Position numbers and translations under genes: made by a program
Shown here: in pieces, positions 1-64,000 of the stretch
Numbering within the stretch: the first letter of the stretch is position 1
Layout: every line of letters starts with the position of its first letter
The notes under the pieces: generated by a model
Databases searched by the model: none
What the model was told of the DNA's origin: nothing
The model's input: only the letters and a program-made list of their open reading frames with translations
UHGV virus genome: UHGV-0209088
DNA length: 64,000 nt
Source of the DNA: a virus
Direction: 5' to 3' (one strand)

Positions 1-79
1 TCATCGTTGCCAGATACAGAACCACGTATACGGCGGCGAACAGCAGCGCGAAGATGAGCACTGCACGCAATATCATGAA
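1..79 (-). CDS. small hydrophobic ORF (27 aa, MFMILRAVLIFALLFAAVYVVLYLATM)
   Basis: ATG (complement of 77-79) to TGA at window edge; entirely hydrophobic; below ORF-track cutoff. Confidence 0.2.
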
Positions 80-120
80 CATAAAATTTCCTGATAGCGC
101 CCCGCGGGGCGCGGTGTGGG

Positions 121-909
121 TTAGTAATCGCCGTTCGGGTAGCTGAAGTCTTCGGGATCGCAATCAAACACGAGATCGGCCTGACCGTAATACAGCGCGA
201 CCATGTAGCGTTCCCAGTCGTTGTGGATCAGCCCCAGTGACACGATGTGCTGCACCGCCTTGTCGCCCAGCTTGGCACTATAGATGCGGTATACCGGATG
301 CCCGTTTTCGTCTTTACCTTCTTCCAGGCGCGAGGCGATGCTGTTTTCCAGGTCGTATTTGCTGCGTTGCCGCGATGAGTAGGAATAGCCACTGCCGCTA
401 TCTTTTTGCTGCTTGTCAAAGTAGATATGCAGGTATTTACCATCCTCGTCGCAGCGGACGTCCGGTGCTTCCCAGCCTTCCCGAGAAGCCTCTTCCTGAT
501 GCTCTTCGATGAAGCTCTCAATCAGCTTGCTCAGGAGAACACGCTTCGGAACAGCGCTATCAGCCATCACTGAGGCCAGCGCCTCTTCCGCTTTTTGCAC
601 CATGTCATCAGCGATGCCAGAAGACTGCCACTTGGCGCGCAGAGCATTGGTTACCAGCTCGTTATAGCGACCAACCTCCAGGAGGCTATCAACATTCGAC
701 GGCAAAGCGGATTTAAACGCTTCGCTCATAACTTTGCCGAAATCGCCATATGAACGGAAGGCTTCGCCAACCAAATCCTTGAACATCTTCTCAATACCGG
801 CGTCGATGATCTCGACGGCCTTCGGGCTGGTTGCAAAGTCGACGCAGCGCCGGGTCAGCAGATCGGCAAGCGAAGTATTGACGTTTACCGGGGTGTTTTC
901 GTTGCTCAT
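121..909 (-). CDS. hypothetical phage early protein (262 aa)
   Basis: long ORF, good RBS (aaagga) before ATG at 909, last gene of leftward operon. Confidence 0.65.
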   Translation of the reverse strand: MSNENTPVNVNTSLADLLTRRCVDFATSPKAVEIIDAGIEKMFKDLVGEAFRSYGDFGKVMSEAFKSALPSNVDSLLEVGRYNELVTNALRAKWQSSGIADDMVQKAEEALASVMADSAVPKRVLLSKLIESFIEEHQEEASREGWEAPDVRCDEDGKYLHIYFDKQQKDSGSGYSYSSRQRSKYDLENSIASRLEEGKDENGHPVYRIYSAKLGDKAVQHIVSLGLIHNDWERYMVALYYGQADLVFDCDPEDFSYPNGDY

Positions 910-962
910 ATCCTTTCCTTAATAGTGGTGGTGAAAGCGCCCTGTTTTAGGTGCTGATGTTG

Positions 963-1190
963 CTATTCTGCAGCCTGCTCAGCAGATTTATCTGCGAGTT
1001 CCGCTTCCTTTTGGATCAAATCAGCGTGTGCCTGGTTGAGCTGATCCAGCATTTTCTGTCGAAGTTCAGCTGGCATAGAAATGAACATCATCCTGGTGAC
1101 CCCGATGATACTGCCGCTGACCTCACCGGTGTGGGTATCAGCCCAGTATTTAGCCCTGGCTGACCACGGTGCTTTTTTATTACTCGCCAT
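963..1190 (-). CDS. hypothetical small protein (75 aa)
   Basis: ORF with RBS aggaac upstream of ATG. Confidence 0.5.
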   Translation of the reverse strand: MASNKKAPWSARAKYWADTHTGEVSGSIIGVTRMMFISMPAELRQKMLDQLNQAHADLIQKEAELADKSAEQAAE

Positions 1191-1372
1191 ATTAAGTTCC
1201 TGTGTTGTTGGTGAATTTGCAACCGGCCCGCACGCGAACCGGTGGTAAAGTCACCAGAGTTTCCAGATGGCAAAAGCCATCGACCAGCATGCAGCAGGAA
1301 AGTAGACAAGCGTCACGCGGCGAGCTGCAGCCGGGTGGAGCGTCATAAGCCAGTCTATGATCATCGAACACC

Positions 1373-1489
1373 TCACTTGAAAAAGTTGAAGAAGATTGCC
1401 AGCGGTACCGCGATAGCCAGCGTCAAAATAATCGTCAGCAAGCAGCTGCGGCGCTCTTCTTTGTTACGGAACCGGGACGCCTCAGTCAT
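1373..1489 (-). CDS. small membrane protein (38 aa, MTEASRFRNKEERRSCLLTIILTLAIAVPLAIFFNFFK)
   Basis: short ORF below track cutoff; single TM segment; downstream of leftward promoter at 1542-1570. Confidence 0.3.
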   Translation of the reverse strand: MTEASRFRNKEERRSCLLTIILTLAIAVPLAIFFNFFK

Positions 1490-1541
1490 CAGGTCTTTCA
1501 CGGAAATTACCTCTTTGTAATTGCTTTGTGTCGTTAGAGAA

Positions 1542-1570
1542 ATACTATTGCATTACTCAAAAATGAGCAA
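1542..1570 (-). promoter_or_regulatory. sigma70-like promoter (TTGCTC-N17-TAGTAT) overlapping palindromic operator TTACTCAAAAATGAGCAA
   Basis: read on minus strand: -35 TTGCTC (1565-1570), 17-nt spacer, -10 TAGTAT (1542-1547); palindrome 1553-1570 is member of a repeated family. Confidence 0.5.
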
Positions 1571-1576
1571 GCGTTT

Positions 1577-2059
1577 TTAAACATTATTTCTTGATTTCCC
1601 GCTTACCCAGACAACAACACGCTGATACGGTACCTCCATCTTCTCAGCGATATCTTTACGCGATACCCCGGCTTCAAAGAGCTGGCGGCAAAGGCTGACA
1701 TCTTCGTCGCTGTACTTCTTCCTCAGCAGAGGCAGGCCGATTGCCCAGCATTTCTTTTTGATCGACGCCTCGGTTCGGTTGAGGGCCACCGCCATTTCCG
1801 CAGGGGTCATCGTCTGGTGGTTGGCCTCGAGGAAGGCCATCTCTTCGAATGACCACTCAACCCAGTTCTGCTGTCTTACCGGCTTGATCCCGGCCCGTTG
1901 CATCCTGGTGCGGACGGAAGAGAATGAACGGCCCATCATGGCGGCTACCTGGCGCGCCGGATACAGACGCGCGAGCTCGCGCAGCCTATCCATGTCCTCG
2001 GTAGTCCAGCGCGTTCTGTCGAAGTTGGTTCTCACCTTTCTCGGTGTTTTGGTGCCCAT
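1577..2059 (-). CDS. putative DNA-binding protein with two tandem HTH-like repeats (160 aa)
   Basis: ORF with RBS ggag; internal duplicated W..EE..L...T..E.A..L.RT..S...RC motif suggests tandem HTH/SANT-like repeats. Confidence 0.55.
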   Translation of the reverse strand: MGTKTPRKVRTNFDRTRWTTEDMDRLRELARLYPARQVAAMMGRSFSSVRTRMQRAGIKPVRQQNWVEWSFEEMAFLEANHQTMTPAEMAVALNRTEASIKKKCWAIGLPLLRKKYSDEDVSLCRQLFEAGVSRKDIAEKMEVPYQRVVVWVSGKSRNNV

Positions 2060-2094
2060 AAAGCTCCAAAGCCCGCGCTAGGCGGGCAGGTAAG

Positions 2095-2502
2095 TTATTG
2101 CCAGGTCACACCTGCAGCGACGAGCTGGCGACAGTGACGGATGACTTCGGCGCGGGTTACATCACCAATGCGCCACGGAGAGTAGAACGGCTCCTTGTCC
2201 ACCGGCTCGCCACCGGAGATTTCAATGTCATCTGCATTGCCGATCCCATCCCAGTCGGTCGTCTGCTGGATCAGAGCGCTATGCAATAGGAAGAATGCAT
2301 CGTAACTGTCGGCCTCACCCCAGTAGTCAACGGTGCAAACCTGCCATTCCTGGTACCAGAGTCCACCGATATAGGCTTCATCAAGGGTGAACGCCTCTGG
2401 CGGATACTGCTTCGGCATAAGAGCAATCAGGAGACGCATCGCCTCAGTGCTAAACTTCTTCTCAATGCGCGCTTTGAGGTTGGTGTACTTTTTACGTCCC
2501 AT
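2095..2502 (-). CDS. hypothetical protein (135 aa)
   Basis: ORF with strong RBS gaggaaagg. Confidence 0.6.
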   Translation of the reverse strand: MGRKKYTNLKARIEKKFSTEAMRLLIALMPKQYPPEAFTLDEAYIGGLWYQEWQVCTVDYWGEADSYDAFFLLHSALIQQTTDWDGIGNADDIEISGGEPVDKEPFYSPWRIGDVTRAEVIRHCRQLVAAGVTWQ

Positions 2503-2544
2503 ATCCTTTCCTCAGTGATGCCCGCGCGGGGCGGGCAGGGTGGA

Positions 2545-3189
2545 TTATTCGTCGTCTTCCTTATCGGTGACGGTCGTCAGGTCGTAGAACTGGCCATAGG
2601 TCAGCTGCTGGAACTCTGGCGGGATCTCGACGCTGCCGTGGCGCACCTCTCCAGGCTCCTTCGCCTTGCTGTTCGGGATCGCGAACAACAGGCAGTCATC
2701 GCGTCCCGGGCAGCGGCCACCGTAGGTGGTGAGCATGCTGATACCCCAGCCGCGATCAGCTGCGCTCCCGAAGCCGGTTCGCAGTACCCCGTAGTGATCA
2801 ATGATGTAGGCTTGCCATACCGGCAGGCTCTTCAGCTTCTCATTTGCCGCGCGAAGCGACGCATCCAGCTTCTTGTTGAACTCCCGGCCATCGGCGGTGT
2901 TGGCCTTGCCGCGAGCAATGATGACGTGCTGGTCACCTAAGAAGTCGCGTCTCTTGACAGTCATCTGGCAGGGGAACTGGTGGTCCGAAGGCCACGCCAG
3001 ACTCTGGATCAGCCCACCCTTATCGCCCCAACCGGCGCTGTCGATAAAGCCTGCGGCGCCAAACTCGCCAAGGATGCCGTTGATGATCTCCTTGCGCTGC
3101 TCTTCGATAGCGTTGTACCCGTCAATCAGGGCTTTAACCGCTGGACCCTCGACTTTGTAATAGTCGTAGTGCTTTGCGTTCTTTGACAT
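2545..3189 (-). CDS. hypothetical protein (214 aa)
   Basis: ORF with RBS gagagg; tightly packed after PAPS-reductase gene. Confidence 0.6.
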   Translation of the reverse strand: MSKNAKHYDYYKVEGPAVKALIDGYNAIEEQRKEIINGILGEFGAAGFIDSAGWGDKGGLIQSLAWPSDHQFPCQMTVKRRDFLGDQHVIIARGKANTADGREFNKKLDASLRAANEKLKSLPVWQAYIIDHYGVLRTGFGSAADRGWGISMLTTYGGRCPGRDDCLLFAIPNSKAKEPGEVRHGSVEIPPEFQQLTYGQFYDLTTVTDKEDDE

Positions 3190-3200
3190 ATGTTCCTCTC

Positions 3201-3980
3201 TTATTGTCGCTGGCTCGGCATGCGTGCGGCCAGCTCGTCACGGGTGTCGCCCGAAAACATCTGGATGATGCCGTCGAACGTGTTCTTGCCGCGGTACATC
3301 ACCAGGTCGGTACCGCAGCGGGATTCCATCATGCGAACGTCGTCGGCGGTCAGGATGTCCCAGAACTGGCGCGCCAGCTCCGGTTCGTCCTTGGCGGCCA
3401 GCGCGATTTTCTGGATGGATTTCTTGATGCAGAAGACGCAGTTCCCCAGGTGCTCGGGGATCTGCAGGTCGAACGCCTGCTGGCTCCACCAGTTGATGAC
3501 ATCCTGCTTCCCGAAGTCGGAGATCTCGGCCAGGTAGTGAACTGGCGGCTTGCCGGTCAGGCGCTTCGGCTCGTCGGCGCGAATGCCTATCCACGTATTG
3601 TAGGCATTACGGCCAATGTGCTCGTCACAGTATTTCTTGAACGGCCCCAGCTTCATGCGGTCTGTGCAGAACTCGCCGCCGACATATGGCGTGCCGTATT
3701 TGCGGAGCATATCGACCCACGGCGTCAGGTCTGGGCCGATCTCATCGAGCGTTACGACGCGGTAGCCGTTGCCCTTGCCCAGAACAGGGTTCACCACCAC
3801 GCGAAGGCAGACCAGATCAATGCCCCAGTGTTTCACCGCGTCACGGATGAAGTCATAGGTTTTCGGGTGCTCGGCACCGGTGTCCATGAACACAAAGCGG
3901 GTGTCCGGGTCACGCTGGCGCATCAGGTGCGCGAGATAGGCAGAGGTGCGCCCACCGGAGAAACTTACGACATTGATCAC
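3201..3980 (-). CDS. phosphoadenosine-phosphosulfate (PAPS) reductase family protein (259 aa)
   Basis: N-terminal PP-loop SFSGGRTS (SGGxDS type), overall PAPS_reduct-like composition; GTG start with RBS gaggaaagg. Confidence 0.8.
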   Translation of the reverse strand: MINVVSFSGGRTSAYLAHLMRQRDPDTRFVFMDTGAEHPKTYDFIRDAVKHWGIDLVCLRVVVNPVLGKGNGYRVVTLDEIGPDLTPWVDMLRKYGTPYVGGEFCTDRMKLGPFKKYCDEHIGRNAYNTWIGIRADEPKRLTGKPPVHYLAEISDFGKQDVINWWSQQAFDLQIPEHLGNCVFCIKKSIQKIALAAKDEPELARQFWDILTADDVRMMESRCGTDLVMYRGKNTFDGIIQMFSGDTRDELAARMPSQRQ

Positions 3981-3998
3981 TATCCTTTCCTCGGTTGA

Positions 3999-4484
3999 TT
4001 ACTGGTTCCGCAGCTTGCGCAGCTGCGCTTTCACGGCCTCGAGCGAGCGGCCCAGGTGCTCAGCGATAGCCTTTTGCGTCATGCCCTGCTGGCGGAGAAG
4101 CAGGAGTTCCACATTCTGCTCAGGCGTCCACCGGGGCTTAATGAATGCCAGGCTGATGCCGAACTGCTGCGCCAGCTCATTCACATAGCGCTCGGACAGA
4201 CGCATGCTTTCTCCTATTCGCCATGCTGGCATCTGCCCGGCCCGAAGTGCGATCGCGTACCGGATGCGGCGGCGCCGGTTGATGCGTCTGGCGTTCCGCT
4301 TCCAGTATCTCTGGTTCGAAGCGCTGATGGCCTGCTTTCGTTCTGCCCGCTGCCGCTCCTTACTGGCGCGCTCACACGCCTTGCAGTAGCTTCGCAGGCC
4401 GTCTGCCCGTCGCTTGTCCCTGGTGAAACTGCTGGCCGGTTTATCCTCTTCGCACCGGCAGCAGCGTTTAGTGTCAGGGTTCAT
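3999..4484 (-). CDS. putative transcriptional regulator, N-terminal Cys4 zinc finger plus C-terminal sigma70-region4/LuxR-like HTH (161 aa)
   Basis: CCRCEEDK...CKAC cysteine cluster; C-terminal LLLRQQGMTQKAIAEHLGRSLEAVKAQL typical HTH. Confidence 0.6.
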   Translation of the reverse strand: MNPDTKRCCRCEEDKPASSFTRDKRRADGLRSYCKACERASKERQRAERKQAISASNQRYWKRNARRINRRRRIRYAIALRAGQMPAWRIGESMRLSERYVNELAQQFGISLAFIKPRWTPEQNVELLLLRQQGMTQKAIAEHLGRSLEAVKAQLRKLRNQ

Positions 4485-4488
4485 TACA

Positions 4489-4824
4489 TCAGTGGGCTAT
4501 CGCAGCCCGGCGAGCGCGGCATTGTTCGCAGTCGCATTCGCCGTTGTCAGTACGGTTCTTAGTGACCAGGGCGTCCACCACCTCATACGGCACAGTCGCG
4601 CCGTTCATTTTCAGCATTTCGAGGCCAGCGATGAGAGCATTATCAGCCAGCTCTTCGTCGGAATTGATCAGGGCGCAAATACGCTTTTTCTGCATGATTT
4701 CATCGTTCCCGGTCACAACGCACGCCACGTATGGGATACGGTTAGTGGTGCAAACTTCGTGCAGCTCCGTGATGAGAGCGTTGAGCTTTTCTTCGACTTC
4801 AGGTGCCAGTTTAAAGGTTTTCAT
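4489..4824 (-). CDS. hypothetical protein (111 aa; start moved to MKTFKLAPEVEE)
   Basis: internal ATG with good RBS aaggaaa; upstream ORF extension lacks RBS. Confidence 0.55.
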   Translation of the reverse strand: MKTFKLAPEVEEKLNALITELHEVCTTNRIPYVACVVTGNDEIMQKKRICALINSDEELADNALIAGLEMLKMNGATVPYEVVDALVTKNRTDNGECDCEQCRARRAAIAH

Positions 4825-4837
4825 AGAATTTCCTTGG

Positions 4838-5020
4838 TTAGAGAATAGTGGGGTGTGCCTTTCCGGTAGCCGCGAAATGCTCGGCTTCCGCTTGCGTTCT
4901 GAAATACTGACCGAGACAGCCATGCTGGCCCAACCACGGATACTCACGCCCGGCGTGGTATGCTATTTTTCCAACTGCTACGGCGTACTGGTTCTCGCCG
5001 GTCTTGATGAGTGTATGCAC
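4838..5020 (-). CDS. hypothetical small protein (60 aa, GTG start)
   Basis: RBS gaggaaagg 6 nt before GTG; longer ORF-track version overlaps upstream gene. Confidence 0.4.
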   Translation of the reverse strand: MHTLIKTGENQYAVAVGKIAYHAGREYPWLGQHGCLGQYFRTQAEAEHFAATGKAHPTIL

Positions 5021-5060
5021 GATCCTTTCCTCGTTTAGCCCCGTCGCCGGGGCGGGTTGG

Positions 5061-5453
5061 TTAGAACTCGCCGTAACGGCCAGATTGTGGATCGAGCGGC
5101 GCGAACTTCGCTTCCATCTGGTCCTGATGCGCGGCGTCCATCCAGCCAGCGTCTTCAAGGTGGCGCTCGTAGGCGGCGTCAGGGTCGGAATGGTCGCAGA
5201 ACTGCTCGTAAAGGTAGTCCTCGGTTTCTTTGTGCCATTCCTTAAAAGAGGACAGCGCGGCGTTAATCATCACCGGAGACTGGGAAGCGAACAGCACCTT
5301 CTTCTCGGTGCGCTCAGCACTGCCAGTCAGTGCCCAACGCAGGACAACGACTTTGCCCTCGCCACCGATTTCGACGTTCAGGTTATGGGCCGGCTTGGTC
5401 ATTACCAGATCAGTCACCAGCAATTCGAATTCTTCTTTGGTCATGCGTTTCAT
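5061..5453 (-). CDS. hypothetical protein (130 aa), first gene of leftward operon
   Basis: ORF with RBS gaggcaagg. Confidence 0.6.
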   Translation of the reverse strand: MKRMTKEEFELLVTDLVMTKPAHNLNVEIGGEGKVVVLRWALTGSAERTEKKVLFASQSPVMINAALSSFKEWHKETEDYLYEQFCDHSDPDAAYERHLEDAGWMDAAHQDQMEAKFAPLDPQSGRYGEF

Positions 5454-5650
5454 GGGCCTTGCCTCTTCTATGATTATTGGCTGAGCGGCGGTTCGTTCGT
5501 CTTGCGCCTCGGTTCAAGAGCCAGTCTCGCGTTCTCCCTTTCGGGTAGTGGGACTGGGTTTGGCCTCACGGTTGGGAATCCTGACACTACGATCAAGCCC
5601 CTGCGTTGCGCATCTCCCCTGGCATCCTTGCCCGCCGCTCCTTGAAAGTA

Positions 5651-5679
5651 ACTATATTGCATTACTCAAATATGAGCAA
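5651..5679 (-). promoter_or_regulatory. sigma70-like promoter (TTGCTC-N17-TATAGT) overlapping palindromic operator TTACTCAAATATGAGCAA
   Basis: minus strand -35 (5674-5679), -10 TATAGT (5651-5656), 17-nt spacer; palindrome 5662-5679. Confidence 0.55.
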
Positions 5680-5710
5680 GTAGTTTTTACGATTTCCGTT
5701 GCAAATAAAG

Positions 5711-5730
5711 GAAAAACCCGCCGAAGCGGG
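5711..5730 (-). terminator. rho-independent terminator (cccgcttcggcggg + T-run on minus strand)
   Basis: GC hairpin 5717-5730 followed on minus strand by TTTTTCC. Confidence 0.6.
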
Positions 5731-5946
5731 TCATTTGTTTTCTTCCATTTCTTCGTAGAGCCGTTCGTCTACGTAGCCTTCCCACTTCCCGCGGATGAAG
5801 ATGACATCCTCACCGCACGGGTGCCGACTGTCGATGACTATATCCCGCCTGATGCACTGGTGCTTCCGCATCAAGTAGTTCACCACCTCGGGGAAGTCGT
5901 CGGCGCTATCCCAGATATCGTCGGGGTGGTAGCGGACCTTTGGCAT
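5731..5946 (-). CDS. hypothetical protein (71 aa)
   Basis: ORF followed by terminator. Confidence 0.5.
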   Translation of the reverse strand: MPKVRYHPDDIWDSADDFPEVVNYLMRKHQCIRRDIVIDSRHPCGEDVIFIRGKWEGYVDERLYEEMEENK

Positions 5947-5954
5947 GCTGCCGC

Positions 5955-6140
5955 CTACCCGTGACGGTTCGTGTTGCTGGCGTTCTTTACCGCAGCAATC
6001 AGATCGCTGGCGGAGACCGTTCGCTTCTCATCACCGATATTCAGCACCACGAGATCAGGGTCGTTCCAGTGCGAGTGGACCCGCACCGGTGTGTTGGCCA
6101 CGTCGCCGCGGGTGGGTACCTCGTTGCTGACGGCGATCAT
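5955..6140 (-). CDS. hypothetical small protein (61 aa)
   Basis: ORF only; translationally coupled position. Confidence 0.35.
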   Translation of the reverse strand: MIAVSNEVPTRGDVANTPVRVHSHWNDPDLVVLNIGDEKRTVSASDLIAAVKNASNTNRHG

Positions 6141-6493
6141 AGCAGGCGCTCCAGCTCAGCCAGGTCGGCTTCAATTTCGCCAAGACGCCGCGCTTCGTAT
6201 TCCAGCTGCTCGAGGTGAACGACCAGCATCCCGCGCGGCTCGGAATCATCATCTTCGCTACCGCCGCCTGTTCGCGGTTCAAGGCCGCGAAGTCGGGTCA
6301 GGAGGCCGGAAACGCGACTGCCGATATTGTTGATGACGTGCAGGTTATCCATCGCCTGGTCCCGGCACTTCTCCATCGTGGTGGGGTTGTACGCTATTTT
6401 GGATGATGCCACCAGGTTAGCGCTGTCGTCCGAACCCAGTTTCGTCGGCTGGACAAAGCCGTTAGATCGGTTTGCGTTAGATGGGTTTGCCAT
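6137..6493 (-). CDS. hypothetical protein with C-terminal coiled coil (119 aa; start at MANPSNANRS)
   Basis: RBS aaagaggaa before ATG at 6493; C-terminal heptad-like LEQLEYEARRLGEIEADLAELERLL. Confidence 0.55.
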   Translation of the reverse strand: MANPSNANRSNGFVQPTKLGSDDSANLVASSKIAYNPTTMEKCRDQAMDNLHVINNIGSRVSGLLTRLRGLEPRTGGGSEDDDSEPRGMLVVHLEQLEYEARRLGEIEADLAELERLL

Positions 6494-6660
6494 GGGTAGT
6501 TCCTCTTTATGAATGGAGGCCCATTGTCCCAGCGGGCGAAGCGGAACTTCAAATCGCATCCTCTATCGTCGCGATTGGCTGCGCTCATCGAGCAGCGGAA
6601 CCGCCTGGCGCTCGCGGCGCGACACCACCGCCAAAGAGGCGCACGGCACGACGCAGCACT

Positions 6661-7202
6661 CAGTTCCACCTTTACCGCAAAGCATTGATTGCGCGCATAA
6701 ACCTTATGGAACTGAAAACGGAACCAGCGCTCAGTTCCAGTTCCAGTTCCATCTACAGTTCCATTTGCTCAGCGGCTCATTAACGGAGGCGGAACTGCCA
6801 GCCGGAACTTCTGGCCGGAACTGCTGGTTCCGCTACGCAGATCAATAGCTTACGCTGATTACACCACCCCGTAAGCATGAGTCAGTTCCGGGGCGGTTCC
6901 AGTATTTATCTATATAAATCAGGTGCTTGCTCAAAATTGATGAAATGGAACTGCTTTTTTGCGGAAAAATACAATACCCATACATGTGTGTGAGTGGGGG
7001 TGAGGGTGTAACAGATTTGATCATGACACCTCATTCTCACGTAGTCCTATGTAGGGTGTAGAATTCAGTTCCAGTATGTGTGTTTGTCTCTATATAATAT
7101 ATATATCTTATTGATAAATAATAATAATAATAATAGGAGGGGATGGAACTGGTGCCGGAACTTTGCCGGAACTGGATGGAACTCAGCAGCACACCCAGTT
7201 CC
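6661..7202. repeat. iteron cluster: 17 copies of GGAACT(G)/(C)AGTTCC core in two subfamilies (GCCGGAACT and ATGGAACTG), including a triple tandem AGTTCC
   Basis: counted cores at 6661,6708,6732,6739,6745,6756,6791,6804,6817,6883,6947,7066,7145,7157,7168,7178,7196 in non-coding DNA. Confidence 0.8.
7091..7135. repeat. AT-rich tract with (AAT)6 microsatellite, embedded in iteron region (possible DNA unwinding element)
   Basis: tatataatatatatatcttattgataaataataataataataata. Confidence 0.6.
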
Positions 7203-7320
7203 ATTACCCGGAAATAGTAATAAACTCCCGCATTGTCACTAAAAATATTCCTAAATCTGTTCTCTACTTGCTCATTTTTGTTTTATACTCCCGGCATCAC
7301 AGGTCAGTGGTGTCAACAGC

Positions 7321-7860
7321 ATGGTCGAATACTTCACGATTCCCGAGCTGCCCGATAAGCAAATGTTCAGATGCGAACGCAGGAATGCCACTCTCCAGGT
7401 GGCTTCCTGTGCTTCCATGTGGAAGGCAGCCAACAGCAAGAACAGCGCCGAGTGCAACATGTCATGCCGGACTTGCAGTCTGGGTGCCGTGCATGCTGGT
7501 GAGGGCGACGCACAAATGTCCCACCTGCGTGGCATCGAGATCTGCTCGCGGTGTCATCGTGTCGGTATGCGCCTGATAGGCGGTGATATCTGCGTCAGCT
7601 GCTGGAACAGGCAGAGGGAAGTCATCATCGGGAAGAATGCCCGCGGGCGTAAACCTCTCAACCATCCCCCCATTGTGCCGCACGAAATCACCGTCATGAC
7701 CGGGAAGAAACTGGTCACCATCAAACGCACCCACGCGGTCTGTACCGAAGAGCTGGTTATCTCAGCACTGCGCGACAGCACCAGGCAGGTGTTCTTTGGG
7801 TTTCATTCGAAAGGTCAGACAGGTGTGCAGGCTATGCCTGTGCAGGGGGAATTGTTTTGA
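7321..7860 (+). CDS. cysteine-rich (multiple CxxC) putative zinc-binding protein (179 aa)
   Basis: ORF immediately downstream of iterons; at least 4 CxxC pairs. Confidence 0.55.
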   Translation: MVEYFTIPELPDKQMFRCERRNATLQVASCASMWKAANSKNSAECNMSCRTCSLGAVHAGEGDAQMSHLRGIEICSRCHRVGMRLIGGDICVSCWNRQREVIIGKNARGRKPLNHPPIVPHEITVMTGKKLVTIKRTHAVCTEELVISALRDSTRQVFFGFHSKGQTGVQAMPVQGELF

Positions 7861-8210
7861 TGCAGAGTATGCAACAATCCGAGGCGTTACAGTCAGATTC
7901 TGCAACGCTTAAAAAAAACGAGCAATGGGAGCTGGAGCCGCATATCTGCCGTCACTGCTTCGGAAGGCTGGTCTCCCGCCCGGTTCCTGGCGGTGCCCTG
8001 CGCATCTACCGCTGCAGCAACTGCGGGGCTGAGGCCCAGCACAGCCACGCCGACGCACTGTGCTGCTGCGGCATCAAGATTAAGCGCGCCGGACGCAACG
8101 GCACCAAATCGGGATCCATGGTCGATGCCGGCGTGCGGTGCATTCCGAACCCTGAGCGATCGCTGATGTTCCCGAGCGAGATTGTGGCCAGCGAGGTCGT
8201 GCGAAAATGA
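7857..8210 (+). CDS. cysteine-rich small protein (117 aa)
   Basis: overlapping ATGA start; CRHC...CSNC...CCC motifs. Confidence 0.5.
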   Translation: MMQSMQQSEALQSDSATLKKNEQWELEPHICRHCFGRLVSRPVPGGALRIYRCSNCGAEAQHSHADALCCCGIKIKRAGRNGTKSGSMVDAGVRCIPNPERSLMFPSEIVASEVVRK

Positions 8211-8584
8211 GAATTCTCATCACCGGCGAACTGGATCATGTGTCCACCGTTCGTGCGATCCTCGACGCTGCTCACAACAAACGCCGCATAAGCCTGCTGC
8301 TGCACCATGGGCGGTCAGCTGCTGCTGGCATCGCTGAGAAGTGGGCCAATGATACCGGCGTGCTCGTGGCTGAGTTGGAATGGGTAGGCGGTCAATGCTG
8401 GTGGGATATTGCCAGCGTCATCATCGCGTTCCCGCCTCCGGTCATCGATGCCTGCTCGCTGCCGAATGCGGACGCAATGCTGGATGATTGCCGCTCGCAC
8501 GGAATGAAAATCTGGAAGCCAGTTGCTTGGCCTGATTACGAGCCGATGACTCAGCAGGAGCGCGAGGAAAGGCCGTTTGATTAG
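8207..8584 (+). CDS. hypothetical protein (125 aa)
   Basis: ORF, ATGA overlap coupling. Confidence 0.5.
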   Translation: MRILITGELDHVSTVRAILDAAHNKRRISLLLHHGRSAAAGIAEKWANDTGVLVAELEWVGGQCWWDIASVIIAFPPPVIDACSLPNADAMLDDCRSHGMKIWKPVAWPDYEPMTQQEREERPFD

Positions 8585-8599
8585 AAATCAGCTCTCAAA

Positions 8600-8612
8600 G
8601 CTGATGCTCTAA
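8600..8612 (+). promoter_or_regulatory. conserved post-stop motif GCTGATGCTCTAA (copy 1 of 4)
   Basis: identical 13-mer (Y at position 6) at 8600, 12441, 15562, 23104, each 0-18 nt after a stop codon. Confidence 0.4.
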
Positions 8613-8660
8613 AACTTTATTCATTGCCAAATCAATAACTTAATGAAATCGCCCAAGTAT

Positions 8661-8679
8661 TAGGGCGCACATAGGGCGC
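8661..8679 (+). promoter_or_regulatory. tandem direct repeat TAGGGCGCACATAGGGCGC (copy A of 6), T7/K11-promoter-like
   Basis: 19-bp element recurring 6 times upstream of rightward genes. Confidence 0.5.
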
Positions 8680-8714
8680 AGATTATTCAAAAAAGATAAG
8701 TTGACAGGTGGTAT

Positions 8715-8732
8715 TTACTCAAAAATGAGTGA
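8715..8732 (+). promoter_or_regulatory. palindromic operator-like site TTACTCAAAAATGAGTGA
   Basis: member of TTRCTCA-N4-TGAGYAA family; 40 nt upstream of gene start 8775. Confidence 0.4.
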
Positions 8733-8774
8733 TAAGATTACTGCGTGTTCAACAACAACCCAAGGATATACATC

Positions 8775-9068
8775 ATGACCAAGAATGCAAAGCGCTACAC
8801 GTCCGTGAGCAAGGGCGGAGAATTCGAGCTCGTTGGTACGTCCAGCGGCGCCGGTCAGCGCAAGGGTGACGTGGTTATCGTCTACCGAAACGTTGAAACC
8901 GGTCAGGTTCTCCACCGCGAGCCGGAAGACTTCGCGATGCGGATGAAGCCTGCCGCGCCAAGCATCAACGCTCAGCTTGTGGCGGCTCTTGAAGCGGTCG
9001 TGAACGGTGACCGTCTCGCGATTACCAAAGCGCAGGCAGCACTTGATGCGGCTAAGGGGGCTGTGTGA
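8775..9068 (+). CDS. hypothetical protein (97 aa; start at MTKNAKRY)
   Basis: RBS aagga before ATG. Confidence 0.55.
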   Translation: MTKNAKRYTSVSKGGEFELVGTSSGAGQRKGDVVIVYRNVETGQVLHREPEDFAMRMKPAAPSINAQLVAALEAVVNGDRLAITKAQAALDAAKGAV

Positions 9069-9505
9069 AATTCTCCAAATTCTCTGAGCTGGTTGCGCGC
9101 CTCTGGTCTAATCCGCAGACCCAGCGGCGCGATCCTGAAGTGACCATCCTCATCAACGCGCCCGGAAGAATCGGGCCGTCACCATCGGTCGAGGTCGAAG
9201 CCATTCATGCTGGATTCGACTGGGACGCAGGGCAGGTGATCATTTTCCCGACCCATCCGTTGACCGTGCTCACCCCAGAGCAGGTATCCGCCATCGAAGA
9301 GAGCGTGCGCAAAGGCCAGTCGTGGCATGCCTACGAGGCGCATAAGAAAAACCGTGCTGAGATCAAAGAGCTTACAGCCCAGCGCGACGAGCTGCTGGCG
9401 GCGCTGGAAACCATCATCCTGTTCACGAAGCCTTCGAAAAGCAATGCGGTTGCCCTGCACAATGCCCATGAAGTCATCGCCCGGGTCAAAGGCGGTGCCT
9501 CATGA
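9065..9505 (+). CDS. hypothetical protein (146 aa, GTG start)
   Basis: RBS aaggggg; GTGA overlap with previous stop. Confidence 0.55.
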   Translation: MKFSKFSELVARLWSNPQTQRRDPEVTILINAPGRIGPSPSVEVEAIHAGFDWDAGQVIIFPTHPLTVLTPEQVSAIEESVRKGQSWHAYEAHKKNRAEIKELTAQRDELLAALETIILFTKPSKSNAVALHNAHEVIARVKGGAS

Positions 9506-9924
9506 GCGAATGGATTGACCCGTTCTACGAGTCGCCGCCGACCGGGAAGGTGGTTGAGGGCGACTACGGCACGTTCACGCTGCGCATCATGAAGCGGGAT
9601 GGCGAGTGGAAGAGCGAGAGCGGCGGTCTGCTGGTTCAGGGCAGGCCAGCCCGCTGGCGTCTGCTGCCGGAGACTCCAAAAACCGGCAACGCCTGCAGCT
9701 GGAAAGCGCCGCTGGTGACCCTAGCCACCGGCGAGCAGGTGCCAAGCGACAGCAAAGCCTGGAAGGACGAGTGCGAGGCCCGGCACATCCTGAATTTACC
9801 GACCAAAGCGGCTCGCCTCGAGCTGCTGGACCAAATCGAGAAGCGGCGCGGAGCCGACGCAGCCAATGAGCTGCGCCAGCGCGTGCTGCTGCTGTGGGAA
9901 CTAACCAAGGGGGCATCGCAATGA
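9502..9924 (+). CDS. hypothetical protein (140 aa)
   Basis: ATGA-coupled ORF. Confidence 0.55.
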   Translation: MSEWIDPFYESPPTGKVVEGDYGTFTLRIMKRDGEWKSESGGLLVQGRPARWRLLPETPKTGNACSWKAPLVTLATGEQVPSDSKAWKDECEARHILNLPTKAARLELLDQIEKRRGADAANELRQRVLLLWELTKGASQ

Positions 9925-10169
9925 AAACACTGAGAACGCTGTGGGAGTACGTTCTGTTCATGGTGCCGCACATCACCACCTCGGAGGTCGTATACGAGCT
10001 GGCTGATGGCGGCGTGTGGGTTCCGGTCTGTGAGGTCAAGCACATCCAGCCGGGCGAGTTTTACGAGAAGGTCGGCAAGGTTCGCTCCTTCCAGTGGCTG
10101 TGGTTCGGCTTCGATTTTCAGGAAGAATACCCGCTGCGCAAATTCGATAACCGGAGGCCGCGTGGATAA
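9921..10169 (+). CDS. hypothetical protein (82 aa)
   Basis: RBS aaggggg before ATG 9921. Confidence 0.5.
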   Translation: MKTLRTLWEYVLFMVPHITTSEVVYELADGGVWVPVCEVKHIQPGEFYEKVGKVRSFQWLWFGFDFQEEYPLRKFDNRRPRG

Positions 10170-10425
10170 ATTCGAACCGGTGAGAACCGTCGCGGACATG
10201 AAAACCCTCGACCTTGAGCAGGTGTCCGATGGATACCTCGCAGCCATTGACGGCTATGTCCTGAAAGGCACTGAGAGCCGCAGTTTCGTGCATGGCTGGC
10301 GCAACGGCATGGTCGACGCTGGTCAGGTATGCCCAGATGAGCACCAGCAGGCCCTGGCGCGCGACATCATCGCCACCAAGTACGATCTCTTTGACCGCGG
10401 GGGCCAGGATGGCAATTCTGATTGA
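10162..10425 (+). CDS. hypothetical protein (87 aa, GTG start)
   Basis: RBS ggagg 5 nt before GTG 10162; upstream part of track ORF is R/S-rich out-of-context overlap. Confidence 0.45.
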   Translation: MDKFEPVRTVADMKTLDLEQVSDGYLAAIDGYVLKGTESRSFVHGWRNGMVDAGQVCPDEHQQALARDIIATKYDLFDRGGQDGNSD

Positions 10426-11002
10426 TAGCGGCACGCCGGAGGCGGATAAGAACTTCTGGGCCACTACGCCGGAGTGCTTTCAGGATGGGCAGGCGCTCTA
10501 CGGTCGCCCGTTCGCGGTCGATGTGTGCGCCGAGCCGCTGACTGCGAAATGCCAGCGCTACTACGGCAACCCGGCACTGTACGACGCGGTGCTGGACTAC
10601 CGCACCGGCGCTGATGTCCGCGCCATGATGCGTGAATCCGGCAACATCTGCGTCGCCCTCGACTCTCTGGCGGTCGATTGGCCCGAGCACTGGTGGTGCA
10701 ATCCACCGTTCGATCACAAGCTGGCATTCATCGGGCAGGCCCGCCGTCAGCAGGCCGCAGGCCGTCCCGGCATGATGCTGCTGCCGTATGAGCCGCTGGC
10801 TGGCTGGTGGCGCAAGCGCCTTGCGTTCGGCGTCATCGTCTACGAGCCTGATGGCCGCTACCAGTTCTGCGAGCGTGACGGCGTGACCCGCAAGCAGGGT
10901 GCAAACTTTGGTTCCGCGCTGGTGGTATTCCCGACCCATCACATAGGCGAGTCTCCGCGCATAAGATTTGAACGCGGTATTGGACAGCTTGCTCAAAAAT
11001 GA
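10409..11002 (+). CDS. phage-type DNA N6-adenine methyltransferase (pfam05869 Dam-like, 197 aa)
   Basis: WATTPECF near N-terminus, D.CA...K..YY, and WWCNPPF catalytic motif, the hallmark order of small phage Dam MTases. Confidence 0.75.
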   Translation: MAILIDSGTPEADKNFWATTPECFQDGQALYGRPFAVDVCAEPLTAKCQRYYGNPALYDAVLDYRTGADVRAMMRESGNICVALDSLAVDWPEHWWCNPPFDHKLAFIGQARRQQAAGRPGMMLLPYEPLAGWWRKRLAFGVIVYEPDGRYQFCERDGVTRKQGANFGSALVVFPTHHIGESPRIRFERGIGQLAQK

Positions 11003-11059
11003 AATAGAATATCGCTTTCCGCGCCGGGCGGCTCCCGGCATCCTCCCGAGGAAAGGAAT

Positions 11060-11275
11060 GTGAAACTACTCCGCGCATTTCGGGGCATCTTTGGCTCACC
11101 GGCGTCTAACATCTGGTTCGGCGGATACTTCCTGTGCCGCTTCCTGTGGCTCGTGAAAGATTACCCGCATAGCGGGCGCACAGCATGGGACATCGCCTAC
11201 GTCGTCATCATCGGCATCGCTGCCGTCTACCTCTCCACCCGTGGCATCCGCAGATTCCGTAAGGGGTGCGCATGA
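11060..11275 (+). CDS. small membrane protein (71 aa)
   Basis: RBS aggaaagg; two hydrophobic segments. Confidence 0.45.
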   Translation: MKLLRAFRGIFGSPASNIWFGGYFLCRFLWLVKDYPHSGRTAWDIAYVVIIGIAAVYLSTRGIRRFRKGCA

Positions 11276-12153
11276 GCGAATTCAACTATCTGACCGGGCG
11301 CCCGGAGCTATTCGAGAACGCGCCAGCCGACGCGCTGGTGGTGCTGGAGCATGAGGACGGCCGCCTGTTCTATGCGATCGCCCACGACCTGGGCGCGAAA
11401 TACTGGAACGAGGACGGCTCCCCGGGCAGCAAGGTCGGCCTGATTGCCCTGCACAAGAAAACCCGCGTCATTGCCAGCCGCGTGCGTACTGGGGGCTTGC
11501 GCCCGGCAGAACCGAAGCGAGACCCGATCCCAAAATCCCGGATTGAACGCATCCAGCAGGCGCAGAACGGCCTGAAGAAGGCTATCAGTCAGCCGTTCCC
11601 TGTTGCGCCAAAACCTGAGCCTAAGCCAGCGCCGGTGAAGGTTGACCCGCAAAAGGTCGCGCCGAAGCGCAAAACCCCAAACGTTGCCTGCCCGAAGTGC
11701 GGCGTCACCGGCATTCACGCCTGCATGGGCGCGCCCGTTTCGTGGAGCGAGCAGGACAAACAGCGCTTGGATGACGCCGTGAAGCAGATCAACGCTGCGG
11801 AGACGAAACCGCGGATAGTAGCTGGCGATGGCTTCGTGTCCATCCTCGATTTGGCTAATCGTTCAGGCTGCGCGGTGCTGACCATCTACGCCAAAGGGAC
11901 ATTCATGGTTACCACTGCGGTGGCCAGTTCCGGCGACCGTATTGACGTTCAGCTCGATCCAAAGAGCGGTAAAATCCGGGTCCGCAAGGTTGAGCAGGGC
12001 GGGGCTAAGCTGGCCGGAGGGCAGACATTCTCATGCGCTGGCGGCGCGAGACTATTCCACTTTGCAAATGGCGCGAAGAAGGTTCGCATCGAACTGACCA
12101 AAGTAGATGGCTGGTGGCAGGGTCAGGCTGAGCTGGTGCGGGTGAAGCCATGA
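11272..12153 (+). CDS. hypothetical protein with Pro/Lys-rich linker and CPKCG zinc-ribbon-like motif (293 aa)
   Basis: ORF, RBS aagggg before ATG 11272. Confidence 0.6.
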   Translation: MSEFNYLTGRPELFENAPADALVVLEHEDGRLFYAIAHDLGAKYWNEDGSPGSKVGLIALHKKTRVIASRVRTGGLRPAEPKRDPIPKSRIERIQQAQNGLKKAISQPFPVAPKPEPKPAPVKVDPQKVAPKRKTPNVACPKCGVTGIHACMGAPVSWSEQDKQRLDDAVKQINAAETKPRIVAGDGFVSILDLANRSGCAVLTIYAKGTFMVTTAVASSGDRIDVQLDPKSGKIRVRKVEQGGAKLAGGQTFSCAGGARLFHFANGAKKVRIELTKVDGWWQGQAELVRVKP

Positions 12154-12440
12154 GCCAGCGAATGGTAAGGCCGTTGCCGGTGTGGACCGAGAAGGCCACC
12201 GGTAAGCAGGTATGGGCGCTGCAGGTAGGGCGCATCATCCCGTGCCCGCGTGGAGTGTCCATCTACCCGAAGGACGAGCGCTACGCCGCGTTTGAGATGC
12301 CGCTGTGGTGGTCTGCGACCACACGGGTGGCCGAGGGCGATTTCGTCGTGTGGGAAACAGGTGAGCCGGTGTTCAGCTGGAAGCCTGCCGAGTTCGAAGC
12401 GCGGTTCCGGCCTGCTGCCGACAGCAAAACAGACCCGTAG
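12150..12440 (+). CDS. hypothetical protein (96 aa)
   Basis: ATGA-coupled ORF. Confidence 0.55.
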   Translation: MSQRMVRPLPVWTEKATGKQVWALQVGRIIPCPRGVSIYPKDERYAAFEMPLWWSATTRVAEGDFVVWETGEPVFSWKPAEFEARFRPAADSKTDP

Positions 12441-12453
12441 GCTGATGCTCTAA
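12441..12453 (+). promoter_or_regulatory. conserved post-stop motif GCTGATGCTCTAA (copy 2)
   Basis: starts immediately after TAG stop at 12438-12440; followed by GCGGCC..GGCCGC hairpin. Confidence 0.4.
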
Positions 12454-12501
12454 CACGGCAAAGCCAGAGGATACGCGGCCTCGCGGGGCCGCAAATCAAT
12501 T

Positions 12502-12520
12502 TAGGGCGCACATAGGGCGC
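12502..12520 (+). promoter_or_regulatory. tandem direct repeat TAGGGCGCACATAGGGCGC (copy B)
   Basis: ends 20 nt before ATG 12541; leaves no room for a sigma70 promoter downstream. Confidence 0.5.
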
Positions 12521-12540
12521 TAAATCACCAAAAATGAGGA

Positions 12541-12885
12541 ATGAAGATGGACAATCAGCACCGCAAGATCGTCGGCTATCGCGAGCTGACACAGGCCGAA
12601 ATCGACCTGATGAACGAAATCAAAGCGAAAGGGAAGGAGCTGTTAGCGCTCCATGACAAAGTGGTGGAGTTGATTGGCGAACAGGATTTGGTGCCAGCAA
12701 TCATGGCTGCTGCAGACCATAACTCTAAGGGTATGTCTTACATGATCCCACCTAAGCAGGACGCTGATGTCATGGCGCGACACGCAATCGCAGAACCACG
12801 CCGCTGGGCGTCCATCGGCAAGACCGATCTCCAGAAGGGCATCATGGCGCTGGTGCGCGCCGTAGCCCAGCCGACTGACTGCTAA
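12541..12885 (+). CDS. hypothetical protein (114 aa)
   Basis: strong RBS tgagga. Confidence 0.6.
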   Translation: MKMDNQHRKIVGYRELTQAEIDLMNEIKAKGKELLALHDKVVELIGEQDLVPAIMAAADHNSKGMSYMIPPKQDADVMARHAIAEPRRWASIGKTDLQKGIMALVRAVAQPTDC

Positions 12886-12911
12886 CCAGCGCACCGCGCT
12901 AAGGAAAGGAA

Positions 12912-13133
12912 ATGCTCAAGAAAGTTATTCTGGCTGCACTGGTATACCTGCTCATCGGCGGGATCCTCAACGGCTTCGCGATCGATGAGAGCGCGAAGAA
13001 ATGCGGGGGGAAAGTAAACGATATCGAAGGGTATGCTGAATCCGCTCTGCTCTGGCCTTCTCTGATGGCAACCGGCTTCGTTCTGGCGGTAATGGGTACA
13101 GAGCTGGACAGTACCTGTACGACCACAAAATAA
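12912..13133 (+). CDS. small membrane protein (73 aa)
   Basis: strong RBS aaggaaagga; N-terminal TM helix. Confidence 0.6.
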   Translation: MLKKVILAALVYLLIGGILNGFAIDESAKKCGGKVNDIEGYAESALLWPSLMATGFVLAVMGTELDSTCTTTK

Positions 13134-13177
13134 CCCCAGTGCCACGGACGGCGCCCAACAACCACCGAGGCACTGAA

Positions 13178-13345
13178 ATGATCGAACAGACTGACCGCCT
13201 GACCCAACTGACCACCGGCATCGCAAAGCTGCTGGACGCTGCCCTGGCTCTGCCTGCTGATACTGACCGCGATGCAGCGGCCCGACAGCTGGCCCGCTCC
13301 CTCATCGAAGAAGCCTACAAAGCGATCCCGACTACCGCCGCCTGA
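13178..13345 (+). CDS. hypothetical small protein (55 aa)
   Basis: RBS gagg before ATG. Confidence 0.4.
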   Translation: MIEQTDRLTQLTTGIAKLLDAALALPADTDRDAAARQLARSLIEEAYKAIPTTAA

Positions 13346-13405
13346 CTACCCTCCCTCCAGTCGTGATGCCAACGTGTCCGGTACATTGTTACCGGACATT
13401 TTTTT

Positions 13406-14026
13406 ATGACCGAACCGAAGAAACCAACCAGGGCGAGGAAAGCGCCCGCGAAACCCGGCGCCACAAAGGCGAGCGGGGTATCCGCTATTGGGCAGAAGGT
13501 CACCGACGCCGCCAAGACTGGCCGCCGTGGCTTTTCCGATGAGCTGAAAGCTGCCGCCCGCGCGCTGTGGGAGGGCGACCCGAATATCAGCATGGCTGAT
13601 GTCGCCGCAGAGGTGGGCGTCACCGTGCGCGCCATGCGGCGCTGGAGCCAGGATGAGAACTGGTCGAAGCGTCAGGCCGATATGTCCGAGCGCGCTCATG
13701 CGGCTGCCGACCAGTACAAGAACAAGCTCTCTGAGCTGGGGCCGGAGATCACCACCGAGCAGCAGAAGCAGGCCGAGTCCGACGCAGCGGAGGAGACCGC
13801 CGTGCAGCTGCGCGCCCAGGTGCTCGACCGCCACCGGAAGGAATGGAACGCGCCGCGCAAGCTCTCCTACGACGCGGTGAAGGCCAAGAACTTCGACCAG
13901 ATGAAGATGGCCAAAATCACGGCTGAGGCGCTGACCCTGATCCAGAACGGCGAGCGCAAGGCGTGGGGCATCGATTCCGGGGGCGATGGGCAAACCAACG
14001 TGAAAGTCATTATTGAGCGTGAGTGA
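13406..14026 (+). CDS. putative terminase small subunit / HTH DNA-binding protein (206 aa)
   Basis: FSDELKAAARALWEGDPNISMADVAAEVGVTVRAMRRWSQDE resembles the transposase-like HTH of Terminase_2-type small subunits; sits directly upstream of ParB-MTase as in many enterobacterial prophages. Confidence 0.45.
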   Translation: MTEPKKPTRARKAPAKPGATKASGVSAIGQKVTDAAKTGRRGFSDELKAAARALWEGDPNISMADVAAEVGVTVRAMRRWSQDENWSKRQADMSERAHAAADQYKNKLSELGPEITTEQQKQAESDAAEETAVQLRAQVLDRHRKEWNAPRKLSYDAVKAKNFDQMKMAKITAEALTLIQNGERKAWGIDSGGDGQTNVKVIIERE

Positions 14027-15543
14027 TGGATAAAAACCTCGAAAAGATGCTGGGCTTCCGGCCTGATGCCATCCCGCAAATGCGGCTCAAGCCGGTTGAA
14101 TCTCTGGTGGCCTACGCCCGCAACACCCGCACCCATTCAAAGGTGCAGGTCGAGCAGATCAAGCGCTCTATGCTGGAGTTCGGATGGACGAACCCCATTC
14201 TGGCGGATGATATGGGCATCGTGGCCGGGCATGGTCGCGTTATGGCTGCCGAAGAGCTGTACAAGGCCGGTGAGCAGATCCTCTTCCCGAACGGCACGCC
14301 GATCCCCATCGGCCAGGTGCCGGTCATCGATTGCACCGGCTGGTCAGACGCGCAGCGCCGGGCGTACATCATCGCGGATAACAAGCTGGCCCTGAACGCC
14401 GGCTGGGACGATGACATGCTGAGCCTCGAGCTGAAGGAGCTGGACGCGGCGGGCTATGACCTGGATGTCATCGGGTTCGATGAGAACGAGCTCGCGGAGC
14501 TGCTGGCCGATCCCGAGCTGGATCTTGATAGCGACAAAGACCCGGATGAGACACCGGACCTGCCTGATGCGCCGGCGAGCCGCGAGGGCGACACCTGGAT
14601 CCTCGGCGCGCACCGGGTTCACTGCGGCAGCGCGACCAGTATGGATGCATGGGACCACCTGATGCAGGGCGAACTGGCCAACGCGGTATGGACCGACCCG
14701 CCATACAACGTCGATCTGGGCCTGAAGAACAAGCGGATGGATAAAGCCATTGGCGGCGAGCGGTTCGCCACTGGTGCGATCGCCAACGACAAGATGAGCC
14801 TGGAAGAGTTTGAGGCGCTGCTCTACGACGCGTTCAGCTGCCTGTTCTCGGTCATGCAGGCAGGGGCGGCCATCTACGTGGCCCATTCCGACAAGGCCGG
14901 GCGCGAGTTCCGCGAGCAGTTCGAAAGGGCTGGCCTGCACTTTAGCCAGATGCTCATCTGGAAGAAGAACGTCCACGTTCTGGGGATGGCCGATTTCCAG
15001 CCCATTCACGAGCCGATCATGTACGGCTGGAAGAAGGGGAGCCGTCACAAGTGGCACGGCGGCCGCAAGCAGACCACCGTCATGGAGATAGGCGAGGGCG
15101 GTCCGATCTCCCGGGATGAAGCCGGGCGCTGGCTCATCAAGGTGGGTGACAGCGTGCTGGTCGTGGACGGCCAGGCGGAACTGGCGGAGATCCCCTCGAC
15201 CGTGTTCAATGTGCCGAAGCCGGAGAAGTCCGGCCTGCACCCGACGCAGAAGCCGGTGGAGCTCATCGAGCGCATGCTGCGCAACTCTGCCCGCGGCGGC
15301 GATATCGTGGTGGATGCGTTCGGCGGTTCGGGCTCAACGCTGATTGCCGCTGACCGTCTGGGCATGTGCGCCAGGCTGATGGAGCTGGAGCCGCGCTTTG
15401 TCGATGTCATCGTTCGCCGCTGGCAGGACTACACCGGGCGCCGGGCGGTTCACGCGCTCACCGGCGAGGAATTCCCCGAAGAGGGGCAGGAGCGGAAGAC
15501 CGGCCCAATCCTCACCGACAACAGCGATACGGATGTGTTTTAG
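14026..15543 (+). CDS. ParB-like nuclease domain fused to beta-class DNA (N6-adenine/N4-cytosine) methyltransferase (505 aa)
   Basis: N-terminal ParB/Srx-like region; DPPYNVDLG (motif IV) followed later by FGGSGSTLIAA (motif I). Confidence 0.85.
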   Translation: MDKNLEKMLGFRPDAIPQMRLKPVESLVAYARNTRTHSKVQVEQIKRSMLEFGWTNPILADDMGIVAGHGRVMAAEELYKAGEQILFPNGTPIPIGQVPVIDCTGWSDAQRRAYIIADNKLALNAGWDDDMLSLELKELDAAGYDLDVIGFDENELAELLADPELDLDSDKDPDETPDLPDAPASREGDTWILGAHRVHCGSATSMDAWDHLMQGELANAVWTDPPYNVDLGLKNKRMDKAIGGERFATGAIANDKMSLEEFEALLYDAFSCLFSVMQAGAAIYVAHSDKAGREFREQFERAGLHFSQMLIWKKNVHVLGMADFQPIHEPIMYGWKKGSRHKWHGGRKQTTVMEIGEGGPISRDEAGRWLIKVGDSVLVVDGQAELAEIPSTVFNVPKPEKSGLHPTQKPVELIERMLRNSARGGDIVVDAFGGSGSTLIAADRLGMCARLMELEPRFVDVIVRRWQDYTGRRAVHALTGEEFPEEGQERKTGPILTDNSDTDVF

Positions 15544-15561
15544 CTGTAAACAGAGTTCTAA

Positions 15562-15574
15562 GCTGACGCTCTAA
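15562..15574 (+). promoter_or_regulatory. conserved post-stop motif GCTGACGCTCTAA (copy 3)
   Basis: 18 nt after TAG stop. Confidence 0.4.
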
Positions 15575-15577
15575 GTA

Positions 15578-15612
15578 GAAACGGCAATGCAAATCAATGC
15601 GTTGCCGTTTTC
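15578..15612 (+). terminator. rho-independent terminator (acggcaatgc...gcgttgccgt + TTTTCGTTT)
   Basis: perfect 7-bp GC-containing stem plus T-run. Confidence 0.6.
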
Positions 15613-15621
15613 GTTTGTGGT

Positions 15622-15640
15622 TAGGGCGCATATAGGGCGC
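15622..15640 (+). promoter_or_regulatory. tandem direct repeat TAGGGCGCATATAGGGCGC (copy C)
   Basis: same family. Confidence 0.5.
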
Positions 15641-15655
15641 ACCGCAAAGTATTTC

Positions 15656-15684
15656 TTGCTCATATTTGAGTAACTGCGTTACAC
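15656..15684 (+). promoter_or_regulatory. sigma70-like promoter TTGCTC-N17-TTACAC overlapping palindrome TTGCTCATATTTGAGTAA
   Basis: -35 15656-15661, -10 15679-15684; followed by structured 95-nt leader. Confidence 0.5.
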
Positions 15685-15778
15685 TTCACTTGAGGTAACG
15701 GCTATTCCCGCGTTACCGGACCCAGTTCTACTGGCGTGACAAAAACAATCAACCGCGAACCAACGCGGTAGGGATTTT

Positions 15779-17560
15779 ATGAATATTACATATGGCTCTG
15801 TGTGCAGCGGCATCGAAGCTGCATCCATTGCATGGGAGCCGCTGGGGCTGAAGCCAGCGTGGTTTTCCGAGATTGAGGCTTTTCCGTCTGCTGTTCTGAA
15901 GCACCACTGGCCGCACGTCAGCAACCTCGGAGATATGACCAAAATCGCCGCCGCTGTGCGTGCTGGCACCGTTCCTGCTCCAGACATAGGCGTGGGTGGC
16001 ACACCTTGTCAGGCATTTTCAGTCGCTGGCGCTCGCGCTGGCCTTTCAGACCCTCGCGGTCAACTCACCATTTCATACGTGGAATTAGCCGATGCAATTG
16101 ACGACACCCGAACCGCAGCCGGAAAACAGCCAGCCATCTTCGTCTGGGAGAACGTGCCCGGAGTCCTCAGCTCCAAAGACAACGCTTTCGGAGCCTTCCT
16201 TGGACTGCTTGCCGGGGAAGACTGTGAGCTACAACCGCCAGGGGGAAAATGGAAGAACGCTGGTTGTGTGCTTGGACCCAAAAGAACAATCGCGTGGCGG
16301 GTCGTTGATGCCCAATATTTCGGAGTGGCCCAACGACGCCGCCGTGTGTTTGTTGTCGCAAGTGCTCGAACCGATTTCGATCCCCGAAAAGTATTTTTTG
16401 AGTCCGAAGGCGTGCGCCGGGATACTGCGCCGAGCCGAAGCGCGGGGTCGGCAGTTGCCGCCCTTACTGCGAATGGCGTTGGAACATGTGGTGCGGACGA
16501 CAACCAAGGACAAGCAGGACACCTGATCGCTGCGTTCGGCGGTGGGAACTGCTCAGGCGCGCTGGATGTAGCGGCCTGCCTGACAGCGCGCGGCCAGCGC
16601 ATTGACTTCGAAGTCGAGACCTTTCTCGCCCAGTACAGCAGCACCGGGCAGGGCGCATGGGCTGAGGGCTTTGGCACGCTGCGCGCCAGAGAGCAGGAGA
16701 GCCACGAGCATCTGGCGGTGATGGCCGTTCACGGCACGCAGGATCCTGACACGCTCAACGAGCTGGCGCACACGCTGGGGCGCAATCAGGGGCAGGAGAA
16801 CGCCGTCATCGCGTTCAACAGCAAAGACCACGGGCAGGATGCCGCGGAGGAAATATCCCCGACGCTGCGCTCCGCTGGTCACGGTACCAGCCACGCGAAC
16901 GCTGGCGCGCCGCCTGCTGTGGCCTATGGCTTCCAGCCGCGTATTGCCCGCAACGGTCGCGGCGATATGGGCGATGTTTGCCACGCTCTTACTGCGGAGG
17001 CCGGGGAGACCGGGAAGGGGGATTCTGCGCCGCATGTGGCCGTTGCCTTCGCTGAGAACAGCCGCGGCGAAATCCGCCTTCAGGATGGCGACGGCGGCAT
17101 CACCGGCCCGCTGTCTACCGGGGGCGGAAAGCCAGGGCAGGGTTATCCGGCAGTGGTCGCCTTTCAGGAACGCGGTCGCGCTGATGGTCGCACGCTGGAG
17201 ATTAACGGCGATCTGGCCTACGCGCTGACAGCGCCAAACGGCGGTGGCCGGGCGCAGGAGCGGAACATTGTCGATTTCCGCACAATGGCCGTGCGTCGCC
17301 TGACGCCGCGCGAGTGCGAGCGCCTGCAGGGCTTCCCCGATGACCACACGCTCATCCCATACGGGAAGGCTATCAGGCCGGAGAAGCTGGAAGCGGACTA
17401 CGCAAAATATCTGATGCGCGGCGGTCGCATGACCTTTGACGAGTGCTGCCGCGCTGCCGCTGATGGCCCGCGTTACAAGGCAATCGGCAATTCAATGGCG
17501 GTGCCGTGCATGGCTTGGATCGGTCGCCGCATCCTGCAACAGCTCGAGGGGGCTATGTGA
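15779..17560 (+). CDS. DNA (cytosine-5) methyltransferase, Dcm-like, with ~330-aa Gly-rich variable/TRD region (593 aa)
   Basis: motif [14 protein letters not shown] motif [15 protein letters not shown] motif FVWENVPGV, motif VIII QRRRVFVV, motif [16 protein letters not shown]. Confidence 0.9.
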
Positions 17561-18240
17561 AAGATATCTACCAGAAGATAAACGGCGATGAGTACCGCGG
17601 CGTGTGGGTCGTAGGTGACCTGCACGGCTGCTACACCAACCTGATGAACCGGCTGGACGCAGTCGGTTTCGACCCGGCGCAGGATCTGCTGGTTTCGGTT
17701 GGCGACCTGATTGACCGCGGGGCGGAGAACGTCGAGTGCCTGGACCTGATTAATCAGCCGTGGTTCCGGGCAGTGCGCGGAAACCATGAGCAGATGATGC
17801 TGGACGCGCTGCTCAATGGGGGCAGCTTCGGTCACTGGATGTCGAACGGTGGTGGCTGGTGGCACAGCATGGATTATGAGCAGGATATGCGGCTGAAATC
17901 CCTGCTCCCCAAGGTAGCTGGTCTGCCGCTGATCATCGAGCTGGAGAAGGGTGGGAAGAAGTTCGTCATCTGCCATGCTGACTACCCGAAAGAAGAGTAC
18001 GAATTCGGAAAGCCGGTAGTCGAGCAGGATGTCATCTGGAACCGCGAGCGTGTCAGCACGTCAATGGATCTGGTGGATAAGGTGCCGGTGAATGACCTGC
18101 TCATTCCTGGCGCTGATCTGTTCATCTTCGGGCATACGCCAGCGCGACAGCCAATGCGTTTCAGCAACCAGCTCTACATCGACACCGGTGCCGTGTTCAC
18201 CGGCAATCTGACACTGGTCAATCTTGGGGAAGTTCTGTGA
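17557..18240 (+). CDS. serine/threonine protein phosphatase (lambda PPase / PrpA-like metallophosphatase, 227 aa, GTG start)
   Basis: GDLHG, GDLIDRG, GNHE motifs; GTG in ATGTGA overlap with MTase stop, RBS gaggggg. Confidence 0.85.
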
Positions 18241-18425
18241 AGACGCTGCTGAAGGTGGTTCTGTGGGTGGCGGGGATAGCCGCCTTTATCTGGCTGCTTG
18301 GGGTTGCCGGTGAACATGATCGCCAAGACTGCGAGGTGCGTATCGCGCAGGAGCTTGGCACAACCGCTCGCTACATCGACGGCCATTGCATGGTGAAAGG
18401 GTACGGGAGGGTGGATGGCCGGTAA
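18237..18425 (+). CDS. small membrane protein (62 aa)
   Basis: GTGA overlap, RBS ggggaag; N-terminal TM segment. Confidence 0.45.
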
Positions 18426-18783
18426 ACGCCTCAACATCATCCTTGAGCCACGGAAGGCCGGGATCTGCCTCAAGGCGCAGGTGCGCGCAACGCTGGTGGC
18501 GCTGGATGGCCGCTGGTTCATCGGTACCAACGGAGTGAGATCACCGCAGGAGGTCTGCCCGCGCGCTGGCTCTCCCCACTTCACCGGGTATGAGGCGTGC
18601 AAGGGTATCTGCCGTCAGGAGTCGCATGCAGAAGTGAGCGCCATCAATCTGGCGGGAGAAGCCGCCCGCGGCGCCACGATCTACCTCGAGGGGCACTTCG
18701 CCGCGTGTCCGGATTGCCAGGCGGCAGCCGACGCAGCTGGCATCGCGCAAATCATCATCGGCGCACCGCCAGTGCAACAGTAG
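18415..18783 (+). CDS. cytidine/deoxycytidylate (TadA/dCMP) deaminase-like zinc-binding protein (122 aa)
   Basis: HAE (ESHAEVSAI) and PCxxC (ACPDCQAA) spaced ~28 aa, the CDA-fold zinc ligand signature. Confidence 0.6.
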   Translation: MAGKRLNIILEPRKAGICLKAQVRATLVALDGRWFIGTNGVRSPQEVCPRAGSPHFTGYEACKGICRQESHAEVSAINLAGEAARGATIYLEGHFAACPDCQAAADAAGIAQIIIGAPPVQQ

Positions 18784-18847
18784 ATCATTTTGGTTGGATC
18801 CCGCCTCAATAGACGCTATTGGTGCCTTCCGTAACAGGAGGGCACCT

Positions 18848-19207
18848 ATGAGCCGCGCACTTACCCCTGAAGAACTACGCAATAACGTCCTGAACCACGT
18901 CCGCCTGATGGTCGAATACTGGGCCACCCTGCCGGGCCTTGATGAGCACGCGCGCTGCGATGGCGTGGCGTTCTCGATCCTCACCATGATTGACGGCAGC
19001 GCAGACCAGCCGCCGATGGCGCTGGTGGCGCTCTCCAGCGATGAGGACAAGCAGTATTACGTCGAGAAGGGCGAGAACTGGGTCGAGCACGGCACCGTCA
19101 TCAACGATGATGTGATGCTGCACGAGGAATATAACGCGCCTGAGCGCGCCGAATATGCCAAGTCCGTCATGAAATCAGCTGTGAAAGCTGACGACCAGAA
19201 GAACTAA
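18848..19207 (+). CDS. hypothetical protein (119 aa)
   Basis: RBS aggaggg before ATG 18848. Confidence 0.55.
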   Translation: MSRALTPEELRNNVLNHVRLMVEYWATLPGLDEHARCDGVAFSILTMIDGSADQPPMALVALSSDEDKQYYVEKGENWVEHGTVINDDVMLHEEYNAPERAEYAKSVMKSAVKADDQKN

Positions 19208-19247
19208 CCTCTATAAATTCAATCACCTGCGCTGCGCCCTGACATTC

Positions 19248-19266
19248 TAGGGCGCAGGTAGGGCGC
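19248..19266 (+). promoter_or_regulatory. tandem direct repeat TAGGGCGCAGGTAGGGCGC (copy D)
   Basis: same family; preceded by palindrome gcgcccta...tagggcgc hairpin. Confidence 0.5.
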
Positions 19267-19281
19267 AATGTTCAATATTAC

Positions 19282-19310
19282 TTGCTCAAATATGAGTAAT
19301 TGAGTTACAT
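19282..19310 (+). promoter_or_regulatory. sigma70-like promoter TTGCTC-N17-TTACAT overlapping palindrome TTGCTCAAATATGAGTAA
   Basis: -35 19282-19287, -10 19305-19310; followed by leader homologous to 15685-15778. Confidence 0.5.
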
Positions 19311-19402
19311 TATCGGCTATCCCGTTTATTCACGGGAAACATGGCCCAGCGCTGCTGGCGTGACGACAATCAATAAGCCGCGAAAAACGCGGCGAGGAAT
19401 TT

Positions 19403-20653
19403 ATGAATCGATATGAACTACACCTCGGCAACTGCCTTGAGGTGTTGAAGGACTTACCAGACAACTCCGTAGACAGTATCGTCACCGACCCGCCATACGG
19501 CCTTAGCTTCATGAACAAGAAGTGGGATTATGATGTGCCGAGCGTCGAGGTATGGTCCGAATGCCTGCGAGTTCTGAAACCTGGCGGTCATTTGCTGTCG
19601 TTCGCTGGTACCAGAACTCAGCACAGAATGGCCTGCAACATAGAGGACGCTGGCTTCGAGATCCGCGACATGGTGTCATTCCTCTACGACACTAATGAAA
19701 CCGCTCAGGCACTGATTGAAAGCCTGACACCGGAACAGTTGAAAATGCTGGACGCCACCTTCGGTCGAGACTCTATGCTTGCATGGGTGTACGGCAGCGG
19801 TTTCCCTAAATCTCACAACCTCAAAGATGACTGGACAGGCTGGGGCACCGCCCTGAAACCAGCGCTGGAGCCAATCACCGTAGCCCGTAAGCCGTTCAGA
19901 GGAACCGTTGCGGCAAACGTGCTGAAGCATGGCACCGGTGCTCTGAATATTGATGTGTGCCGTATCTCAACGGCAGATAAGCTCGGTGGTGGCGCGGAAA
20001 AGGCGAAGAATGCTGGTCTAATCCATGAAGGGTGGCAGCGTCCGTGGATGAGCGACCCGCAAGCCGCTGAAGCGTATGCGAAACGGATAAGAGAAAATGT
20101 CGAGAAGAGCGAAGCGCTAGGCCGCTGGCCTGCCAACTTGATTCACGACGGCAGCGATGAGGTTCTTGACCTTTTCCCTGAGACCAAATCAGGGGTCATG
20201 AAAGCAGGAACCCGGCGCGCTGCTCAGGATGAGCCTGGGAGCGTTTGTTACGGTACATACGGCGGCAATGCCGCGAGCACCGATACCTATGGGGATTCCG
20301 GTAGTGCTGCCCGTTTCTTCTACTGCGCGAAAGCTACTCGCAAAGACCGTAACGAGGGAATGCAGGATCCAGGCCCGCAGTTCGAACACGGCGCGACGCT
20401 GCGCAAGGTGGAGAATACCGAAACCAAAGGCAACAACCATCCGACAGTGAAGCCGACAGACCTGATGGCCTATCTATGCAGGCTGGTCACGCCTCCTGGC
20501 GGAGTGGTGCTCGACCCTTTCATGGGAAGCGGAAGCACTGGAAAGGCGGCAATGCGAGAAGGGTTCCGATTTATCGGCATTGAGATGGACGCGGACTACC
20601 TTGCGATCGCTGAGGCGCGCATTGCGCATGAGGCCGGGAAGGGGGCAGCATGA
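19403..20653 (+). CDS. beta-class DNA methyltransferase (N6-adenine, DPPY type; 416 aa)
   Basis: DSIVTDPPYGLSF near N-terminus, DPFMGSGSTGKAA near C-terminus. Confidence 0.85.
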   Translation: MNRYELHLGNCLEVLKDLPDNSVDSIVTDPPYGLSFMNKKWDYDVPSVEVWSECLRVLKPGGHLLSFAGTRTQHRMACNIEDAGFEIRDMVSFLYDTNETAQALIESLTPEQLKMLDATFGRDSMLAWVYGSGFPKSHNLKDDWTGWGTALKPALEPITVARKPFRGTVAANVLKHGTGALNIDVCRISTADKLGGGAEKAKNAGLIHEGWQRPWMSDPQAAEAYAKRIRENVEKSEALGRWPANLIHDGSDEVLDLFPETKSGVMKAGTRRAAQDEPGSVCYGTYGGNAASTDTYGDSGSAARFFYCAKATRKDRNEGMQDPGPQFEHGATLRKVENTETKGNNHPTVKPTDLMAYLCRLVTPPGGVVLDPFMGSGSTGKAAMREGFRFIGIEMDADYLAIAEARIAHEAGKGAA

Positions 20654-21135
20654 TGCCCGAGCAACCAAAACGCATCTCGTATAACGAGAGAGGTGCAACT
20701 GCGCCTTACGACCCGCGAGAGGTTTTTCCGCCCGAACTGACTGAATCCAGCAGAAAGATGACTCGCATTCTGGCGCGCGGCGGGCTGCAAAAACACATCC
20801 GCCAGTTCGGCGCTGATGGGCGCTTTACCTTCCACGCCGGGCTGACGGTCGAAGAGGCGGCAGCGCCAGGGATAGTCGAGGCTGTGAAGCGGTCGACGCT
20901 GCATGAGTTCGCCTCCGGTGACCTGGTGGTCATCCGCGGCACCACCGAAGCCGTTGAGATCGAGAAGGTCTGCGGCGTGTTCCTGATCCTGCGCTCATAC
21001 GGCGATGGCGGCTGCAACGCGTTCCGCCGCGTGAACCCGCCGCACGGTCGATACAGCTACGGGCGCATTCACATCTACAAAGGGCATGTTGAGCCAAACG
21101 GGAGGGTCTATGGACCTGGAAAAACACAGAAATAA
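20650..21135 (+). CDS. hypothetical protein (161 aa)
   Basis: ATGA-coupled ORF, RBS gaaggggg. Confidence 0.55.
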   Translation: MMPEQPKRISYNERGATAPYDPREVFPPELTESSRKMTRILARGGLQKHIRQFGADGRFTFHAGLTVEEAAAPGIVEAVKRSTLHEFASGDLVVIRGTTEAVEIEKVCGVFLILRSYGDGGCNAFRRVNPPHGRYSYGRIHIYKGHVEPNGRVYGPGKTQK

Positions 21136-21385
21136 GAACGGCACCATCAACGGTGTCAGTGCGCTCGGTGAGTTCACGGGGCTGGGGCAGGGGGAGGTTC
21201 AGGCCATCTTCCAGCAGGTGAAGGAGAACAACGCCAAACTGGAAGCCTGCCAGTACCATGAGTTCGAACTGCACGAGCAGGGACCAGTAGTCAGCCGATG
21301 GAAATATCGTTGCGCCCACTGCGGCGGCATCATCAACGGCAGTGACTACCGCTGGCACGAGCTCGGGCGCAGGGCAAAGCCGTAA
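21110..21385 (+). CDS. hypothetical protein with C-terminal CxxC (91 aa)
   Basis: RBS ggaggg before ATG 21110. Confidence 0.45.
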   Translation: MDLEKHRNKNGTINGVSALGEFTGLGQGEVQAIFQQVKENNAKLEACQYHEFELHEQGPVVSRWKYRCAHCGGIINGSDYRWHELGRRAKP

Positions 21386-21388
21386 GGG

Positions 21389-21724
21389 TCAGGCGACGAT
21401 CCCCCTGACCGTCGCCATCACCTTTACCAGCGTCTCATCATCGACGCGTCCGAGCTGGTCCGCGTGCGATGCCTCAATGGTGGCCAGCTTCACGGGCCGT
21501 ATCATCGAAGGGGCGGGAAGCCCCGCCTTCTCATGACCGAATATAACCACATCATTATCCCACTGCCGGTTCTCGGCGCTGGTTATCATCGCCACCCAGA
21601 GCAGTGAGCTATCCGGTCCTATGCCGCCGCCAGAAACGACCAGAGCTGGCCTGTGCTGGCGGGTATTCTTGTCGGTGTAGGGGAAAGGTACGCGAACAAC
21701 ATCCCCCTGCTTAAAGGTTGGCAT
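21389..21724 (-). CDS. MazF/PemK-family toxin (endoribonuclease-like, 111 aa)
   Basis: GDVVRVPFPY...HRPALVVS...core typical of PemK/MazF; RBS ggagag; overlaps antitoxin stop by 14 nt. Confidence 0.7.
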   Translation of the reverse strand: MPTFKQGDVVRVPFPYTDKNTRQHRPALVVSGGGIGPDSSLLWVAMITSAENRQWDNDVVIFGHEKAGLPAPSMIRPVKLATIEASHADQLGRVDDETLVKVMATVRGIVA

Positions 21725-21941
21725 AGGCTCTCCGGTCCGCTTCGCTGTCCCACTCACTGAACGTCACGAACGGATCGTCAGCCTGCTGCGTTACCTCGGC
21801 GCGCATGAGCACGACGCGGCCATCTTCAATCTGGTAGGCCAGCTCGTCTCCAGGCTTCAGGTTGAGTGCATTGCGCACTGCCTGCGGGATCGTCGTCTGG
21901 GCCTTGCTGGTCATCCTGCTGGTTATCACCGGCACCTCCAT
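21711..21941 (-). CDS. AbrB/MazE-family antitoxin (SpoVT/AbrB swapped-hairpin domain, ~70-77 aa)
   Basis: TIPQAVRNALNLKPGDELAYQIEDGRVVLMRA matches MazE/AbrB fold; alternative start at 21914. Confidence 0.65.
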   Translation of the reverse strand: MEVPVITSRMTSKAQTTIPQAVRNALNLKPGDELAYQIEDGRVVLMRAEVTQQADDPFVTFSEWDSEADRRAYANL

Positions 21942-22237
21942 TGCTCCATCTGATGTAAGGAATTTCCTTACCGATCGCAAGGGGGATGTATGCTGCGCTG
22001 CACAACATTGGTTTTCAAGGAGTCAAGCCCGCAATTGTCCGTGATATTGTGCATCGTAGCATGCTGAATTTCGAATCAGCGATCCTCGTCAACAACTTAT
22101 CTTAGTCCTGCATACGGGACGGAACAGCCATGCTTGTCCGTATGCTAGCCCTCCCAATCAACGAAATTAGAACACACCCATAAGAAGTGCCCATAGGCAC
22201 CGATTCGATAAGAAAATAATCGCTTCTGGGGCTATTT

Positions 22238-23086
22238 ATGGAAGTAATTACTCGCATCCGCAGTGAGTCCGCGGAGTTGCGTCGCGTATCCGATCTAAAG
22301 GTCTATGAGTTCAAGGGGCATCAGGGAACGGACAATCTTAAATCCAATGATCATTTCGCCGTACTTATGAACAGCGGCGGTAGACTGAGCGTACAGTGGG
22401 AAGGCAATAAAACCTTGTGCAATGAAGTTGACGCAGGGGATGTGATATTCAGCCCGTCAGGCTCGACAATCTCATGCAATCATCGAGAGGCCGTAAGCAG
22501 CTCTTTCATAGCACTGAAACAGTCAGTGTTCGTGAACGCTTCGAAAGATCATGTTGATTACGGTAGTATTGATTTTACCGGGCGACACATCAGGCGGCCA
22601 GTGACCACGACCATGGCCATGACCCTTCGCAACCTGAGTTCAGTTGAATCCTATCAGGAATGGCCGATGCTGATCGAGTCTGCCACTCTCGCGTTTGTGA
22701 TAGCGCTGATTTCTGCGCTGTCTCCTGCTGCTACAAAGGCGTTCCGTGAAAAGCCATACGGGATAGGTGATGTGCGCAAGAAGCGGGTGGTTGAGTACAT
22801 CGACGCGCACCTCACCAGAACGATATCCCTGGCTGAACTGGCGTATGAGGTTGGACTGAGCCAGTACCACTTCTCGCGGCTTTTCAAGAAGCGCTTCGGC
22901 ATGAGTATCATGGAATACATCAGCATGCGTCGGGTTGAGGTGGCGAAGGAAAAGCTGCAACTGACCGGCGATACGCTGGCGAGTATCGCCCACGACTGCG
23001 GGTTTTGCAGTCAAAGCCACTTCACTGGGGTTTTCGTGAGGATCACCGGCGTTACGCCAGCAGCGTACCGTAATGGCGCAAAGTAG
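22238..23086 (+). CDS. AraC/XylS-family transcriptional regulator (282 aa), probable moron
   Basis: C-terminal double HTH (LAELAYEVGLSQYHFSRLFKK...IAHDCGFCSQSHFTGVF); N-terminal cupin-like domain; locally low GC. Confidence 0.85.
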   Translation: MEVITRIRSESAELRRVSDLKVYEFKGHQGTDNLKSNDHFAVLMNSGGRLSVQWEGNKTLCNEVDAGDVIFSPSGSTISCNHREAVSSSFIALKQSVFVNASKDHVDYGSIDFTGRHIRRPVTTTMAMTLRNLSSVESYQEWPMLIESATLAFVIALISALSPAATKAFREKPYGIGDVRKKRVVEYIDAHLTRTISLAELAYEVGLSQYHFSRLFKKRFGMSIMEYISMRRVEVAKEKLQLTGDTLASIAHDCGFCSQSHFTGVFVRITGVTPAAYRNGAK

Positions 23087-23103
23087 GAGGATCAGCTACT
23101 CAG

Positions 23104-23116
23104 GCTGACGCTCTAA
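23104..23116 (+). promoter_or_regulatory. conserved post-stop motif GCTGACGCTCTAA (copy 4)
   Basis: 17 nt after AraC stop. Confidence 0.4.
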
Positions 23117-23164
23117 ATGTGATCGCTGGTTAAAATCAAGGAATTGCCGTGAGCGCTCTGAAAT

Positions 23165-23183
23165 CAGGGCGCAGATAGGGCGC
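23165..23183 (+). promoter_or_regulatory. tandem direct repeat CAGGGCGCAGATAGGGCGC (copy E)
   Basis: same family, first unit T to C. Confidence 0.45.
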
Positions 23184-23245
23184 AACAACACGCAAAATCG
23201 TCGTGACCATACACTGGCTGCATCATTCTTTTGCGGCCAGTATGT

Positions 23246-26200
23246 ATGCGACTCGTTCTCCTCAAAGCTCAGAAGTTTGCCAACCAGGCGGGTTATTACC
23301 TGCTGAACGGTCGTTGGCACAAAACCTCGCAGGATAAGCCTGCTCCGAAAGGCGCGCCGGTTTCCGCGCATCCTCACTCCGCGGGTAAACCCGTCGCGAA
23401 AGAGACGCTGGCTGACCACGAGTGGCAGCAGCTGCAGCTCCCTGCCGAGAACGTCAACGCGAAGACCTTCAACAAGCAGCTCGACCAGCTCAAAGCGGCG
23501 GCCGTCGCCGGTGACGTGACTGGCATTCTGGGAAGCGGCTATGGCACGAACACCTACGGCAAAAAACTCGCGATCATTGCGAACCACGTTCTCGGGCTGC
23601 TGGGCAGTGACCATAAGGTTACCCCGGGCCAGAAAGCTGGCACGCACGCCGCTGTGCAAACCGCGCCAGAGATCGAGGCAGAAGCGCCAGCGCCGAAGCC
23701 GGAGCCAAAAGCAGAGCCGGAGCCGAAGGCCGAAGAGAAACCTGCAGCGCCGGCGCCGGAGAAAAAGGCCGACGCAGAACTGGCGGTGCCGGAGTTTGCC
23801 GAAGGCAAGCAGGCCAAAGGCGTGAAGGCCCACTACGAGAAGGTGGCGAAGAAGATCATCCGCGCCGCCAAGGCCGGTGACCTGTCTGCGCTCCAGTTCA
23901 TGGCAAAACCTGACCAGACGAGCTGGAAGGGTAAGACCGACAACAGCAAGAAGCTGATAGCGCTGCACCAGGCGGCGATCGCTTACGCTCAGGCCAACAA
24001 GCCGGCTGGCAAAGACATCCAGCATCCGGACGCGGAGAAGCAGGCCGCGAAGGAGGCGAAGGAGCTCGCGAAAGAGCAGGGCACTCCTGAGAAGGCACCA
24101 GAACCGGAGAAGAAGCCGAAGCCAGCCAAAGCGGAAGAGCCGAAATTCACCGACAAGGGGACGCTCGCCAATCCGTCCGGATACGGGAAGACTTTCGCCA
24201 ACCTGAAACAGGCCAACGCCGCGGCTGAGAAGCTGAAGGCGCAGGGGCATGATGTCTATGTCACCGCGCAGCACCCGTATCAGGTGAAACTCAATAAGCC
24301 GGAGCCGAAGCAGGAAGCCAAACCAGATCCGAAGCCGGAGCCGGCGAAGCAGGAAACCAAAGAACAGCCTAAAGGCGACGCAGCCGGCAAGCTGTCCCAG
24401 ATCCCGTGGGACAACCTGCTGCTGCCGGACAGCAACAAGAACGCCAAGAGCCACAACAAGCAGGTCGCCAAGATTAAGGCGATGGCTGAGGCTGGCGACA
24501 TCGAGGGGCTGAAAAACTTCAAGGCTGGCACCAACACCTACGGCAAGAAGCAAAACCTGCTGGCCCAGACTGCACTGGCGGCGCTGGAAGAGTCTGCGCC
24601 TGCACCCAAGGCTGAGGAGAAGGCAGCGCCGGATGAGAAGCCGAAGGCCGCTGAACCTGCCGCCAATGGGTTGCCGAAGAAGCCGGACAACGCCGGTAAG
24701 TGGCAAGACACGGTGGATGCGCTGGAAGGTTGGGCGAAGAGCGGCAATCTCACCGAAGCCGAGAGCATGTATTACGACCTGTATTCGCTGGTCGATGAAA
24801 TGCCGGACGCAATGCCGATCCTGCACTACGCCCAGGATGTGGTCTCTCACATCAAGAAGGCTGGGGCAGAACAGGGTGGCAAGCCGCAGAAGCCGACCGG
24901 CCTCACCAGCGTCCACTGGAACTCGACCGTCAACGAGATCGAAGCGCAGATGGAGGCCGGGAACGAAGCCTATCTCCAGACCAAGGTAGAGCAGACTGCT
25001 GGCCTGGCGTCTGCCGAAGCGAAGTCTGTACATGATTACGCCGTTGGCGCGCTTGGGTTCGTGCAGGACCAGAAGCAGGGCAACAGCGCCAGCACCGAAA
25101 ACGACGGCCCGATGGAAGGGGAGACCAAGCAGGGCGCGAACGGCACGCTCGTGTTCCACAATGGCCGCTGGCACAAACAGGGCGATGAGAAGGCGGCAGA
25201 GAAACCGGCGCCAGCTGGCCCGGCTGATGTCGAGATCCCGACCTTCAACGGCCCCAATGCCACCCATAACGCGTGGCTGCAGAAGGCCGCTGAGGCGCTG
25301 AAAGAGAAGGTGGTTTCCGAGGGCAAGGACGGCCTGAAACAGCCGCTGACGAACCACAAGAATGGCTCGGTAACGGTCAACATCGCTGGCGTGAAGGTCG
25401 GCAAGGCCAGCGTGACCAGCTCAAACCCCGCGATCGCGAAATTCGCCCAGTTCGTGGATGAGCTGAAAGCCTCTGTCGGCAAGGTGAAGAAGGCCAAGCC
25501 GGCACCGAAGGCGACGCAGGCTCCAGCGCCGGCCGCCGAGCCGGAGCAGCCGAAGCAGCTCGAGAGCATGGACAGCTGGACGCAGACTGGCGGCCAAGGC
25601 GGTTCGAACCCTGGCGGGAAGTTCAAGGACGAGAACGGCGTCGAGTGGTACTGCAAGTTCCCAGAGAACGACCATATCGCGAAGGCCGAGGTGCTGGCCG
25701 CGAAGCTCTACTCCGCGCTGGGCCTGAACGCTCAGGATGCGAAGCTCGTCACCAAAGATGGCAAGGTGGGCATCGCCAGCCGCTGGGTGAACGTCAAGAA
25801 AGCATCTCCGAAAGAGCTGGCCCAGACCCCGGGCGTTCTCGAAGGCTTCGCCGCTGACGCGTGGCTCGCGAACTGGGATGTGGTGGGTCTCGGCTTCGAT
25901 AACCTGCAGGTGGATGACCAGGGGCACGCCATGCGCGTCGACGCTGGTGGCTCCCTCATGTACCGGGCTCAGGGCAGCAAGAAGGCGTTCGGGGAACACG
26001 TCACCGAGCTGGACAGCCTGCGCGATCCGAAAATCAACCCGCAGGCGGCCGCAGTGTTCGGCCAGATGTCTGAGGCTGACATCACGGCGTCGGTGGCGAA
26101 GGTCGCGCAGATCTCCGATGCGCAGATCCGCATCATGGTGAACAACTTCGGCCCGGGCGATAAGGCCGAGCGGAAGGCGCTGGCTGAGACGCTGATTGCG

Positions 26201-27298
26201 CGCAAGAACGACCTGATCGCGAAGTACCCGAAGTCCGTGAAGGTCAAGAAGAAGCGCCTCGACCCGGAAAACCTGCCGGTGAAAGAGGATCGCCTGCCGA
26301 AAGAGCACGACTTCGCCAACTGGAACGGCCCGGGCGCCGGTCTGTCAGGGAAGGCTCACGTCAACGCCGCCAACCAGAAGGTTGAGAGCGAGATGCTGGC
26401 CATCGCGAAATCGGGCAACCTGACCAAGCTGAAGGACTACAAATTCCAGCCGGTTGACATTGCCACGGGCGAACCGAAAGGCGAACCGATCCCGGTGGGC
26501 CAGCACCCGTCGAAGCATGTGCAGCAGTTCCACCAGGACCTGATTCAGGCGCTGGATGAAATCGCGAACCCGCCGCAGCCGCTGAAGATCTTCCAGGAAT
26601 CCGACCTGAACACGTTGGATGAGCTGGATATGGCCTTCCCGTCGAAGAAATTCGGCACGACGGTCAACGCCGTTCATTCGAACGAGAAGATGGGATTTTG
26701 GGTGGTTCTCGGCGGCGTCCACAAGGCGGCCGAGAAGTTCATGCCGAAGAAGATCACCCACTTCACCACTCAGGCTATCGACGCGGCCTACCAGAAGTTC
26801 AAGGAGGGTTCGAAGCTGGCGAAGCACTTCGTTCTCTCCGTGCAGGCGTCAGGCAGCTACAACGACCTGTTCCGCGAGGGCAAGGAGACGGACCACGCCG
26901 GGAACAAGCTGTCTGATGTGGCGAAAGCCGCGATGGAGTTTGCCACCGAGCAGCCGGAAGGGACGACCGTCTACCGCTGGCAGCACATGACCAAGGACAT
27001 GGTGGACAAGATCATGAGCGCGCCGGACGGTACGGTGTTCCAGGCGACCGGCCCTATGTGTACCTCGATGTCGCCTACGGCCACCTCGCACTTTGGCCCG
27101 CACCGGATCACCATCCATTACGCGAAGGGTGCGAAGGCGGTCGAGAGCTTCGGATCCGGCAAGTTCGCGGGCGAGAAGGAAGTCACAACGTTACCGAACA
27201 GCCGGTTCGTCATTCTCAAGAAAGAGATGGTCCCGGCTGGCAGCGGGAAACGCATGGAGCTGGAAGTGCTTATGCTTCCGCCTGACCTTGGGTTATAA
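23246..27298 (+). CDS. very large multidomain protein (~1350 aa): duplicated N-terminal modules, Pro/Glu/Lys-rich linkers, kinase-like (HipA/PI3-4K-like) central domain, C-terminal ADP-ribosyltransferase-like R-S-E signature; candidate virion-injected effector
   Basis: single uninterrupted ORF; repeats NGRWHK x2 and GTNTYGKK x2; GGKFKDENGVEWYCKF...VGLGFDNLQVD...VDAGG; YRW...CTSMS...GEKEV at C-terminus; start codon uncertain (weak RBS). Confidence 0.7.
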   Translation: MRLVLLKAQKFANQAGYYLLNGRWHKTSQDKPAPKGAPVSAHPHSAGKPVAKETLADHEWQQLQLPAENVNAKTFNKQLDQLKAAAVAGDVTGILGSGYGTNTYGKKLAIIANHVLGLLGSDHKVTPGQKAGTHAAVQTAPEIEAEAPAPKPEPKAEPEPKAEEKPAAPAPEKKADAELAVPEFAEGKQAKGVKAHYEKVAKKIIRAAKAGDLSALQFMAKPDQTSWKGKTDNSKKLIALHQAAIAYAQANKPAGKDIQHPDAEKQAAKEAKELAKEQGTPEKAPEPEKKPKPAKAEEPKFTDKGTLANPSGYGKTFANLKQANAAAEKLKAQGHDVYVTAQHPYQVKLNKPEPKQEAKPDPKPEPAKQETKEQPKGDAAGKLSQIPWDNLLLPDSNKNAKSHNKQVAKIKAMAEAGDIEGLKNFKAGTNTYGKKQNLLAQTALAALEESAPAPKAEEKAAPDEKPKAAEPAANGLPKKPDNAGKWQDTVDALEGWAKSGNLTEAESMYYDLYSLVDEMPDAMPILHYAQDVVSHIKKAGAEQGGKPQKPTGLTSVHWNSTVNEIEAQMEAGNEAYLQTKVEQTAGLASAEAKSVHDYAVGALGFVQDQKQGNSASTENDGPMEGETKQGANGTLVFHNGRWHKQGDEKAAEKPAPAGPADVEIPTFNGPNATHNAWLQKAAEALKEKVVSEGKDGLKQPLTNHKNGSVTVNIAGVKVGKASVTSSNPAIAKFAQFVDELKASVGKVKKAKPAPKATQAPAPAAEPEQPKQLESMDSWTQTGGQGGSNPGGKFKDENGVEWYCKFPENDHIAKAEVLAAKLYSALGLNAQDAKLVTKDGKVGIASRWVNVKKASPKELAQTPGVLEGFAADAWLANWDVVGLGFDNLQVDDQGHAMRVDAGGSLMYRAQGSKKAFGEHVTELDSLRDPKINPQAAAVFGQMSEADITASVAKVAQISDAQIRIMVNNFGPGDKAERKALAETLIARKNDLIAKYPKSVKVKKKRLDPENLPVKEDRLPKEHDFANWNGPGAGLSGKAHVNAANQKVESEMLAIAKSGNLTKLKDYKFQPVDIATGEPKGEPIPVGQHPSKHVQQFHQDLIQALDEIANPPQPLKIFQESDLNTLDELDMAFPSKKFGTTVNAVHSNEKMGFWVVLGGVHKAAEKFMPKKITHFTTQAIDAAYQKFKEGSKLAKHFVLSVQASGSYNDLFREGKETDHAGNKLSDVAKAAMEFATEQPEGTTVYRWQHMTKDMVDKIMSAPDGTVFQATGPMCTSMSPTATSHFGPHRITIHYAKGAKAVESFGSGKFAGEKEVTTLPNSRFVILKKEMVPAGSGKRMELEVLMLPPDLGL

Positions 27299-27322
27299 TG
27301 TATATTATTTGAGGAATAGATT

Positions 27323-27820
27323 ATGACCGATAAGAAAGAGATCGAGGGCACGCCGGAACGCGCCGCCGACCGCGGGCGCGAGGTGGATCTCGGGTTCAGC
27401 ATGGACCCGCGCCCCTCTCTGGGTAATGCCGATGTTGTGCGCGAGCTGGTGTCGAAATTCGGCTCCGAAGTCGTGGCGGTCCGCCGTGACTACCTGGAAG
27501 ACAAGCTGACCGGGCCGGAGGCTCAGGCCCGCATCCGCGACCTGGCGCGCGATTACGGCGCCATTGTCATGGGGCGCGACGCAGACTATTTCTCGCTGCC
27601 ATGGAACAGCGAGGCCCGGCTTGGCCGCCGCATCAAGCTGGTTGTGCCGGCTGTCGAGGGCGTGAACGATCCCGGCGAGCTGCTGTTCCTGACCGTGGGA
27701 ACCTCCCTTTCGAGTCTGGCGGCAAGCCACGAAGCTGGCCGGGTGACCGATAAAGAGGCCGAGCACCATACCAAGGACATGCTCGAGGATACCGCCAATC
27801 TGATACTGGGGCTGCGCTGA
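27323..27820 (+). CDS. hypothetical protein (165 aa)
   Basis: RBS gagga before ATG. Confidence 0.6.
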   Translation: MTDKKEIEGTPERAADRGREVDLGFSMDPRPSLGNADVVRELVSKFGSEVVAVRRDYLEDKLTGPEAQARIRDLARDYGAIVMGRDADYFSLPWNSEARLGRRIKLVVPAVEGVNDPGELLFLTVGTSLSSLAASHEAGRVTDKEAEHHTKDMLEDTANLILGLR

Positions 27821-28590
27821 TGGACTTCCTGAAAGCTCACGTTAAGGGCTACTCTCGCCGGGACGGCACCTATGTCCCGCCGCACGAGCGCAAGGACGGG
27901 CCGGGTGCAGCACCGGAGAAACCGGTCTACCACCACCCGCGGCTGAGCGAGAACGGCCACAAGGTGCAGATCAAGAACCCGACGCACGCTTCATCCCACA
28001 CCACCTGGCACAACCCGAAGGCGGTGGCCACGTTCGTGCCGAACGGCGATGTGCCTGCCTCCCTCAACGGCGTCGCGCTGACCAGATGGAAGAACCCGCC
28101 TCGCACTCTGGAGGGCTGGGACTACGTGGACGGCGTGAACGATGACCTGCAGGAACCGCCGTTTCACCTGCCCGATGGCAAGCACGCGAGCTCAGGCGTC
28201 ATCATCGAAGAGCCTGACGGGCGCGTCTGGGTGATTTCCCCCACCAACCAGTTCGGCGGCTACGAGGCCACGTTCCCGAAAGGGACGGCGGAGCCGGAGC
28301 TGTCGCTGCAGGCCAACGCCATCAAAGAGGCGTTCGAAGAGTCCGGCCTGAAGGTGGAGATCACCGGCTTTATCGGGGATTTCGAGCGCACCACGTCGGT
28401 GGCGCGGATGTACAAGGCCCGACGCATCGGCGGGTCGCCGGTCCATATGGGCTGGGAAACCCAGGCGGTCCACCTCGTTCCCAAAGAACAAATGTACAAA
28501 TTACTCAATATGTGGCCGGATCATCCCATAGCTGAAAGTATTGGCGCTGGTAAAGCACCAGTAAAGCCAAGTAAAAAAATTGTGGAATGA
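27820..28590 (+). CDS. Nudix-hydrolase-like protein (256 aa)
   Basis: near-canonical Nudix box GTAEPELSLQANAIKEAFEESGL (Gx5Ex7REUxEExGU with K for R). Confidence 0.6.
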   Translation: MDFLKAHVKGYSRRDGTYVPPHERKDGPGAAPEKPVYHHPRLSENGHKVQIKNPTHASSHTTWHNPKAVATFVPNGDVPASLNGVALTRWKNPPRTLEGWDYVDGVNDDLQEPPFHLPDGKHASSGVIIEEPDGRVWVISPTNQFGGYEATFPKGTAEPELSLQANAIKEAFEESGLKVEITGFIGDFERTTSVARMYKARRIGGSPVHMGWETQAVHLVPKEQMYKLLNMWPDHPIAESIGAGKAPVKPSKKIVE

Positions 28591-28625
28591 TCTATTGTAA
28601 CCTTAATCATTTTTGAGTAAGCTAA

Positions 28626-28660
28626 CCCTCGTCAGGTAAACAACTAACGAGGGTTTTTTA
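28626..28660 (+). terminator. rho-independent terminator (ccctcgt...acgaggg + TTTTTTA)
   Basis: 7-bp stem, 14-nt loop, T-run. Confidence 0.65.
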
Positions 28661-28662
28661 TT

Positions 28663-29061
28663 ATGTGGATCATGCTGAACAATGCTTTCATTTCTGTAGT
28701 CGATAAAGCGCCGAACCCTGAACAGCTCGTGGTTCGTGCTCGTGTGGAAGGCCACATCGAGGCGGTATTCCCGCAGGCTGAGGTCATCCGTGATGCGTCC
28801 GGCGACTACCTGTTCCGGGCCTTCATTGACCGCCGTGTTGTGGCGGCTGCGATGCAGCGCGCGGTAATGGACATCGACTACCCGAACTTCAAAAACAGCA
28901 TCAAAGACGACCGCTACCACGATGCCTGTTCCAGCGTCTGGGGTGTGATGTCACGGTTGCAGCCGGTTCGCCCGTACTCCGGTCGTCCATCCCGCAACTA
29001 TGACCTGTTTGGCGCTGGCGGCGCTGGCAAAACTTCAACCCGCGCGAAAAAGGCTCGCTAA
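28663..29061 (+). CDS. hypothetical protein (132 aa)
   Basis: ORF right after terminator. Confidence 0.55.
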   Translation: MWIMLNNAFISVVDKAPNPEQLVVRARVEGHIEAVFPQAEVIRDASGDYLFRAFIDRRVVAAAMQRAVMDIDYPNFKNSIKDDRYHDACSSVWGVMSRLQPVRPYSGRPSRNYDLFGAGGAGKTSTRAKKAR

Positions 29062-30809
29062 TGAACGCTGTAGTCCAGAACCTGCACGGCGAGCTGGTCG
29101 ATGGCATGGAGTTCTTCGCTCCGGCCTCGACCGACCTGCTGGACAGCCTGCTGGGGCAGTACAAGCAGCTCCGGGCCGACATCGAAATGATGGCAGGGCT
29201 GGTAACCACTCACCACGCGTCAGTTTACCATTTCCTGAACGGGAACAGAGGCGACCGCGACCGCACCCATCGTAGCGTGGCGGAGATCTTCAAGCTGGAA
29301 GGTGCCATCGGCAGCCTGAACGCTGAGTTCTGGTCGAAGGCGCTCAAATTGACCGACGTGTACGAGTACATGCCCAACAACCGGCGCGAAGAGTGGAACG
29401 AGCAGATCCGCAACCCGCTGGGGGTGAAAGCTCCGCGCATCAGCGATTACGATTTACGCCATGGCGTAGAGCAGAAGGAATGGACAGTCGCCCCTCTGCC
29501 AGATTTCGAGGAAGAGGCGGTGCGTCCTACTATCATGGCGCTGCTCAATGCGCGCCAGCAGTTCTTCTCTGAGCGCGTTGACGGGATTTTCCGCGCGCTG
29601 TCCGGCGAGCATGTGACGAACCGCCCTGAAGGCTTCGGGAAGCGCATGATCCTCGCCCGCGTCTTCAACGAGTGGGGCAGCACAGACTACAAAATGGCTG
29701 GCTACATTCACGATTTGCGCATCGTGATCGCCAAGTTCATGGGCCGCGACGAGCCAAATGGGTGGGCACCGACCGACGCCGCTCTGCTGGCAGCACGTCG
29801 CCGCCCTGGCGAGTGGTTAACGATTGACGGCGGCGCGCTGCGCATTCGTGGCTATCTGAAGGGTACGGCGCATCTGGAAGTTCACCCAGAAATGGCTTGG
29901 CGTCTTAACTGCATTCTGGCGCAGCTCTACCCGCTGGCGATCCCGCCGCAGTTCCGCCAGAAGCCGAAGCGCAAGCTCAAAGACTTTGTGATGATGGGCA
30001 AGCCGTTGCCGTTCGCGGTGCTGGGAGTGCTCGCAGGGATGAAGGCCGAGAAGCATACGCCATGGCGTGCTGATCGCTGGGAAGAACCACGCCAGCCTCT
30101 CACCACTAACCCGTTCAACCGTCGATTTGAATGGCGTGATGAGGGTAAGGCCGTCCTTTCTCAGGCTGAAAAGGTGCTGGAGAGTATCGGCGGCGTGAAG
30201 GTGATGGCCGGGCCGAAACAGAATATCGCGATCTGGGAGTTCGACTATGAGCCGGGCAGCGTTCTGGACGAGATTATCGCGTCTGGCTGCATACCAGACC
30301 ATCAATCGCACCAGTATTACCCGACGCCTGATGGTCTGGCGGAACTGGCCGAGAGCATTCTCGAAATCGGCCCCGAGCATAAGTGTCTGGAGCCGAGCGC
30401 AGGGCAGGGCGGTCTGGCGAAGTACATGCCAGCCGAGCGCACGACCTGCGTGGAGATCTCCAAGCTGCATTGCAAGGTGCTGGAGGCGAAGGGCTTCAAC
30501 GTGCAGCAGGCAGATTTCATCGCGTGGGCGGATACCGTCAAATACCCGATCTTCGATCGCGTTCTGATGAACCCGCCGTTCTCCGAAGGCCGGGCAAAGG
30601 CTCACGTAGAGGCCGCTGCCTCGCTGGTGAAGAAGGGTGGCCGTCTTGTGGCGATCCTGCCGTCAGGGATACGCAATACCGATATCCTGCCGGGCTGGGA
30701 TGTGAGCTGGACGCAGGTATTTGATAATGAATTCGGCGGCACGTCCGTCTCGGTGGTCATCCTGAAGGCTGACCGTAAAGCAGATAACCGGAAGGCTTCG
30801 GCCCTCTAA
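29061..30809 (+). CDS. gamma-class N6-adenine DNA methyltransferase with ~400-aa N-terminal domain of unknown function (582 aa)
   Basis: LEPSAGQGGLAKY (motif I) followed by LMNPPFSEG (motif IV) in C-terminal third; TAATG coupling. Confidence 0.75.
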   Translation: MNAVVQNLHGELVDGMEFFAPASTDLLDSLLGQYKQLRADIEMMAGLVTTHHASVYHFLNGNRGDRDRTHRSVAEIFKLEGAIGSLNAEFWSKALKLTDVYEYMPNNRREEWNEQIRNPLGVKAPRISDYDLRHGVEQKEWTVAPLPDFEEEAVRPTIMALLNARQQFFSERVDGIFRALSGEHVTNRPEGFGKRMILARVFNEWGSTDYKMAGYIHDLRIVIAKFMGRDEPNGWAPTDAALLAARRRPGEWLTIDGGALRIRGYLKGTAHLEVHPEMAWRLNCILAQLYPLAIPPQFRQKPKRKLKDFVMMGKPLPFAVLGVLAGMKAEKHTPWRADRWEEPRQPLTTNPFNRRFEWRDEGKAVLSQAEKVLESIGGVKVMAGPKQNIAIWEFDYEPGSVLDEIIASGCIPDHQSHQYYPTPDGLAELAESILEIGPEHKCLEPSAGQGGLAKYMPAERTTCVEISKLHCKVLEAKGFNVQQADFIAWADTVKYPIFDRVLMNPPFSEGRAKAHVEAAASLVKKGGRLVAILPSGIRNTDILPGWDVSWTQVFDNEFGGTSVSVVILKADRKADNRKASAL

Positions 30810-30818
30810 GGAATATGT

Positions 30819-31220
30819 GTGAACAATGAAGAACTGGCAGCGCAGGTTTCTGCGCTGCACATCCAGCCGGGCACAGTGGTGGTTCTGAGCCTGAATCTGG
30901 ACGCTGATAATTTCGAAGCGGCCAAAGCCATGGCGGAGCAACTGCGCATGGCTATCCCAGAACAAAACAAACTCCTTGTGCTCCAGCGCCCGGCAGAAAT
31001 TCAGGCGCTGGATGAAGCACAGATGCGCGAGCTGGGGTGGGTGCGCTGGGAGAAGGTAGAGCCGCTGATCGGGTGCGCTGAGCTGCTGGCTGACAATCTT
31101 CGCCGCGACGCCGAGAACGTGTCTGATGACATGGAAGCGGCTGGAATGGAGCGCCACGCCGATAACATTGATGCTCTGGTGCGTCAGGTCAAAGGCACCC
31201 AGCCGGAGCTGCCGCTATGA
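30819..31220 (+). CDS. hypothetical acidic protein (133 aa, GTG start)
   Basis: RBS aagga 6 nt before GTG. Confidence 0.5.
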   Translation: MNNEELAAQVSALHIQPGTVVVLSLNLDADNFEAAKAMAEQLRMAIPEQNKLLVLQRPAEIQALDEAQMRELGWVRWEKVEPLIGCAELLADNLRRDAENVSDDMEAAGMERHADNIDALVRQVKGTQPELPL

Positions 31221-31480
31221 GCAAATACGACCGCACCATCATTGGCCGCGATGCCAGAGGCAATCCGGTAGCCGTCACGGTCGATGTCTACCGCGTTCTG
31301 GACGCGTTCGATGTAACCGACCCGGCATTGCAGCACCTCGCGAAGAAAGCGCTGTGCGCTGGCCTGCGCGGGCATAAAGACCTGGGTCAGGATCTCAAAG
31401 ACATCCTGCTGTCTGCTCAGAAGGCACTCGCTTTGCACCTCGACAAGCAGGAGCTGGTGGAGGTGCCCCATGGGGACTAA
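31217..31480 (+). CDS. hypothetical protein (87 aa)
   Basis: ATGA-coupled. Confidence 0.5.
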   Translation: MSKYDRTIIGRDARGNPVAVTVDVYRVLDAFDVTDPALQHLAKKALCAGLRGHKDLGQDLKDILLSAQKALALHLDKQELVEVPHGD

Positions 31481-31736
31481 AACCATCTGGGACGGCGAGC
31501 AGCTGCCGCCGACAGGCTGCGAGGTGCTGATCCACCTGGCGAGCGTGGACAAGTGGGTGCCGTATACCGTGGAAGGCTTCACTATCAAGAAGCAGCCCGA
31601 GGGTTACGACCAGTACACGATCCATGTCACCGTCTATCGGACAGAAGGCGGCAAGAAGATCACCAATTGCCGCCTGCTGGGGGATATTCGCCCGGTGGAC
31701 TGGCGGGAAGGGGAAGGGATCAGCTCCCAAGGCTGA
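31470..31736 (+). CDS. hypothetical protein (88 aa)
   Basis: RBS ggagg. Confidence 0.5.
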   Translation: MGTKTIWDGEQLPPTGCEVLIHLASVDKWVPYTVEGFTIKKQPEGYDQYTIHVTVYRTEGGKKITNCRLLGDIRPVDWREGEGISSQG

Positions 31737-31792
31737 ATCTGCGCACGAAATCCGCCAGTGCTTTCAATGGCTGGCGGCACAAATCCACGAGA

Positions 31793-31811
31793 TAGGGCGC
31801 TCATAGGGCGC
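31793..31811 (+). promoter_or_regulatory. tandem direct repeat TAGGGCGCTCATAGGGCGC (copy F)
   Basis: preceded by ccgccag...ctggcgg hairpin; ends 11 nt before ATG 31823. Confidence 0.5.
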
Positions 31812-31822
31812 AGGAGAAAGGA

Positions 31823-32224
31823 ATGAGCAATTTTAGAGGTGAAAAATTAAACCCCCTGGAAGTGATAAAGCAACAGATTGGTATTACTTGCGACCATATC
31901 ACTTATGACCCGACACTGAGAAAATCAAAATCCCAGTACCAGAGAATCCGCCAGTGCTCACATGACGGAACGATGATCTTCACATGCGAATTGCTGGCAG
32001 ATACCCTGCTGGACCTCATAAATATGCGGTCGTATGCCAAGAACTTCCCACCAGAAGAAGGAAAAACGGTTGTGGGAATCAAGTACACGGTAGGTTCTCT
32101 TTGGCTTAGCACTGTTTGGGGAACGGTAGAATTACCAGCGGGAACATACCCCGGGCAATGCCAGCGCACCAGAATGTCTGTTGTCTGCGAATACATTTAC
32201 GCAGAAGCACCGCAGCCGGAATAA
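31823..32224 (+). CDS. hypothetical protein (133 aa)
   Basis: RBS aggagaaagga. Confidence 0.55.
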   Translation: MSNFRGEKLNPLEVIKQQIGITCDHITYDPTLRKSKSQYQRIRQCSHDGTMIFTCELLADTLLDLINMRSYAKNFPPEEGKTVVGIKYTVGSLWLSTVWGTVELPAGTYPGQCQRTRMSVVCEYIYAEAPQPE

Positions 32225-32229
32225 CGCTT

Positions 32230-32460
32230 ATGACCCCGCAGGTCGAAAACGCCCTACGCTCTGTGGCAAGGGAATGCCGCAAAGCCGTGCTGGAGGCCAT
32301 CGAGGATAAGCCAAAGGCGCAGCACGACGCCATAACTACCGCGCTGCTGGACCAGTACGCCACGCGCATCAAATCCCTACCGCCTGGCACATTCTCTGCG
32401 AAGCTCTGGCTGGTCTACTACATCCGCCTCATCGATAAGGAAGCACGGGGTAAGTCGTGA
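32230..32460 (+). CDS. hypothetical small protein (76 aa)
   Basis: internal ATG of track ORF; weak RBS. Confidence 0.35.
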   Translation: MTPQVENALRSVARECRKAVLEAIEDKPKAQHDAITTALLDQYATRIKSLPPGTFSAKLWLVYYIRLIDKEARGKS

Positions 32461-32497
32461 CAGCACAATGGCGTAAATTTCTGAGGACTTTTACGCC

Positions 32498-35400
32498 ATG
32501 GCTATTACTGACGAACGCACACCCCAATTTAACCTTCCGCTTCCCGTCAAAACTAACGCGCTGAAGGATGACGTTGAGCGTTTACGAGAAGGGCTTATCC
32601 TCCTCGATCAGCTGATCGTATCCGCAACCAAATTATCTTCGGAAGGTGGTTCTGAGTTTATTTTTGGCTTGGGGAACATAATCGGGACAACCAGCGAGAT
32701 CCTGGCATCCACTAAAAATCCTCAAGCATACCAGACGAACGGGTTCTACGCGCAGAACGACGGTGGTGAAGGTGTCTGGAAATTCACCGGTAATACTGAT
32801 GCGTCTAAGGCTGGAACCCACGCCATTACCAAGGGCATGGTCTATAACGCCAATGGTAATGAGTATGCGCTTGATATCAGCTCCGGCAAAGTCAGCGTTC
32901 TGGCTAACGGTGCCAAAGCGTATACTTACGCGCAATGCGTCGACCAAACGACCGACAACTTTGTTTGCGTAGGTCAAGCCCATAATGGCATCACTTCGCT
33001 TCTGCCCCCAGCTGTCTCTACCTCGAACAACGTAGCGACCTATCAAGGTGGAAAGCGCCTTTCTATTACGTGCCCGTCAAACATCTGGCGTATCGGTAAG
33101 GAGCACATCAAGCTGGTATCCGGTGTTGACTACCGCTGGGATGGCGCTCGCTTCATGGTATACGCAGGCTTGTCGTATACTTACGCCGCTACCGGGAAGA
33201 AACTGAACGGCGCGTGCCATGGGTACGACGAGATCAAGGAAAAATGGGAAGCCGTAGGTAGGCAGAGTTATTGGGGATCGGTAAGCGCGCAGAACATCAA
33301 TATTTACGGCGGCATCTTCTACGGTGATCACGCCATTAACAAGCAAGCTAATGATTGCTCTGCCGGTGTCGCTATCCTTGTGCTTAACCCTGAATACGTG
33401 AACCTATACGGAGTTTACACCCGCGGGTTCACTTGGGATGCTGTCGGTATTCCAGCTCAGCTGGCGGAAACCAACTACAAAACCGTTTATGGGAACAAGT
33501 TTGACGATAACGAAAAAGACTATCGTTATGTCCTTGATTACATGGTTGAAGCAGGCGTAACCAGCCGCTTTGGCAACTTCTATGGCTTCAACTGCACCAA
33601 CTGCCAGTTCTCTGGTGGCCGCCGCGGTACTTACCGCAACGGTTCTGACTGGTCGCACTTCACTGGCGGCAAGATCACCCAGGAACTCGCATGGCAAACT
33701 CCGGGTAACGTGTCTGGCGATGTCCCTCAGTACATTGGCGTCATCACTGGGACCGGCTTCCATTGTTCTGGGGCTTATACATCTCCTGCTGCAGCGAAGG
33801 GGTATAACCCTTCAGAGAGCGTCTTCTATACCAGCGCAAGAAACCATGTGTTCACAGGTCTCTATACCGAATGGGCCTATAACCTGTTCACGATTTCAGC
33901 CTTTACATTTGTCGGTGCGGCATCTCGATTGCAGAGTCTGCATATCGACTGCGTAAGCACGTACAAAGATGATTTCATGAACTACAATCAGGTCAAGTTT
34001 GAGCAAGGCTGCTTCGGGACCGTTGATGATGCTGGTAACTACATTTATCCAGCAGGATTCGCACATTTTGACCTACCGAACGGTGCTACTTGCTGGTCGT
34101 GGGGAACGCCGGTTCGTGATTTAGGGGCTTTCCGCCACGGAGGCTTCGATACCAAGTTTGGCCCGTACAATATGTACATGACTGCCGGAACTGACTGGGA
34201 GTCATGGCGCGACCGTCCGTATGCGAAAGAAATGTTTAACGCTTACGGTCTTCAGATCAACAGCGGCACCGTTTTCCTGCCGTGGCAGACGCCAGCTATC
34301 AAGTCCATGGCTTGTATCTGGATTAAAGACCTGACCGGTAATTTTGACCCACGAAATGTTGTGGCCTGGCAGACAGCAGCAAGCCAGGATGGTAGCAACA
34401 GCGACGAAGCGCTGTACAAATCGTTCGGCGAGAAGATGTTCGATTATGGCAACGGCTACAAGATGATCATGGTCGCTCAGAAACGCCTGAGCGCACATGA
34501 CGGCCTTTATTCTTATGCCCGTAACCCGAACATCGTCATTACCGTTCCGCCTGAGACGCCAATCGTAATTAAAGCTGTTGAAGCCTATACTGGCGGTGTA
34601 CCGATGTTCCCGAACGGTTGCGCCAACTACGAGCCTGAATCTCCATGCACCAGCGTCCTGAGCACTGTCTCTAACCAGGTAGGTCAGGACAGCAGCCTTG
34701 GCGGTGGATTGTTCGTAAACGGCGACGTAATTGCTCCGTGGGTTCATAAACGTCGCACTCAGACCGGGTATCGGATCACTCCTAGCCTTACAGCGGGATA
34801 TGGCGTGACCAAACGCATGGTAACTGGCGGCGTGACGCTTGAGAGTGCTTATAAAGTCGCTTTCAGCGCGACCATCGACTCGGTGGATAGCACCAAAGGT
34901 CTGACTACAATAACTGTTCCGTCAGCTCAGCTGCCGTATGTTGCTGTTGGTATTCCGCTATATGTCACCGGTGGTTCAAGTACCAGCACGACGGGACAGG
35001 TTCATCTGCTGAAACGCTTGATGAATGCCGATGGAACTGCGACCGCAAAATATGTCGTAATGGGCGTCATTGGCGCCGCAGGCGATACGCTGACGATTGA
35101 TCAGGCTCAGCTACCAGCTTACAGCTTCTATTCCGACTACAGCGTGAATACCCTGACTGCGACATCGGTCACGATCAACGGTGTTGGGACTGCGAATGCC
35201 TTCCGTGGCACCGCCTCTCTGGGTATAGGGTACAATGCCCCAGCCGGGGTCAAGCCTCTTGAGTTCTTCTTTAATGGGGGAACCACTCCGTCGCACCGAC
35301 TGGTTGCATCCTCTGCGTCTGGGATGGTGTTAGAAGCTGGGGGAAACTTCTCGGTCGTCGGTCACATTTTCCCCAGCGCAGATAATACCTACTCACTCGG

Positions 35401-35971
35401 TCTTGTCACTAACCGTGCTACACAGGTTTTTGCGACGAACAGTACCATTGCTACGTCCAATAAGAAGAAGAAGAGAGGCATTCGGCAGGCAGATGACGCT
35501 GAAAACAACGCCTTCTATGAAATTGGGCAACTTGATTCCGTATGGCAATGGCTGGAGAAATACGAGGCCGAGGGCGATGATGCTCGCCTGCATAGCGGGC
35601 CAACCGTACAGGACGCCATTGAAATTATGGATAAGTACGGACTGGATTGGACGCAGTATTCAGCATTCTGTTACGACAAATGGGATGCGCGGGATGCCGT
35701 CATCGAAACGTGGGACGCGGAATATGAAACCATTCCGGGGACCGATGCGGAGTATAATGAGGCAGGAGAACTCACTGCTGAGGCGGTTCCTGAAGTCAAG
35801 GTACTGGTACGTGAAGCTGGGAGTAAAGTAGTCGAAGCGGCAAGGGAAGCTGGCGAAGATTACGCATTCAGGAAAGAGGAATTACTTTTCTGGATTAGCC
35901 GTGCAACCATCGCGAAACAAACCGAGATCGAGGAGCGTCTCGCAGCTCTGGAAGCGAAACTCTCGTCATAA
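32498..35971 (+). CDS. tailspike / tail fiber protein with parallel beta-helix and C-terminal intramolecular chaperone (peptidase S74-like) domain (1157 aa); possible capsule depolymerase
   Basis: pectate-lyase-like NxTNCxF repeats; C-terminal PSADNTYSLG...ATNSTIATSNKKKK matches the P.DN.YSLG...TSDxRxK S74 chaperone start. Confidence 0.6.
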   Translation: MAITDERTPQFNLPLPVKTNALKDDVERLREGLILLDQLIVSATKLSSEGGSEFIFGLGNIIGTTSEILASTKNPQAYQTNGFYAQNDGGEGVWKFTGNTDASKAGTHAITKGMVYNANGNEYALDISSGKVSVLANGAKAYTYAQCVDQTTDNFVCVGQAHNGITSLLPPAVSTSNNVATYQGGKRLSITCPSNIWRIGKEHIKLVSGVDYRWDGARFMVYAGLSYTYAATGKKLNGACHGYDEIKEKWEAVGRQSYWGSVSAQNINIYGGIFYGDHAINKQANDCSAGVAILVLNPEYVNLYGVYTRGFTWDAVGIPAQLAETNYKTVYGNKFDDNEKDYRYVLDYMVEAGVTSRFGNFYGFNCTNCQFSGGRRGTYRNGSDWSHFTGGKITQELAWQTPGNVSGDVPQYIGVITGTGFHCSGAYTSPAAAKGYNPSESVFYTSARNHVFTGLYTEWAYNLFTISAFTFVGAASRLQSLHIDCVSTYKDDFMNYNQVKFEQGCFGTVDDAGNYIYPAGFAHFDLPNGATCWSWGTPVRDLGAFRHGGFDTKFGPYNMYMTAGTDWESWRDRPYAKEMFNAYGLQINSGTVFLPWQTPAIKSMACIWIKDLTGNFDPRNVVAWQTAASQDGSNSDEALYKSFGEKMFDYGNGYKMIMVAQKRLSAHDGLYSYARNPNIVITVPPETPIVIKAVEAYTGGVPMFPNGCANYEPESPCTSVLSTVSNQVGQDSSLGGGLFVNGDVIAPWVHKRRTQTGYRITPSLTAGYGVTKRMVTGGVTLESAYKVAFSATIDSVDSTKGLTTITVPSAQLPYVAVGIPLYVTGGSSTSTTGQVHLLKRLMNADGTATAKYVVMGVIGAAGDTLTIDQAQLPAYSFYSDYSVNTLTATSVTINGVGTANAFRGTASLGIGYNAPAGVKPLEFFFNGGTTPSHRLVASSASGMVLEAGGNFSVVGHIFPSADNTYSLGLVTNRATQVFATNSTIATSNKKKKRGIRQADDAENNAFYEIGQLDSVWQWLEKYEAEGDDARLHSGPTVQDAIEIMDKYGLDWTQYSAFCYDKWDARDAVIETWDAEYETIPGTDAEYNEAGELTAEAVPEVKVLVREAGSKVVEAAREAGEDYAFRKEELLFWISRATIAKQTEIEERLAALEAKLSS

Positions 35972-35989
35972 TCAGGTAATGGCGTTTTG

Positions 35990-36016
35990 GACCCCGCTTC
36001 GGCGGGGTTCTTTCTG
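35990..36016 (+). terminator. rho-independent terminator (accccgcttcggcggggt + TCTTTCT)
   Basis: GNRA-like tetraloop hairpin. Confidence 0.6.
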
Positions 36017-36062
36017 GTAGAATACCAGCATCTTTCTGGTGTCGTGAGCCAACACTCATTCT

Positions 36063-38696
36063 ATGACTAAAATATCCATCAAGCTGCCTCGGCCTACGCC
36101 GGTGCAGCAGAAGATCCTGAACAAGGCAAGCCGATACAATGCTGTCGCCATGGGCGAGAAGGCAGGAAAGACCACGCTCGGCATTGAGGTGATCCTCGCG
36201 TCTCCCCGGGGAGCTATTGCGGGCGGTCCTCCCGTCGCCTGGTTCGCACCGACCGAAGACGCAATCATCGATGTGCGCCGCACGATCATGCGTGCCATTG
36301 ACCCGCTGGTGAAGCCGGTGACCAGCTCGAGCAAGAAGCACGCCGGAACGAAGCGCATAGAGCTCATCACGGGCGGTGTCATCGACTTCTATTCCATGGA
36401 AGAGCCTGCCGAGATTTACGAGCAGTACGGCCTGATTGTGGTCGATGATGTCTGCCGCATTCAGTCGTTCCTCAGCTCGTGGGAATTCCTTCTCGCTGAG
36501 ACGCTGCGCGAGCACCAGGGCGATGCATGGTTCCTCTCCGGCGCCTACGGCAAGAACAACGACTTCTACCGCCTGTTTGACCTCGGCTCCTACGATCCAG
36601 ACTGGTCCACCTGGCAGTTCCCGTCGCGCGCTAACCCGCACCTGCCGGAAGAGACGCAGGCGGAGATGGAGAAAGTGACGGAGCCTGAGCGCCGGCAGCG
36701 CTTTGAGGCGGAATTCCTCGATGTGGCGGTAGAGCTCACCGACGCACAGCGCGTGGTTGGGCCGACCGAGACCTTCCGCGACTGGTGTATGCGCCTCGAG
36801 CGAGAGGGTCTGAAGGTAGACGGACATTTCTTCACCCTGTCCGACCGCCCGGCCATGAACTTCATCTATGACCTGATCCCGTCGACGCACGCGGAAGCGT
36901 TCAACCGCATTGATGTCATCATGAAGTGTACGCAGGTAGGCTTCACCGTCATGGAAATGCTGGCGATGATCTACCTGTCGCTGAAGTTCGCCCCGGCCAA
37001 AATCGGTATGTTCATGCCCGTGCAGAACCTGGCGGCCGGAAAGTCGTCAGAGCGCTTCATGCCGATAGTCCGCACCATCCCGGCTGTTTACCGGATGATG
37101 ACCGACAAGAACGCCAGCGGCACCAAGGGCGGCGAGGGTAACGTTCTGACCCGAAACCTTGGCACCTCGAAATTCCACTTCCTCTGGACCACCGGTAAGG
37201 CGTCTACGGAATCGAACCCGATGGATGTGGTGTCTTTCGATGAGGTGCAGGAGATGGAGATCGCGGCGATGGAGAAGACCCGCGAGCGTATGTCGGCATC
37301 GAGGGTTCGCTATACGCTGATGGGGTCCACCGCCAACTGGCCAGACGCGGACATCCACTGGTGGTACAAGAAGGGCACCCAGCACCAGTTCCACACCCGC
37401 TGCCCGCATTGCGGCACTGGGCAGGTCCTGGATGAGCATTTCCCTCAATGCATCGGCTATGACCCGAACCATCCACGGAACGTACAGCGCCCCGGGGAGC
37501 CGACCGTTTACGGTGAATACCGGTACCGCTGCTACAGCTGCGAGGGCTGGATCGATGACCCGCAGGACGGCGAATGGATCGCGAAGAACCCCGGCGCGGA
37601 AATCCGCTCGGTTCACTTCCCGCAGTTCCTGTCTCCGACCATTTCCCCGCGGGAGATGATCACGGCTTACCATGAAGCCGATGACATGAAGAACTACTAC
37701 AACCGTAAGCTCGGAAAGCCGTACACCGACCCATCACAGGTTCCGGTCAACCTCGAGATCATGAACAAATGCGCCGAAGCCGGCATGGCGCTCGGCCTGC
37801 AGTGGAAGAAGAAGGCCCGCGGCACCTTCATGGGCATCGACCAGATGGGCAACTTCAACGTCGCCATCATCAAGGAGCGGCTGCCTGATGGCCGCCAGGC
37901 GGTGGTCCACCTGGAGTACATCTACGACGCAGACCCGTTCGCGCGCTGCTCGGAGCTCATGGCGGACTACGGTGTCCAGTGCTGCGTGGTGGAAACCCTG
38001 CCGAACTACAACGACGCCAAGCGCTTCGCGAACCGTCACCCGGGCAAGGTGTTCCTCGCCGGCTACGGCAACATGGACGGCGAGATGCTGGCATGGAGCG
38101 ACACGAACAAGCTGGACAGCTCAGACCGGCGCACAGACGAGGAAGAGCGCGATCGCTGGACCGTTCGCCTCGACCAGTACAAGTGCATGCAGGTGTCCAT
38201 GAAGCGCTTCCAGAACACCATCTGCCTGTTCCCTGACCCTGACGGGCTGGTGCAGGAGATCGTGGAGAAGGGCGAGCGCAAGACCGTCGCCGTGTGTAAG
38301 GATCTGGCGTTCTTCCACTTCACCCGCACCGCGCTGATCGCGGAGAAGGACGAGGAAGAGAAGAAATACCGCCGCCGCGTGGTGAAGGTGGGTATCGACC
38401 CGCATACCAGCTACGCGAATATGCTCTGCGATGTGGCATGGGCTCGCGCTCACGGCACCAGTACGTTCCTTCTGCCGGATGTCGGCGCGCCAGACCGCAA
38501 GCCGCTGGAACCGGAGGCCATTGGCGTTCCGGGCCAGCTCGGCGCGATTATGGAAGAGATTCAGGCGGTGCAGTATTACGGCGATGTGTGCGGGCGCTGC
38601 ATCAACTACAACCCGGATACGAAGATGTGCCGTGAAATCGGGATGATTGTGCAGCCGAAGGATCCCGGCTGCATGGGGTTCATCGCGCAGGAGTAA
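36063..38696 (+). CDS. terminase large subunit, GpA-like, with extra N-terminal P-loop domain (877 aa)
   Basis: position upstream of portal; Walker A GEKAGKT and hhhhDD (LIVVDDV) in first 240 aa; second hhhhDE (VVSFDEVQE), zinc ribbon CPHCG...CYSCEGW typical of GpA-family terminases. Confidence 0.6.
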   Translation: MTKISIKLPRPTPVQQKILNKASRYNAVAMGEKAGKTTLGIEVILASPRGAIAGGPPVAWFAPTEDAIIDVRRTIMRAIDPLVKPVTSSSKKHAGTKRIELITGGVIDFYSMEEPAEIYEQYGLIVVDDVCRIQSFLSSWEFLLAETLREHQGDAWFLSGAYGKNNDFYRLFDLGSYDPDWSTWQFPSRANPHLPEETQAEMEKVTEPERRQRFEAEFLDVAVELTDAQRVVGPTETFRDWCMRLEREGLKVDGHFFTLSDRPAMNFIYDLIPSTHAEAFNRIDVIMKCTQVGFTVMEMLAMIYLSLKFAPAKIGMFMPVQNLAAGKSSERFMPIVRTIPAVYRMMTDKNASGTKGGEGNVLTRNLGTSKFHFLWTTGKASTESNPMDVVSFDEVQEMEIAAMEKTRERMSASRVRYTLMGSTANWPDADIHWWYKKGTQHQFHTRCPHCGTGQVLDEHFPQCIGYDPNHPRNVQRPGEPTVYGEYRYRCYSCEGWIDDPQDGEWIAKNPGAEIRSVHFPQFLSPTISPREMITAYHEADDMKNYYNRKLGKPYTDPSQVPVNLEIMNKCAEAGMALGLQWKKKARGTFMGIDQMGNFNVAIIKERLPDGRQAVVHLEYIYDADPFARCSELMADYGVQCCVVETLPNYNDAKRFANRHPGKVFLAGYGNMDGEMLAWSDTNKLDSSDRRTDEEERDRWTVRLDQYKCMQVSMKRFQNTICLFPDPDGLVQEIVEKGERKTVAVCKDLAFFHFTRTALIAEKDEEEKKYRRRVVKVGIDPHTSYANMLCDVAWARAHGTSTFLLPDVGAPDRKPLEPEAIGVPGQLGAIMEEIQAVQYYGDVCGRCINYNPDTKMCREIGMIVQPKDPGCMGFIAQE

Positions 38697-39072
38697 CGGA
38701 CGTTCTGATGAAGTCCCAGCTCTTGAACCGGGGCGTCTTTTCGAAGGACGCCTCGGACATCTGGAGGGTTCCCGCGTCACGAGGGTCGTTGGTGGTCGGA
38801 TCCCAGAAGATGATGCTCAGCTCGCCATCCTCGTGGCTGTAGCAGGCGCTGTAACTCTGCGACGGGTTCATGGCACCATCGCGGGCGATAATGATCCGGG
38901 CGAACCGTCCGTTCTTGTCGCCGTCACAGGTGAAGCGCTCATCGGACAGCATGATGAGCATCTTATTTGACGAGTCGAGCCACATTTTTTTCGCGGCTAT
39001 AACCTCAGCATGCGACGCGGTTGACAGCATCAGGCCAGCCGCCGCCGCAAGAACAACGCTACGTAGTTTCAT
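38680..39072 (-). CDS. secreted/periplasmic protein with signal peptide (130 aa), probable moron
   Basis: N-terminal MKLRSVVLAAAAGLMLSTASHA signal peptide; opposite strand to flanking structural genes. Confidence 0.55.
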   Translation of the reverse strand: MKLRSVVLAAAAGLMLSTASHAEVIAAKKMWLDSSNKMLIMLSDERFTCDGDKNGRFARIIIARDGAMNPSQSYSACYSHEDGELSIIFWDPTTNDPRDAGTLQMSEASFEKTPRFKSWDFIRTSVTPAR

Positions 39073-39138
39073 AGGGTCACTCCTTACGATCCAGCAGCAT
39101 ATCAGATCTTAATTCCTAAGTCGATGCGTTAGATCGTT

Positions 39139-39336
39139 TCAGTTCTGTTTACGTGCAGGTCTCCGGCTGCGTGATGCAGCTGCAACCCGGGCTGTCCAGT
39201 CGAATGTTCTACCGCCGCCAGGAGCACCGTTAGTCTGGCGGATTCCCTCGCCTTTGGCGATGTGGGCATTGAAGGACGAAAGTGTGTGGTTGGAGCTGGG
39301 CATTGCAGTTTCCTCTTCTGTAGTTGATGTTCTCAT
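39139..39336 (-). CDS. hypothetical small protein (65 aa)
   Basis: ORF only; half-palindrome TTACTCAAATATGATGAA immediately upstream. Confidence 0.3.
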   Translation of the reverse strand: MRTSTTEEETAMPSSNHTLSSFNAHIAKGEGIRQTNGAPGGGRTFDWTARVAAASRSRRPARKQN

Positions 39337-39876
39337 GTTACTTCATCATATTTGAGTAAAGCAACAACATTGCGCAAAAAAATGCCCTCACGAAGAGGGC
39401 AAAAAGCGCAGTAACACAGCGGTCTTCAGGGTATTCTGGTGCCTCGCTTTGCCTTCACGGCTATGCTCTGGCTGGCTGGCATACCGCATCCTTGTGGCCG
39501 GGGCAGTTCCCGAGATAAGGATCACCACCTTGTCGAGGAATCTGGTGTCAGTATGCCGTCACGAATAAAAAGCACGCCAGCCGGGTAGAACATTTATCCT
39601 CTTCCTCTCAGTAAGTAGAAAGACCCCGATTGGCGCGAATCTCAATTTGCGCTGCCCACTAACCGGTCTTTGAATCATCGGGAGGTGGATGAAACGGCTA
39701 ATGGGCAGGGCAAATGGCGCCGGTTACGTTTATCCGGCGTCTTTCGACCGTTGGTCCCAAGGTAGAGGGATCGTTTGTGGTGGCCGGTGCTAACTTCTTC
39801 CGGCTTGCTACCTGGATTGGCCGGGAGGGTGACGTCCCCGTGTAGCTATCCCGAATTTTAGCGCATCAGCCTGCGC

Positions 39877-39998
39877 ATTCACCACAATCAAAAAGAGCGA
39901 ACCACCTACACCATGTTTTGCCCAGCCCGATTGGGATTCGGTGTTTTGTGCTGTTCGTAGGTTACAGTTTTGCACGCCCGCGCTCTTTGATTGTGGTG
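39877..39998. other. long imperfect inverted repeat (CACCACAATCAAA(AA)GAGCG arms, 13+5 bp) flanking 83 bp, in 1.2-kb non-coding gap; candidate structured RNA or DNA site
   Basis: arms 39880-39899 and 39979-39998 read directly; inner cccgattggg hairpin. Confidence 0.4.
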
Positions 39999-40582
39999 CC
40001 CATTATTAATCACACCGGGCCAGTGCGCCGAATTCGTTAATGAGGAGTCGGAAGACCTCACTGGTGTTTGGCCGTTAGGCTACTGCCAGATACTCTGTAT
40101 CGTTTGCATTTACTTTTCGTGGTCAGTTTCTAAAAACCCGCAAAGTCGCTTACGAAAACTATCGAGAAGATCACTGCTTTAATGCCGCTACCAAAATGGT
40201 GGAAGCTGGCAATGACCTTCTCTGATAGCCCCCGGTTACGTCTCCGGGCCGGACTCTCACCGTCGTCTTGTTTGCTATGCCGCTGTTCGCCACCGGCGCG
40301 GCCGCCAGTTGGAGGGCCAACGTCATGGATGAAAACGCCCTGGCTAACTGTTTTTGGAGAAGTTCGATTCAGGATAAGGTCCGCCTCGAAATTCTCAGCA
40401 ATATGCCTGAACAGTCACAGGTGAATATTGCCTACCTCATCCACCCCCGTGCGCTGGGGATGAACTGAGTATACATAATCAAAAATGAATAAGGCAAGTA
40501 TTTATCAAAAATATTTCAGCCTGTTCTTTGTCGTTACTGTATCATGGCACAAACTAAATCGTCGTGATGCCACTATTCGACT

Positions 40583-42301
40583 ATGACTGATATCGCACTC
40601 CAGACCGCACATAACCCTGAAGCGCCGCAAGACGAGCGCCAGGATGCCCTGCGCGAAGCTCAAGCCGACGCCATGCCTTCCTCCGTGAAGGATATGCTGC
40701 CGTTGGTCGAATTCATTGCTCGCCAGCGTGAAGAGCAGGAGTTCTATAAGTCGCTGCGTAAGCCGAACGTGATCCCGTTCCCGAGCAAGGCGGTACAGGA
40801 TAAGAAGCCGGGCATGCAGTCCGTATGGCTGGATGACCGCCAGATTCAGATGCTGGGTGACTACTACGAGAAGCCGTCAGCATTCGGGTTCGATATGATG
40901 CGCCAGATGGTGGACCAGACGCCGATCCTGTCTGCCGTCATCATGACCCGTATCCGTCAGGTGAAGCGCTTCTGCCGCGTGCCGGAGGGCGGGAAGGGGC
41001 CAGGCTTCCAGATCCGCCTGAAGAACCAGGCCAGCACGAAGCTCCAGAAGGAAGAGCAGCAGTCCATCGAGCTGTTGCAGAACTTCTTCACCAACTGCGG
41101 CTGGGAGACGAACCCGCGCCAGCGCGCCCGCCTGAAACGCGACAACTTCTCCAACTTCATGAGCAAGATTGTCCGCGATAGCTTGGTGCTGGATAGTGCC
41201 CCGATTGAAACCGAGTTCAAGCGTGACAAGAGTCTCGGCCTAGATGGCTTCTATGCCGTTGACGGCGCCACCATCCGCCTCTGCACAGAGGATGGGTATC
41301 AGGGCGATGACGAGATTTTTGCGCTGCAGATCGTGCAGGGTAACCTGCGCGCCGCCTACACCTACGACGATCTGGTTTATGTGCCGCGCAACCCGCGCAC
41401 CGATGTGCTGACTGGCGGCTACGGCATGTCAGAGACCGAGCTGCTGGTCAAAGTGGTCACCGGCTTCCTGAATGCCATGACCTACAACCTGAAATACTTC
41501 GATTCCAACGCGATCCCGAAAGGGCTGCTGCACCTGTCAGGCGACTACAGCGCCGACGACATCAGCTCGTTCAAGCGCTACTGGAACAGCATGGTTCGCG
41601 GCATCAACAATGCCTGGACGCTGCCGGTGATGGTGTCGAAGAACCAGGAATCGAAGGCGAGCTTCGAAAATTTCGGCGTGGATGTGAACGAAATCATGTT
41701 CGCGAAGTGGATGACGTTCTTAACGTCCATCATCTGCGCCATCTACGGCATCGCGCCGGATGAAATCAACTTTGAGAGCTTCACTGCGGGCACCAGCTCG
41801 CTGTCCGGCTCCGATACCGAAGAGAAGCTGATCAACTCGAAAGACAAGGGGCTGCGCCCGCTGCTGTCCCACTTTGAGGATCTGTTCTCCGACTACATCG
41901 TCTCCGAGTTCTCCGACAAATACGTGTTCCGCTGGTCCGGCCTCGATGAGAAGGACGAGCAGCAGGTCTGGGATGAAGAGAAAACCTTGCTGACCGTCAA
42001 CGAAGCACGTAAGGCCCGCAACTGGGATGAGCTCAAAGAGGACTGGGGCAACGCTCCGCTTAACCAGACGCTGATGCAGGCGTGGATGGCTGGCAAGCAG
42101 CAGGAGGCCATGGCCCAGGCAGGCATGCCGCAGCCTGGCGGTAAAGCCGGTGCCGATGAGGGGGATAACCCTGACAAGGCCGCTTTCCAGAAACTGCTGG
42201 ATGAAGGTGCCGCGCGTCAGAACGCGGGGCAGGGCGATGATGACAACGGCGAAGAGATGGCAAAATCCTTCGGCCTCCCGGCGTTCCGCATCGAGCCGTA
42301 A
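40583..42301 (+). CDS. portal protein (572 aa)
   Basis: size, acidic C-terminus, position between terminase and Mu-F-like gene. Confidence 0.8.
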   Translation: MTDIALQTAHNPEAPQDERQDALREAQADAMPSSVKDMLPLVEFIARQREEQEFYKSLRKPNVIPFPSKAVQDKKPGMQSVWLDDRQIQMLGDYYEKPSAFGFDMMRQMVDQTPILSAVIMTRIRQVKRFCRVPEGGKGPGFQIRLKNQASTKLQKEEQQSIELLQNFFTNCGWETNPRQRARLKRDNFSNFMSKIVRDSLVLDSAPIETEFKRDKSLGLDGFYAVDGATIRLCTEDGYQGDDEIFALQIVQGNLRAAYTYDDLVYVPRNPRTDVLTGGYGMSETELLVKVVTGFLNAMTYNLKYFDSNAIPKGLLHLSGDYSADDISSFKRYWNSMVRGINNAWTLPVMVSKNQESKASFENFGVDVNEIMFAKWMTFLTSIICAIYGIAPDEINFESFTAGTSSLSGSDTEEKLINSKDKGLRPLLSHFEDLFSDYIVSEFSDKYVFRWSGLDEKDEQQVWDEEKTLLTVNEARKARNWDELKEDWGNAPLNQTLMQAWMAGKQQEAMAQAGMPQPGGKAGADEGDNPDKAAFQKLLDEGAARQNAGQGDDDNGEEMAKSFGLPAFRIEP

Positions 42302-42512
42302 AGAGTTTAAGCCCATGCATACCCCGCGCGCCTGCCGGGGCCGGTGAGGGCTAAGTCACCGGGTATTCCTGTCTGGCGCTGACCCGGACTGAGCTTCGGC
42401 TCTACTGCAGGCGAGCCAGCGAACGCAGTCACCAGCCCGCAAGGGTAGTCGAATGGTGGCACCCACTGCCCGGTTCGCCGGGCAGGTTTTTATCCGCTGA
42501 GGGGCAACCAGG

Positions 42513-43664
42513 ATGACCGTTTTCATTGACTTCACGCTTCTGTCCGAACCGGCCACCAACGATGCGCTGGAGTACATCTTCAAATCTACTCACGACCACG
42601 ACAAGGGCATCTGGGCGCCGCACGAATCCGCGCTCATCCGTCGTCTGATCGAGCTGTTCACCAGACGCGGCCTTGACCGCTTTGAGCACGTCAAGCAGGC
42701 CATCATCGCCTGGGAGACCGGCGTCAACTATAAGCCGGCAGACGCAATCCCTACGCCGCCCGGCATGATGGCGCGCTGGAACGCCGATGAACTCTCGCTC
42801 GTGAAGATCTACCTCGAGAGCCTGCCGCCTGAGATGTGGACCCTGGATGATCACATGATGTCGGTTGACTATGTGGTGCAGCGCTACCTACCCGCCGACG
42901 AGCTGGCCACCGAGGCGGAATGGATGGCTACCCGGGCCGGGATGATGGGCAAGGTGCAGGCCAATATGGCTGGCGAGGCCACCCCGAAGCAGGCCGATGC
43001 CATTCTGGCGGCTCTCCCTTCCACCGTTCCGGCCGCCACCCAGATGTTCCAGCTCACCCCGCTGGAGCAGCACACGCTGGCCTACGGAAAATTACGCGCC
43101 GTGGAGAACGTGCGGGCGCTGACCGATGATGTCCGCCATAAGATGCGGGGCGTGGTCATGCGGCACGTCGAGGAAAAGGTGTTGACCGGCGATACCTCCG
43201 GGCGATCGCTGGAAGGCCAGCTGCTGGACGAGTTCGCCACCCTCAACCGGGACTGGCGCCGGATCGCCGTGACCGAGGCGGGCGAGTGCCAGCTCCAGGG
43301 CTTTGTCGCCAGCGTCAAGCCGTTCTCCAAGGTGAAGCGGGTGGAGCAATACGGTAACGCCTGCGCCTTCTGCAAGAAGATCCACGGACGCATTGCCGAG
43401 GTGGTGCCGGCAGACCATCCGGACAAGGATGGCACGACGCAGATCTGGCCGGGCAAGAACAACATTGGCCGCTCTGCCTCCCCCCGAAAAAGGGTAGGTG
43501 ATGACCTGGTGGCGCGCACCGAAGATGAGATGTGGTGGCTCCCCGCAGGGCTTTCTCACCCGCATTGCCGTGGGCGCTGGGTGCCGGTGCTTGAAGAGGA
43601 ACCGGGTGACGATCCAGACTTTGCAAAATGGCTGGGAAATCTTCTCGGCGGAACTGGAGAATAA
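42513..43664 (+). CDS. head morphogenesis protein, Mu gpF / SPP1 gp7 family (383 aa)
   Basis: Phage_Mu_F-like C-terminal region; gene order portal-F. Confidence 0.75.
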   Translation: MTVFIDFTLLSEPATNDALEYIFKSTHDHDKGIWAPHESALIRRLIELFTRRGLDRFEHVKQAIIAWETGVNYKPADAIPTPPGMMARWNADELSLVKIYLESLPPEMWTLDDHMMSVDYVVQRYLPADELATEAEWMATRAGMMGKVQANMAGEATPKQADAILAALPSTVPAATQMFQLTPLEQHTLAYGKLRAVENVRALTDDVRHKMRGVVMRHVEEKVLTGDTSGRSLEGQLLDEFATLNRDWRRIAVTEAGECQLQGFVASVKPFSKVKRVEQYGNACAFCKKIHGRIAEVVPADHPDKDGTTQIWPGKNNIGRSASPRKRVGDDLVARTEDEMWWLPAGLSHPHCRGRWVPVLEEEPGDDPDFAKWLGNLLGGTGE

Positions 43665-43689
43665 AGCCGCCTACGGGCGGCTTTTTTAT
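43665..43689 (+). terminator. rho-independent terminator (agccgcc tac gggcggct + TTTTTAT)
   Basis: hairpin plus T-run. Confidence 0.6.
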
Positions 43690-43757
43690 GTCCCGCGTAA
43701 ATTTCCTCTTGCAATTTCTCTCGCTGTTCTGGTCGTCGTGACGGCATTCTGAGCCAC

Positions 43758-44651
43758 ATGAACCGAGACGAACAGCAATTAGCTGCCATTCCAGACCATA
43801 TCAGCTTCGACCTGATGCTGAAGGCAACGCCCTCAAGCGAGAGCGGGAAGCGCTTCATCTATTTCGAGGCAAGCAACGAAGGCGTTGACCAGCAGGGTGA
43901 GCGCGTTCTCGCAAAGGCTCTGAAAGAGAGTGCAGACTTCTTCCTGAAGTTCGGCAACATCGACATCGACCATTACACCATCCTTGGCCCGAAAATCGGG
44001 ATGAAGGACGCGATGAGCTACGAGATCGGGCGACCGGTCGATGTGCGCATTGATGGTGAGCGGACCTTTGTCAAGGCTGAGCTCTATCAGGGGAAAGGGC
44101 CGCTGGCTGAACAGGCCAATATGGTCTGGGAGTCGATGACCGGTCTCAATCCACCTGCGCGCTGGTATCCGTCCGTTGGCGGCGCCGTTCTGGCGAAGAG
44201 CCTGCAAATCGACCCGGAAACCAAGAACAAGGTGGCCGTCATCGACAAGGTGCGCTGGTCCAATGTGGGGTTAAGCCGCACGCCGGTTAACCAGCACCTT
44301 CCGTGTGCCGAAGCAATGCCCTTGGGCACGTTCGCGAAATCGCTGAACGGCTTTGTCGTGAAGGCGCTTGAGGCGAGCTACAGCACTGATGTGGCAACGC
44401 TGACGGGTGGTGGCGCACTGGGCATGCAGTCCCTCGATGTCGGCTACACCAGCATGCCGTACTCGTATTTCGATTTCCGCGAGCGCATGGCTGAAGCACT
44501 CGACCGTGAGCTGGTGAAATCCCAGACCGAAGACGGCCTCATCGCCCACGCGGTCAAAGAATTCAATCTACCGCCTGACGCGGCGGCAGAATGGGTAAGT
44601 CGCTTTCTTGGCGATCTAAAATCAAGTCTTATTAACCGGAGCTTGCAATGA
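43758..44651 (+). CDS. putative head protease/scaffold-associated protein (Mu gpI position; 297 aa)
   Basis: gene order; shares a 25-aa segment with the capsid protein N-terminus. Confidence 0.5.
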   Translation: MNRDEQQLAAIPDHISFDLMLKATPSSESGKRFIYFEASNEGVDQQGERVLAKALKESADFFLKFGNIDIDHYTILGPKIGMKDAMSYEIGRPVDVRIDGERTFVKAELYQGKGPLAEQANMVWESMTGLNPPARWYPSVGGAVLAKSLQIDPETKNKVAVIDKVRWSNVGLSRTPVNQHLPCAEAMPLGTFAKSLNGFVVKALEASYSTDVATLTGGGALGMQSLDVGYTSMPYSYFDFRERMAEALDRELVKSQTEDGLIAHAVKEFNLPPDAAAEWVSRFLGDLKSSLINRSLQ

Positions 44652-45286
44652 GCAAATTTCAAGAGCTTCTGGAGCAGCTGAACGCTGAGGCAGAAGCACA
44701 AGACACGTTGGCTAAAGCACTCCCGCAAGATAGCCAGGATGATGACGCTACTATCCAGGCTGCTGCCGAAGAAGGCGAAGGCGAGGGTGAAGGCGAGGGC
44801 GAAGGCGAAGGTGAGGGGGAAGGTGAAGGCGATGAGCCTATGTCCAAATCTCTGACCCTTGCTGACGGCGAAGAAGTTATCGACGCAACCGAGCTGCTGA
44901 AATCCTTACAGGCTGATGTCACCGAGCATGGTGACGTGCTGGCGAAGGCGCTGCCGCAGGTTCTGCAACTGATGCAGGGTCAGAGCAAAATGATCGCGCA
45001 GCAGGGCGAACTGATTAAGTCGATGCAGGGTCGTCTGGACGCGCTCGCCGGTCAGGGCCGTGGTCGTAAGGCCGTTGTCTCTGTCACCGAGAAGCAGTCC
45101 GCTGCTGAACAGCCGCTGGCTAAGTCTCAGCAGGAAGGCATCACTCCGCAGGAGTTCATGCTGAAGGCGAACAACGCGTTCGACAAAGGCATCATCAGTG
45201 GCACTCAGCTGACCACCATTGATGTGTCTCTGCGCCAGGGCGTGGCGATCGACCCGGCTTTGCTGAACAAAATCGTCAATTCCTAA
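44648..45286 (+). CDS. scaffolding protein with (EG)10 repeat (212 aa)
   Basis: acidic coiled-coil-like protein immediately before capsid gene; (GAAGGY)n repeat 44767-44826. Confidence 0.65.
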   Translation: MSKFQELLEQLNAEAEAQDTLAKALPQDSQDDDATIQAAAEEGEGEGEGEGEGEGEGEGEGDEPMSKSLTLADGEEVIDATELLKSLQADVTEHGDVLAKALPQVLQLMQGQSKMIAQQGELIKSMQGRLDALAGQGRGRKAVVSVTEKQSAAEQPLAKSQQEGITPQEFMLKANNAFDKGIISGTQLTTIDVSLRQGVAIDPALLNKIVNS

Positions 45287-45351
45287 CCACGAACCATCCT
45301 AACAGCGCTGCTGGTTAGGAATAGAAAATTGTTAAATTTTGAGGACTCCTA

Positions 45352-46857
45352 ATGGACGCTCAAGCACTACTTCAACAGTTCCAAAACATGGCCCCGGGTG
45401 GCGCTGCCGCGCTGGGTGCCTCTCAGGGCGGCGCGCTCGAAAGTCTGGGCGACCTGTCCAAAGCGCTGCAGGCCAGCAACTACCAGACCGACGTGGCAAC
45501 GCTGGAAGGCGGTGGTGCGCTGGGCGTCCAGTCTCTGGACACCGCGATGAAGACCACCGTGCAGGAGAACGAGCACTTCACTCTGTTCAACCGCCTGCAG
45601 CAGACCAAGGCAACCAACATCGTTGACGAATACGTTCGTCAGACCAACGTCGGCGGCTTCCTTGGCGGTTCCACCAACTCCCAGATGGGCGTGGTTCGCG
45701 CTGCTCAGGGCGAATACAGCCGTGAAGTCGGTCTGGTCAAATTCCTGATGTCTCTCCGCCAGGTCGGCTACGTGCTGAACATCGGCAAGAACATCGTGGA
45801 AGCGACCGCGGTGGAAGAGCGCAACGGCGCCCTCCAGCTGCTGACCGACAGCAACTACCTGCTGTATCATGGTAACGCTGACGCGTCTCCGACCCAGTTC
45901 GATGGTATTTTCAACATCATCGACAAAGAGATTGCCGCTGGCAAAATGTCCGATGACAACGTGATCGACATGCGCGCCAAGCCGCTGAACAGCGTTGAGC
46001 CGCTGTCGAAAATCAACGTTGCTGTAAGCCGTTACGGTTCGTGGGGTCGCTCGACCGACATCTTCCTGCCGAACAGCGTGCAGAACGACCTGAACATGGG
46101 TCTCGACCCGGCATTCCGCTGGATCCCGCAGGGTGGTAACACCCCGATGATCGGCGGCCACGTCGAAGGCATCCGCCTGCAGAACGGCGTGCTGAAAACC
46201 AACATGGATACCTTCATCCACGATGAAGAGAACCCGATGGTTTATCCGTTCGAGCACCACTTCCCGGACATCGCGACCAAAAACGCGGCGTTCAAACCGG
46301 CTGCTGTTGCTGCTGATGCAAGCGCCAGCGCGGTGGATTCCTACTTCGAATCCGGTCACGCTGGTAACTACTACTACGCAGTAGCAGCCATCGGCGCTGG
46401 CGGCGAAGGCCAGACCCAGATCGTCAAAACCACTCAGACTGCGGTCGCCGCAGGCAAGAAAGTGGTTCTGACCATCACCCAGTCCGCAGCTGGCACTGAA
46501 TCTGGCTATGCGATCTACCGCAGCCGCCAGAACGGCACCAACAACACGGACGACCTGCGTCTGGTCAAGGTCATCGCGAAGACTGGTGCTACCACCACCT
46601 TCACCGACCTGAACCGCGACATCCCGGGCACCGTGTGCGTTCCTCTGCTGAACATGGGTCCGTCTGCCGACGCAATCGGCTGGCGCCAGTTCCAGCCGAT
46701 GATTAAGATCCCGCTGCCGTTCGGTATCGGTGGTATGCCGGTCATCAGCTGGTTCCAGTTCCTGTTCGGTTACCTGCGTGTGACCAAGCCGAAGCACCAC
46801 GGCTACATCAAGAACATTCTGCCGAGCCAAGCCACCTGGCGCCCGTTCGCGGAATAA
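45352..46857 (+). CDS. major capsid protein (501 aa)
   Basis: position after scaffold, strong RBS gaggac, followed by terminator. Confidence 0.7.
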   Translation: MDAQALLQQFQNMAPGGAAALGASQGGALESLGDLSKALQASNYQTDVATLEGGGALGVQSLDTAMKTTVQENEHFTLFNRLQQTKATNIVDEYVRQTNVGGFLGGSTNSQMGVVRAAQGEYSREVGLVKFLMSLRQVGYVLNIGKNIVEATAVEERNGALQLLTDSNYLLYHGNADASPTQFDGIFNIIDKEIAAGKMSDDNVIDMRAKPLNSVEPLSKINVAVSRYGSWGRSTDIFLPNSVQNDLNMGLDPAFRWIPQGGNTPMIGGHVEGIRLQNGVLKTNMDTFIHDEENPMVYPFEHHFPDIATKNAAFKPAAVAADASASAVDSYFESGHAGNYYYAVAAIGAGGEGQTQIVKTTQTAVAAGKKVVLTITQSAAGTESGYAIYRSRQNGTNNTDDLRLVKVIAKTGATTTFTDLNRDIPGTVCVPLLNMGPSADAIGWRQFQPMIKIPLPFGIGGMPVISWFQFLFGYLRVTKPKHHGYIKNILPSQATWRPFAE

Positions 46858-46874
46858 TTCTCCAGCTCAACCGG

Positions 46875-46904
46875 GTGCTGCACGGCACCCGGTCCTTTTT
46901 GAAG
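46875..46904 (+). terminator. rho-independent terminator after capsid gene
   Basis: ccgggtgctgcacggcacccgg + TCCTTTTTG. Confidence 0.6.
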
Positions 46905-46914
46905 GAAAGCTATA

Positions 46915-47319
46915 ATGTCGAAGATTATTTGCCTGCTGGAGAACGCCAGCGACCTGATCAATGGCATCAAATTCGGCCCTGTCGAAGGCGTCGAAGGTCT
47001 GGTGTCCGAGGAAGTGAGCGAATCCGTTGCCGACCTCTTCCTCAGCATCCCCGGCTATGTGCTGCACGGTGCTGAAGGTGAAGAGGGGGGTAACACTGAC
47101 GCCGCTGGAACAGAAACCGCTCCGGCCCCGGCTCCTAAGCCTGAAACCGCAGCCCAGCGCAAGGCTCGCCTGAAGGCTGAGCAGGAAGCTGCCGAGAAGG
47201 CCGCGGCGGAAGAAGCCGCCCGCAAGGCTGCCGAAGAGGAAGCCCAGAAGCAGGCCGCTGAAGAACCCGCTGACAACGCTGATGCCGGCAACGGCGAAGG
47301 CGAGAACGAAGTATTCTAA
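46915..47319 (+). CDS. head-associated Ala/Glu-rich protein (possible decoration protein, 134 aa)
   Basis: RBS ggaaag; low-complexity AEEAARKAAEEEAQK tail. Confidence 0.5.
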   Translation: MSKIICLLENASDLINGIKFGPVEGVEGLVSEEVSESVADLFLSIPGYVLHGAEGEEGGNTDAAGTETAPAPAPKPETAAQRKARLKAEQEAAEKAAAEEAARKAAEEEAQKQAAEEPADNADAGNGEGENEVF

Positions 47320-47330
47320 CCGGAGGCCAA

Positions 47331-47564
47331 ATGGCTATCACTCAAGCTCAGAAAGACGAGGTTTCCAAACTGCTGGACAACCTCAATCTCGGCACGAAAA
47401 AGGCCGAGGTCGGCAAGAAGATCCTCGCTCTCATTGAAGAAGCGAGTGGTGGAATTAGCCAGGGCGTCGCTGTTCCAGACGCAGCCGGTGCAGCACCGAC
47501 CGCAGCGGAGTTCAAAGCTCTGCTCGACAGCCTGCGCGGTTCCGGCGCCATCGCTGCCTCGTAA
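47331..47564 (+). CDS. hypothetical small head protein (77 aa)
   Basis: RBS ggagg. Confidence 0.5.
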   Translation: MAITQAQKDEVSKLLDNLNLGTKKAEVGKKILALIEEASGGISQGVAVPDAAGAAPTAAEFKALLDSLRGSGAIAAS

Positions 47565-47585
47565 GCAGCCGCAATATGACAAATT

Positions 47586-47609
47586 GGCCGCTGCGTGCGG
47601 CCTTTTTTA
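47586..47609 (+). terminator. intra-operon rho-independent terminator (ggccgctgcgtgcggcc + TTTTTTAT)
   Basis: hairpin plus T-run between head genes. Confidence 0.6.
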
Positions 47610-47621
47610 TAGGGGCATTCC

Positions 47622-48704
47622 ATGACCACACTCATTGCCGGAAACGCTGCCAAATTCACCGTCGAAGTTCTGGCGGATGGCAACCCGATCCCTGTCTCAG
47701 GTTCCGTGCAGGCCACCATCTTCAAGATGGATGGGCGGACGCAGCTGGTTGAGCAATTCGATTTGACGGAGACAGCCGGCTGGGCCAACGGCGCCGTCGA
47801 AGTCGAGCTCACTGCCGAGCAGGCGGCAAACCTCTCACCCGGGGAAGCCATGCTGGCGCTGATCGGCAGCTTTGGCATCCGCCGCTACCGTCTGGCCGTT
47901 GAGACGCTGCTGTCACCGACCCGCACCTCCCTGTTCATCAAGGATATCGTCGTGGGAGATATCCGCCGCGAGCAGCTGATGGCGGCCGCTGCCGGCGTCC
48001 TGCAGGACGTGAAAATCACCGATGACTACATCTGGAACAAGGTTCGCGCCGCGGAATCCGAGATCGCCCACCGCCTCCGCGTTCCCCTGGTGCCGACGCG
48101 GTTCTTCCCGACCGAGCCGACGCAGGAGCAAATCGATGCCCTCGATGGCATGGCCTGGGAGCACGAGGTTGGCTACGACTACACGCCGGATATGTTTGAG
48201 CGCGATAAGTGGGGTTTCATTGTTACCCGCCAGCGCCCGGTCATCTCCGTCGAGCGCCTGCGGTTCTCCATGCCGTCCGCCGATGGCTCCTATTTCGACA
48301 TCCCGAAGGACTGGATCCGCATTGATGCCAAATACGGGCACCTGCGCATCCTGCCGACCACGAACGCGAGCCTGATTACGACCAGCGTGATGGGGATGAC
48401 GATGCTGAGCTGGCACAGCGTCATTCCGACCATGATCCAGCTCGAGTACACGGCTGGCCTGACGAACGTGGCGGACACGTACCCCGAGCTGATTGATGCC
48501 ATCAAAAAGCAGGCGGTATGCAAGATCGTTGCAGAGGCGTTCCTGCCGCAGTCCAGCTCCATCAACGCTGACGGCCTGAGCCAGTCCCTGTCCGTGGATG
48601 TGGGGAAATATCAGGACAGCATCGACCACATCATTGACGGCCCTGACGGTTCCAACGGCGGTCTTCAGGCGAAGATCAACGGCATCCGTTCAATGGTCAT
48701 CTAA
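47622..48704 (+). CDS. hypothetical structural protein (360 aa), likely head completion/neck
   Basis: position between head and tail genes. Confidence 0.55.
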   Translation: MTTLIAGNAAKFTVEVLADGNPIPVSGSVQATIFKMDGRTQLVEQFDLTETAGWANGAVEVELTAEQAANLSPGEAMLALIGSFGIRRYRLAVETLLSPTRTSLFIKDIVVGDIRREQLMAAAAGVLQDVKITDDYIWNKVRAAESEIAHRLRVPLVPTRFFPTEPTQEQIDALDGMAWEHEVGYDYTPDMFERDKWGFIVTRQRPVISVERLRFSMPSADGSYFDIPKDWIRIDAKYGHLRILPTTNASLITTSVMGMTMLSWHSVIPTMIQLEYTAGLTNVADTYPELIDAIKKQAVCKIVAEAFLPQSSSINADGLSQSLSVDVGKYQDSIDHIIDGPDGSNGGLQAKINGIRSMVI

Positions 48705-48713
48705 GGGGGCGCT

Positions 48714-49379
48714 ATGCGTTTCAATCGCGAGGCGTTCAATCGCCACCTCAATAACATCGGGCAGAAGGTCATCTGGCGGGCGTCATACGCCTGCCCATGC
48801 ACCAACCCGAACAGCGGCGCAGCAGATCCAAAATGCCCGCTCTGCATCGGTATTGGCCGCATCTGGGAGAAGGGAGTAGAGACCACTGTCGGCATAGCTT
48901 CCCAGAAAACTCAGGAGCGCTGGGCCAAACTGGGGATGTACGAGACCGGTGATATGGTGCTCTCAGTCCCTGAGAACAGCCCGATGTGGGATCGAGGTGG
49001 CCAGTTCGATCGGGTAATGACATTGAATGGTCTGGACGGGTTCTCGGAAGTTCTCACCCGCGGCGCGCCGACAGAAAGGCTACGCACGCCGGTGAATTCC
49101 ATCAGCCGGGTATTCTGGCGGAGCAAAGCCGATCCACGGGTTATGGTGGAGGGAGGGATCCCGACTGTGGACGAGAATGGGCGCCTGACCTGGACCGGGA
49201 ACGAGCCACCGCCAGGAACGGCCTACTCGATCACCGGCGACCGGTTCAGCGAGTATTTCATGCTCGACGCGTACCCGTCAGACCGCAACCAGCACAGCGG
49301 TATGCGGCTTCCGAAAAACGTAGTTCTGCGGAAATGGCACCTGTATGGGCGCGCGGCGCGAACGCCGGCTACTTCTTAG
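48714..49379 (+). CDS. hypothetical structural protein with CPC...CPLC motif (221 aa)
   Basis: RBS aaggggg. Confidence 0.55.
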   Translation: MRFNREAFNRHLNNIGQKVIWRASYACPCTNPNSGAADPKCPLCIGIGRIWEKGVETTVGIASQKTQERWAKLGMYETGDMVLSVPENSPMWDRGGQFDRVMTLNGLDGFSEVLTRGAPTERLRTPVNSISRVFWRSKADPRVMVEGGIPTVDENGRLTWTGNEPPPGTAYSITGDRFSEYFMLDAYPSDRNQHSGMRLPKNVVLRKWHLYGRAARTPATS

Positions 49380-50241
49380 CGAGCGTCTTCTTGATGGCCT
49401 GTTGAAACGCGAGATTGGCTTTTGGCTTCATATCGTTGACCACGCCCTCGACAATCTTCAGGCCACCCTTTGGCGGCACGATCCAGCCCTTCGATTTCTC
49501 ACTCATCGTCCTGAACGTCAGGTAGGCGCTGCTCTTCGCGCCTCCAGGCGTGCTGGTCTCAAACCGGTACATTCCGGCGTGCGGGTCGGATTTGTGGTGC
49601 GGCTTCAGCTTCTGCGACAGACCAGCTGGCAGTCTCTGGCCCCACGAGTAGGTGTTCTGCGGTACCGTGAGGAACTGCTTGGATTTGATGTCCATGGCGT
49701 TGAGGCCGGAGACGCGTGTCGTCTGACCCGTGACCATCGATGCTTCAAGATTCTTCGCAATGTCGTAGATGCTGGGAGGCATGGAGCTGGCCAGCGCGTC
49801 ATTGCCGGGCGTGTTATGGCGGAACGGGATGTAGAGGAACCTGGCACCCTTGCTGCTGACGCGCACTTTCAGGCTCGTGTTGAGCATCTTTTTCAGGTCG
49901 CGCGCCGGGCGGCCGTTCTCGATCTCTTCGGCGTATTTGTAGGTCGCCACCACCTCGCCGCTGAAATCGCCCGTCATCTTCCACGAGATCGACTTCACAT
50001 AGGCATCTTTCTCCCCGCTCCAGAGCTTCGCCGCGTAGACGGCTTCCGTCCAGTTGTACGCGGTCTGGGCCGTGACAGCCCGCACCGCCTGGTTGAGCAG
50101 TGGGAAGACTTCTTTGTTGACGACCTTCAGCATGTCCAGCTGCGCGCCGAGGTCGAAAGAGATCGAGAATTTCAGGTCTGCCATGTCTTTGATTGTCGCG
50201 TCACGAGGTCGTGACGGCACAATTTTATGCATGATAAGCAT
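49369..50241 (-). CDS. hypothetical protein encoded antisense to the morphogenesis operon (290 aa; alternative start 50184)
   Basis: non-repetitive 290-aa ORF; the same-region plus-strand ORF is Arg-rich junk; convergent 11-nt overlap with upstream gene and CATG start-codon overlap with downstream gene. Confidence 0.5.
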   Translation of the reverse strand: MLIMHKIVPSRPRDATIKDMADLKFSISFDLGAQLDMLKVVNKEVFPLLNQAVRAVTAQTAYNWTEAVYAAKLWSGEKDAYVKSISWKMTGDFSGEVVATYKYAEEIENGRPARDLKKMLNTSLKVRVSSKGARFLYIPFRHNTPGNDALASSMPPSIYDIAKNLEASMVTGQTTRVSGLNAMDIKSKQFLTVPQNTYSWGQRLPAGLSQKLKPHHKSDPHAGMYRFETSTPGGAKSSAYLTFRTMSEKSKGWIVPPKGGLKIVEGVVNDMKPKANLAFQQAIKKTLAKK

Positions 50242-51064
50242 GATTCAGCCGATCGCCATCGGCAACGCCCTCAAGCTGTTCCTGACTCCGCCTGCAGATG
50301 CGGAGTATTGGCGCGTGCTACGGAAGGGAACGGACGACATCGCCGGTCCTGACGATGAATACGCGCTTGTCGCCTACGAGGGCGATGAGCGGGCGTTTGT
50401 GGATTGTGCGTCGCTCCAGAACGAGATCAGGGCGTATTACACGCCGTTTTATCGCGTTAATGGTGCGTGGGTTCGCGGGCAGGGCAATTACGGCACGCCT
50501 GCGCCGACCTATGAGGACTACAGCACAGAGGTTCTTTCGCTTCTGCGTGACCGCCTCGAGGCCGGGCTCACGGTCGAGGTCGAGCGCGGCAACCTGATGA
50601 ACGAGCTGGGGTACATCCAGGTTCTGACGGCTCCGCCGCAGATGAACATGAACATTTCGTTCCCACTGGTGACGGTCACACTGGAAGAGGAATCTCCTTC
50701 AATCCGAGGTATCGGTGACGACATTTCCGGCGAATACCTCGATGAGGAAGATGACACCTGGCTGGAAGAGAATGGATGGCTGGCGAATGTCCGCCTGAAC
50801 ATGGTCGGCTGGTCCCTCAACCCGGATGAGCGCATCGAGCTGCGCAAGGCAATTCGCCGGGTGATCGTGGGCAACCTTAATGTGTTCGCTGACAAGGGCA
50901 TTATCCTCCCGAACCTGACCCTGAGCGACACAGACGCTGTAAACGGCGAGTACGGCGACACGCCGCTTTACCTGGTGATGGGTGACTTCACCTGCACCGC
51001 TCCTGTCCGTGTGGGCCATATGGCTGGCGGCACAATCAAAGATATTGACGTTGAGGCTCAATAG
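50231..51064 (+). CDS. hypothetical tail-associated protein (277 aa; start at MISMIQ)
   Basis: in-frame ATG 50231/50240 after antisense gene; acidic segment. Confidence 0.55.
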   Translation: MISMIQPIAIGNALKLFLTPPADAEYWRVLRKGTDDIAGPDDEYALVAYEGDERAFVDCASLQNEIRAYYTPFYRVNGAWVRGQGNYGTPAPTYEDYSTEVLSLLRDRLEAGLTVEVERGNLMNELGYIQVLTAPPQMNMNISFPLVTVTLEEESPSIRGIGDDISGEYLDEEDDTWLEENGWLANVRLNMVGWSLNPDERIELRKAIRRVIVGNLNVFADKGIILPNLTLSDTDAVNGEYGDTPLYLVMGDFTCTAPVRVGHMAGGTIKDIDVEAQ

Positions 51065-51065
51065 A

Positions 51066-51278
51066 ATGGCAAAAAATGAAACCGTCGCAGTGGCGACACC
51101 TGAACCAGTGAGTGAACCGCTGTCTCTGAATGAGTTTTGCATCCGCCTGTCCACGAAGGACAAGCGCGTGGAGCTCATCGGCGGCTTTGAGCACTCCGAA
51201 CGTGTGGCCGGTCGCCTGCGCGATACCGCAGAGAGTTACGCGGCGCGCTACGCCCAATTCCTCAATCAGCCTGCATAA
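51066..51278 (+). CDS. hypothetical small protein (70 aa)
   Basis: ATG 2 nt after previous stop. Confidence 0.5.
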   Translation: MAKNETVAVATPEPVSEPLSLNEFCIRLSTKDKRVELIGGFEHSERVAGRLRDTAESYAARYAQFLNQPA

Positions 51279-51291
51279 TAGAGGTCATTAA

Positions 51292-53004
51292 ATGACTGTA
51301 TTTTTCAACGGGCAACGTCTGGTGACGCCCGTAACTGCATCGGCGGTCAATGATGACGCTATGCAGAGCCAGAACCTGACGGTGGGCAATGCGCTGGCGA
51401 TTGTCGGCAAAGCCACCGGTGGCAAACCCAAAACGGCGCTGGCCTTCGGCAGCCCTGAGCAGGCACGTCGCGTTCTGCGCAGCGGCGAACTGCTGGATGC
51501 CGTCATGGCGGCGTTCGATCCGTCCGACGACACCGGCGCTCCGTCCACGGTCTATGCCGTTCGCGTCAACCCGGCACTACAGGCGTCACTGGCGCTGAAA
51601 AATGCCGCCAGCGCGACCGTCATCAACCTGACCTCCGCCAACTACGGTCTGGCCGACAACCAGATCAAGGTGAAGGTGGAAAATGGCGCCCTGAGCGGCA
51701 AGACCATCAGCGTTGCCTACGGCACTGACTACCTGCACGGCGACAACATCGGTCGCGCGGCGTTCTCCGTCCAGTACACAGGGACTGAAACCACGGCCAA
51801 GCTGACTGTGGCAGCCGATAAGCTGACGCTGACTGCCGGCTCAACGGCTGCGGTCGAGATCAAGTTCTCCGATTTCGCGACCGTTGCGGCTGTCGTGGAC
51901 AAAATCAACTCTCTGGGCGGCTATACCGCTGAGGTTCTGGAGCGCAGCGACAACCAGGCCACGCTGAACGGCCTCGATTTCGTTGCCGATCAGGATGTGA
52001 AGACCGCTGTCTACACCGTCCGCGCTGACCTGCAGGCCATCATCGACTGGTTCAACAACGTTGCCTTCGAATACGTGACCGCATCCCGTCCGGACGCAGT
52101 AGGCACCGTGCCGGCGAACGTCCCGTACACCTTCCTGACCGGGGGCACTGACGGTAACACCGTTACGACCGACTGGTATGACGGTCTCGTGGCGTTGCAG
52201 AACAAAGATGTGCAGTGGGTGGCCGCTGCCACTGGCGATGCTGCCATTCATGCGCTGGTCGATACCCACGTCGATTTCGCGTCCGGTCCACTGCGCCGCG
52301 AGCGCCGCGCTATCCTCGGCACCGGTCTGGCAACCACTGACGCGCAGGCACTGTCCGCCGCCAAAGCGCTGAACAGCAAGCGCACGTCGCTGGTTCACAT
52401 CGGGCACTACAAGTACGCCATCAACGGCAAGCTGGAGCTGCGCCCGGCGTACATGACCGCCGCCCTGATCGCCGCTGGCTTTGCCGGTTCCAACCCGGGC
52501 ACGCCGCTGACCAACAAGTCGCTGAAGGTCCAGGGTCTGGAGCGCGACCTGCTGAACCCGACCGATACCGACGAGCTGTTGCTTGGCGGCGTTCTCCCGG
52601 TGGAGAATACCGACTCCGGGTACAAAGTTACTCAGTCCATTACCACCTGGCTGGGCGACGATAAGTACAACAACCGCGAACAGAGCTGCGGCGCCGCGCT
52701 GGACTTCACCGTCCGCAACGTCCGTGATGCACTGGACGTGCTGCGCGGTACGAAGAGCAACCCGATCCTGCTGTCCCGTGCGATCGCCACCGCGAAATCC
52801 ACGCTCACGGAGCTGGCGCGCGACGAGCCGCAGGGTCCTGGTGTTCTGGCCGGTGACGACGCAAGCCCGGCGTTCCGCAACATCACGGCCGCCATTGAAG
52901 GTGACTCGCTGCGCGTTCAGTTCGAATGCTCTCCGGTCATCCCGAACAACTACATCCTGGTCACCGTGTACGCGAAACCGTACAGCGGCTCGGCTACGGC
53001 ATAA
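51292..53004 (+). CDS. contractile tail sheath protein (570 aa)
   Basis: size, position before tube gene, sheath-like C-terminal region, RBS gaggt. Confidence 0.8.
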   Translation: MTVFFNGQRLVTPVTASAVNDDAMQSQNLTVGNALAIVGKATGGKPKTALAFGSPEQARRVLRSGELLDAVMAAFDPSDDTGAPSTVYAVRVNPALQASLALKNAASATVINLTSANYGLADNQIKVKVENGALSGKTISVAYGTDYLHGDNIGRAAFSVQYTGTETTAKLTVAADKLTLTAGSTAAVEIKFSDFATVAAVVDKINSLGGYTAEVLERSDNQATLNGLDFVADQDVKTAVYTVRADLQAIIDWFNNVAFEYVTASRPDAVGTVPANVPYTFLTGGTDGNTVTTDWYDGLVALQNKDVQWVAAATGDAAIHALVDTHVDFASGPLRRERRAILGTGLATTDAQALSAAKALNSKRTSLVHIGHYKYAINGKLELRPAYMTAALIAAGFAGSNPGTPLTNKSLKVQGLERDLLNPTDTDELLLGGVLPVENTDSGYKVTQSITTWLGDDKYNNREQSCGAALDFTVRNVRDALDVLRGTKSNPILLSRAIATAKSTLTELARDEPQGPGVLAGDDASPAFRNITAAIEGDSLRVQFECSPVIPNNYILVTVYAKPYSGSATA

Positions 53005-53017
53005 TTGGAGCTGACAC

Positions 53018-53443
53018 ATGGCTATGAAGCAAAACCGCAATGTGCGCTCCGGCAACCAGATCAAGGTCTTCTTCGGCGGTATCGAAGTTGGTCTGGTACA
53101 GTCCGTGAGCGCCAACGATGACTACGCGCCGGAACCGGCGTCCGGCATCGGTGACATCCACGTTCAGGAGTACGTGCCGACCATGGCCCGTCACTCGCTC
53201 AGCGTCAGTTTCATGATCCTGCGCAAGGACAAGCTGGCGGAGGCGGGCATCATCCCTGAGAACGGCGACGCAGTTCTCCAGGGTTACGTGTTCGACCTCG
53301 AGCAGTACGACACCGTGTCTGGTGACCTCCTGCGCAAATACACCGGCTGCTCTTATGCCTCCGGTAGCGTGGAAACCACGAAACACGCCATCGTGACCCG
53401 TTCTGCGCAGTTCAACGCGCTGGATGTCTCTGGCGGCAACTAA
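53018..53443 (+). CDS. tail tube protein (141 aa)
   Basis: size/position after sheath, followed by strong terminator. Confidence 0.75.
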   Translation: MAMKQNRNVRSGNQIKVFFGGIEVGLVQSVSANDDYAPEPASGIGDIHVQEYVPTMARHSLSVSFMILRKDKLAEAGIIPENGDAVLQGYVFDLEQYDTVSGDLLRKYTGCSYASGSVETTKHAIVTRSAQFNALDVSGGN

Positions 53444-53454
53444 TTGCCCGATAA

Positions 53455-53487
53455 GCCGCCGCTCTCACAGGGCGGCGCTTTTTTTAT
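53455..53487 (+). terminator. rho-independent terminator after sheath-tube pair
   Basis: gccgccgctctcacagggcggcgc + TTTTTTTA. Confidence 0.7.
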
Positions 53488-53498
53488 CCATTTGAGGA

Positions 53499-53867
53499 AT
53501 GAGTATGGCCCGCAGACCGCAAACAACCGACTTCACCGTGCCTGTTGACGGCATCGGTACGTTCACCTTTGGCCGCCGCACTATGGCCGATGAGATCAAA
53601 ATTCAGGTCGAGTACGCCCGCATTATCGAAGGCGTAGAGCCGACCGAATGGCTGTCCCGCGTCGGCGGCTGGATCTCCACTCTGAAGGTCATGACTGTCC
53701 GCGCTCCGGACGGCTGGGACATTGATGAAATGGATCCTCTGGATGAGACGGTCTACGAGAATATGATGCTCGTATACCTGGCATTGAGGGCCAAGGAAGA
53801 CTCCTTTCGCAGAAAACCAGGAACGGGCAGCGAAGCGGGCGGCGAAGCTCAGAGCCCAAACAATTGA
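53499..53867 (+). CDS. tail assembly chaperone (gpG-like, 122 aa)
   Basis: position between tube and tape measure; followed by open +1 frame to 54120. Confidence 0.6.
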   Translation: MSMARRPQTTDFTVPVDGIGTFTFGRRTMADEIKIQVEYARIIEGVEPTEWLSRVGGWISTLKVMTVRAPDGWDIDEMDPLDETVYENMMLVYLALRAKEDSFRRKPGTGSEAGGEAQSPNN

Positions 53868-54120
53868 TTTCTGGTACCGGCAGAAGTACCGCCTGACAAT
53901 CAACGACCCGCGCTTTCTGAACACTACAGAAGAAGAGCGCGTGACGGAATACTGGGCCTATCGCTACTTCGAAGATCCAAACCTCGCAAACGAAATCGAG
54001 GATGAGGGCTTCGACGCAGAAGAGATTCTGGAACAGATTGAGGCGGAGGCAGAAGCCAAGGCAACGAACACCGCTTCACCTGAGCATCTGGCTGACCCTG
54101 ACGACTGGGAAACCCTTTAA
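53805..54120 (+). CDS. putative frameshift extension of tail assembly chaperone (gpGT-like), +1 frame
   Basis: acidic coding-like ORF with no ATG start (a GTG exists at ~53940) in frame +1 overlapping end of chaperone; -1 frame is closed. Confidence 0.35.
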
Positions 54121-54122
54121 AT

Positions 54123-57065
54123 ATGTCGATTACAATTCCCGTCAGCGCCCAGTTTAACGGCGATGATGTCAAAAAGCAGATTGCGCAGATCAACGCCGCA
54201 ATCAAGCAGATGGGTGATGCCGTCGCGAAGGCGAACGGTCAGAAGTTTGAGCCGATCACGCTGCACGGCAAGGAAGACCTGAAATACTTCGTTCAGCAGT
54301 CTGAAAAGCTGCTGAAGATTCAGGGCGAGCTGCGCAACAGGATGAAGAACTCAGGCCAGGAGGGGAAAAACCCCTTCATGGCAAACTGGGGCAACCTCTA
54401 CCTGAACGAGACCACGCGCCTCAAGCGTCAGCAGGAGGCGCTGATCTTCCTTGGTGCATCGTTCGAAGACCTCAACGCTCCGAACAGGCCGAAGACGCCG
54501 CCGTCTCCGCCGCCAATCAACCGTACTCCCCCTGGCGGGTCCGGTGGAGGCGGTGGCGGCCGTGGCCCGGGTGGTGGCAATCCATGGTGGAACCAGGGCA
54601 ACAGGATCATCAATTCTGGCCTGAATGCTGCTGGCCCGGTGGGAAAGGTTGCTTCCGGCGCGCTCGACACCGGCATGTCCGCTGGTTTCGGTGCTGGCCT
54701 CATGGGTCTGGTCGGCGGCGTTCTGGCTCTCGGCGTCGGCAAGCTCGTCAGCGGCGTCATGGAGAAGATCGACCAGGCCGAGCAGAACAACATTGCCTAC
54801 GACCGCCTGAAGCGCACGCTGGGTGATGTCAATGTCTCGTTCGACGGGCTGAAAACCCTCGTTCACGACAGCGCCAACAACCTCGCCATCACCTTCGATG
54901 AGGCCGGGAAACTCAGTACGCAGTTCGCGAAGCTGGCTAACCTGTCGGACGACCAGTACAAGCAGCTCGCGCCTGAGCTGGGTACCGGCGTCGGATTTGC
55001 CCGCGGCTTCGGCCTCGACCCGTCGCAGTCTATGGGCCTGTTCGGAACCCTGCGCGGCATGCGCATCACGGGCAACGATCAGGACACCCGCCGCATGGCG
55101 CTCCTGATTGGCGAGACCATCGGCAAGTCCAATGCCTTCGCCAAGGCCGAAGAGGTGATGGATGCGATCGCCGGCTATGCCACCTCCCAGACGCGGAACT
55201 CTCTGAGCGCGGCCAACATCAGCGGCTATGCCGGGACTTACTCTGCCCTGGTCGGCTCCGGCATTCCCGGTCTCGACCCGGCTGGTGCTGGCGGAATGCT
55301 GGCCCGTATTAACTCGGCGCTGATGGCTGGCGGCGCCCACGGCGAGGCGTCTCAGTTCTTCTCGTCCATGGTCGCAAACAGGATGGGACTGGATCCCATT
55401 CAGATGGCGATTATGCGAGAGGGCGGGGCATTCGCGACCAATGACCAGATGTTCGGCTCCGGCAGCGCTGCGGCGCGCTACGGCATCCGTGGCCCGGGTG
55501 GCAGCTCGACCTTCCTGCAGGAGACGCTGGGCACGCTGCGCGGCAAATACCGCGATCCCGGCATGCTGGCGATGGCGACCGCTAACCATCTCGGCATCGG
55601 CGTCAATCAGGCGATGGCGCTGCTGAGCGTCAATCCGAACCAGATGGGCGACCTGCAGCGCGGCCTCTCCGGCGCTGGCATCGATATGTCGTCGCTGAAC
55701 TCCGCTGGGATCGCCAACCTCGCGAAGGTCTACACCGGTTCGGCGTCCGACCGTCAGGCCGTGGCAAACAGCCTCTATGGCCGTACCGGCGCGCAGGCGC
55801 TGACCTCGACCGAAGCTGACCGCCTGCGCACCGTCATGGCAAGCGGCGATGCCGACGCGCAGAAGAAGATGCTGGCCGAGCTCGTGGCCACCCGCGACCA
55901 GGAGCGCACCACCGGCTCCGATATCCGCGACAGCAAGAACCTGCTGGACAACATCAAAACGTCGATTGCCGACAAGCTGATCCCGCTGGTGACCGAAATG
56001 CGTCACGGAGTCATGGCGATTGCAGGCGTCGGCAAGGACGGCATGACACCCGGGAAGATTCAGGAGCGCGTCATCCGGGCGGAGTTCGATGACAAGGCGA
56101 ACCAGATCAGCCAGCGCTACAAGTCCCAAATTGACGAGCAGATGGAGCGCTACAACGAGGCGAAATCCCGCTCTCTGACGGTGCCGAATGCGGACGAGGC
56201 CAAAATCGAAGACCGCATGGAGCAGCAGAAGGCCATCAACGACCGTGTTGCGCAGGCCCAGAAGGATATGGCGGCCGCAGAAGCCGAAATCAAACGGATC
56301 CAAGGCGAGCGCGACAAAGAGCTGAGAGCCAATACTGCAGCGGCGGATGCACAGGTAGACCGCGCCTATGGGCGAGGTGGCAGCAACCCGCCTGCTGACT
56401 GGAAGCCGGGCGTCACGCCTATCGGTCGCATTACCGATGTGAAGGATCCTGAGAAGCAGCAGCGGCTTGCGGCGTTCCTCGAGACCATCAGGGCGTCAGA
56501 AGGCGCGAACTACAACACCATTGTAGGCGGGCGTTCTTTCTCTGATTACAGCGATCACCCGAACACTGTCGGCCTGATTACCGGTGACGGGCCAAGCACG
56601 GCAGCCGGGGGCTACCAGATTGTGGGCAAGACCTGGCGTGGCGTTAAGCGTCGGCTTGGCCTGACCGATTTCAGCCCGGAATCGCAGGACCGGGCGGCAA
56701 TCGAACTGCTCCGCCAGCGCGGCGCGCTCCAGGATGTCCTGAATGGAGATGTCGACGCGGCGGTCGCTAAACTGGGCGATGAGTGGCAGTCGCTGCCATC
56801 CGGTACCAGCCGGCACCAGGGCAAGCGCAGCTGGGGCTTCTTCCGAGACCAGTACCAGAAGGCGCTGGAGCGCAACAAACCGGCGCCGGCGCTGCTGCCG
56901 AACAACGATGCCAGCTCTGGCGGGCAGACGAACGTCAGCGTGAACGTCCCGGCCATCGAGGTGATCCACAAAAACGAGCGTGGCGAGCAGGTGGCGCCGA
57001 CGCAGACATTGCAGCCGAAAGTGGCCGTGGCCCAGCCGTTCGGCAAATTCGGTATGGGGGGCTAA
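54123..57065 (+). CDS. tail tape measure protein with C-terminal lambda-R-like lytic transglycosylase (GH104) domain (980 aa)
   Basis: long Ala/Gly-rich helical protein; C-terminal TIVGGRSFSDYSDHP...GGYQIVGKTW...GLTDFSPESQDRAAIELLRQRGAL...WQSLPSG aligns with phage lambda R. Confidence 0.8.
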   Translation: MSITIPVSAQFNGDDVKKQIAQINAAIKQMGDAVAKANGQKFEPITLHGKEDLKYFVQQSEKLLKIQGELRNRMKNSGQEGKNPFMANWGNLYLNETTRLKRQQEALIFLGASFEDLNAPNRPKTPPSPPPINRTPPGGSGGGGGGRGPGGGNPWWNQGNRIINSGLNAAGPVGKVASGALDTGMSAGFGAGLMGLVGGVLALGVGKLVSGVMEKIDQAEQNNIAYDRLKRTLGDVNVSFDGLKTLVHDSANNLAITFDEAGKLSTQFAKLANLSDDQYKQLAPELGTGVGFARGFGLDPSQSMGLFGTLRGMRITGNDQDTRRMALLIGETIGKSNAFAKAEEVMDAIAGYATSQTRNSLSAANISGYAGTYSALVGSGIPGLDPAGAGGMLARINSALMAGGAHGEASQFFSSMVANRMGLDPIQMAIMREGGAFATNDQMFGSGSAAARYGIRGPGGSSTFLQETLGTLRGKYRDPGMLAMATANHLGIGVNQAMALLSVNPNQMGDLQRGLSGAGIDMSSLNSAGIANLAKVYTGSASDRQAVANSLYGRTGAQALTSTEADRLRTVMASGDADAQKKMLAELVATRDQERTTGSDIRDSKNLLDNIKTSIADKLIPLVTEMRHGVMAIAGVGKDGMTPGKIQERVIRAEFDDKANQISQRYKSQIDEQMERYNEAKSRSLTVPNADEAKIEDRMEQQKAINDRVAQAQKDMAAAEAEIKRIQGERDKELRANTAAADAQVDRAYGRGGSNPPADWKPGVTPIGRITDVKDPEKQQRLAAFLETIRASEGANYNTIVGGRSFSDYSDHPNTVGLITGDGPSTAAGGYQIVGKTWRGVKRRLGLTDFSPESQDRAAIELLRQRGALQDVLNGDVDAAVAKLGDEWQSLPSGTSRHQGKRSWGFFRDQYQKALERNKPAPALLPNNDASSGGQTNVSVNVPAIEVIHKNERGEQVAPTQTLQPKVAVAQPFGKFGMGG

Positions 57066-57068
57066 CGC

Positions 57069-58631
57069 ATGCCAAGGCTCAAGGATGCATCGCCGCAGAT
57101 CTCCGTGCGGCTGTACAAAACCATCAGCCGGAAGACCGTTGACGGGCAGAGCGCTGTCTCGGCGCGCTATTCCGGCAAGGATGAGTATATCGACCTGACC
57201 CCGTATCTGGGTGATGGGTCGAGCGTGGTGACCAGCAAAGCCATCAGGGATCCGGCTGGGGCATTCTCAATCACGTTCGCTGACCGCCCGAACAGCTCCG
57301 GCGTGGCAATCGGGCCGGTTCTGCCGACTGCGGCGCTGGAGACCGTTTACGGCCTGGTGGAGCCGATGGACGTGGTGGAAATCCGCATGTGGGGCGGCGT
57401 CGGCCCGAAGCCGACTGTGCTGCCCATCAAAATGCGCGGGTTCGTCTCGCAGATCTCCCGCTCCCAGGCCATGAGCACGGACGGAAAGCCCGTGCGCACG
57501 GTGGTGGTGAGCGGGCAGGACTACGGCAAGATCTGGCAGACCTACCAGATTTTGTACCTGCAGGCTTACGCGGCGGGCAAGCCGCTGCTGACCACCTATA
57601 ACCTGTGGGAGATGTTCGGGGTGAACGCCCAGAACACCATGAAGGCGAGCGAGTTCGTCAAATCGGCGGTGGAGAAGATCCTGAACCCGCACATCAAGGG
57701 GTTCATGCCGGAACACTCGCCCATGCCGAAGGAAATGAAACTGGATATCACGGTTTCCCACGGCGTGGTCAACAATAGCTACCAGAGCCAGCAGGGGTCG
57801 ATTTACGACCTGCTGAAGTTCTACGGCGACGTGGGCATCTGGAACGAGCTCTACACCGAGGATCGCGAGGATGGCGTCTATGTCGTCTATCGCCCGACCC
57901 CGGCCCTGAGCATTTCCAAGCCGAAGGGCTCTGACAGCCGCAAAATTCAGGACGATGCGCCGGACCCGATCTACATCACCGTGGCGGACGAGGACATCCA
58001 GCGAATTGACACCGCGCGCAGCGATGCGAACGTGGCAAACTTCTACTGGGTGAGCAATCAGCGCTATGACCTGATTGATGACATCTACCGCAAGCTGCTG
58101 GCCATCAAGGACAGCGACACCACCGTCAACCTGAAGGACTACCCGAACGCCGCCGTCAAATATTATGGCGTGCGCCCGATGTATGGGGAAACCCAGCAGA
58201 GCGATGACGATGTGAAGAGCCTGACCACTGGCCTCGACAAGGAGGGGCAGGCGAAGCGCTCCGAGCGTTTCGAGGCGTGGATCGACAACCGCCGCCGCCT
58301 GATGGTGGAAATGAACAAGGATAACGTCGTGCTGGAGAGCGGAACCGCCCGCATCAAGGGCGGTCTGATGCGCCCGGCTGGCAAAGACGGTAAGGCGGAG
58401 TGCATGAAGGCAGGAGACTATGCCCGCTTTCAGCAGGGGAACCTGGAATTCGAGGGCTACATCGTCCAGATCACGGACGAATTTGTCCCGTACCAGAGTT
58501 ACACAACAACCATCAATTTCGAGCGCGGTACTGGCTTTGTGACCCGCGCGCAGATGGAAGGCGGCGTGAATAGCCCATGGCTCGCAGAGCAGGCCACGCG
58601 CACCATGAATCCGTTCGGGAAGATTTTATAA
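57069..58631 (+). CDS. Mu gpN-like (DNA circularisation protein family) tail protein (520 aa)
   Basis: size and position directly after tape measure as in Mu. Confidence 0.55.
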   Translation: MPRLKDASPQISVRLYKTISRKTVDGQSAVSARYSGKDEYIDLTPYLGDGSSVVTSKAIRDPAGAFSITFADRPNSSGVAIGPVLPTAALETVYGLVEPMDVVEIRMWGGVGPKPTVLPIKMRGFVSQISRSQAMSTDGKPVRTVVVSGQDYGKIWQTYQILYLQAYAAGKPLLTTYNLWEMFGVNAQNTMKASEFVKSAVEKILNPHIKGFMPEHSPMPKEMKLDITVSHGVVNNSYQSQQGSIYDLLKFYGDVGIWNELYTEDREDGVYVVYRPTPALSISKPKGSDSRKIQDDAPDPIYITVADEDIQRIDTARSDANVANFYWVSNQRYDLIDDIYRKLLAIKDSDTTVNLKDYPNAAVKYYGVRPMYGETQQSDDDVKSLTTGLDKEGQAKRSERFEAWIDNRRRLMVEMNKDNVVLESGTARIKGGLMRPAGKDGKAECMKAGDYARFQQGNLEFEGYIVQITDEFVPYQSYTTTINFERGTGFVTRAQMEGGVNSPWLAEQATRTMNPFGKIL

Positions 58632-59323
58632 TGGCAAGAAAGGGGATAGTCGTCGCGACGCACCCGGAAGACCACTCGGTTGACCTGGTAATGGTGGATA
58701 ACGGCGAGCGCTTGATCGGCGTTCAGGTGGAGGCTGGGAGCGCCAGCTCGCGCAGCGGGTCTATTGACCTGCCGGAAGCGCCCCAGAGGAAGGATAAGTG
58801 GGACATTACGCAGGAAACCGATCAGGAAATCCACGCCATCGTGGATTATGTCGGGCGCACTCCGACCGTGCGTGGGTTCCTGTTCCCGCAGATCAACCAG
58901 ATGCTGTTCAAAGATCCAAAGATGCGGTTCAACCGTCATCAGTCGGATGTGATGAGCTACACCGATGGCGATGGTAACTTCGGCATCATGCACCCGAGCG
59001 GTGCGTTCATCCAGGTAGGTGAGAAGCCTGAGAAGCCGGAACTGGCCAGCAAGAACGCGGACGCAAGCCTGAAACCTGACCGGAACACCGGCAAGAAGGT
59101 GTTCCTGCGCGTGGCGCTGGCGGGCAACGTGGCCGAGCTGACCATGACACCGGACGGCACCTGCACGCTGAAGCTGGAGAAGGATTTCGATGTTGAGGCG
59201 CAGGGCAACATCACCATGAAGGCCAAAGGGAATATGACGCTGGAGGCCGAGGGCGAGTTTCGCGCCAAGGCAGGTGGTAACGCCTACATCAACGGCGCGA
59301 ACGTGCGCCTGAACGAGGGCTGA
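58631..59323 (+). CDS. baseplate protein (230 aa)
   Basis: TAATG coupling; position before PAAR gene. Confidence 0.5.
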   Translation: MARKGIVVATHPEDHSVDLVMVDNGERLIGVQVEAGSASSRSGSIDLPEAPQRKDKWDITQETDQEIHAIVDYVGRTPTVRGFLFPQINQMLFKDPKMRFNRHQSDVMSYTDGDGNFGIMHPSGAFIQVGEKPEKPELASKNADASLKPDRNTGKKVFLRVALAGNVAELTMTPDGTCTLKLEKDFDVEAQGNITMKAKGNMTLEAEGEFRAKAGGNAYINGANVRLNEG

Positions 59324-59325
59324 TT

Positions 59326-59595
59326 ATGCCGGGAATCTCCCGTGTCGGCGTCGACGCTGCTGGCGGAACCATCGTCGGCAATCTGGCACCGACCGTCTTC
59401 GTCAACGGCGCGCCTATTGTGGTGAAGGGTGCTGATGTCGAGTCGCACCCGCCTTTTCCGCCGCATACCGGAAATCCCGTCATGGTCGGGTGTAGCTCCA
59501 CCGTGTTCGCCTGCGGCATCCCGGTGGTCCGCCAGGGTGATTTAGCCAGCTGCGGGCATCCAGCCAGCGGCAGCGGCAACGTGTTCGCAGGCTGA
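59326..59595 (+). CDS. PAAR-repeat spike tip protein (89 aa)
   Basis: PAAR-like GxPxxVKG and QGDLASCGH motifs, size ~90 aa. Confidence 0.65.
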   Translation: MPGISRVGVDAAGGTIVGNLAPTVFVNGAPIVVKGADVESHPPFPPHTGNPVMVGCSSTVFACGIPVVRQGDLASCGHPASGSGNVFAG

Positions 59596-59617
59596 GTCGT
59601 GATGCTAACGTGCAACT

Positions 59618-60802
59618 ATGTTCACGCAGACCGCACCAACTGACCAGAGGGCGGGTGTCCGCCCGATAGCCTTCCTGCTCCAGAAGCAGGGAGGATTCAG
59701 CACGCCTGTCACCCTGAAAATCCGACCGGAAGACCTGACCCGTAACGAGCCGTCCCGAGTGACCGTGACCCAGACTCTGGGCCGCGGAACTCAGGGCTGG
59801 GTCGATAACTTCGGGGAGGGTCTGCCGTCCGTCACCATCTCAGGGCATACCGGCTGGCGCTCGTCTGCCGGCAGCGGCGAGGATGGCGCCGAGGCGTTCG
59901 AAACCCTGAACAACCTGGTGCAGCACGAGTACCACAAGGCGAGGCAGGCGGCGATTGACGCAGGCATGGATCCGGCGACCGTCAAACTGCTGTTCATCGA
60001 TATGCTCGACGGCTTCACCTGGAACGTGACCCCGACGCAGTTCGTCCTGCGCCGCAGCCGGTCACGTCCGCTGCTGTTCCAGTACAATATCTCGCTGCAG
60101 GCGATCTCCACCGATATCGACAACCCGCTGATGGTGCTGCCGTTCTCCGGCAGCCTCTTCGCTGGCCTTGGCGCGCTAGGCAGCGTTATCAGCCGTATTG
60201 AGGGCTATGCGAACGAGATTAACGGCTGGATCTCGACGGCGGTGGCCTATAAGGACCGCCTGCTGGCGCCCATCGGAGCCACATTCCAGGCGTTCACCAA
60301 TATGTCCGCCAGGGTGTTCGGGGCGGTGAACTCGGTCATCACCAACGGCCAGAACGCCATCTCGAGCACGGCAAATACCCTCATCGGCTTTGCCAGCGAT
60401 ATCGCGAAGGTGGGGGCCAATATCAACCGGACGGTCTCGGCCATCGCCGGGATCCCCGACAACATCAAAGCGTCCATCAGCAAGATCGCGAGCGCCTACA
60501 GCGAAGCGTACTGTATTTTCAGGAACTCGCTGCGCCCGCGGAAGACCTACAACGACTATTCGGACCTCTACGGGGCGTCGAACTGCTCGTCCACCACCGG
60601 TGGTCGCCCGGCCAGCGATTATATCAACAGCAACGCGTTCGAGCTCATCCAGCCTGAGCGCGGCCCGGTCATGCTGACCAGCGGCGCCCAATCGGCCATT
60701 ACAACGCTGGGCAACGCTGACCCGGTTCTGGCGCCCGTCGATATGCGGGAAATGGATCGTCAGCTGAAAATCATCAACAGCGGGGTGACCTTCAATGGCT
60801 GA
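59618..60802 (+). CDS. baseplate hub/spike-associated protein (394 aa)
   Basis: position in baseplate cluster. Confidence 0.5.
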   Translation: MFTQTAPTDQRAGVRPIAFLLQKQGGFSTPVTLKIRPEDLTRNEPSRVTVTQTLGRGTQGWVDNFGEGLPSVTISGHTGWRSSAGSGEDGAEAFETLNNLVQHEYHKARQAAIDAGMDPATVKLLFIDMLDGFTWNVTPTQFVLRRSRSRPLLFQYNISLQAISTDIDNPLMVLPFSGSLFAGLGALGSVISRIEGYANEINGWISTAVAYKDRLLAPIGATFQAFTNMSARVFGAVNSVITNGQNAISSTANTLIGFASDIAKVGANINRTVSAIAGIPDNIKASISKIASAYSEAYCIFRNSLRPRKTYNDYSDLYGASNCSSTTGGRPASDYINSNAFELIQPERGPVMLTSGAQSAITTLGNADPVLAPVDMREMDRQLKIINSGVTFNG

Positions 60803-61409
60803 ATTTGAACGGGAGATGCCCAGCTATCGCCTGGCGGAAACTCACGCCGGCGATACGCTCCAGCGCGTGGCCGCCCGGGAGATGGGCGACGCAAACCGCT
60901 GGCCTGAGCTCGTCTGGATCAATAATCTCACCTCGCCGTACCTGACCGACATCCCGGCAGAGGCCAGCGCCACCGTGCTGCTGACCGGCTCGATGATCCG
61001 TATCCCGGCGCCGACCGGCATCAACACGGACGCAACCGAGCGGGCGCAGGTCTATGAGCGTGACTGCAAGATGGTCAAGCGCCGGCTGACGGATGACGGG
61101 AACGGGGATTTTGCGGTGGTCTCCGGCACCGATAACCTGAAACAGCAGCTCACACACCGCATTGTCACTCCGCGCGGCCAGCTCGTCCGCCATGCCGACT
61201 ACGGCTGTCTGGTCTGGCTGCTGCAGGGCAAGGTCGCCGGGCCGACAGCCGGCCTTCTCGGCGCGCAGTACGTCAAGGCGGCTCTGCAGGCAGATTATCG
61301 CGTCTCCAGCGTCACCAGCTCCACTGCGGAGGTGGACGGCGATACCACGCGCATCACAGCCACCGCTGAGGCGATCGCGGGCGGCAAGGTCGATATCTCC
61401 AATCAGTAA
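60795..61409 (+). CDS. baseplate wedge protein gp25/GPW-like with N-terminal LysM-like segment (204 aa)
   Basis: YRLAETHAGDTLQRVAAREMGDANRWPEL LysM-like; GTDNLKQQLTHRIVTPRGQLVRHADYG gp25-like. Confidence 0.6.
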   Translation: MAEFEREMPSYRLAETHAGDTLQRVAAREMGDANRWPELVWINNLTSPYLTDIPAEASATVLLTGSMIRIPAPTGINTDATERAQVYERDCKMVKRRLTDDGNGDFAVVSGTDNLKQQLTHRIVTPRGQLVRHADYGCLVWLLQGKVAGPTAGLLGAQYVKAALQADYRVSSVTSSTAEVDGDTTRITATAEAIAGGKVDISNQ

Positions 61410-61461
61410 AGAGTCGTGATGTCAGAATAGCAGCCATGTGTAATTTCATGGCGGCTGGACT

Positions 61462-62556
61462 GTGGCATTCCAAATAAAAGACTTCGTTTCCATTGTCGCG
61501 TCGATGCTCAACCATATGCGCGGCACCACGACGAAAATTACTGACCTGCAACCAGGTTCCGTGAGCCGAACACTGGTGGAAGCTCCCGCCGTCGAAATCG
61601 AAGAGCTGTATCTCCAGATCTTCAACGGCCTGCGCGAAGCCATTCCGGTTGCAACCTTCAAATCATTCGGGTTCGATAAGCTGCCAGCGGCCTACGCTCG
61701 CGGCTTTGTCAGCATTTCAAGGGCCGAAGCTCCTAATCCCGGCTTCCTCATTCCTGCCGGGACGATCTTCACGGCCAGTGACGGGAGAGCGTACCCGAGT
61801 TCGCAGGATACGTTATGGCCCACCGGTGCGAATTCCATTCGCGTTCCGGTCATCGCAGAGTCTCCCGGGATCGCCTGGAATATCTCGGCAGGCAGTATCG
61901 TGGCCTCCCCGGCTTTCGACAGCACCTACACGATCAGCAACTCCGCCATCAACAACGGGCGCGACCTCGAGAGCGACGCAGAGCGCGAGGCGCGCTTTGC
62001 CACCTTTATCGGTGCGCTATCCCGCGGCACCGTCTTTGCCTGCCTGGCCGCAGCGAAGTCCGCCACGGTGACCGATGAGTCGGGGAACATTCAGGAATAC
62101 GTGACCCGCATCGGCTACACCGAGATCGCTGGCTACGTGAAAATCTTCGTCTACACGTCTGCCGGGCTGCCGACAGCTGAATTGCTCTCCAACGGTCAGC
62201 GCATCATAGATGGCTGGGAGGATCCAGACACCGGCATCATCACGCCCGGGTACCGGTCTGGCGGCGTGAGGGTCGATGTGGTTGCCATGACCGAGAGGCC
62301 GATCCCCCTGACCGCCCGCGTCACAATGCAGACAGGGTACGAGCTGGATGAGACCGTTGAACAGGGTATCATTGACGAGTTCTCCACGCTGCTGGCATCA
62401 GTCAGCCCGGGGGAAGTGCTGTACATTGAAAGCATCGAAAACGCCCTGCTGAGCGTGGTCGGCGTCAAATCCGTGCTGATCTCGGCAACAGAAAACATCA
62501 CCTGTGAAGCAAACGAGGCGCTGATCCCCGGAGCGGTCACGGTGACGGCCCTATGA
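61462..62556 (+). CDS. baseplate J-like protein (Mu gp47 family, 364 aa, GTG start)
   Basis: Baseplate_J-like sequence, position after gp25-like. Confidence 0.7.
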   Translation: MAFQIKDFVSIVASMLNHMRGTTTKITDLQPGSVSRTLVEAPAVEIEELYLQIFNGLREAIPVATFKSFGFDKLPAAYARGFVSISRAEAPNPGFLIPAGTIFTASDGRAYPSSQDTLWPTGANSIRVPVIAESPGIAWNISAGSIVASPAFDSTYTISNSAINNGRDLESDAEREARFATFIGALSRGTVFACLAAAKSATVTDESGNIQEYVTRIGYTEIAGYVKIFVYTSAGLPTAELLSNGQRIIDGWEDPDTGIITPGYRSGGVRVDVVAMTERPIPLTARVTMQTGYELDETVEQGIIDEFSTLLASVSPGEVLYIESIENALLSVVGVKSVLISATENITCEANEALIPGAVTVTAL

Positions 62557-63959
62557 GCACTCTAAAGCGCCTGCTTGGCTCGCTGCACACGGCGGTCTTT
62601 GATACCTCGCCTGACAGCGGACTGGCCTTCTTCATCCGGCATCCGGATGGCATCGCCTGGTCCGTAGCGGACGAGACGCTGACCGCGACCGTCAACGGGC
62701 ATTCGAAGACCTATAAGCTCAATACCATGACGGTCGGCCAGCTGGCCGGGCAGATGGTGCTGGACGGCTTTGAGGTTACCGGCCTGCAGCCGGAATTCTC
62801 CGGCCTGTCAGCGTCCGTTCTGCTTGATGGGGCAGGGAACACGCTGAACTCCAACGGCGACCGCCTCTATGCCTTCCGCGACCTGCTGCGCTCGCTCTTT
62901 GGCGGCTATGCCCGTGAGCTGAGGACGGCGAAGGAGCAGATCGGCGAAGCGCTCAAGCAGATGGTCATCACCCAGGCCGAGGGGGAGTGGCTGGATTTAT
63001 GGGGCGCGCTGTACAACACGCCACGTAAATTCGGCCAGACCGACGCAGTCTATGCACCGCTGATCCCGCAAGAAGCCTTCCGGCTCCGCGTGAACGGATT
63101 CGCCATCGAGAAGGCTATCTTCGACCTGACCGGCCAAAGGGTTCATATCGAAGAGCCGTGGGGGTTCATGTTCCGCCTGGACGAGTCGAAGCTCTCCAGC
63201 ACCCACCGGCTGTATGACGGCGCCAGCGTCGGCTATCACCTCATTAGACCGGTGTCAGACAAGACGATCAACTGGACCGGCATCGTTGACATCATCGAGC
63301 GCAACAAGGCCGCAGGCGTCATCGTTCTGCCGCCAGAAGAGCGAAACCGGACCTACGTCAAAGATCCTCTGAATGGAACAATCTGGTTCCAGCAATGGTG
63401 GTTGTGGTCCCGCCTCGTCAAATACAGCGTTCTTCCGCGCCTTTCAGATACGCTCGCCCTGTCCGATTACGTGATGGACAGGAACTACAAGGTGGCGATA
63501 ACCTCGCTGCAAATGCTGACCAGCATCCCGGATGAGGTCAACGGCATCTTTATGCCGTCTTCTCCGTCGCATCTCCTGAGTTATGGCCCGGTTCTCTATC
63601 CGCAGGATAGCGAGATTTATCCGTACCATACCGGCTTCTTCATGCCGGCCTTCGTGCAGGTTTACCCTGAAATCAAGAAAACCTGGAGAACTGGCGGAAA
63701 ATGGGGCGGTTACCAAACATGGGCCAAGCTGTATAGCTGGAAAGTCTTCTCCAGAATGACAAGCTACAGCGAGAGCGCCTTCGTCGACGGCACGGTCAAT
63801 GGTTCAACAGTATCCGACGCTTTACAGGGTGCTGACTGGTCTATTCCAGAGGCATGGGACGAAAGAACGTGGTTTGGAGCTAATTCAGATCTGCCGTTGA
63901 ACTGGACGACATCAACGTGGTCGGAGCCTCCGTCCTCCTGGCGTGTGATTAAGGGATAA
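62553..63959 (+). CDS. baseplate/tail-fiber-associated protein (Mu gp48 position, 468 aa)
   Basis: ATGA coupling; position. Confidence 0.55.
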   Translation: MSTLKRLLGSLHTAVFDTSPDSGLAFFIRHPDGIAWSVADETLTATVNGHSKTYKLNTMTVGQLAGQMVLDGFEVTGLQPEFSGLSASVLLDGAGNTLNSNGDRLYAFRDLLRSLFGGYARELRTAKEQIGEALKQMVITQAEGEWLDLWGALYNTPRKFGQTDAVYAPLIPQEAFRLRVNGFAIEKAIFDLTGQRVHIEEPWGFMFRLDESKLSSTHRLYDGASVGYHLIRPVSDKTINWTGIVDIIERNKAAGVIVLPPEERNRTYVKDPLNGTIWFQQWWLWSRLVKYSVLPRLSDTLALSDYVMDRNYKVAITSLQMLTSIPDEVNGIFMPSSPSHLLSYGPVLYPQDSEIYPYHTGFFMPAFVQVYPEIKKTWRTGGKWGGYQTWAKLYSWKVFSRMTSYSESAFVDGTVNGSTVSDALQGADWSIPEAWDERTWFGANSDLPLNWTTSTWSEPPSSWRVIKG

Positions 63960-64000
63960 CGTCGTCGTGATGGGATAATTCCCTAAAAGGGGGATTATCC

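Follow-up and report, generated by a model that had tools for sequence, protein, structure and literature searches.

A dispersed palindrome overlapping predicted sigma-70 promoters of a PHB04/ST4-like phage, a candidate operator for a small Cro-like protein

The window analysed here, a 64,000-nt stretch of the virus genome UHGV-0209088, was assigned to the PHB04/ST4-like myoviruses of ~90-95 kb, with hosts such as Bordetella, Pseudomonas, Aeromonas, Yersinia, E. coli and Microvirga. These phages are mostly temperate: the majority encode an integrase, and a relative is found within the Microvirga lupini chromosome. To our knowledge, nobody has described how these phages are regulated. Between 1.5 and 40.5 kb of the window lie copies of an 18-bp inverted repeat (7+4+7), TTRCTCA-W4-TGAGYAA, with half-site centres 11 bp apart, and one more copy is found on contig L021, ~3.2 kb left of window position 1 (Table 1). 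The preferred form is approximately TTACTCA-W4-TGAGTAA, and TCA-W4-TGA is the core common to the phage family.

In the left part of the window, promoter P1 reads leftward into 1373-1501, 963-1190, 121-909 and further, and P2 heads a leftward operon running from 5061-5453 through 1577-2059. The first rightward gene (7321-7860) has its predicted promoter at the 7268 site, whose 18-mer is identical in Aeromonas phage ST4. The main operator of P3 is preceded by a weak second site, TTATTCAAAAAAGATAAG (8683-8700, 32 bp upstream), and by a TAGGGCGCA direct repeat (8661-8680); ST4 keeps the main operator together with its -10 and the direct repeat. By eye, a half-site-like sequence can be read upstream in the ST4 counterpart of P3. 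The 10989 site, which overlaps the 3' end of a Dam methylase gene, is the predicted promoter for 11060-12440. P4 and P5, with direct repeats upstream at 15622-15641 and 19248-19267, are predicted to drive methyltransferase genes (15779-17560 and the genes after it, and 19403-20653, respectively). Further right, the 39342 site is a predicted leftward promoter for 39129-39269 and 38680-39072, and the ST4 counterpart of the 40475 site, TTGCTCAATTTTGATTGG-T-TATACT, faces the tRNA cluster of ST4. Terminators lie directly upstream of three sites: P2 (5732-5715, minus strand), P4 (15578-15611) and the L021 copy.

Table 1. Palindromic sites and their predicted promoter context. Distances are between the palindrome and the -10-like hexamer; scores are from the symmetric weight matrix.
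Feature	Position	Strand	Sequence and context	Score (bits)
P1, full operator/promoter	1553-1570	-	TTGCTCATTTTTGAGTAA, 5 nt, TAGTAT (-10 at 1547-1542)	29.2
P2, full operator/promoter	5662-5679	-	TTGCTCATATTTGAGTAA, 5 nt, TATAGT (-10 at 5656-5651)	32.0
Degenerate site	6927-6944	.	TTGCTCAAAATTGATGAA, within iteron-rich divergent region	19.9
Half-site	7268-7285	+	TTGCTCATTTTTGTTTTA, overlaps -10 TATACT (7284-7289)	14.3
P3, operator/promoter	8715-8732	+	TTACTCAAAAATGAGTGA, abuts extended -10 (TG-A-TAAGAT, 8733-8738)	26.4
Half-site	10989-11006	+	TTGCTCAAAAATGAAATA, fills spacer of TGGACA (10981-10986)-18 nt-TAGAAT (11005-11010)	13.9
P4, full operator/promoter	15656-15673	+	TTGCTCATATTTGAGTAA, 6 nt, TACACT (15680-15685)	32.5
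P5, full operator/promoter	19282-19299	+	TTGCTCAAATATGAGTAA, 6 nt, TACATT (19306-19311)	32.1
Site	28603-28620	-	TTACTCAAAAATGATTAA, 3 nt, TACAAT (28599-28594)	25.5
Site	39342-39359	-	TTACTCAAATATGATGAA, 1 nt, TAACAT (39340-39335)	22.8
Degenerate site, leftward promoter	40475-40492	-	TTATTCATTTTTGATTAT, 1 nt, TATACT (40473-40468)	13.8
Sixth full site	10299-10316 of L021 (overlapping public contig)		TTGCTCATATTTGAGTAA, 5 nt, TTATAT	

A scan of the window found the exact consensus TTRCTCAAAWATGAGYAA at 1553-1570, 5662-5679, 15656-15673 and 19282-19299; 100 shuffles of the window contained none. Allowing up to three mismatches gave 11 distinct sites against 0.11 expected, the non-exact ones carrying one mismatch (8715-8732, with TGAGTGA, and 28603), two (39342) or three (6927, 10989, 40475 and 7268). 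All ten full and half-sites listed in the initial annotation were recovered in this way, 7268 being an additional one. A symmetric position weight matrix retrieved the identical 11 sites at 13.8-32.5 bits (best of 20 simulated windows, 13.4), and the core TCAWWWWTGA occurs 11 times in the window against 0.53 expected. Nine of the 11 cores are intergenic (p = 5e-8), intergenic DNA making up 10% of the window according to rough GC3-based gene calls. The palindrome is a real, non-random element of the window, placed mostly between rather than within genes. The core is also abundant in ST4 (6 versus 0.43 expected) and in Bordetella phage PHB04 (7 versus 0.24), with a 14- to 29-fold enrichment across the window and these two phages. 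ST4 keeps the motif at orthologous promoters despite diverged flanking intergenic DNA, and its site orthologous to P5 is a perfect palindrome, TTGCTCATATTTGAGCAA, located 6 nt from TACACT. Uncultured relatives show the same operator-promoter arrangement.

At 10 of the 11 sites, a -10-like hexamer (at least 4/6 matches, with A2 and T6) lies -2 to +6 nt from one palindrome end, and eight of these ten have a co-directional gene start within ~210 nt, the exceptions being 28603 and 40475. The suggestion that the palindrome is woven into sigma-70-type promoters of many scattered units on both arms is supported. The gap to the -10 varies (-2, 0, 1, 3, 5 or 6 nt), and the palindrome itself is therefore no promoter element at a set position, although it always lies between about -35 and -10. 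In four cases the TTGCTC half had been read as a -35 hexamer 17 nt from a -10. This reading holds on the minus strand, for TAGTAT (1542-1547) and TATAGT (5651-5656). At 15656 and 19282, the proposed TTACAC and TTACAT have no A at position 2, and TACACT (15680-15685) and TACATT (19306-19311), with an 18-nt spacer, are therefore to be preferred; relatives have TACACT, TATACT or TACAAT at the equivalent position. Departures from symmetry coincide with promoter elements: where the palindrome serves as -35 its left arm is TTGCTC, with TTG kept, and where it directly adjoins the -10 it has TTACTCA on the left and TGAGTGA on the right, giving the TGn of an extended -10. This pattern fits a dimer operator overlapping sigma-70 promoters. 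TTGCTC matches TTGACA at only three of six positions and a consensus promoter scan called none of the full sites, so that promoter function itself is something we infer.

In relatives, a lambda-like divergent control region separates the recombination operon from an operon for a small helix-turn-helix (HTH) protein and a helicase. Both of its promoters carry the palindromic operator, one each, and it has only the small HTH gene. The initial annotation had favoured many scattered operons over a lambda-style single immunity region; the many dispersed operators agree with that view, but the divergent control region of the relatives does not. In this phage the control region lies outside the window, so the system would combine a central control region with dispersed operators. 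The small protein itself is the likeliest binder, a Cro-like HTH of 69-90 aa with the recognition helix [IV][AS]RATP[DN]RW, whose gene opens the helicase/SSB/primase operon in relatives; in the present phage this gene should lie ~11 kb left of window position 1. Its score against Pfam HTH_26 is borderline (21.8 versus a cut-off of 22). A query with the Microvirga/L022 homologue matched only nine of 50,697 phage records, all of them family members. Among non-redundant IMG/VR loci, the core was found within 450 bp upstream of genes with the P[DN]-type helix at 19/30 loci with a strict and 25/30 with a relaxed definition, leaving five loci without a core near the gene, versus 0/5 loci with the VE/YE-type helix (Fisher p = 0.013 strict, 0.0008 relaxed, kinship being ignored and independent lineages few). 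Furthermore, the residue after the invariant Trp tracks the half-site, Lys going with TGAT and Arg with TGAG (p = 0.01, kinship again ignored). No CI-type partner or S24 repressor was detected among the scanned proteins of the window and of the ST4 control region and integrase flank; the earlier remark that the window encodes no CI-like repressor agrees with our Pfam scans of window proteins.

The palindrome is probably the operator of one phage-encoded dimeric HTH protein, most likely the small Cro-like one, and the sites are explained most economically by a single regulator working through operators that are dispersed one by one. We infer binding, protein identity, the sign of regulation and its timing from sequence; repression by occlusion is the best reading of the geometry. 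The operator would sit inside the core of host sigma-70 promoters heading most early and accessory units on both arms, including several DNA methyltransferase genes, followed in one unit by an Acb2/Tad1 gene. A bound dimer would span roughly -13 to -35 and exclude RNA polymerase at each promoter; one protein could therefore silence all units together, whether in the lysogen or, in lytic growth, by shutting them off early. In relatives, the promoter of the small HTH gene and the divergent promoter of the recombination operon both have the same operator. Against this explanation, a repressor heading a replication operon is an odd design for lysogeny maintenance; no CI-type partner was found. Two sites also fit poorly. 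The 6927 site has no convincing -10 on either strand. The 28603 site has no co-directional gene nearby on the minus strand; on the plus strand it is followed by a hairpin burying the ribosome-binding site of 28663-29061, and it may be an antisense promoter or a roadblock.

The opposite sign of regulation deserves consideration, since TTGCTC is a poor -35, the rightward -10 hexamers (TACACT, TACATT, TAAGAT) are weak and the consensus scan missed every full site: a phage dimer placed over the -35 could, like a class II activator, recruit or stabilise RNA polymerase at such promoters. Lambda CII activates from the -35 region at TTGC-N6-TTGC, and the helix ATPDRWRK of the candidate protein presumably resembles the CII recognition helix. 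We nevertheless regard activation as unlikely. The palindrome fills the -35/-10 spacer in several promoters (the 10981-11010 promoter, TTGCAC-18-TACAAT in ST4, TTGCGC-18-TACCAT in L023) and overlaps the -10 itself at 7268 and at the small-HTH promoters, and a dimer bound in either position would clash with polymerase. A variable register is also atypical of activators, and the leftward promoters combine good -10s with 17-nt spacing. A host global regulator or nucleoid protein, plugging the phage promoters into a host circuit, is a still less probable binder. The core is common to phages of Alpha-, Beta- and Gammaproteobacteria, and the same 18-mer occurs beside -10-like hexamers in apparently unrelated contigs; its count in IMG/VR, however, is close to what chance matches together with family expansions would roughly give. 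The palindrome misfits the LexA, CRP, FNR, Fur, IHF and Fis consensus in sequence or spacing, and we know of no host regulator with such a site. Moreover, the motif is missing from those family members whose small HTH has another helix, an argument for a phage-encoded determinant.

Two proteins of the window, 1577-2059 and 3999-4484, had been put forward as regulators. Both match sigma-70 region 4/HTH, both are encoded in the operon headed by P2, and the former gene ends 6 nt from P1. It is nonetheless very improbable that either binds the palindrome, because ST4 has neither and, like uncultured relatives, uses the same operator at orthologous promoters. No homologue of either was found in PHB04 or other relatives (in the E. 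coli phage ECML-606-1, 1577-2059 had no more than a partial match over 39 residues, E = 3e-4), and the region encoding them belongs to the left arm, the most variable part of the genome. Other DNA-binding proteins were set aside as binders: the HU-like and Cys-rich proteins both persist in ECML-606-1, which has no palindrome, phages lacking the palindrome also conserve the Xis-like HTH_17 protein, and the AraC-like gene goes with the direct repeat rather than with the palindrome. Roles other than that of an operator appear least probable of all. The sites border exchangeable cassettes, both accessory and methyltransferase ones, P4 and P5 have leader sequence in common, and a ParB-domain protein is encoded at 14023-15543, so a cassette-boundary or recombination sequence, an RNA hairpin, or a KorB/parS-like centromere site for the ParB-domain methyltransferase could be imagined. 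These roles leave unexplained both the tight -10 coupling in gene direction and the promoter-driven asymmetries. The stem is AU-rich, has no T-tract, lies upstream of the inferred start sites and gave no Rfam match, and no ParB-methylase fusion is known to us as a sequence-specific centromere binder.

The arrangement had initially been likened to the logic of P1 C1. Phage P1 also has a ~90-95 kb genome in which a single operator type recurs at promoters scattered over the genome and in many cases overlaps the -35, and its operator consensus ATTGCTCTAATAAATTT contains TTGCTC, the sole stretch common to the annotated P1 operators Oc1c, Oc1d and Oc1e and the present sites. However, the P1 operators are 17-mers without symmetry (ATTGCTCTAATAAATTT) to which C1 binds as a monomer, in contrast to the 7+4+7 palindromes found here. 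A tblastn search with C1 (283 aa) of the window (~30 kb of the phage lie outside it), complete ST4 and PHB04 and further loci gave no homologue (best E = 0.56). The comparison therefore stands for dispersed operators at separate operons, but not for the protein, the symmetry of its operators or the kinship of the phages, which are unrelated. With lambdoid Cro/CI, the system has in common a 17-18 bp palindromic operator with half-sites one helical turn apart, its overlap with the -35, spacer or -10 of predicted promoters (in the window, ST4 and uncultured relatives), and a small Cro-like HTH first in an early operon, beside a divergent region with operators on both promoters. It differs in that its operators stand singly, at about a dozen promoters far apart, instead of forming tripartite OL/OR clusters, and the divergent cI/cro pair with an S24 autocleavage repressor was not found among the proteins scanned. 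In the IncP plasmid RK2, KorA and KorB are small repressors of scattered operons that have the same short palindromic operator, so that one or two proteins govern the entire backbone; KorB, a ParB-type protein, also acts at a distance. The likeness is that of a mobile element whose dispersed operons have a common short palindrome at or near the promoter, whereas proteins and operator sequences differ and RK2 is a plasmid, not a phage. T4 middle promoters, too, are dispersed and numerous and have a TGCT-containing element; it takes the place of the -35 or overlaps it and ends 9-12 nt short of a normal -10. The MotA box (-30) is an asymmetric activator site requiring MotA and AsiA, in contrast to palindromes of variable register, and neither family was found among the scanned window proteins (a subset of ORFs).

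A palindromic operator occluding a promoter is a familiar, textbook kind of control. If correct, our reading would provide the first regulatory map for these widespread, unstudied ~90-95 kb, mostly temperate myoviruses. It would identify their early genes, many of them methyltransferase or other anti-defence genes, suggest that these are silenced jointly, and name a small candidate protein. The compact operator/repressor pair on sigma-70 promoters could also be reused as a genetic switch.

Three further motifs are conserved: the TAGGGCGCA direct repeat, an iteron block and a late-gene motif. It is possible, though doubtful, that PHB04/ST4-like phages use a so far undescribed three-part promoter code, made of sigma-70 early promoters that all bear the operator of a CI-less Cro-like repressor, the TAGGGCGCA element and a GTCGTGAYG element; one small protein would then set both immunity and early shut-off of a 90-kb genome without a classical immunity region. 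The TAGGGCGCA-N2-TAGGGCGCA element is strictly oriented, lies at the head of gene cassettes, often 10-25 nt before the start codon, and co-occurs with the AraC-like gene; it may serve as a phage-specific promoter or as a site for an activator. Late genes without a Shine-Dalgarno sequence have GTCGTGAYG 22 nt ahead of their ATG, which suggests leaderless late mRNAs.

The 18-bp palindrome, made of 7-bp arms (TTRCTCA and TGAGYAA) separated by four A/T positions, is a real feature of the window. The exact consensus TTRCTCAAAWATGAGYAA occurs at 1553, 5662, 15656 and 19282 and was absent from 100 shuffled sequences. With up to three mismatches allowed, 11 distinct places were found in the window for 0.11 expected. 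They include all five full sites and all five half-sites (6927, 10989, 28603, 39342 and 40475) noticed in the initial annotation, plus one further site at 7268. A symmetric weight matrix derived from the full sites scored the same 11 places at 13.8–32.5 bits, the maximum in 20 simulated windows being 13.4. The core sequence, TCAWWWWTGA, is present 11 times in the window versus 0.53 expected, and 9 of these 11 cores are intergenic whereas intergenic DNA represents 10% of the window according to our own rough, GC3-based gene calls (p = 5e-8). The 10989 core, one of the exceptions, extends over the final codons of a Dam-like gene. Coding DNA is therefore not populated at a similar frequency; a similar frequency would, according to the initial annotation, have spoken against an operator.

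The window is entirely phage-like. Leftward genes occupy the first 6.6 kb and are followed by a repeat-rich divergent region of 635 bp (6686–7320), by a long rightward arm rich in DNA methyltransferases (at 10292, 14023, 15779, 19403 and 29061), and then by genes for terminase (36063), portal (40583), major capsid protein (45352) and tail/baseplate up to 64000. A MazE/MazF-like toxin-antitoxin pair lies on the opposite strand (21389–21980, minus). Capsid protein identity is 91% with Aeromonas phage ST4 and 67–81% with Bordetella PHB04, Pseudomonas Dolphis and Jeremy, E. coli ECML-606-1 and Yersinia fHe-Yen8-01, all six genomes being 90–95 kb long. ST4 is colinear with the window in the structural half, whereas its left arm is almost wholly different; megablast detected no close relatives of the early region in phage, plasmid or complete E. 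coli genome collections. Neither Rfam at its gathering threshold nor a tRNA scan gave any match in the window. The PHB04/ST4-like family is largely temperate, since ST4 carries a tyrosine integrase, most related loci carry integrase homologues, and a helicase-profile search of genome contigs returned a single locus, located inside the Microvirga lupini chromosome. The window itself contains no integrase, recombination or replication modules. The public locus L021, which overlaps it, reaches about 10 kb further left and stops within the helicase gene; the control region would be expected about 1.5 kb beyond its end. When the exact C-terminus of the helicase was used as a protein query, one unrelated fragment only was retrieved.

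Each site was read in the orientation of its closest co-directional gene and inspected for a -10-like hexamer; four or more matching positions out of six were demanded, A2 and T6 being obligatory. At 10 of the 11 sites such a hexamer is present, its start lying -2 to +6 nt from where the 18-mer ends (see table). As the chance of finding one in a 9-position window of AT-rich DNA is about 40% by a rough estimate, ten in the gene direction are improbable by chance (order 1e-3). With gaps of 5–6 nt, the left arm TTGCTC falls at the -35 position and the spacer is 17–18 nt long. Where the gap is -2 to +1 nt, the spacer is taken up by the palindrome, and the predicted promoters of this type depend on an extended -10 (8715) or a distinct -35 (TGGACA, 10981). 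The full-palindrome promoters escape a simple sigma-70 scan, since TTGCTC agrees with TTGACA at only three of six positions; the scan does call the promoter at 10981–11010. A sixth full site was found on L021, where a terminator is followed by TTGCTCATATTTGAGTAA, 5 nt and TTATAT. Terminators are also located directly upstream of promoters P2 (5732–5715) and P4 (15578–15611), so that these units look separate and insulated.

Predicted operator sites and other sequence elements in the window (gap, distance from the end of the 18-mer to the -10-like hexamer)
Feature	Position	Strand	Gap (nt)	-10	Remark
Operator (P1)	1553	-	+5	TAGTAT	
Operator (P2)	5662	-	+5	TATAGT	
Operator	6927	none			no -10 hexamer found
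Operator	7268	+	-2	TATACT	
Operator (P3)	8715	+	0	TAAGAT	TGn before -10
Operator	10989	+	-2	TAGAAT	TGGACA 18 nt upstream
Operator (P4)	15656	+	+6	TACACT	
Operator (P5)	19282	+	+6	TACATT	
Operator	28603	-	+3	TACAAT	
Operator	39342	-	+1	TAACAT	
Operator	40475	-	+1	TATACT	
Direct repeat	8661-8680	+			
Direct repeat	12502-12521	+			
Direct repeat	15622-15641	+			
Direct repeat	19248-19267	+			
Direct repeat	23165-23184	+			
Direct repeat	31793-31812	+			
(T/A)CAG-N9-GCTGA	~8588-8612				
(T/A)CAG-N9-GCTGA	~12430-12455				
(T/A)CAG-N9-GCTGA	~15560-15575				
(T/A)CAG-N9-GCTGA	~19175-19195				
(T/A)CAG-N9-GCTGA	~23093-23117				
(T/A)CAG-N9-GCTGA	~31713-31735				
GTCGTGAYG	13360	+			
GTCGTGAYG	36040				variant
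GTCGTGAYG	40561	+			
GTCGTGAYG	43735	+			
GTCGTGAYG	50208	+			
GTCGTGAYG	59596	+			
GTCGTGAYG	61413	+			
GTCGTGAYG	63964	+			

The two arms of the palindrome deviate from symmetry in different ways. When the left arm doubles as a -35 it reads TTGCTC, with TTG kept, and the right arm is TGAGTAA; where a site abuts its -10, it has TTACTCA on the left, and TGAGTGA on the right supplies the TGn. We argue that these asymmetries track promoter needs, and because they match promoter requirements TTACTCA appears to be the preferred half-site. Since the register varies as well, the palindrome is, we would argue, an operator overlaid on sigma-70 promoters and not itself a promoter element.

The same arrangements recur in relatives. 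The 7268 site is identical in ST4, and the ST4 counterpart of 8715 keeps the direct repeat described below, 52 nt from the -10 in both phages. At one ST4 methyltransferase promoter, which corresponds to P4/P5, the palindrome is perfect (TTGCTCATATTTGAGCAA) and is followed by 6 nt and TACACT; two ST4 left-arm promoters placed after terminators have TTGCTCAATTATGAGTAA, 5 nt and TAGTAT, and TTGCTCTTTTTTGAGCGA, respectively. A site facing the ST4 tRNA cluster corresponds to 40475, the front of the recombination operon has ACTCATTTTTGAGCT filling the spacer of TTGCAC-18-TACAAT, and additional ST4 sites lie near tRNA-Lys and the integrase. In PHB04 the core occurs 7 times for 0.24 expected and adjoins TACAAT or GATAAT at several promoters. 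In uncultured relatives, examples are TTGATCAAAAACGAGTGA directly followed by TATACT, and TTGCTCAAATATGAGTAA, 5 nt and TTATTA. The core is not enriched in the more distant ECML-606-1, which has no integrase (2 versus 1.1 expected). A scan of IMG/VR with TTGCTCAWWWWTGAGTAA says little beyond confirming the relatives: among the matches listed, most are single copies in apparently unrelated contigs, and their number is close to a rough estimate of chance plus family expansions. Also among the matches listed, eleven contigs of 25–67 kb that appear to be other phages (L046, L085, L099, L102, L140, L096, L129, L051, L057, L128 and L062) have TTGCTCAWWWWTGAGTAA, 3 nt and TATTAG or TATTAA, which may mean that a similar operator is used independently, or be due to chance and family expansion.

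From these arrangements, we consider it probable, though by no means assured, that a phage repressor, acting as a dimer, occludes some dozen sigma-70 promoters at scattered positions. The bound dimer would cover roughly -13 to -35 in every arrangement, and the promoters so repressed would head the early and accessory units and several methyltransferase units. The regulator would in addition govern its own gene and the recombination operon, acting from a central divergent region outside the window, and could serve lysogeny maintenance, early-gene shut-off in lytic growth, or both. An activator bound over the -35 is a rival reading, against which the main argument is the existence of sites that fill the spacer or overlap the -10. 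The palindrome might otherwise be bound by a host factor or by HTH proteins encoded in the window, or have a non-transcriptional role. The in-window proteins proposed in the initial annotation (1577–2059 and 3999–4484) do have HTH matches, but none of the relatives encodes a homologue of either, although the operator is shared with ST4; they are poor candidates. The distribution across family members also led us to reject four other types of protein: the HU-like protein and two Cys-rich proteins (7321–7860 and 7857–8210) persist in the palindrome-less ECML-606-1, a Xis-like HTH_17 protein is 54–65% identical in phages without the palindrome, and the AraC-like protein (22238–23086) follows the direct repeat instead.

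The P1-C1-like logic suggested earlier holds in one respect: as with C1 of phage P1, a single operator type is scattered over many promoters. The likeness to the C1 family fails on two defining features, protein and operator type, as no C1 homologue was found and phage P1 operators are asymmetric. The KorA/KorB regulons of IncP plasmids resemble the system in the same logic of one operator type at many scattered promoters, and Cro/CI-type HTH repressors in molecular design; in contrast to the lambda immunity region, clustered operators are missing, and protein scans revealed no CI-type partner. No description of the motif or of regulation in PHB04/ST4-like phages was found in the available literature. 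As a first regulatory map of an unstudied family the system is useful, if unsurprising in principle.

The best available candidate for the repressor is a small HTH protein of 69–90 aa encoded directly upstream of the helicase, although the assignment is tentative and we rate it, roughly, at slightly under an even chance. In ST4 it is ST4_044, annotated "SaPI-like transcriptional repressor", and the protein has a borderline Pfam match to Cro/C1 HTH_26. The Microvirga homologue (L022), used as query, retrieved 9 records among 50,697 phage records, all from the PHB04/ST4-like family. In relatives, the promoter of this gene carries a half-operator over the -10 (such as TCAAATACGA directly followed by TACACT, or TTACTCATTTTTGA directly followed by TACAAT), and the divergent recombination promoter carries a full operator within its spacer. 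Co-variation of helix and operator was analyzed in 46 IMG/VR loci, reduced to non-redundant sets of 30 and 5. A core lies within 450 bp upstream in 19 (strict) or 25 (relaxed) of the 30 loci with helix RATP[DN]RW and in none of the 5 with RAT[VY]ERW by either definition (Fisher p = 0.013 and 0.0008, statistics that ignore kinship). The amino acid that follows the invariant Trp varies with the base next to TGA in the half-site (p = 0.01, kinship again ignored): with Lys, 17 of 21 half-sites read TGAT, and with Arg, 11 of 18 read TGAG. These tests ignore phylogeny, and the protein is put forward as a candidate only.

A second element, the direct repeat TAGGGCGCA-N2-TAGGGCGCA (11-bp period), has six copies, all intergenic and on the plus strand, which head gene cassettes and are always co-directional with the genes. 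It precedes P3–P5 and elsewhere lies only 10–25 nt before a start codon. One copy directly precedes an Acb2/Tad1 anti-defence gene (12541–12885, plus; Pfam PF24729, E = 3e-17; 95% nucleotide identity to Klebsiella phages LASTA and SJM3), which is a downstream member of the unit that site 10989 heads. The repeat is kept in ST4, PHB04 and 16 IMG/VR loci, including uncultured relatives without the palindrome. An AraC-family gene lies immediately upstream of a copy in the window (22238–23086, plus), in ST4 (ST4_110) and in PHB04 (gp048). Both gene and repeat are absent from ECML-606-1, and the presence of one tracks the other among the genomes checked. A classical upstream activator site for P3–P5 was rejected because the distance to the -10, hand-counted across loci, varies from 25 to 73 nt without helical phasing; the repeat may instead bind the AraC-like protein or act as a promoter specific to the phage. 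About 50–70 nt upstream of each copy is a short element, (T/A)CAG-N9-GCTGA, usually followed by a boxA-like YGCTCTAA and, in 5 of 6 copies, further on by AAATCAA(T/G) or AATTCAAT. Some copies can form a 5–6 bp hairpin; since several, including in relatives, have direct rather than inverted arms, we claim no RNA structure.

Late genes show a third motif. GTCGTGAYG has seven copies in the window, all of them on the plus strand (0.69 expected per strand), and on the gene strand 7, 9 and 8 times in ST4, PHB04 and ECML-606-1, respectively. It lies 21–23 nt before the ATG of late genes without a Shine-Dalgarno sequence (portal, 43758, 59618 and, as a variant, terminase), and looks like a -24 to -16 box that, together with a -10, would yield leaderless late mRNAs. 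The layout resembles Lpa-dependent late promoters of phage P1, although no Lpa homologue was found.

The divergent region between the two arms (6686–7320), inside which L021 begins, contains 16 of the 52 copies of GGAACT/AGTTCC in the window and an AT-rich tract (7086–7135), and resembles a replication origin of the iteron type or a regulator array. The two Cys-rich proteins, encoded by the first two rightward genes (both plus), have multiple CxxC motifs and no Pfam or PHROG match, and are kept across the whole family, ECML-606-1 included; they are possibly zinc-ribbon DNA binders, with the iterons or the late motif as candidate targets. The P4 and P5 leaders (15686–15778 and 19312–19402), which precede methyltransferase genes, share CTGGCGTGAC...CAATCAA...CCGCG-N5-6-CGCGG, located just before the ribosome-binding site, and may be a duplicated regulatory leader. 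Finally, a GC-rich hairpin with a T-run (28621–28662; CCCTCGT...ACGAGGGTTTTTT) stands directly before the ATG of 28663–29061 and buries its only Shine-Dalgarno-like GAGG. This arrangement is kept in ST4; lying beside operator site 28603, the hairpin may serve in attenuation or in the control of translation.

Follow-up and report, generated by a model that had tools for sequence, protein, structure and literature searches.

A backbone promoter-leader cassette with covarying hairpins in front of two exchange slots for phage DNA-modification genes

Phages change their DNA-modification genes quickly and so escape host restriction, yet how newly captured phage genes come to be correctly expressed is poorly understood. 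This question is raised by a 64,000-nucleotide stretch of phage DNA, referred to here as the window, in which two unrelated methyltransferase genes lie behind similar promoters and similar leaders. The initial annotation of this sequence proposed that both genes had acquired the same promoter-leader cassette, and suggested that they share post-transcriptional or translational control, for example by attenuation or by the autoregulation typical of methylase genes. The locus offers a concrete answer: behind a promoter and structured leader that do not move, methylases belonging to different families are swapped exactly at the start codon.

The window belongs to a lineage of ~90-kb phages whose closest relative in GenBank is Aeromonas phage ST4 (~80% nucleotide identity), with Pseudomonas phages Dolphis and Jeremy and Bordetella phage PHB04 as remoter relatives. 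Literature searches found no published work on ST4 or on the regulatory elements of this phage group. The two methyltransferase genes occupy slots 1 and 2, both of which lie within an early region of variable content, flanked by a conserved 506-aa methylase on one side and by an AraC-family gene on the other (Table 1).

Layout of the two cassettes

Direct reading located every sequence block named in the initial annotation in both leaders, and the two regions share the same order of parts: tandem boxes, palindrome, TACAYT hexamer, a leader of ~90 nt, SD and ATG. The cassette as a whole would thus consist of the terminator of the preceding operon, two TAGGGCGCA boxes, a sigma-70-like promoter under a palindromic operator, and a 5'UTR. 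The left edge of cassette 1 is formed by a terminator-like hairpin that closes the operon of the 506-aa methylase, and the same arrangement is found to the left of the cassette in ST4 and in the related locus L106.

Table 1. Coordinates of the cassette parts, neighbouring genes and homology breakpoints in the window
Feature	Coordinates	Strand	Remarks
Dam-like methylase gene	10292-11002		
Conserved 506-aa methylase gene	14023-15543		Upstream of cassette 1
Intrinsic-terminator-like hairpin with T-run	15578-15611	+	14-pair stem, then TTTT CGTTTG
Tandem boxes TAGGGCGCA-TA-TAGGGCGCA, copy 1	15622-15641	+	14 nt 5' of the -35; candidate activator site
Tandem boxes TAGGGCGCA-GG-TAGGGCGCA, copy 2	19248-19267	+	Whole feature 19233-19267
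Putative promoter 1	15656-15685	+	-35 TTGCTC within operator TTGCTCATATTTGAGTAA (15656-15673); -10 TACACT (15680-15685)
Putative promoter 2	19282-19311	+	-35 TTGCTC within operator TTGCTCAAATATGAGTAA (19282-19299); -10 TACATT (19306-19311)
GGCTAT(T)CCCG block	15700-15710; 19315-19324		Copy 1; copy 2
H1, leader 1	15694-15717	+	GGTAACG-loop-CGTTACC; predicted fold, specific to leader-1 subtype
H1, leader 2	19321-19336	+	CCCGU-loop-ACGGG; predicted fold, specific to leader-2 subtype
Short uORF	19341-19376	+	MAQRCWRDDNQ, then stop; confined to subtype-2 leaders, none in leader 1 or short forms
H2, leader 1	15722-15734	+	CCAGU-UCU-ACUGG; ends 1-2 nt 5' of GTGAC
H2, leader 2	19346-19358	+	CCAGC-GCU-GCUGG
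GTGAC (end of CTGGCGTGAC block)	15736-15740; 19360-19364		Copy 1; copy 2
ACAATCAA block	15745-15752; 19366-19373		Copy 1; copy 2
H3, leader 1	15752-15769		ACCGCG-AACCAA-CGCGGT
H3, leader 2	19377-19393		GCCGCG-AAAAA-CGCGGC
SD	15770-15774; 19394-19398		AGGGA in copy 1; GAGGA in copy 2
ATGAAT start	15779; 19403		Copy 1; copy 2
Core, leader 1	15736-15784	+	Model R1 match 15730-15784, 71.7 bits, E = 2.6e-13
Core, leader 2	19360-19408	+	Model R1 match 19354-19408, 70.1 bits, E = 5.7e-13
Slot-1 cargo: C5 cytosine DNA methyltransferase, 593 aa	15779-17560	+	Pfam PF00145, E = 2.3e-35
Slot-2 cargo: N6/N4 DNA methyltransferase, 416 aa	19403-20653	+	Pfam PF01555, E = 1.7e-31
AraC-family gene	22238-23086		Close to the slots, as in relatives
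Breakpoints, window vs L106	15782; 17547		Homology to 15782 (ATG+3) and again from 17547; different methylase between
Breakpoints, window vs L297	19406; 20658		Homology to 19406 (ATG+3) and again from 20658; N6 methylase ORF an exact present/absent indel
Breakpoint, window vs L302	15685		Homology to 15685 (-10 box), then a subtype-2 leader with another C5 methylase

The tandem TAGGGCGCA boxes upstream of both promoters had not been mentioned in the initial annotation. Within each cassette the two boxes stand in an 11-bp register and are separated from the palindrome by a gap of 14 nt, and in cassette 2 an inverted copy at 19233-19241 pairs with the first box. Six such tandem pairs occur in the window against 0.1 expected, all of them on the + strand.

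The motif TTGCTC-N17-TTACAY begins at the first position of each putative promoter, and its -10 element is best read as TACAYT with an 18-nt spacer. Promoter activity, and with it the site of the transcription start, is suggested by this sequence and by the recurrence of TTGCTC-N18-TACAYT; strict sigma-70 consensus scans at a threshold of 9 of 12 called neither putative promoter. While a common promoter/operator does precede both leaders, as had been noted, it is not specific to methylase genes. The palindrome TTGCTCAWATWTGAGTAA is also found at 1553, 5662 and 8715, together with weaker copies (15 strand-matches, with 0.06 expected), and behind these further operators lie genes for small proteins that have no recognisable function. 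The leaders of the other operator-driven genes in the window contain no copy of the core described below. Other leaders of the window phage are also CA-rich. Leaders of the kind studied here are present without a recognisable promoter in slot 2 of L302 and in L298, showing that the leader is a module separable from the promoter.

Local alignment of the two leader bodies (15686-15762 with 19311-19386) gives a score of 39, which was reached by none of 5000 dinucleotide shuffles (mean 13.4, standard deviation 2.2, maximum 25), and other 80-nt stretches of the window never scored above 25. The similarity of the leaders therefore exceeds chance and is not confined to the promoter and ribosome-binding site, and their homology, as originally proposed, is borne out. 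Two of the shared blocks are of less consequence than had been supposed. GGCTAT(T)CCCG does occur in both leaders, but the two copies are offset by ~9 alignment columns relative to the conserved part and are not positionally homologous: the block lies in a hairpin loop in leader 1 and in one arm of a stem in leader 2. Relatives do not retain it. Similarly, ATG AAT opens both window genes, but the family as a whole does not keep AAT as its second codon.

Each of the window leaders folds into three predicted hairpins, H1, H2 and H3, although the whole-leader folding energies (z = -1.5 and -1.8) are no more than modestly unusual. The 3' part of each leader forms a core of ~55 nt, comprising [C]GTGA[C/A], an unstructured A/C-rich spacer of 12-17 nt (often ACAATCAA), the 6-bp stem of H3, the SD and the ATG.

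Distribution of the core and covariation of its hairpins

A covariance model of the core, termed R1, was built from 11 copies. It matches the window exactly twice, even with filters off, and finds no core at the Dam-like gene or at the 506-aa methylase. With relatives gathered by pattern scans, from loci of the backbone methylase, and from ten contigs reached via homologues of that methylase, R1 identifies 28 copies in all (29-72 bits), in the window and 16 related loci. Pairing is kept almost throughout in H3 and, in the long leaders aligned, in H2, in agreement with the structured leaders that had been postulated.

R1 had no matches at 80 viral loci carrying N6-methylase homologues (39-63% identity), no true match was obtained in a species-representative genome collection, and a blastn search of the leader against GenBank phages returned ST4 alone. 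A hairpin/SD pattern gave 62 matches in genome contigs, all in high-GC genomes and fitted by R1 only over the stretch that the pattern itself specifies, as expected of chance; the same pattern gave 86 matches in metagenomes, mostly chance, the real ones being only L071, L084, L103 and L106. All five matches to the pattern CTGGCGTGAC-N-ACAATCAA in IMG/VR were likewise due to chance. Rfam yielded no match at the gathering threshold over the whole window, and a permissive search around both leaders gave chance-level hits only (E = 3-10), far under the gathering scores. The element thus has no Rfam entry, and the literature searched contains no description of it.

The length of the leader varies between relatives. 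In ST4 the complete cassette precedes another C5 methylase, and its H3 stem is GCCACG/CGTGGC. ST4-like genomes have ~45 nt, with H1 and H2, separating promoter from core. A -10-like hexamer stands immediately 5' of GTGAC in the short forms (L049, L053, L071, L084 and L103), so that there the core would be the entire 5'UTR.

The three hairpins differ in how they are conserved. H1 is present in both leader subtypes without being homologous between them, and lies outside the family-wide consensus: the leader-1 form is retained in L106 and L305 with an outer G-C to U-A change, and the CCCG/CGGG stem of the leader-2 form is retained, with variable loops, in ST4, L106, L297, L301, L302 and L305. All five pairs of H2 are intact in each of 11 long leaders aligned without gaps, and three of them show compensatory changes; four further leaders have an unrelated hairpin that ends at the same position, 1-2 nt 5' of GUGAC. 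H3 is paired in 98.7% of 156 alignment cells, and double changes are seen at four of its six pairs in 12 cells, which come from related phages with two slots capable of recombining and so are not independent events. The alignment used for these counts (A3) had been fitted to the covariance model; none of 500 shuffles reached the observed covariation score or pairing percentage, and controls slid along the alignment were 17-55% paired. RNAalifold, applied to 12 long leaders, independently returned exactly H2 and H3.

In sequence, H3 is far more conserved than H1 or H2, although gene conversion could inflate this conservation. Its stem is usually GCCGCG/CGCGGC, with ACCGCG/CGCGGT, GCCACG/CGTGGC, GCCATG/CATGGC, GCTGTG/CACAGC and GCCGAG/CTCGGC as variants, and two of the pairs are invariant. 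The loop, which is 70% A and 23% C, measures 5 or 6 nt (once 8 nt) and ends in AA in every one of the 28 copies. The stem lies 1-2 nt from the SD and, in 27 of the 28 copies, 8-10 nt from the ATG.

The sequence of H3 forms a perfect inverted repeat with many CG dinucleotides beside methylase genes, and it could alternatively function in DNA, as a palindromic operator or methylation-sensitive feedback site for a dimeric protein. Candidates would be the methylases or an AraC-family regulator, a gene for which lies near the slots in the window and in relatives. However, the half-sites are variously 5, 6 or 8 bp apart, and where their sequences change from one slot to the other within a genome they nevertheless stay complementary, as fits pairing rather than recognition by one protein. 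Differing stem variants coexist within single genomes (for example L084, L071, L300 and L303), which, together with the variable loop length, favours pairing within a single strand over recognition of a palindrome by a dimeric protein. Furthermore, the enzymes in the slots are of differing specificity, and not all are methylases. Direct repeats are what proteins of the AraC type bind, and the TAGGGCGCA pairs would suit them better as sites. A role of H3 at the DNA level is thus considered very improbable.

It is also conceivable that H3 operates on the opposite strand, where with its T/G-rich tail it would be an intrinsic terminator against antisense transcription from the cargo, insulating the upstream backbone. 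A terminator scan does flag H3 in this orientation, both in the window (19393-19377, 15769-15752) and in L049 and L103, and in all 28 copies four to six of the eight stem-adjacent nucleotides are T on the antisense strand. Yet these tails are interrupted (UUAUUGAUUG, UGAUUGUUUU) and weak for terminators, and the genes around the slots are all on the + strand, with no antisense transcription unit evident. Nor would such a terminator explain the constant 1-2 nt spacing to the SD or the position of H2 before GUGAC. The non-canonical pairs of H3 are divided, since two outer-pair G-U wobbles are wobbles on the + strand only, whereas the A-C combination of one copy would become a wobble when read on the opposite strand. 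Overall, an antisense terminator appears improbable.

If the hairpins act in the mRNA, several familiar modes of action can be set aside. The SD lies outside H3, and opening the region from the SD to +12 costs 4.97 kcal/mol in natural leaders and 5.88 kcal/mol in shuffled ones (lower in 22 of 27), a small effect of 0.9 kcal/mol that is opposite in direction to sequestration of the SD. The attenuation suggested in the initial annotation is not supported, as a terminator scan finds no sense-strand hairpin with a U-tract in either leader, and neither the folds nor the leader alignment contain a conserved alternative (antiterminator) pairing. A leader peptide is not a family feature, the uORF being restricted to one leader subtype; its coding role is doubtful, because the peptide varies freely where the H2 stem varies, although in several relatives the frame comprises 21 codons and its TGA overlaps the main ATG. 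Pairing of the SD with the GGCTATTCCCG block or with the H1 loop is not conserved across the aligned copies.

Shared post-transcriptional control itself is still a reasonable reading of homologous leaders with covarying hairpins that are not in Rfam, even if the modes first put forward for it are not.

Exchange of cargo behind a backbone cassette

Behind 24 of the 28 copies of the core lie methyltransferases that Pfam assigns to the C5 or N6/N4 type, varied in size and family, and a 255-aa DNA methyltransferase (phrog_757) follows a copy in L106, making 25 methyltransferases in all. One copy, in L068, precedes a DpdA-like transglycosylase (phrog_887). In the remaining two, L297 and L305, the slot is empty: the leader stands directly before a small protein 89% identical to that encoded at 20650-21135 in the window, which is the backbone gene next after the N6 methylase.

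The breaks in homology three nucleotides into the coding sequence in L106 and L297, the empty slots of L297 and L305, and the lack of the core at all 80 loci with methylase homologues together establish that the cassette is a feature of the phage backbone that marks two exchange slots, and that it was not brought by the methylases. The proposal that the methylase genes acquired the cassette is therefore reversed, in that unrelated genes have been swapped in behind it. The breakpoints also provide direct support for the cassette being a homology arm for cargo exchange. DNA-modification genes would be exchanged in the two slots through recombination at the cassette, with the -10 box or the start codon as the point of crossover.

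These findings also bear on autoregulation of the kind typical of methylase genes, which had been offered as a second mode of control. Enzymes of at least four unrelated families, as well as a non-methylase backbone gene, are found behind the core, which is missing from the Dam-like and 506-aa methylases of the window itself and from the N6-methylase homologues. Such autoregulation is accordingly not supported.

Since breakpoints coincide with the cassettes, and since some leader cores are 100% identical between phages whose flanking genes are ~85% identical (window, L297, L305 and L106), it could be argued that the cassettes are simply homology arms combined with promoters, and that the leader hairpins have no function. 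However, the compensatory changes in H2 and H3, along with the unrelated stems that some leaders have in place of H2, call for selection on pairing, and this by-product explanation is hardly credible. What is most probable is instead a backbone slot cassette whose leader hairpins are selected for pairing and act on the mRNA, the function at the RNA level being deduced from the patterns of sequence change.

The concept that this arrangement most resembles is the PeSL (promoter-early stem-loop) cassette of T4-type phages. PeSL cassettes are repeats in hyperplastic regions that mediate modular shuffling (Arbiol et al. 2010, PMC2839356; Comeau et al. 2014, PMC4122927), and their stem-loop, in or around the promoter, is a terminator or attenuator of upstream transcription (PMC2839356). 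Like PeSL, the cassette described here is a small composite of a putative sigma-70-type promoter and stem-loops, ends in an SD and start codon before accessory genes, and coincides with indel or replacement breakpoints between related phages (Table 1). With respect to the strong early promoter of PeSL, TTGCTC-N18-TACAYT is present and recurrent, but falls under the 9-of-12 consensus threshold. Unlike the PeSL stem-loop, H2 and H3 are placed 3' of the -10, within the 5'UTR, and have no U-tract on the sense strand; H3 abuts the SD, and the part of terminator would fall to a separate hairpin preceding the cassette. Moreover, an operator and activator-like boxes are part of the cassette, the phage lineage is another one, and there are only two slots, whose cargo is almost exclusively DNA-modification genes.

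Possible action of H3 on the mRNA

H3 neither occludes the start region nor terminates transcription, and its sequence is far better conserved than that of H1 or H2, features which point to a recognition hairpin. It would lie beside the ribosome-binding site as a target for a clade-specific or host factor, and this putative factor would set the translation or stability of whichever gene fills the slot. The G/C-rich bases locked in H3 may in addition keep the initiation region open regardless of the cargo. That H3 is recognised by a specific trans-acting factor, whose existence is itself deduced, is put forward tentatively, as a possibility short of probable.

The main rival to a recognition hairpin is a passive one, in which H3 would stabilise the mRNA from near its 5' end, shielding it from 5'-end-dependent decay, or would insulate the initiation region and leave the SD free, and no specific trans-acting factor takes part. 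This would agree with an unsequestered SD and a start region that opens slightly more easily than with shuffled leaders, with the A/C-rich spacer and loop, which cannot pair with the G-rich SD, and with the short forms, where the hairpin would be ~17 nt from the 5' end; the CA-richness of other leaders of the window phage points the same way. On the other hand, a hairpin with a structural role only should drift as H1 and H2 do, whereas H3 mostly keeps GCCGCG, along with its two invariant pairs, the invariant AA of its loop and a fixed distance to the SD. Other early genes with the same type of promoter also do without H3. Passive stabilisation or insulation is therefore judged somewhat unlikely, less so than the other alternatives considered above.

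Several known systems resemble a recognition hairpin of this kind, as functional analogies only. In phage Mu, a hairpin occludes the start region of mom, and the small phage protein Com binds adjacent to it and opens the start region. Here, too, a DNA-modification gene has a hairpin near its ribosome-binding site and is probably controlled at the mRNA level, but the SD and AUG lie clear of H3 and no occlusion of them is predicted. The operators of T4 gp43 and MS2 coat protein are autogenous, one protein acting on each mRNA, and binding blocks the ribosome. They share with H3 a short conserved stem in which some positions vary, a constrained loop, and a location at or 5' of the SD; in contrast, a single type of hairpin here precedes many unrelated enzymes, such that any binder would be a separate factor.

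The lambdoid nut site comprises boxA and a boxB hairpin with a GNRA-like pentaloop, and is used by an N-type antiterminator protein. H3 is similar to boxB in its G/C stem of 5-6 bp, its A-rich loop of 5-6 nt and its position in a leader downstream of an early promoter. Nonetheless, its loops are of the type AACCAA, AAACAA or AACAA rather than GAAAA/GNRA (only 3 of 28 begin with G), no boxA-like motif was found in the aligned leaders, and H3 abuts the SD, unlike a nut site. Finally, ompA-type stabiliser hairpins protect mRNA without hiding the SD, and the 5'UTR of E. coli ompA likewise combines an SD-adjacent hairpin, a single-stranded segment and a more 5' hairpin. Stabilisers of this type differ from H3 in being normally less conserved in sequence and in not being limited to one functional class of gene.

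Taken further, the recognition hairpin raises the speculative and rather unlikely possibility that the cassette is a plug-in dock for anti-restriction genes, in which H3 and GUGAC constitute the operator of a putative RNA-binding regulator. Were this true, the cassette would be a counterpart to the promoter and attachment platform of integrons that works by homologous exchange, every captured gene would receive the same translational timing, and the element would represent a new class of cis-regulatory RNA, together with a new regulator.

For phage biology, the cassette provides a testable RNA element that shows covariation over 28 copies, and it defines two hot spots of recombination in a ~90-kb phage group that has been little studied. 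In annotation, the core model marks variable anti-restriction slots in metagenomic phage contigs, and for engineering the leader is a natural candidate for cargo-independent expression.

The copy in L068 stands apart from the others. The leader is absent from P2-like phages that carry the same DpdA-like gene. L068, which encodes an integrase, an invertase and a DNA polymerase, otherwise has no similarity to the window, and the same leader thus fronts a 7-deazaguanine-type enzyme in an unrelated phage.

Repeated elements at putative early promoters

The palindromic, operator-like TTGCTCAWATWTGAGTAA accounts for 15 strand-matches in the window, where 0.06 would be expected, and overlaps the -35 element of putative early promoters. 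Its recurrence at this position suggests a regulon controlled by one repressor-like protein. A second element, a tandem pair of direct repeats (boxes) of TAGGGCGCA, occurs six times against an expectation of 0.1, and is placed either 14-34 nt upstream of the operator promoters or immediately before a Shine-Dalgarno sequence (SD). Such pairs are also found in many related contigs, at times right before a terminator, and their binder may be the AraC-family protein encoded at 22238-23086 or a similar phage regulator.

At cassette 2, the putative promoter and structured leader preceding the methylase gene at 19403, the first box has an inverted copy, TGCGCCCT, 6 nt upstream, and the two pair as a G/C hairpin. 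The same arrangement is present in L106 and in Aeromonas phage ST4, the closest named relative, and this hairpin may terminate the preceding operon.

Features of the promoters, leaders and variable region (window coordinates unless a contig is named)
Feature	Position	Strand	Remarks
Operator-like TTGCTCAWATWTGAGTAA	1553-1570, 5662-5679, 8715-8732, 15656-15673, 19282-19299		palindromic; weaker copies at 6927, 28603, 39342
TAGGGCGCA-NN-TAGGGCGCA	8661-8680, 12502-12521, 15622-15641, 19248-19267, 23165-23184, 31793-31812	+	tandem direct repeats
TGCGCCCT with first box of cassette 2	19233-19256		G/C hairpin
Upstream ORF, MAQRCWRDDNQ*	19341-19376		SD-like GGGAA in 3' arm of hairpin H1
H1-like hairpin and core	L068 2941-3030	-	before DpdA-like gene; core 56.8 bits (covariance model R1)
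Acb2/Tad1 hairpin domain gene	12541-12885		PF24729, E = 2.6e-17
Gap in slot-1 operon	18241-18414		174 nt
Terminator-like hairpin	18269-18284		inside this gap; followed by TTTATCT
TROVE/Ro60-like gene	L298 9454-10776; L300 12089-13408		same variable region
PemK/MazE-like toxin-antitoxin pair	L305 12841-13381		same variable region
TumE/HVO_A0114-like toxin-antitoxin pair	L304 11009-11667		same variable region

Leader variants

Leader 2 contains a short upstream ORF, and in ST4, L106, L297, L301 and L302 the corresponding frame extends over 21 codons, its terminal TGA overlapping the main ATG. Translational coupling via this ORF could therefore operate, in leaders of the cassette 2 type only. The core, the conserved ~55-nt end of the leader, is also present in L068, a contig that encodes an integrase, an invertase and a DNA polymerase and is otherwise without similarity to the window, which suggests either that the leader has spread horizontally or that the assembly is chimeric.

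Gene content of the variable region

An early anti-defence block appears to occupy the stretch from ~8.7 to 23 kb. It also includes a Dam-like methylase gene (10292-11002). The Acb2/Tad1-domain gene lies directly downstream of a TAGGGCGCA pair; hairpin domains of this kind are characteristic of sponge proteins acting against CBASS and Thoeris defence. The gap within the slot-1 operon, that of the methylase gene at 15779, represents another indel, since L297, a 93% relative, carries a DUF551 gene there. In relatives, the variable region also carries the toxin-antitoxin pairs of L305 and L304 and, in L298 and L300, the TROVE/Ro60-like genes. Noncoding gaps of ~490 nt (L298) and ~390 nt (L300) precede the latter, and could harbor putative Y-RNA-like genes.

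Follow-up and report, generated by a model that had tools for sequence, protein, structure and literature searches.

Within the window, the whole stretch of 64,000 nucleotides of viral DNA analysed here, a large gene was found whose product joins a CtkA/HipA-like kinase domain to a C3/Vip2/Alt-type ADP-ribosyltransferase (ART) domain. The best explanation of the locus, which we consider probable when taken as a whole, is that it forms a three-gene operon of a temperate, contractile-tailed phage of ~92 kb, encoding a large effector, a 165-aa protein and a Nudix hydrolase, and that the large protein is built of a variable N-terminal half, the kinase, a helical domain ('MID') and the ART. The analysis establishes the two enzyme folds and their intact catalytic residues, and shows that the operon is conserved and that its parts recur as fusions in other phages. 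Given that relatives lie in, or are fused to, head-assembly genes, the large protein is predicted from its sequence to be most likely a host-modifying effector.

Organization of the locus

The following features were identified, all on the plus strand:

22238-23086, +: AraC-family regulator gene (HTH_AraC, E 1e-26; HTH_18, E 1e-24), directly 5' of the putative effector operon
23165-23183, +: tandem CAGGGCGC-N3-TAGGGCGC element, 5' of the operon; candidate operator/activator site
23231-27298, +: large putative effector ORF (from TTG 23231, 1355 aa; from ATG 23246, 1350 aa)
23231-25540, +: variable N-terminal half (aa 1-770) with repeated helical modules, NGRWHK hairpin motifs and Pro/Glu/Lys-rich linkers
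25568-26260, +: CtkA/HipA/PI4K-like kinase domain (aa 780-1010) with Gly-rich loop G791-G796, K809, E820, D876-x4-N881 and D904-A-G
26288-26680, +: helical MID domain (aa 1020-1150) with an invariant HPSxH motif
26681-27295, +: C3/Vip2/Alt-type R-S-E mono-ADP-ribosyltransferase domain (aa ~1151-1355) with R1249, C1277-T1278-S1279 and E1315-x-E1317
27323-27820, +: 165-aa partner ORF, conserved, without a fold match
27820-28590, +: Nudix hydrolase gene, 256 aa (PF00293)
28624-28661, +: intrinsic-terminator-like hairpin followed by T6, closing the three-gene operon

A preliminary description of this DNA had given the large ORF as 1355 aa from position 23246, which mixes two start choices; the length is correct for the TTG at 23231 and the position for the 1350-aa product. 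On sequence grounds the first ATG, at 23246, is more likely the start, because the N-termini of homologues fit it. The start of the Nudix gene overlaps the stop of the 165-aa ORF in the sequence TGATG. A terminator belonging to this unit had been proposed at 28626-28660, and the hairpin found there has a 9-bp G+C-rich stem and a folding energy of -19.2 kcal/mol (z = -2.95 against shuffled sequences). It was not picked up by a simple consensus terminator scan, probably because its internally bulged stem and second short helix fall outside the scan pattern.

The TAGGGCGC repeat had been thought private to this unit. It belongs instead to a tandem pair of which the window contains six, every one on the plus strand (0.06 expected by chance), and the tandem element is therefore genome-wide and regulatory rather than unit-specific. 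The ST4 and Kaistia prophage loci carry identical copies. The element also precedes the operon at the start of the tailspike and terminase genes, an arrangement compatible with co-expression of the large gene with virion genes. The adjacent AraC-family regulator is a possible binder of the element; its gene has the same position in phage ST4, and Dolphis and Kaistia carry it at another place in their genomes.

The large gene lies in an accessory region with methyltransferase genes, 8.7 kb upstream of the terminase. The terminase is of the lambda-GpA type and the portal of the HK97 type, and no MuF-type domain was detected in the window ORFs scanned. The phage is called temperate because its relative ST4 encodes an integrase and a repressor. 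A megablast search gave no match to plasmids.

Domains of the large protein

The motifs quoted in the preliminary description are all present, namely GTNTYGKK (aa 105 and 433) and NGRWHK (aa 26 and 644), GGKFKDENGVEWYCKF (aa 795), AKLYSALGL (aa 824), LANWDVVGLGFDNLQVD (aa 879) and VDAGG (aa 903) in the kinase region, and TVYRW (aa 1246), CTSMS (aa 1277) and GEKEV (aa 1314) in the ART. The duplication that it reported was also recovered, at 77 aa in place of ~50 aa (aa 36-112 against 364-440, 44% identity, E 1.4e-15); it emerged by piecewise BLAST, a self-BLAST of the whole protein returning the identity match alone. Weaker copies of a helical unit, NAKxxNKxV..A.AGDxxxL, occur at approximately aa 199, 490 and 1044. 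The four Pro/Glu/Lys-rich linkers noted earlier (aa 141-188, 273-313, 348-387 and 451-486) are joined by two more that flank the kinase (aa 753-775 and 1000-1025). The N-terminal half differs among homologues, some of which carry WGR or GNAT domains there instead. The idea that NGRWHK represents a degenerate WGR domain was dropped, the true WGR of homologues being situated ~180-240 aa before the kinase. An N-terminal GYxRRxGxxVxxHxR motif was considered as a packaging signal and set aside; among other window proteins it is present only in the Nudix protein. The large protein has no hydrophobic segment (Kyte-Doolittle maximum over 19 residues, 0.92).

The kinase-like call made for the central region was borne out by a bilobal kinase fold with its catalytic residues in place, the residue positions agreeing with the strands and helices of the predicted model. 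Among 276 copies of the domain, D876 and N881 are conserved in 100%, E820 in 99%, D904 in 97%, G791 and G795 in 96-97% and K809 in 96%. The domain has a helical C-lobe and a D-x4-N loop lacking His. By its residues the kinase is catalytically intact, and activity is predicted. No match at E<=0.1 was obtained over aa 780-1010 in Pfam, NCBIfam or PHROG, which places the domain outside HipA_C, HipA_2, PI3_PI4_kinase and APH; multi-copy relatives gave only summed or sub-threshold N-lobe matches to existing family models. The family nevertheless comprises ~4,800 clusters at 50% identity, for which there is no Pfam, NCBIfam or PHROG model. Because kinases of proteins and of lipids are both among its structural neighbours, the class of substrate cannot be read from the fold alone.

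The MID domain matched no solved structure. For the C-terminal region, an ADP-ribosyltransferase-like call was upheld by the presence of the ART fold, an NAD-binding split beta-sandwich with an N-terminal helical sub-domain. R1249, in TVYRW, falls in the same alignment column as the Arg of YRW in Vip2 and of YRG in SpvB; this column holds Arg in 34, Lys in seven and Gly in one of 42 homologues. The S-x-S motif had been placed in CTSMS, where it does occur, but the homologous residues of the S-T-S are C1277-T1278-S1279 and not S1279-M-S1281. S1279 is invariant in the 42 homologues, while the first position is Cys in the subtype of the window protein and Ser in a sister subtype which passes the Pfam threshold. 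E1315-K-E1317 is invariant in two alignments (42/42 and 54/54 homologues); an E-x-E motif goes with arginine specificity in characterised ADP-ribosyltransferases. The window protein scores 13.4 bits on PF03496, below the cut-off of 23.4, and homologues pass this model over the same region (Mecenats66 ORF50, 48.1 bits; p2463-1, 34.7 bits; P0120, 53.4 bits). In structural searches with MID and ART together, the top viral match was a 'Nudix hydrolase domain' protein, and many of the others were ARTs fused to MuF, portal or minor capsid proteins, or T4-type Alt.

Relatives and partner genes

The large protein has 182 homologues, mostly on phage-sized contigs of 90-95 kb. The gene order of large protein, ~165-aa protein and Nudix is kept in ST4, Jeremy, Dolphis, a Kaistia prophage, Mecenats66 and ECML-606-1, and thus spans phages and prophages of ~90 kb from Aeromonas, Pseudomonas, Morganella, E. 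coli and Kaistia. Cultured members of the family are Aeromonas phage ST4, Pseudomonas phages Dolphis, Jeremy and Touem01, Morganella phage Mecenats66, E. coli phage ECML-606-1 and Yersinia phage fHe-Yen8-01.

A functional link between the Nudix protein and the large protein had been suggested from their proximity, and it is made stronger by other phages in which Nudix, kinase and ART are fused in one polypeptide. Plasmid p2463-1 of Pseudomonas juntendi encodes a 1466-aa protein with Nudix, kinase, MID and ART, its gene occurring directly after the portal and MuF genes and ahead of the protease and capsid genes. In Gordonia phage Sixama, the gene of the kinase protein gp73 adjoins the portal gene and is two genes from that of a large ART, gp75, and the maturation protease gene lies downstream of them all. 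Four other proteins (P0142, P0156, P0185 and P0201) combine MuF, two to three kinase domains and ART, another (P0207) combines Nudix, MuF and kinase, and some homologues add GNAT or WGR domains. The association of an Alt/Vip2-type ART with a CtkA-like kinase and a Nudix is thus persistent: proteobacterial phages encode the parts in neighbouring genes, the Gordonia phage has kinase and ART in adjacent genes of its head module, and several uncultured and plasmid-borne phages unite them in one polypeptide. As the kinase is abundant yet unseen by Pfam, NCBIfam and PHROGs, thousands of phage proteins now labelled 'hypothetical' or merely 'ADP-ribosyltransferase' may hide a second catalytic activity.

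For the 165-aa protein, 120 homologues were recovered (47-97% identity), which barely vary in length apart from one short match; many are on contigs equal in size to those that carry the large protein. It gave no match in Pfam, PHROG, NCBIfam, PADLOC or PDB; in Mecenats66, Kaistia and plasmid p2463-1, the large gene is followed by a small ORF with weak similarity to it.

The Nudix-box protein reported two genes downstream of the large ORF scores 39 bits on PF00293 (cut-off 21.1, E 1e-9) and shares 53% identity with the Nudix segment of the p2463-1 fusion. Its fold covers aa 121-235, behind a 120-aa N-terminal extension, and its box (aa 155-177, nt 28282-28350) is in register with G-x5-E-x7-R-E-U-x-E-E-x-G-U. 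Residues E16, E19, E20, G22 and L23 are present. The box departs from the consensus twice, position 7 being Leu (position 6 is Glu) and position 15 having Lys in place of Arg. Among solved chains, the nearest are Ap4A hydrolase 3i7u (E 9.5e-6), NUDT6, Ndx1, DIPP and RppH, and the matches listed include no ADP-ribose pyrophosphatase. ADP-ribose pyrophosphatases carry a conserved Pro ~16 residues after the Nudix box, and the 27 residues that follow the box here contain no Pro. The earlier proposal that the enzyme acts on ADP-ribose needs correction: its subtype, nearest to the Ap4A-hydrolase/NUDT6/DIPP/RppH type and without that signature, is no specific pointer to ADP-ribose, which stays a candidate substrate.

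Among the papers found in literature searches, none concerned the window protein family, a CtkA-/HipA-like kinase in phage head proteins, or phages ST4 and fHe-Yen8-01, nor was a virion proteome found for any family member. The paper on Mecenats66 contains no mass spectrometry or virion proteomics and does not discuss ORF50-52. To our knowledge, polyvalent virion effectors have been widely predicted and almost none characterised; the cultured phage members make the effector prediction directly testable.

Proposed function and known systems

The reading that we consider probable is that the large protein is a polyvalent effector which would phosphorylate and ADP-ribosylate proteins of the host bacterium, the Nudix and 165-aa proteins being accessory. 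It would act inside the infected cell, using ATP and NAD+, and, to judge from T4 Alt/ModA/ModB and the T7 kinase, its likely targets would be components of transcription, translation or defence. T4 Alt, ModA and ModB are the classic ADP-ribosyltransferase tools of host takeover by phage. The Nudix would belong to the same pathway, where it might trim NAD-derived products or signals, or turn protein-linked ADP-ribose into phosphoribose, and the 165-aa protein would be a dedicated partner such as an inhibitor, chaperone or adaptor. We infer virion packaging and injection more weakly, by analogy, because relatives are fused to MuF or encoded between the portal and prohead protease genes; the large protein would then be loaded into the capsid and enter the host with the DNA, and, as this lineage has no MuF, the packaging function would have to come from the N-terminal repeat region. 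A bolder version, which we regard as rather unlikely, makes kinase, ART and Nudix three steps of one conserved pathway and the CtkA-like kinase a large unmodelled family of effector kinases with Helicobacter CtkA as an offshoot. The ART might, for example, mark a host protein whose ADP-ribose the Nudix would trim to phosphoribose, blocking its removal by host hydrolases, and the kinase might prime or add to the same target.

It is possible, with distinctly lower probability than for the reading above, that the same enzymes act on the same bacterial targets without being packaged, the protein being synthesized from the phage genome, whether incoming or induced, and serving inside the cell for host takeover or counter-defence. 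The setting of the gene among methyltransferases, 8.7 kb from the terminase and with a regulatory element and terminator of its own, would suit this, as would the failure to find MuF, a portal fusion or a capsid-targeting motif. Against it, other lineages repeatedly have the kinase-ART pair fused to MuF or placed within head modules, and the tandem element is found ahead of the tailspike/terminase operon too, so this regulation is no mark of an early gene. The points counted against packaging were that the large protein contains neither MuF nor a portal or known capsid-targeting element, and that the position of the gene is as compatible with unpackaged expression from the incoming genome, as for T4 ModA/B and the T7 kinase. 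The sub-threshold PF03496 score of the window protein, the Cys at the first position of S-T-S and the Nudix subtype also weigh against the probable reading as a whole.

A small, tightly conserved ORF directly 3' of a toxin-like gene in a temperate phage (ST4 having integrase and repressor) raises the question of a prophage-expressed toxin-immunity or abortive-infection/superinfection-exclusion system, with an ART/kinase toxin, the 165-aa protein as antidote and the Nudix as an extra detoxifier, and the structural neighbours of the ART include Tre1 and Lmo0066, toxins with cognate immunity proteins. This seems quite unlikely, given that MuF-fused and head-module relatives point to a virion effector and that a 1350-aa multi-enzyme protein with variable extra domains is typical of polyvalent effectors and not of toxin-antitoxin toxins. 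The 165-aa protein, moreover, has no Pfam or solved-structure sequence match, and so shows no link to the ARH or Macro hydrolases, and the module has no match to the defence-system models of PADLOC, on which result a defence-system reading of the module was also rejected. The closest solved structures are all toxins or effectors that target eukaryotes, and an AraC-type regulator adjoins the operon; a lysogenic-conversion virulence factor against eukaryotic cells, by analogy with CtkA, C3, Vip2 and SpvB, is however highly improbable. No signal peptide, membrane segment, translocation domain or receptor-binding domain was found in the large protein, the relatives are linked to the head module, and the family is conserved among phages whose hosts are bacteria of soil and water (Pseudomonas putida, Kaistia, Tardiphaga, Gordonia and Aeromonas).

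The reading as a polyvalent effector brings the protein closest to the polyvalent proteins of phages and conjugative elements, in which ART is the commonest protein-modifying domain (Iyer, Burroughs, Anand, de Souza, and Aravind, 2017; PMC5512222). It resembles them as a large phage polypeptide with several effector domains (kinase, MID and ART, plus repeats) joined by linkers, with relatives that are MuF-fused or in head modules and that swap GNAT, WGR and Nudix domains in the mix-and-match manner described there (PMC5512222). The polyvalent-protein kinase of that study is, however, a truncated Ser/Thr/Tyr type without a C-lobe, mainly from Verrucomicrobia, Chlamydia and Bacteroidetes (PMC5512222), whereas the window kinase is CtkA/HipA/PI4K-like with a helical C-lobe. 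The window lineage also lacks MuF and is encoded outside the head module. The MuF-fused polymorphic toxins of temperate phages share their layout of N-terminal MuF and C-terminal ART with P0142, P0156, P0185 and P0201, but the window protein has no MuF, and at least one kinase domain is located between its N-terminal region and its toxin domain.

T4 Alt is packaged in the head and injected, and Alt/VIP2-family ARTs are frequent in head-packaging contexts in published surveys (PMC9503650). The window protein is likewise phage-encoded, with an R-S-E fold and an E-x-E motif, and Foldseek recovers T4-type Alt at E ~6e-6 to 7e-7. Alt is not among its closest matches, however, with C3, Certhrax, Vip2 and proteins of uncultured phages ranking higher; Alt has no kinase domain or Nudix partner, and the first Ser of S-T-S is Cys in the window protein.

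Like T7 gp0.7, the window protein has a kinase encoded by a phage, with host proteins as its presumed targets; the two showed no detectable relationship in any search. Unlike HipA/HipT, the window protein has no partner of the HipB/HipS type and does not form a toxin-antitoxin locus. CtkA (JHP940) of Helicobacter pylori (PDB 3akj) is, like the window protein, encoded on a mobile element, the tfs/plasticity-zone ICE. It is a stand-alone protein of ~325 aa, reported to be active on human cells, and lacks the ART, MID and repeat region; a match between the two was not detected at the sequence level. The comparison suggests that H. pylori CtkA is of mobile-element origin.

Domain structure and catalytic residues of the large protein

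The kinase and mono-ADP-ribosyltransferase (ART) folds that the preliminary description had recognised in the large protein were both found on this one phage polypeptide, each with its catalytic residues intact. The large gene is followed by two smaller ones and by a hairpin:

23231 (TTG) or 23246 (first ATG) to 27298, + strand: large effector ORF
27323-27820: 165-aa ORF, with a good Shine-Dalgarno sequence
27820-28590: Nudix ORF (256 aa), its start overlapping the stop of the 165-aa ORF (TGATG)
28624-28661: terminator-like hairpin, 9-bp G+C-rich stem and T6; -19.2 kcal/mol, z = -2.95

The ATG start gives a protein of 1350 aa and the TTG start one of 1355 aa, with the former being the better match to the N-termini of homologues. 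The motifs that had been quoted are all present in the ORF (aa 26/644, 105/433, 795, 824, 879, 903, 1246, 1277, 1314). The reported internal duplication is real (residues 36–112 and 364–440, 44% identical across 77 residues, E 1.4e-15), with degenerate copies of its helical unit also occurring at ~aa 199, 490, and 1044. The four Pro/Glu/Lys-rich linkers were located at aa 141–188, 273–313, 348–387, and 451–486, with two more, one on each side of the kinase. No hydrophobic segment was found in the protein. Conservation among homologues is confined to the C-terminal 55%, comprising the kinase, a helical domain (MID, aa 1020–1150) and the ART; the N-terminal half is variable and in some homologues contains a WGR or GNAT domain.

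Residues 780–1010 were recognised by none of the sequence methods used. As the list of structural neighbours of this region is headed by CtkA and includes PI4K type II and HipA-type chains, the earlier suggestion of a HipA/CtkA/PI3-4-kinase-like domain was correct.

Structural neighbours of the kinase and ART domains (the figure beside each is unlabelled)
Kinase: CtkA 15.6 (195 residues aligned); CotH 13.2; PI4K type II 12.6; MavQ 11.8; HipA-type chains 11.7-9.9; Fam20 about 10; actin-fragmin kinase 9.9; Rio kinases 9.5 and below
ART: C3bot2 13.9; C3stau2 13.0; Certhrax 12.6; Iota-like toxin 12.6; Vip2 12.2; Lmo0066 12.2; Vis 11.2; HopU1 10.8; Tre1 10.6; SpvB 9.9

The 276 aligned copies of the kinase domain, drawn from 248 representative proteins, show almost no variation in the canonical catalytic set: G791/G795 of the Gly-rich loop (96–97%), K809 at the end of beta-3 (96%), E820 of helix C (99%), D876 and N881 of the D-x4-N loop (100% each) and D904 in the VDAGG motif (97%). 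The string quoted previously begins three residues into the catalytic loop, DAWLAN, which is strictly invariant. The straightforward reading of this conservation is that the domain is a predicted active phosphotransferase. The fold does not fix the class of substrate, since lipid kinases as well as protein kinases are found among the neighbours; the closest of these, CtkA, is a Ser/Thr protein kinase.

With the ART as a single sequence, Pfam ADPrib_exo_Tox scored below threshold (13.4 bits, E 0.048) and Vip2 gave E 0.15, while a 42-sequence profile reached SpvB (E 0.005) and Tre1 (E 0.65). By homology, the catalytic positions are R1249, C1277-T1278-S1279 (equivalent to S-T-S) and E1315-x-E1317, with S1279, E1315, and E1317 invariant among ART homologues; the S-T-S register proposed before was therefore displaced from the homologous triplet. 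Arginine-specific enzymes (C2, iota, Vip2, SpvB, Alt) have the E-x-E form, and arginine is accordingly the predicted acceptor residue. The family carries three ART subtypes at its C-terminus:

YRW / MCTS / GEKE: the subtype found in the window
SRK / MSTS / GEDE: passes Pfam
YKW / MCCS / SE[KQ]E: catalytic Arg replaced by Lys

Members of the YKW subtype (P0088, P0100, P0094, P0091, P0116, P0087, and P0090 in the homologue alignment A1) have C-C-S in place of S-T-S and retain E-x-E, which makes for an active site that is unusual among R-S-E enzymes.

Partner genes, homologues and fusions

No match to the 165-aa protein was found in Pfam or among the sequences of solved structures. The closest solved relatives of the Nudix protein are Ap4A hydrolase, NUDT6, DIPP, and RppH, and the ADPRase signature is absent from it, so that the hydrolysis of ADP-ribose first ascribed to it is only a candidate activity; trimming of NAD caps, dinucleotides or protein-linked ADP-ribose would be as likely as hydrolysis of free ADP-ribose. 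A terminator had been expected 3' of the unit, and the hairpin agrees with this. The first 27 aa of the Nudix protein (27820–27900) carry a basic motif, HVKGYSRRDGTYVPPHERK, which is kept in the orthologues of Dolphis, Kaistia, and Mecenats66 and occurs in none of the other window proteins.

Searched with its full length, the large protein gave 182 homologues, most of them on contigs of 90–95 kb and some integrated in chromosomes (Kaistia, Tardiphaga, Geminicoccus). The kinase domain alone matched 4,788 clusters at 50% identity (1,190 of these at E<=1e-30), carried by proteins as long as 7,004 aa and with up to five copies in one protein. A 1466-aa protein of Pseudomonas juntendi plasmid p2463-1 joins Nudix (aa 155–269), kinase (475–691), MID, and ART (1296–1463; PF03496 at 34.7 bits), and its gene lies between portal (DUF935) and MuF genes directly 5' and protease, decoration and major capsid genes 3'. 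Its Nudix is 53% identical to that of the window, part of the N-terminal extension included, and a ~160–176-aa ORF with weak similarity to the 165-aa protein again follows the large gene. Where Nudix orthologues carry HVKGYSRRDGTYVPPHERK, the fused protein has R[FY]PKGxP[KR]GGQFKPKG motifs. In Gordonia phage Sixama, gp73, with a kinase, adjoins the portal gene, and a 1285-aa ART (gp75) lies two genes from gp73, both upstream of the maturation protease. Among representative homologues, P0142, P0156, P0185, and P0201 are MuF-kinase(x2-3)-ART fusions and P0207 is Nudix-MuF-HTH-kinase(x2); additional Nudix fusions occur in uncultured phages. The top match of MID plus ART in a viral structure library was a 'Nudix hydrolase domain containing protein' (E 1.9e-22), with many more matches to T4-type Alt and to ARTs fused to MuF, portal or minor-capsid proteins. 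The kinase–ART link is thus present in at least three phage lineages, with Nudix in two of these (the window family and p2463-1), and in several lineages kinase or ART is physically fused to a head protein.

GenBank records of the homologues already say 'ADP-ribosyltransferase', and polyvalent ART effectors have been published as a general concept; polyvalent proteins have been described (PMC5512222). No description in the literature searched, and no model in Pfam, NCBIfam or PHROGs, was found for the CtkA-like kinase domain, for the MID domain that obligately accompanies it, for the size of this kinase family or for the way in which the kinase is persistently paired with an Alt/Vip2-type ART and a Nudix enzyme.

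Proposed role and packaging

The three genes form a conserved operon here, and MuF and Nudix fusions recur elsewhere. The effector would draw on ATP and NAD+ to act on proteins of the bacterium, so that the host is redirected or disarmed, with the Nudix and 165-aa proteins presumably in its pathway. From homology and the published pattern of Alt/VIP2-family ARTs, it is plausible that the large protein is packaged in the virion; of the ARTs known in phages, about 44% are encoded in a head-packaging context (PMC9503650). In the window lineage MuF is lacking, and 8.7 kb separate the effector gene from the terminase downstream of it. The main alternative, to which we give a low to moderate probability, is that the effector is expressed after entry without being packaged. 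None of the N-terminal repeat modules was detected in MuF-fused relatives, and for this reason the repeat region could, purely as a hypothesis, be a packaging module in place of MuF.

Less likely is a prophage toxin-immunity or exclusion module, since there are no defence-model matches for the three genes, the small protein gave no match in Pfam or to the sequence of any solved structure, and the relatives are tied to head modules. A conversion toxin directed at eukaryotes is unlikely given that the large protein lacks domains for secretion or uptake and that the host bacteria come from soil and water. Apart from injection, Nudix specificity, the S-T-S register and a repeat not private to the unit, the interpretation of the preliminary description of a kinase and ART effector stands.

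Regulatory elements and genomic setting

The repeat in question, TAGGGCGC, had been assigned to the effector unit; as a tandem element of 11-bp period it occurs six times across the window, with 0.06 copies expected by chance:

8661-8679, 12502-12520, 15622-15640, 19248-19266, 23165-23183, 31793-31811, all + strand: tandem TAGGGCGC-N3-TAGGGCGC

Five of the six lie in the gap ahead of a + strand ORF, and the copy at 12502 is just 5' of an ATG at ~12586. The element precedes the effector, the methyltransferase operons and, in its last copy, the operon opening with the tailspike and then the terminase; being common to methyltransferase and tailspike/terminase operons, it does not separate early from late. 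Phage ST4 and the Kaistia prophage have exact copies too. The AraC-family regulator (22238–23086) is a candidate for its binding. A palindrome, TTGCTCAnATnTGAGTAA, lies 10–15 bp 3' of the tandem element at two or three sites (~15650–15675, ~19277–19300, and a degenerate copy near 8715) and is a possible second operator; no copy lies 5' of the effector gene.

The window belongs to a phage genome and has patches of 73–80% identity to the 90.6-kb Aeromonas phage ST4 and to two Pseudomonas phages of 93–95 kb, Jeremy and Dolphis:

36063-38696: GpA-type terminase
40583-42301: HK97-type portal
59.6-64 kb: baseplate genes

Because the annotations of ST4 include an integrase and a repressor as well as baseplate proteins, the group is probably temperate with contractile tails. 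Common to ST4, Jeremy, and Dolphis is the gene order AraC regulator, large protein, ~165 aa, Nudix, ~130 aa, and DUF4942-methyltransferase. In cultured phages, the large, ~165-aa and Nudix genes are gp117-119 of Dolphis, ST4_109-107 of ST4, ORF50-52 of Mecenats66 and gp47-45 of ECML-606-1. Between a methyltransferase and the AraC gene, the window encodes a MazF/PemK-like toxin (21389–21757, - strand) and a MazE/AbrB-like antitoxin (21711–21980, - strand); gp101/gp102 in the accessory region of Dolphis are annotated as MazF/MazE.

Four DNA methyltransferase genes occur within 17 kb (14023–15543, 15779–17560, 19403–20653, and 29061–30809), including a C5-cytosine enzyme, an N6/N4 enzyme with DPPY ahead of FxGxG (beta-class order) and a fusion of DUF4942 to a MAD2-like adenine methyltransferase ('RE endonuclease' in ST4 and Dolphis), and suggest heavy self-methylation against restriction. 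A calcineurin-like metallophosphoesterase (17506–18240, + strand), annotated as a Ser/Thr protein phosphatase in ST4, may be an antagonist or timer of the kinase from the same phage. Neither Pfam nor PHROG gave a match to the 161-aa ORF at 20650–21135 (+ strand). Its homologues in Dolphis and Jeremy are annotated as 'adenylosuccinate synthase', probably wrongly, since the ORF falls far below the length of that enzyme. Directly 5' of the terminase, a 1157-aa protein (32498–35971, + strand) is assigned as a tailspike or tail fiber because of its C-terminal Peptidase_S74 intramolecular-chaperone domain; ST4 lacks it at the equivalent position. ST4 also encodes a NadR-like nicotinamide-nucleotide adenylyltransferase and a PnuC NMN transporter (16159–17899 of its locus L003), counterparts of which were not found within the 64-kb window. 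Such NAD+ salvage fits with an NAD+-consuming effector or with the countering of NAD+ depletion.
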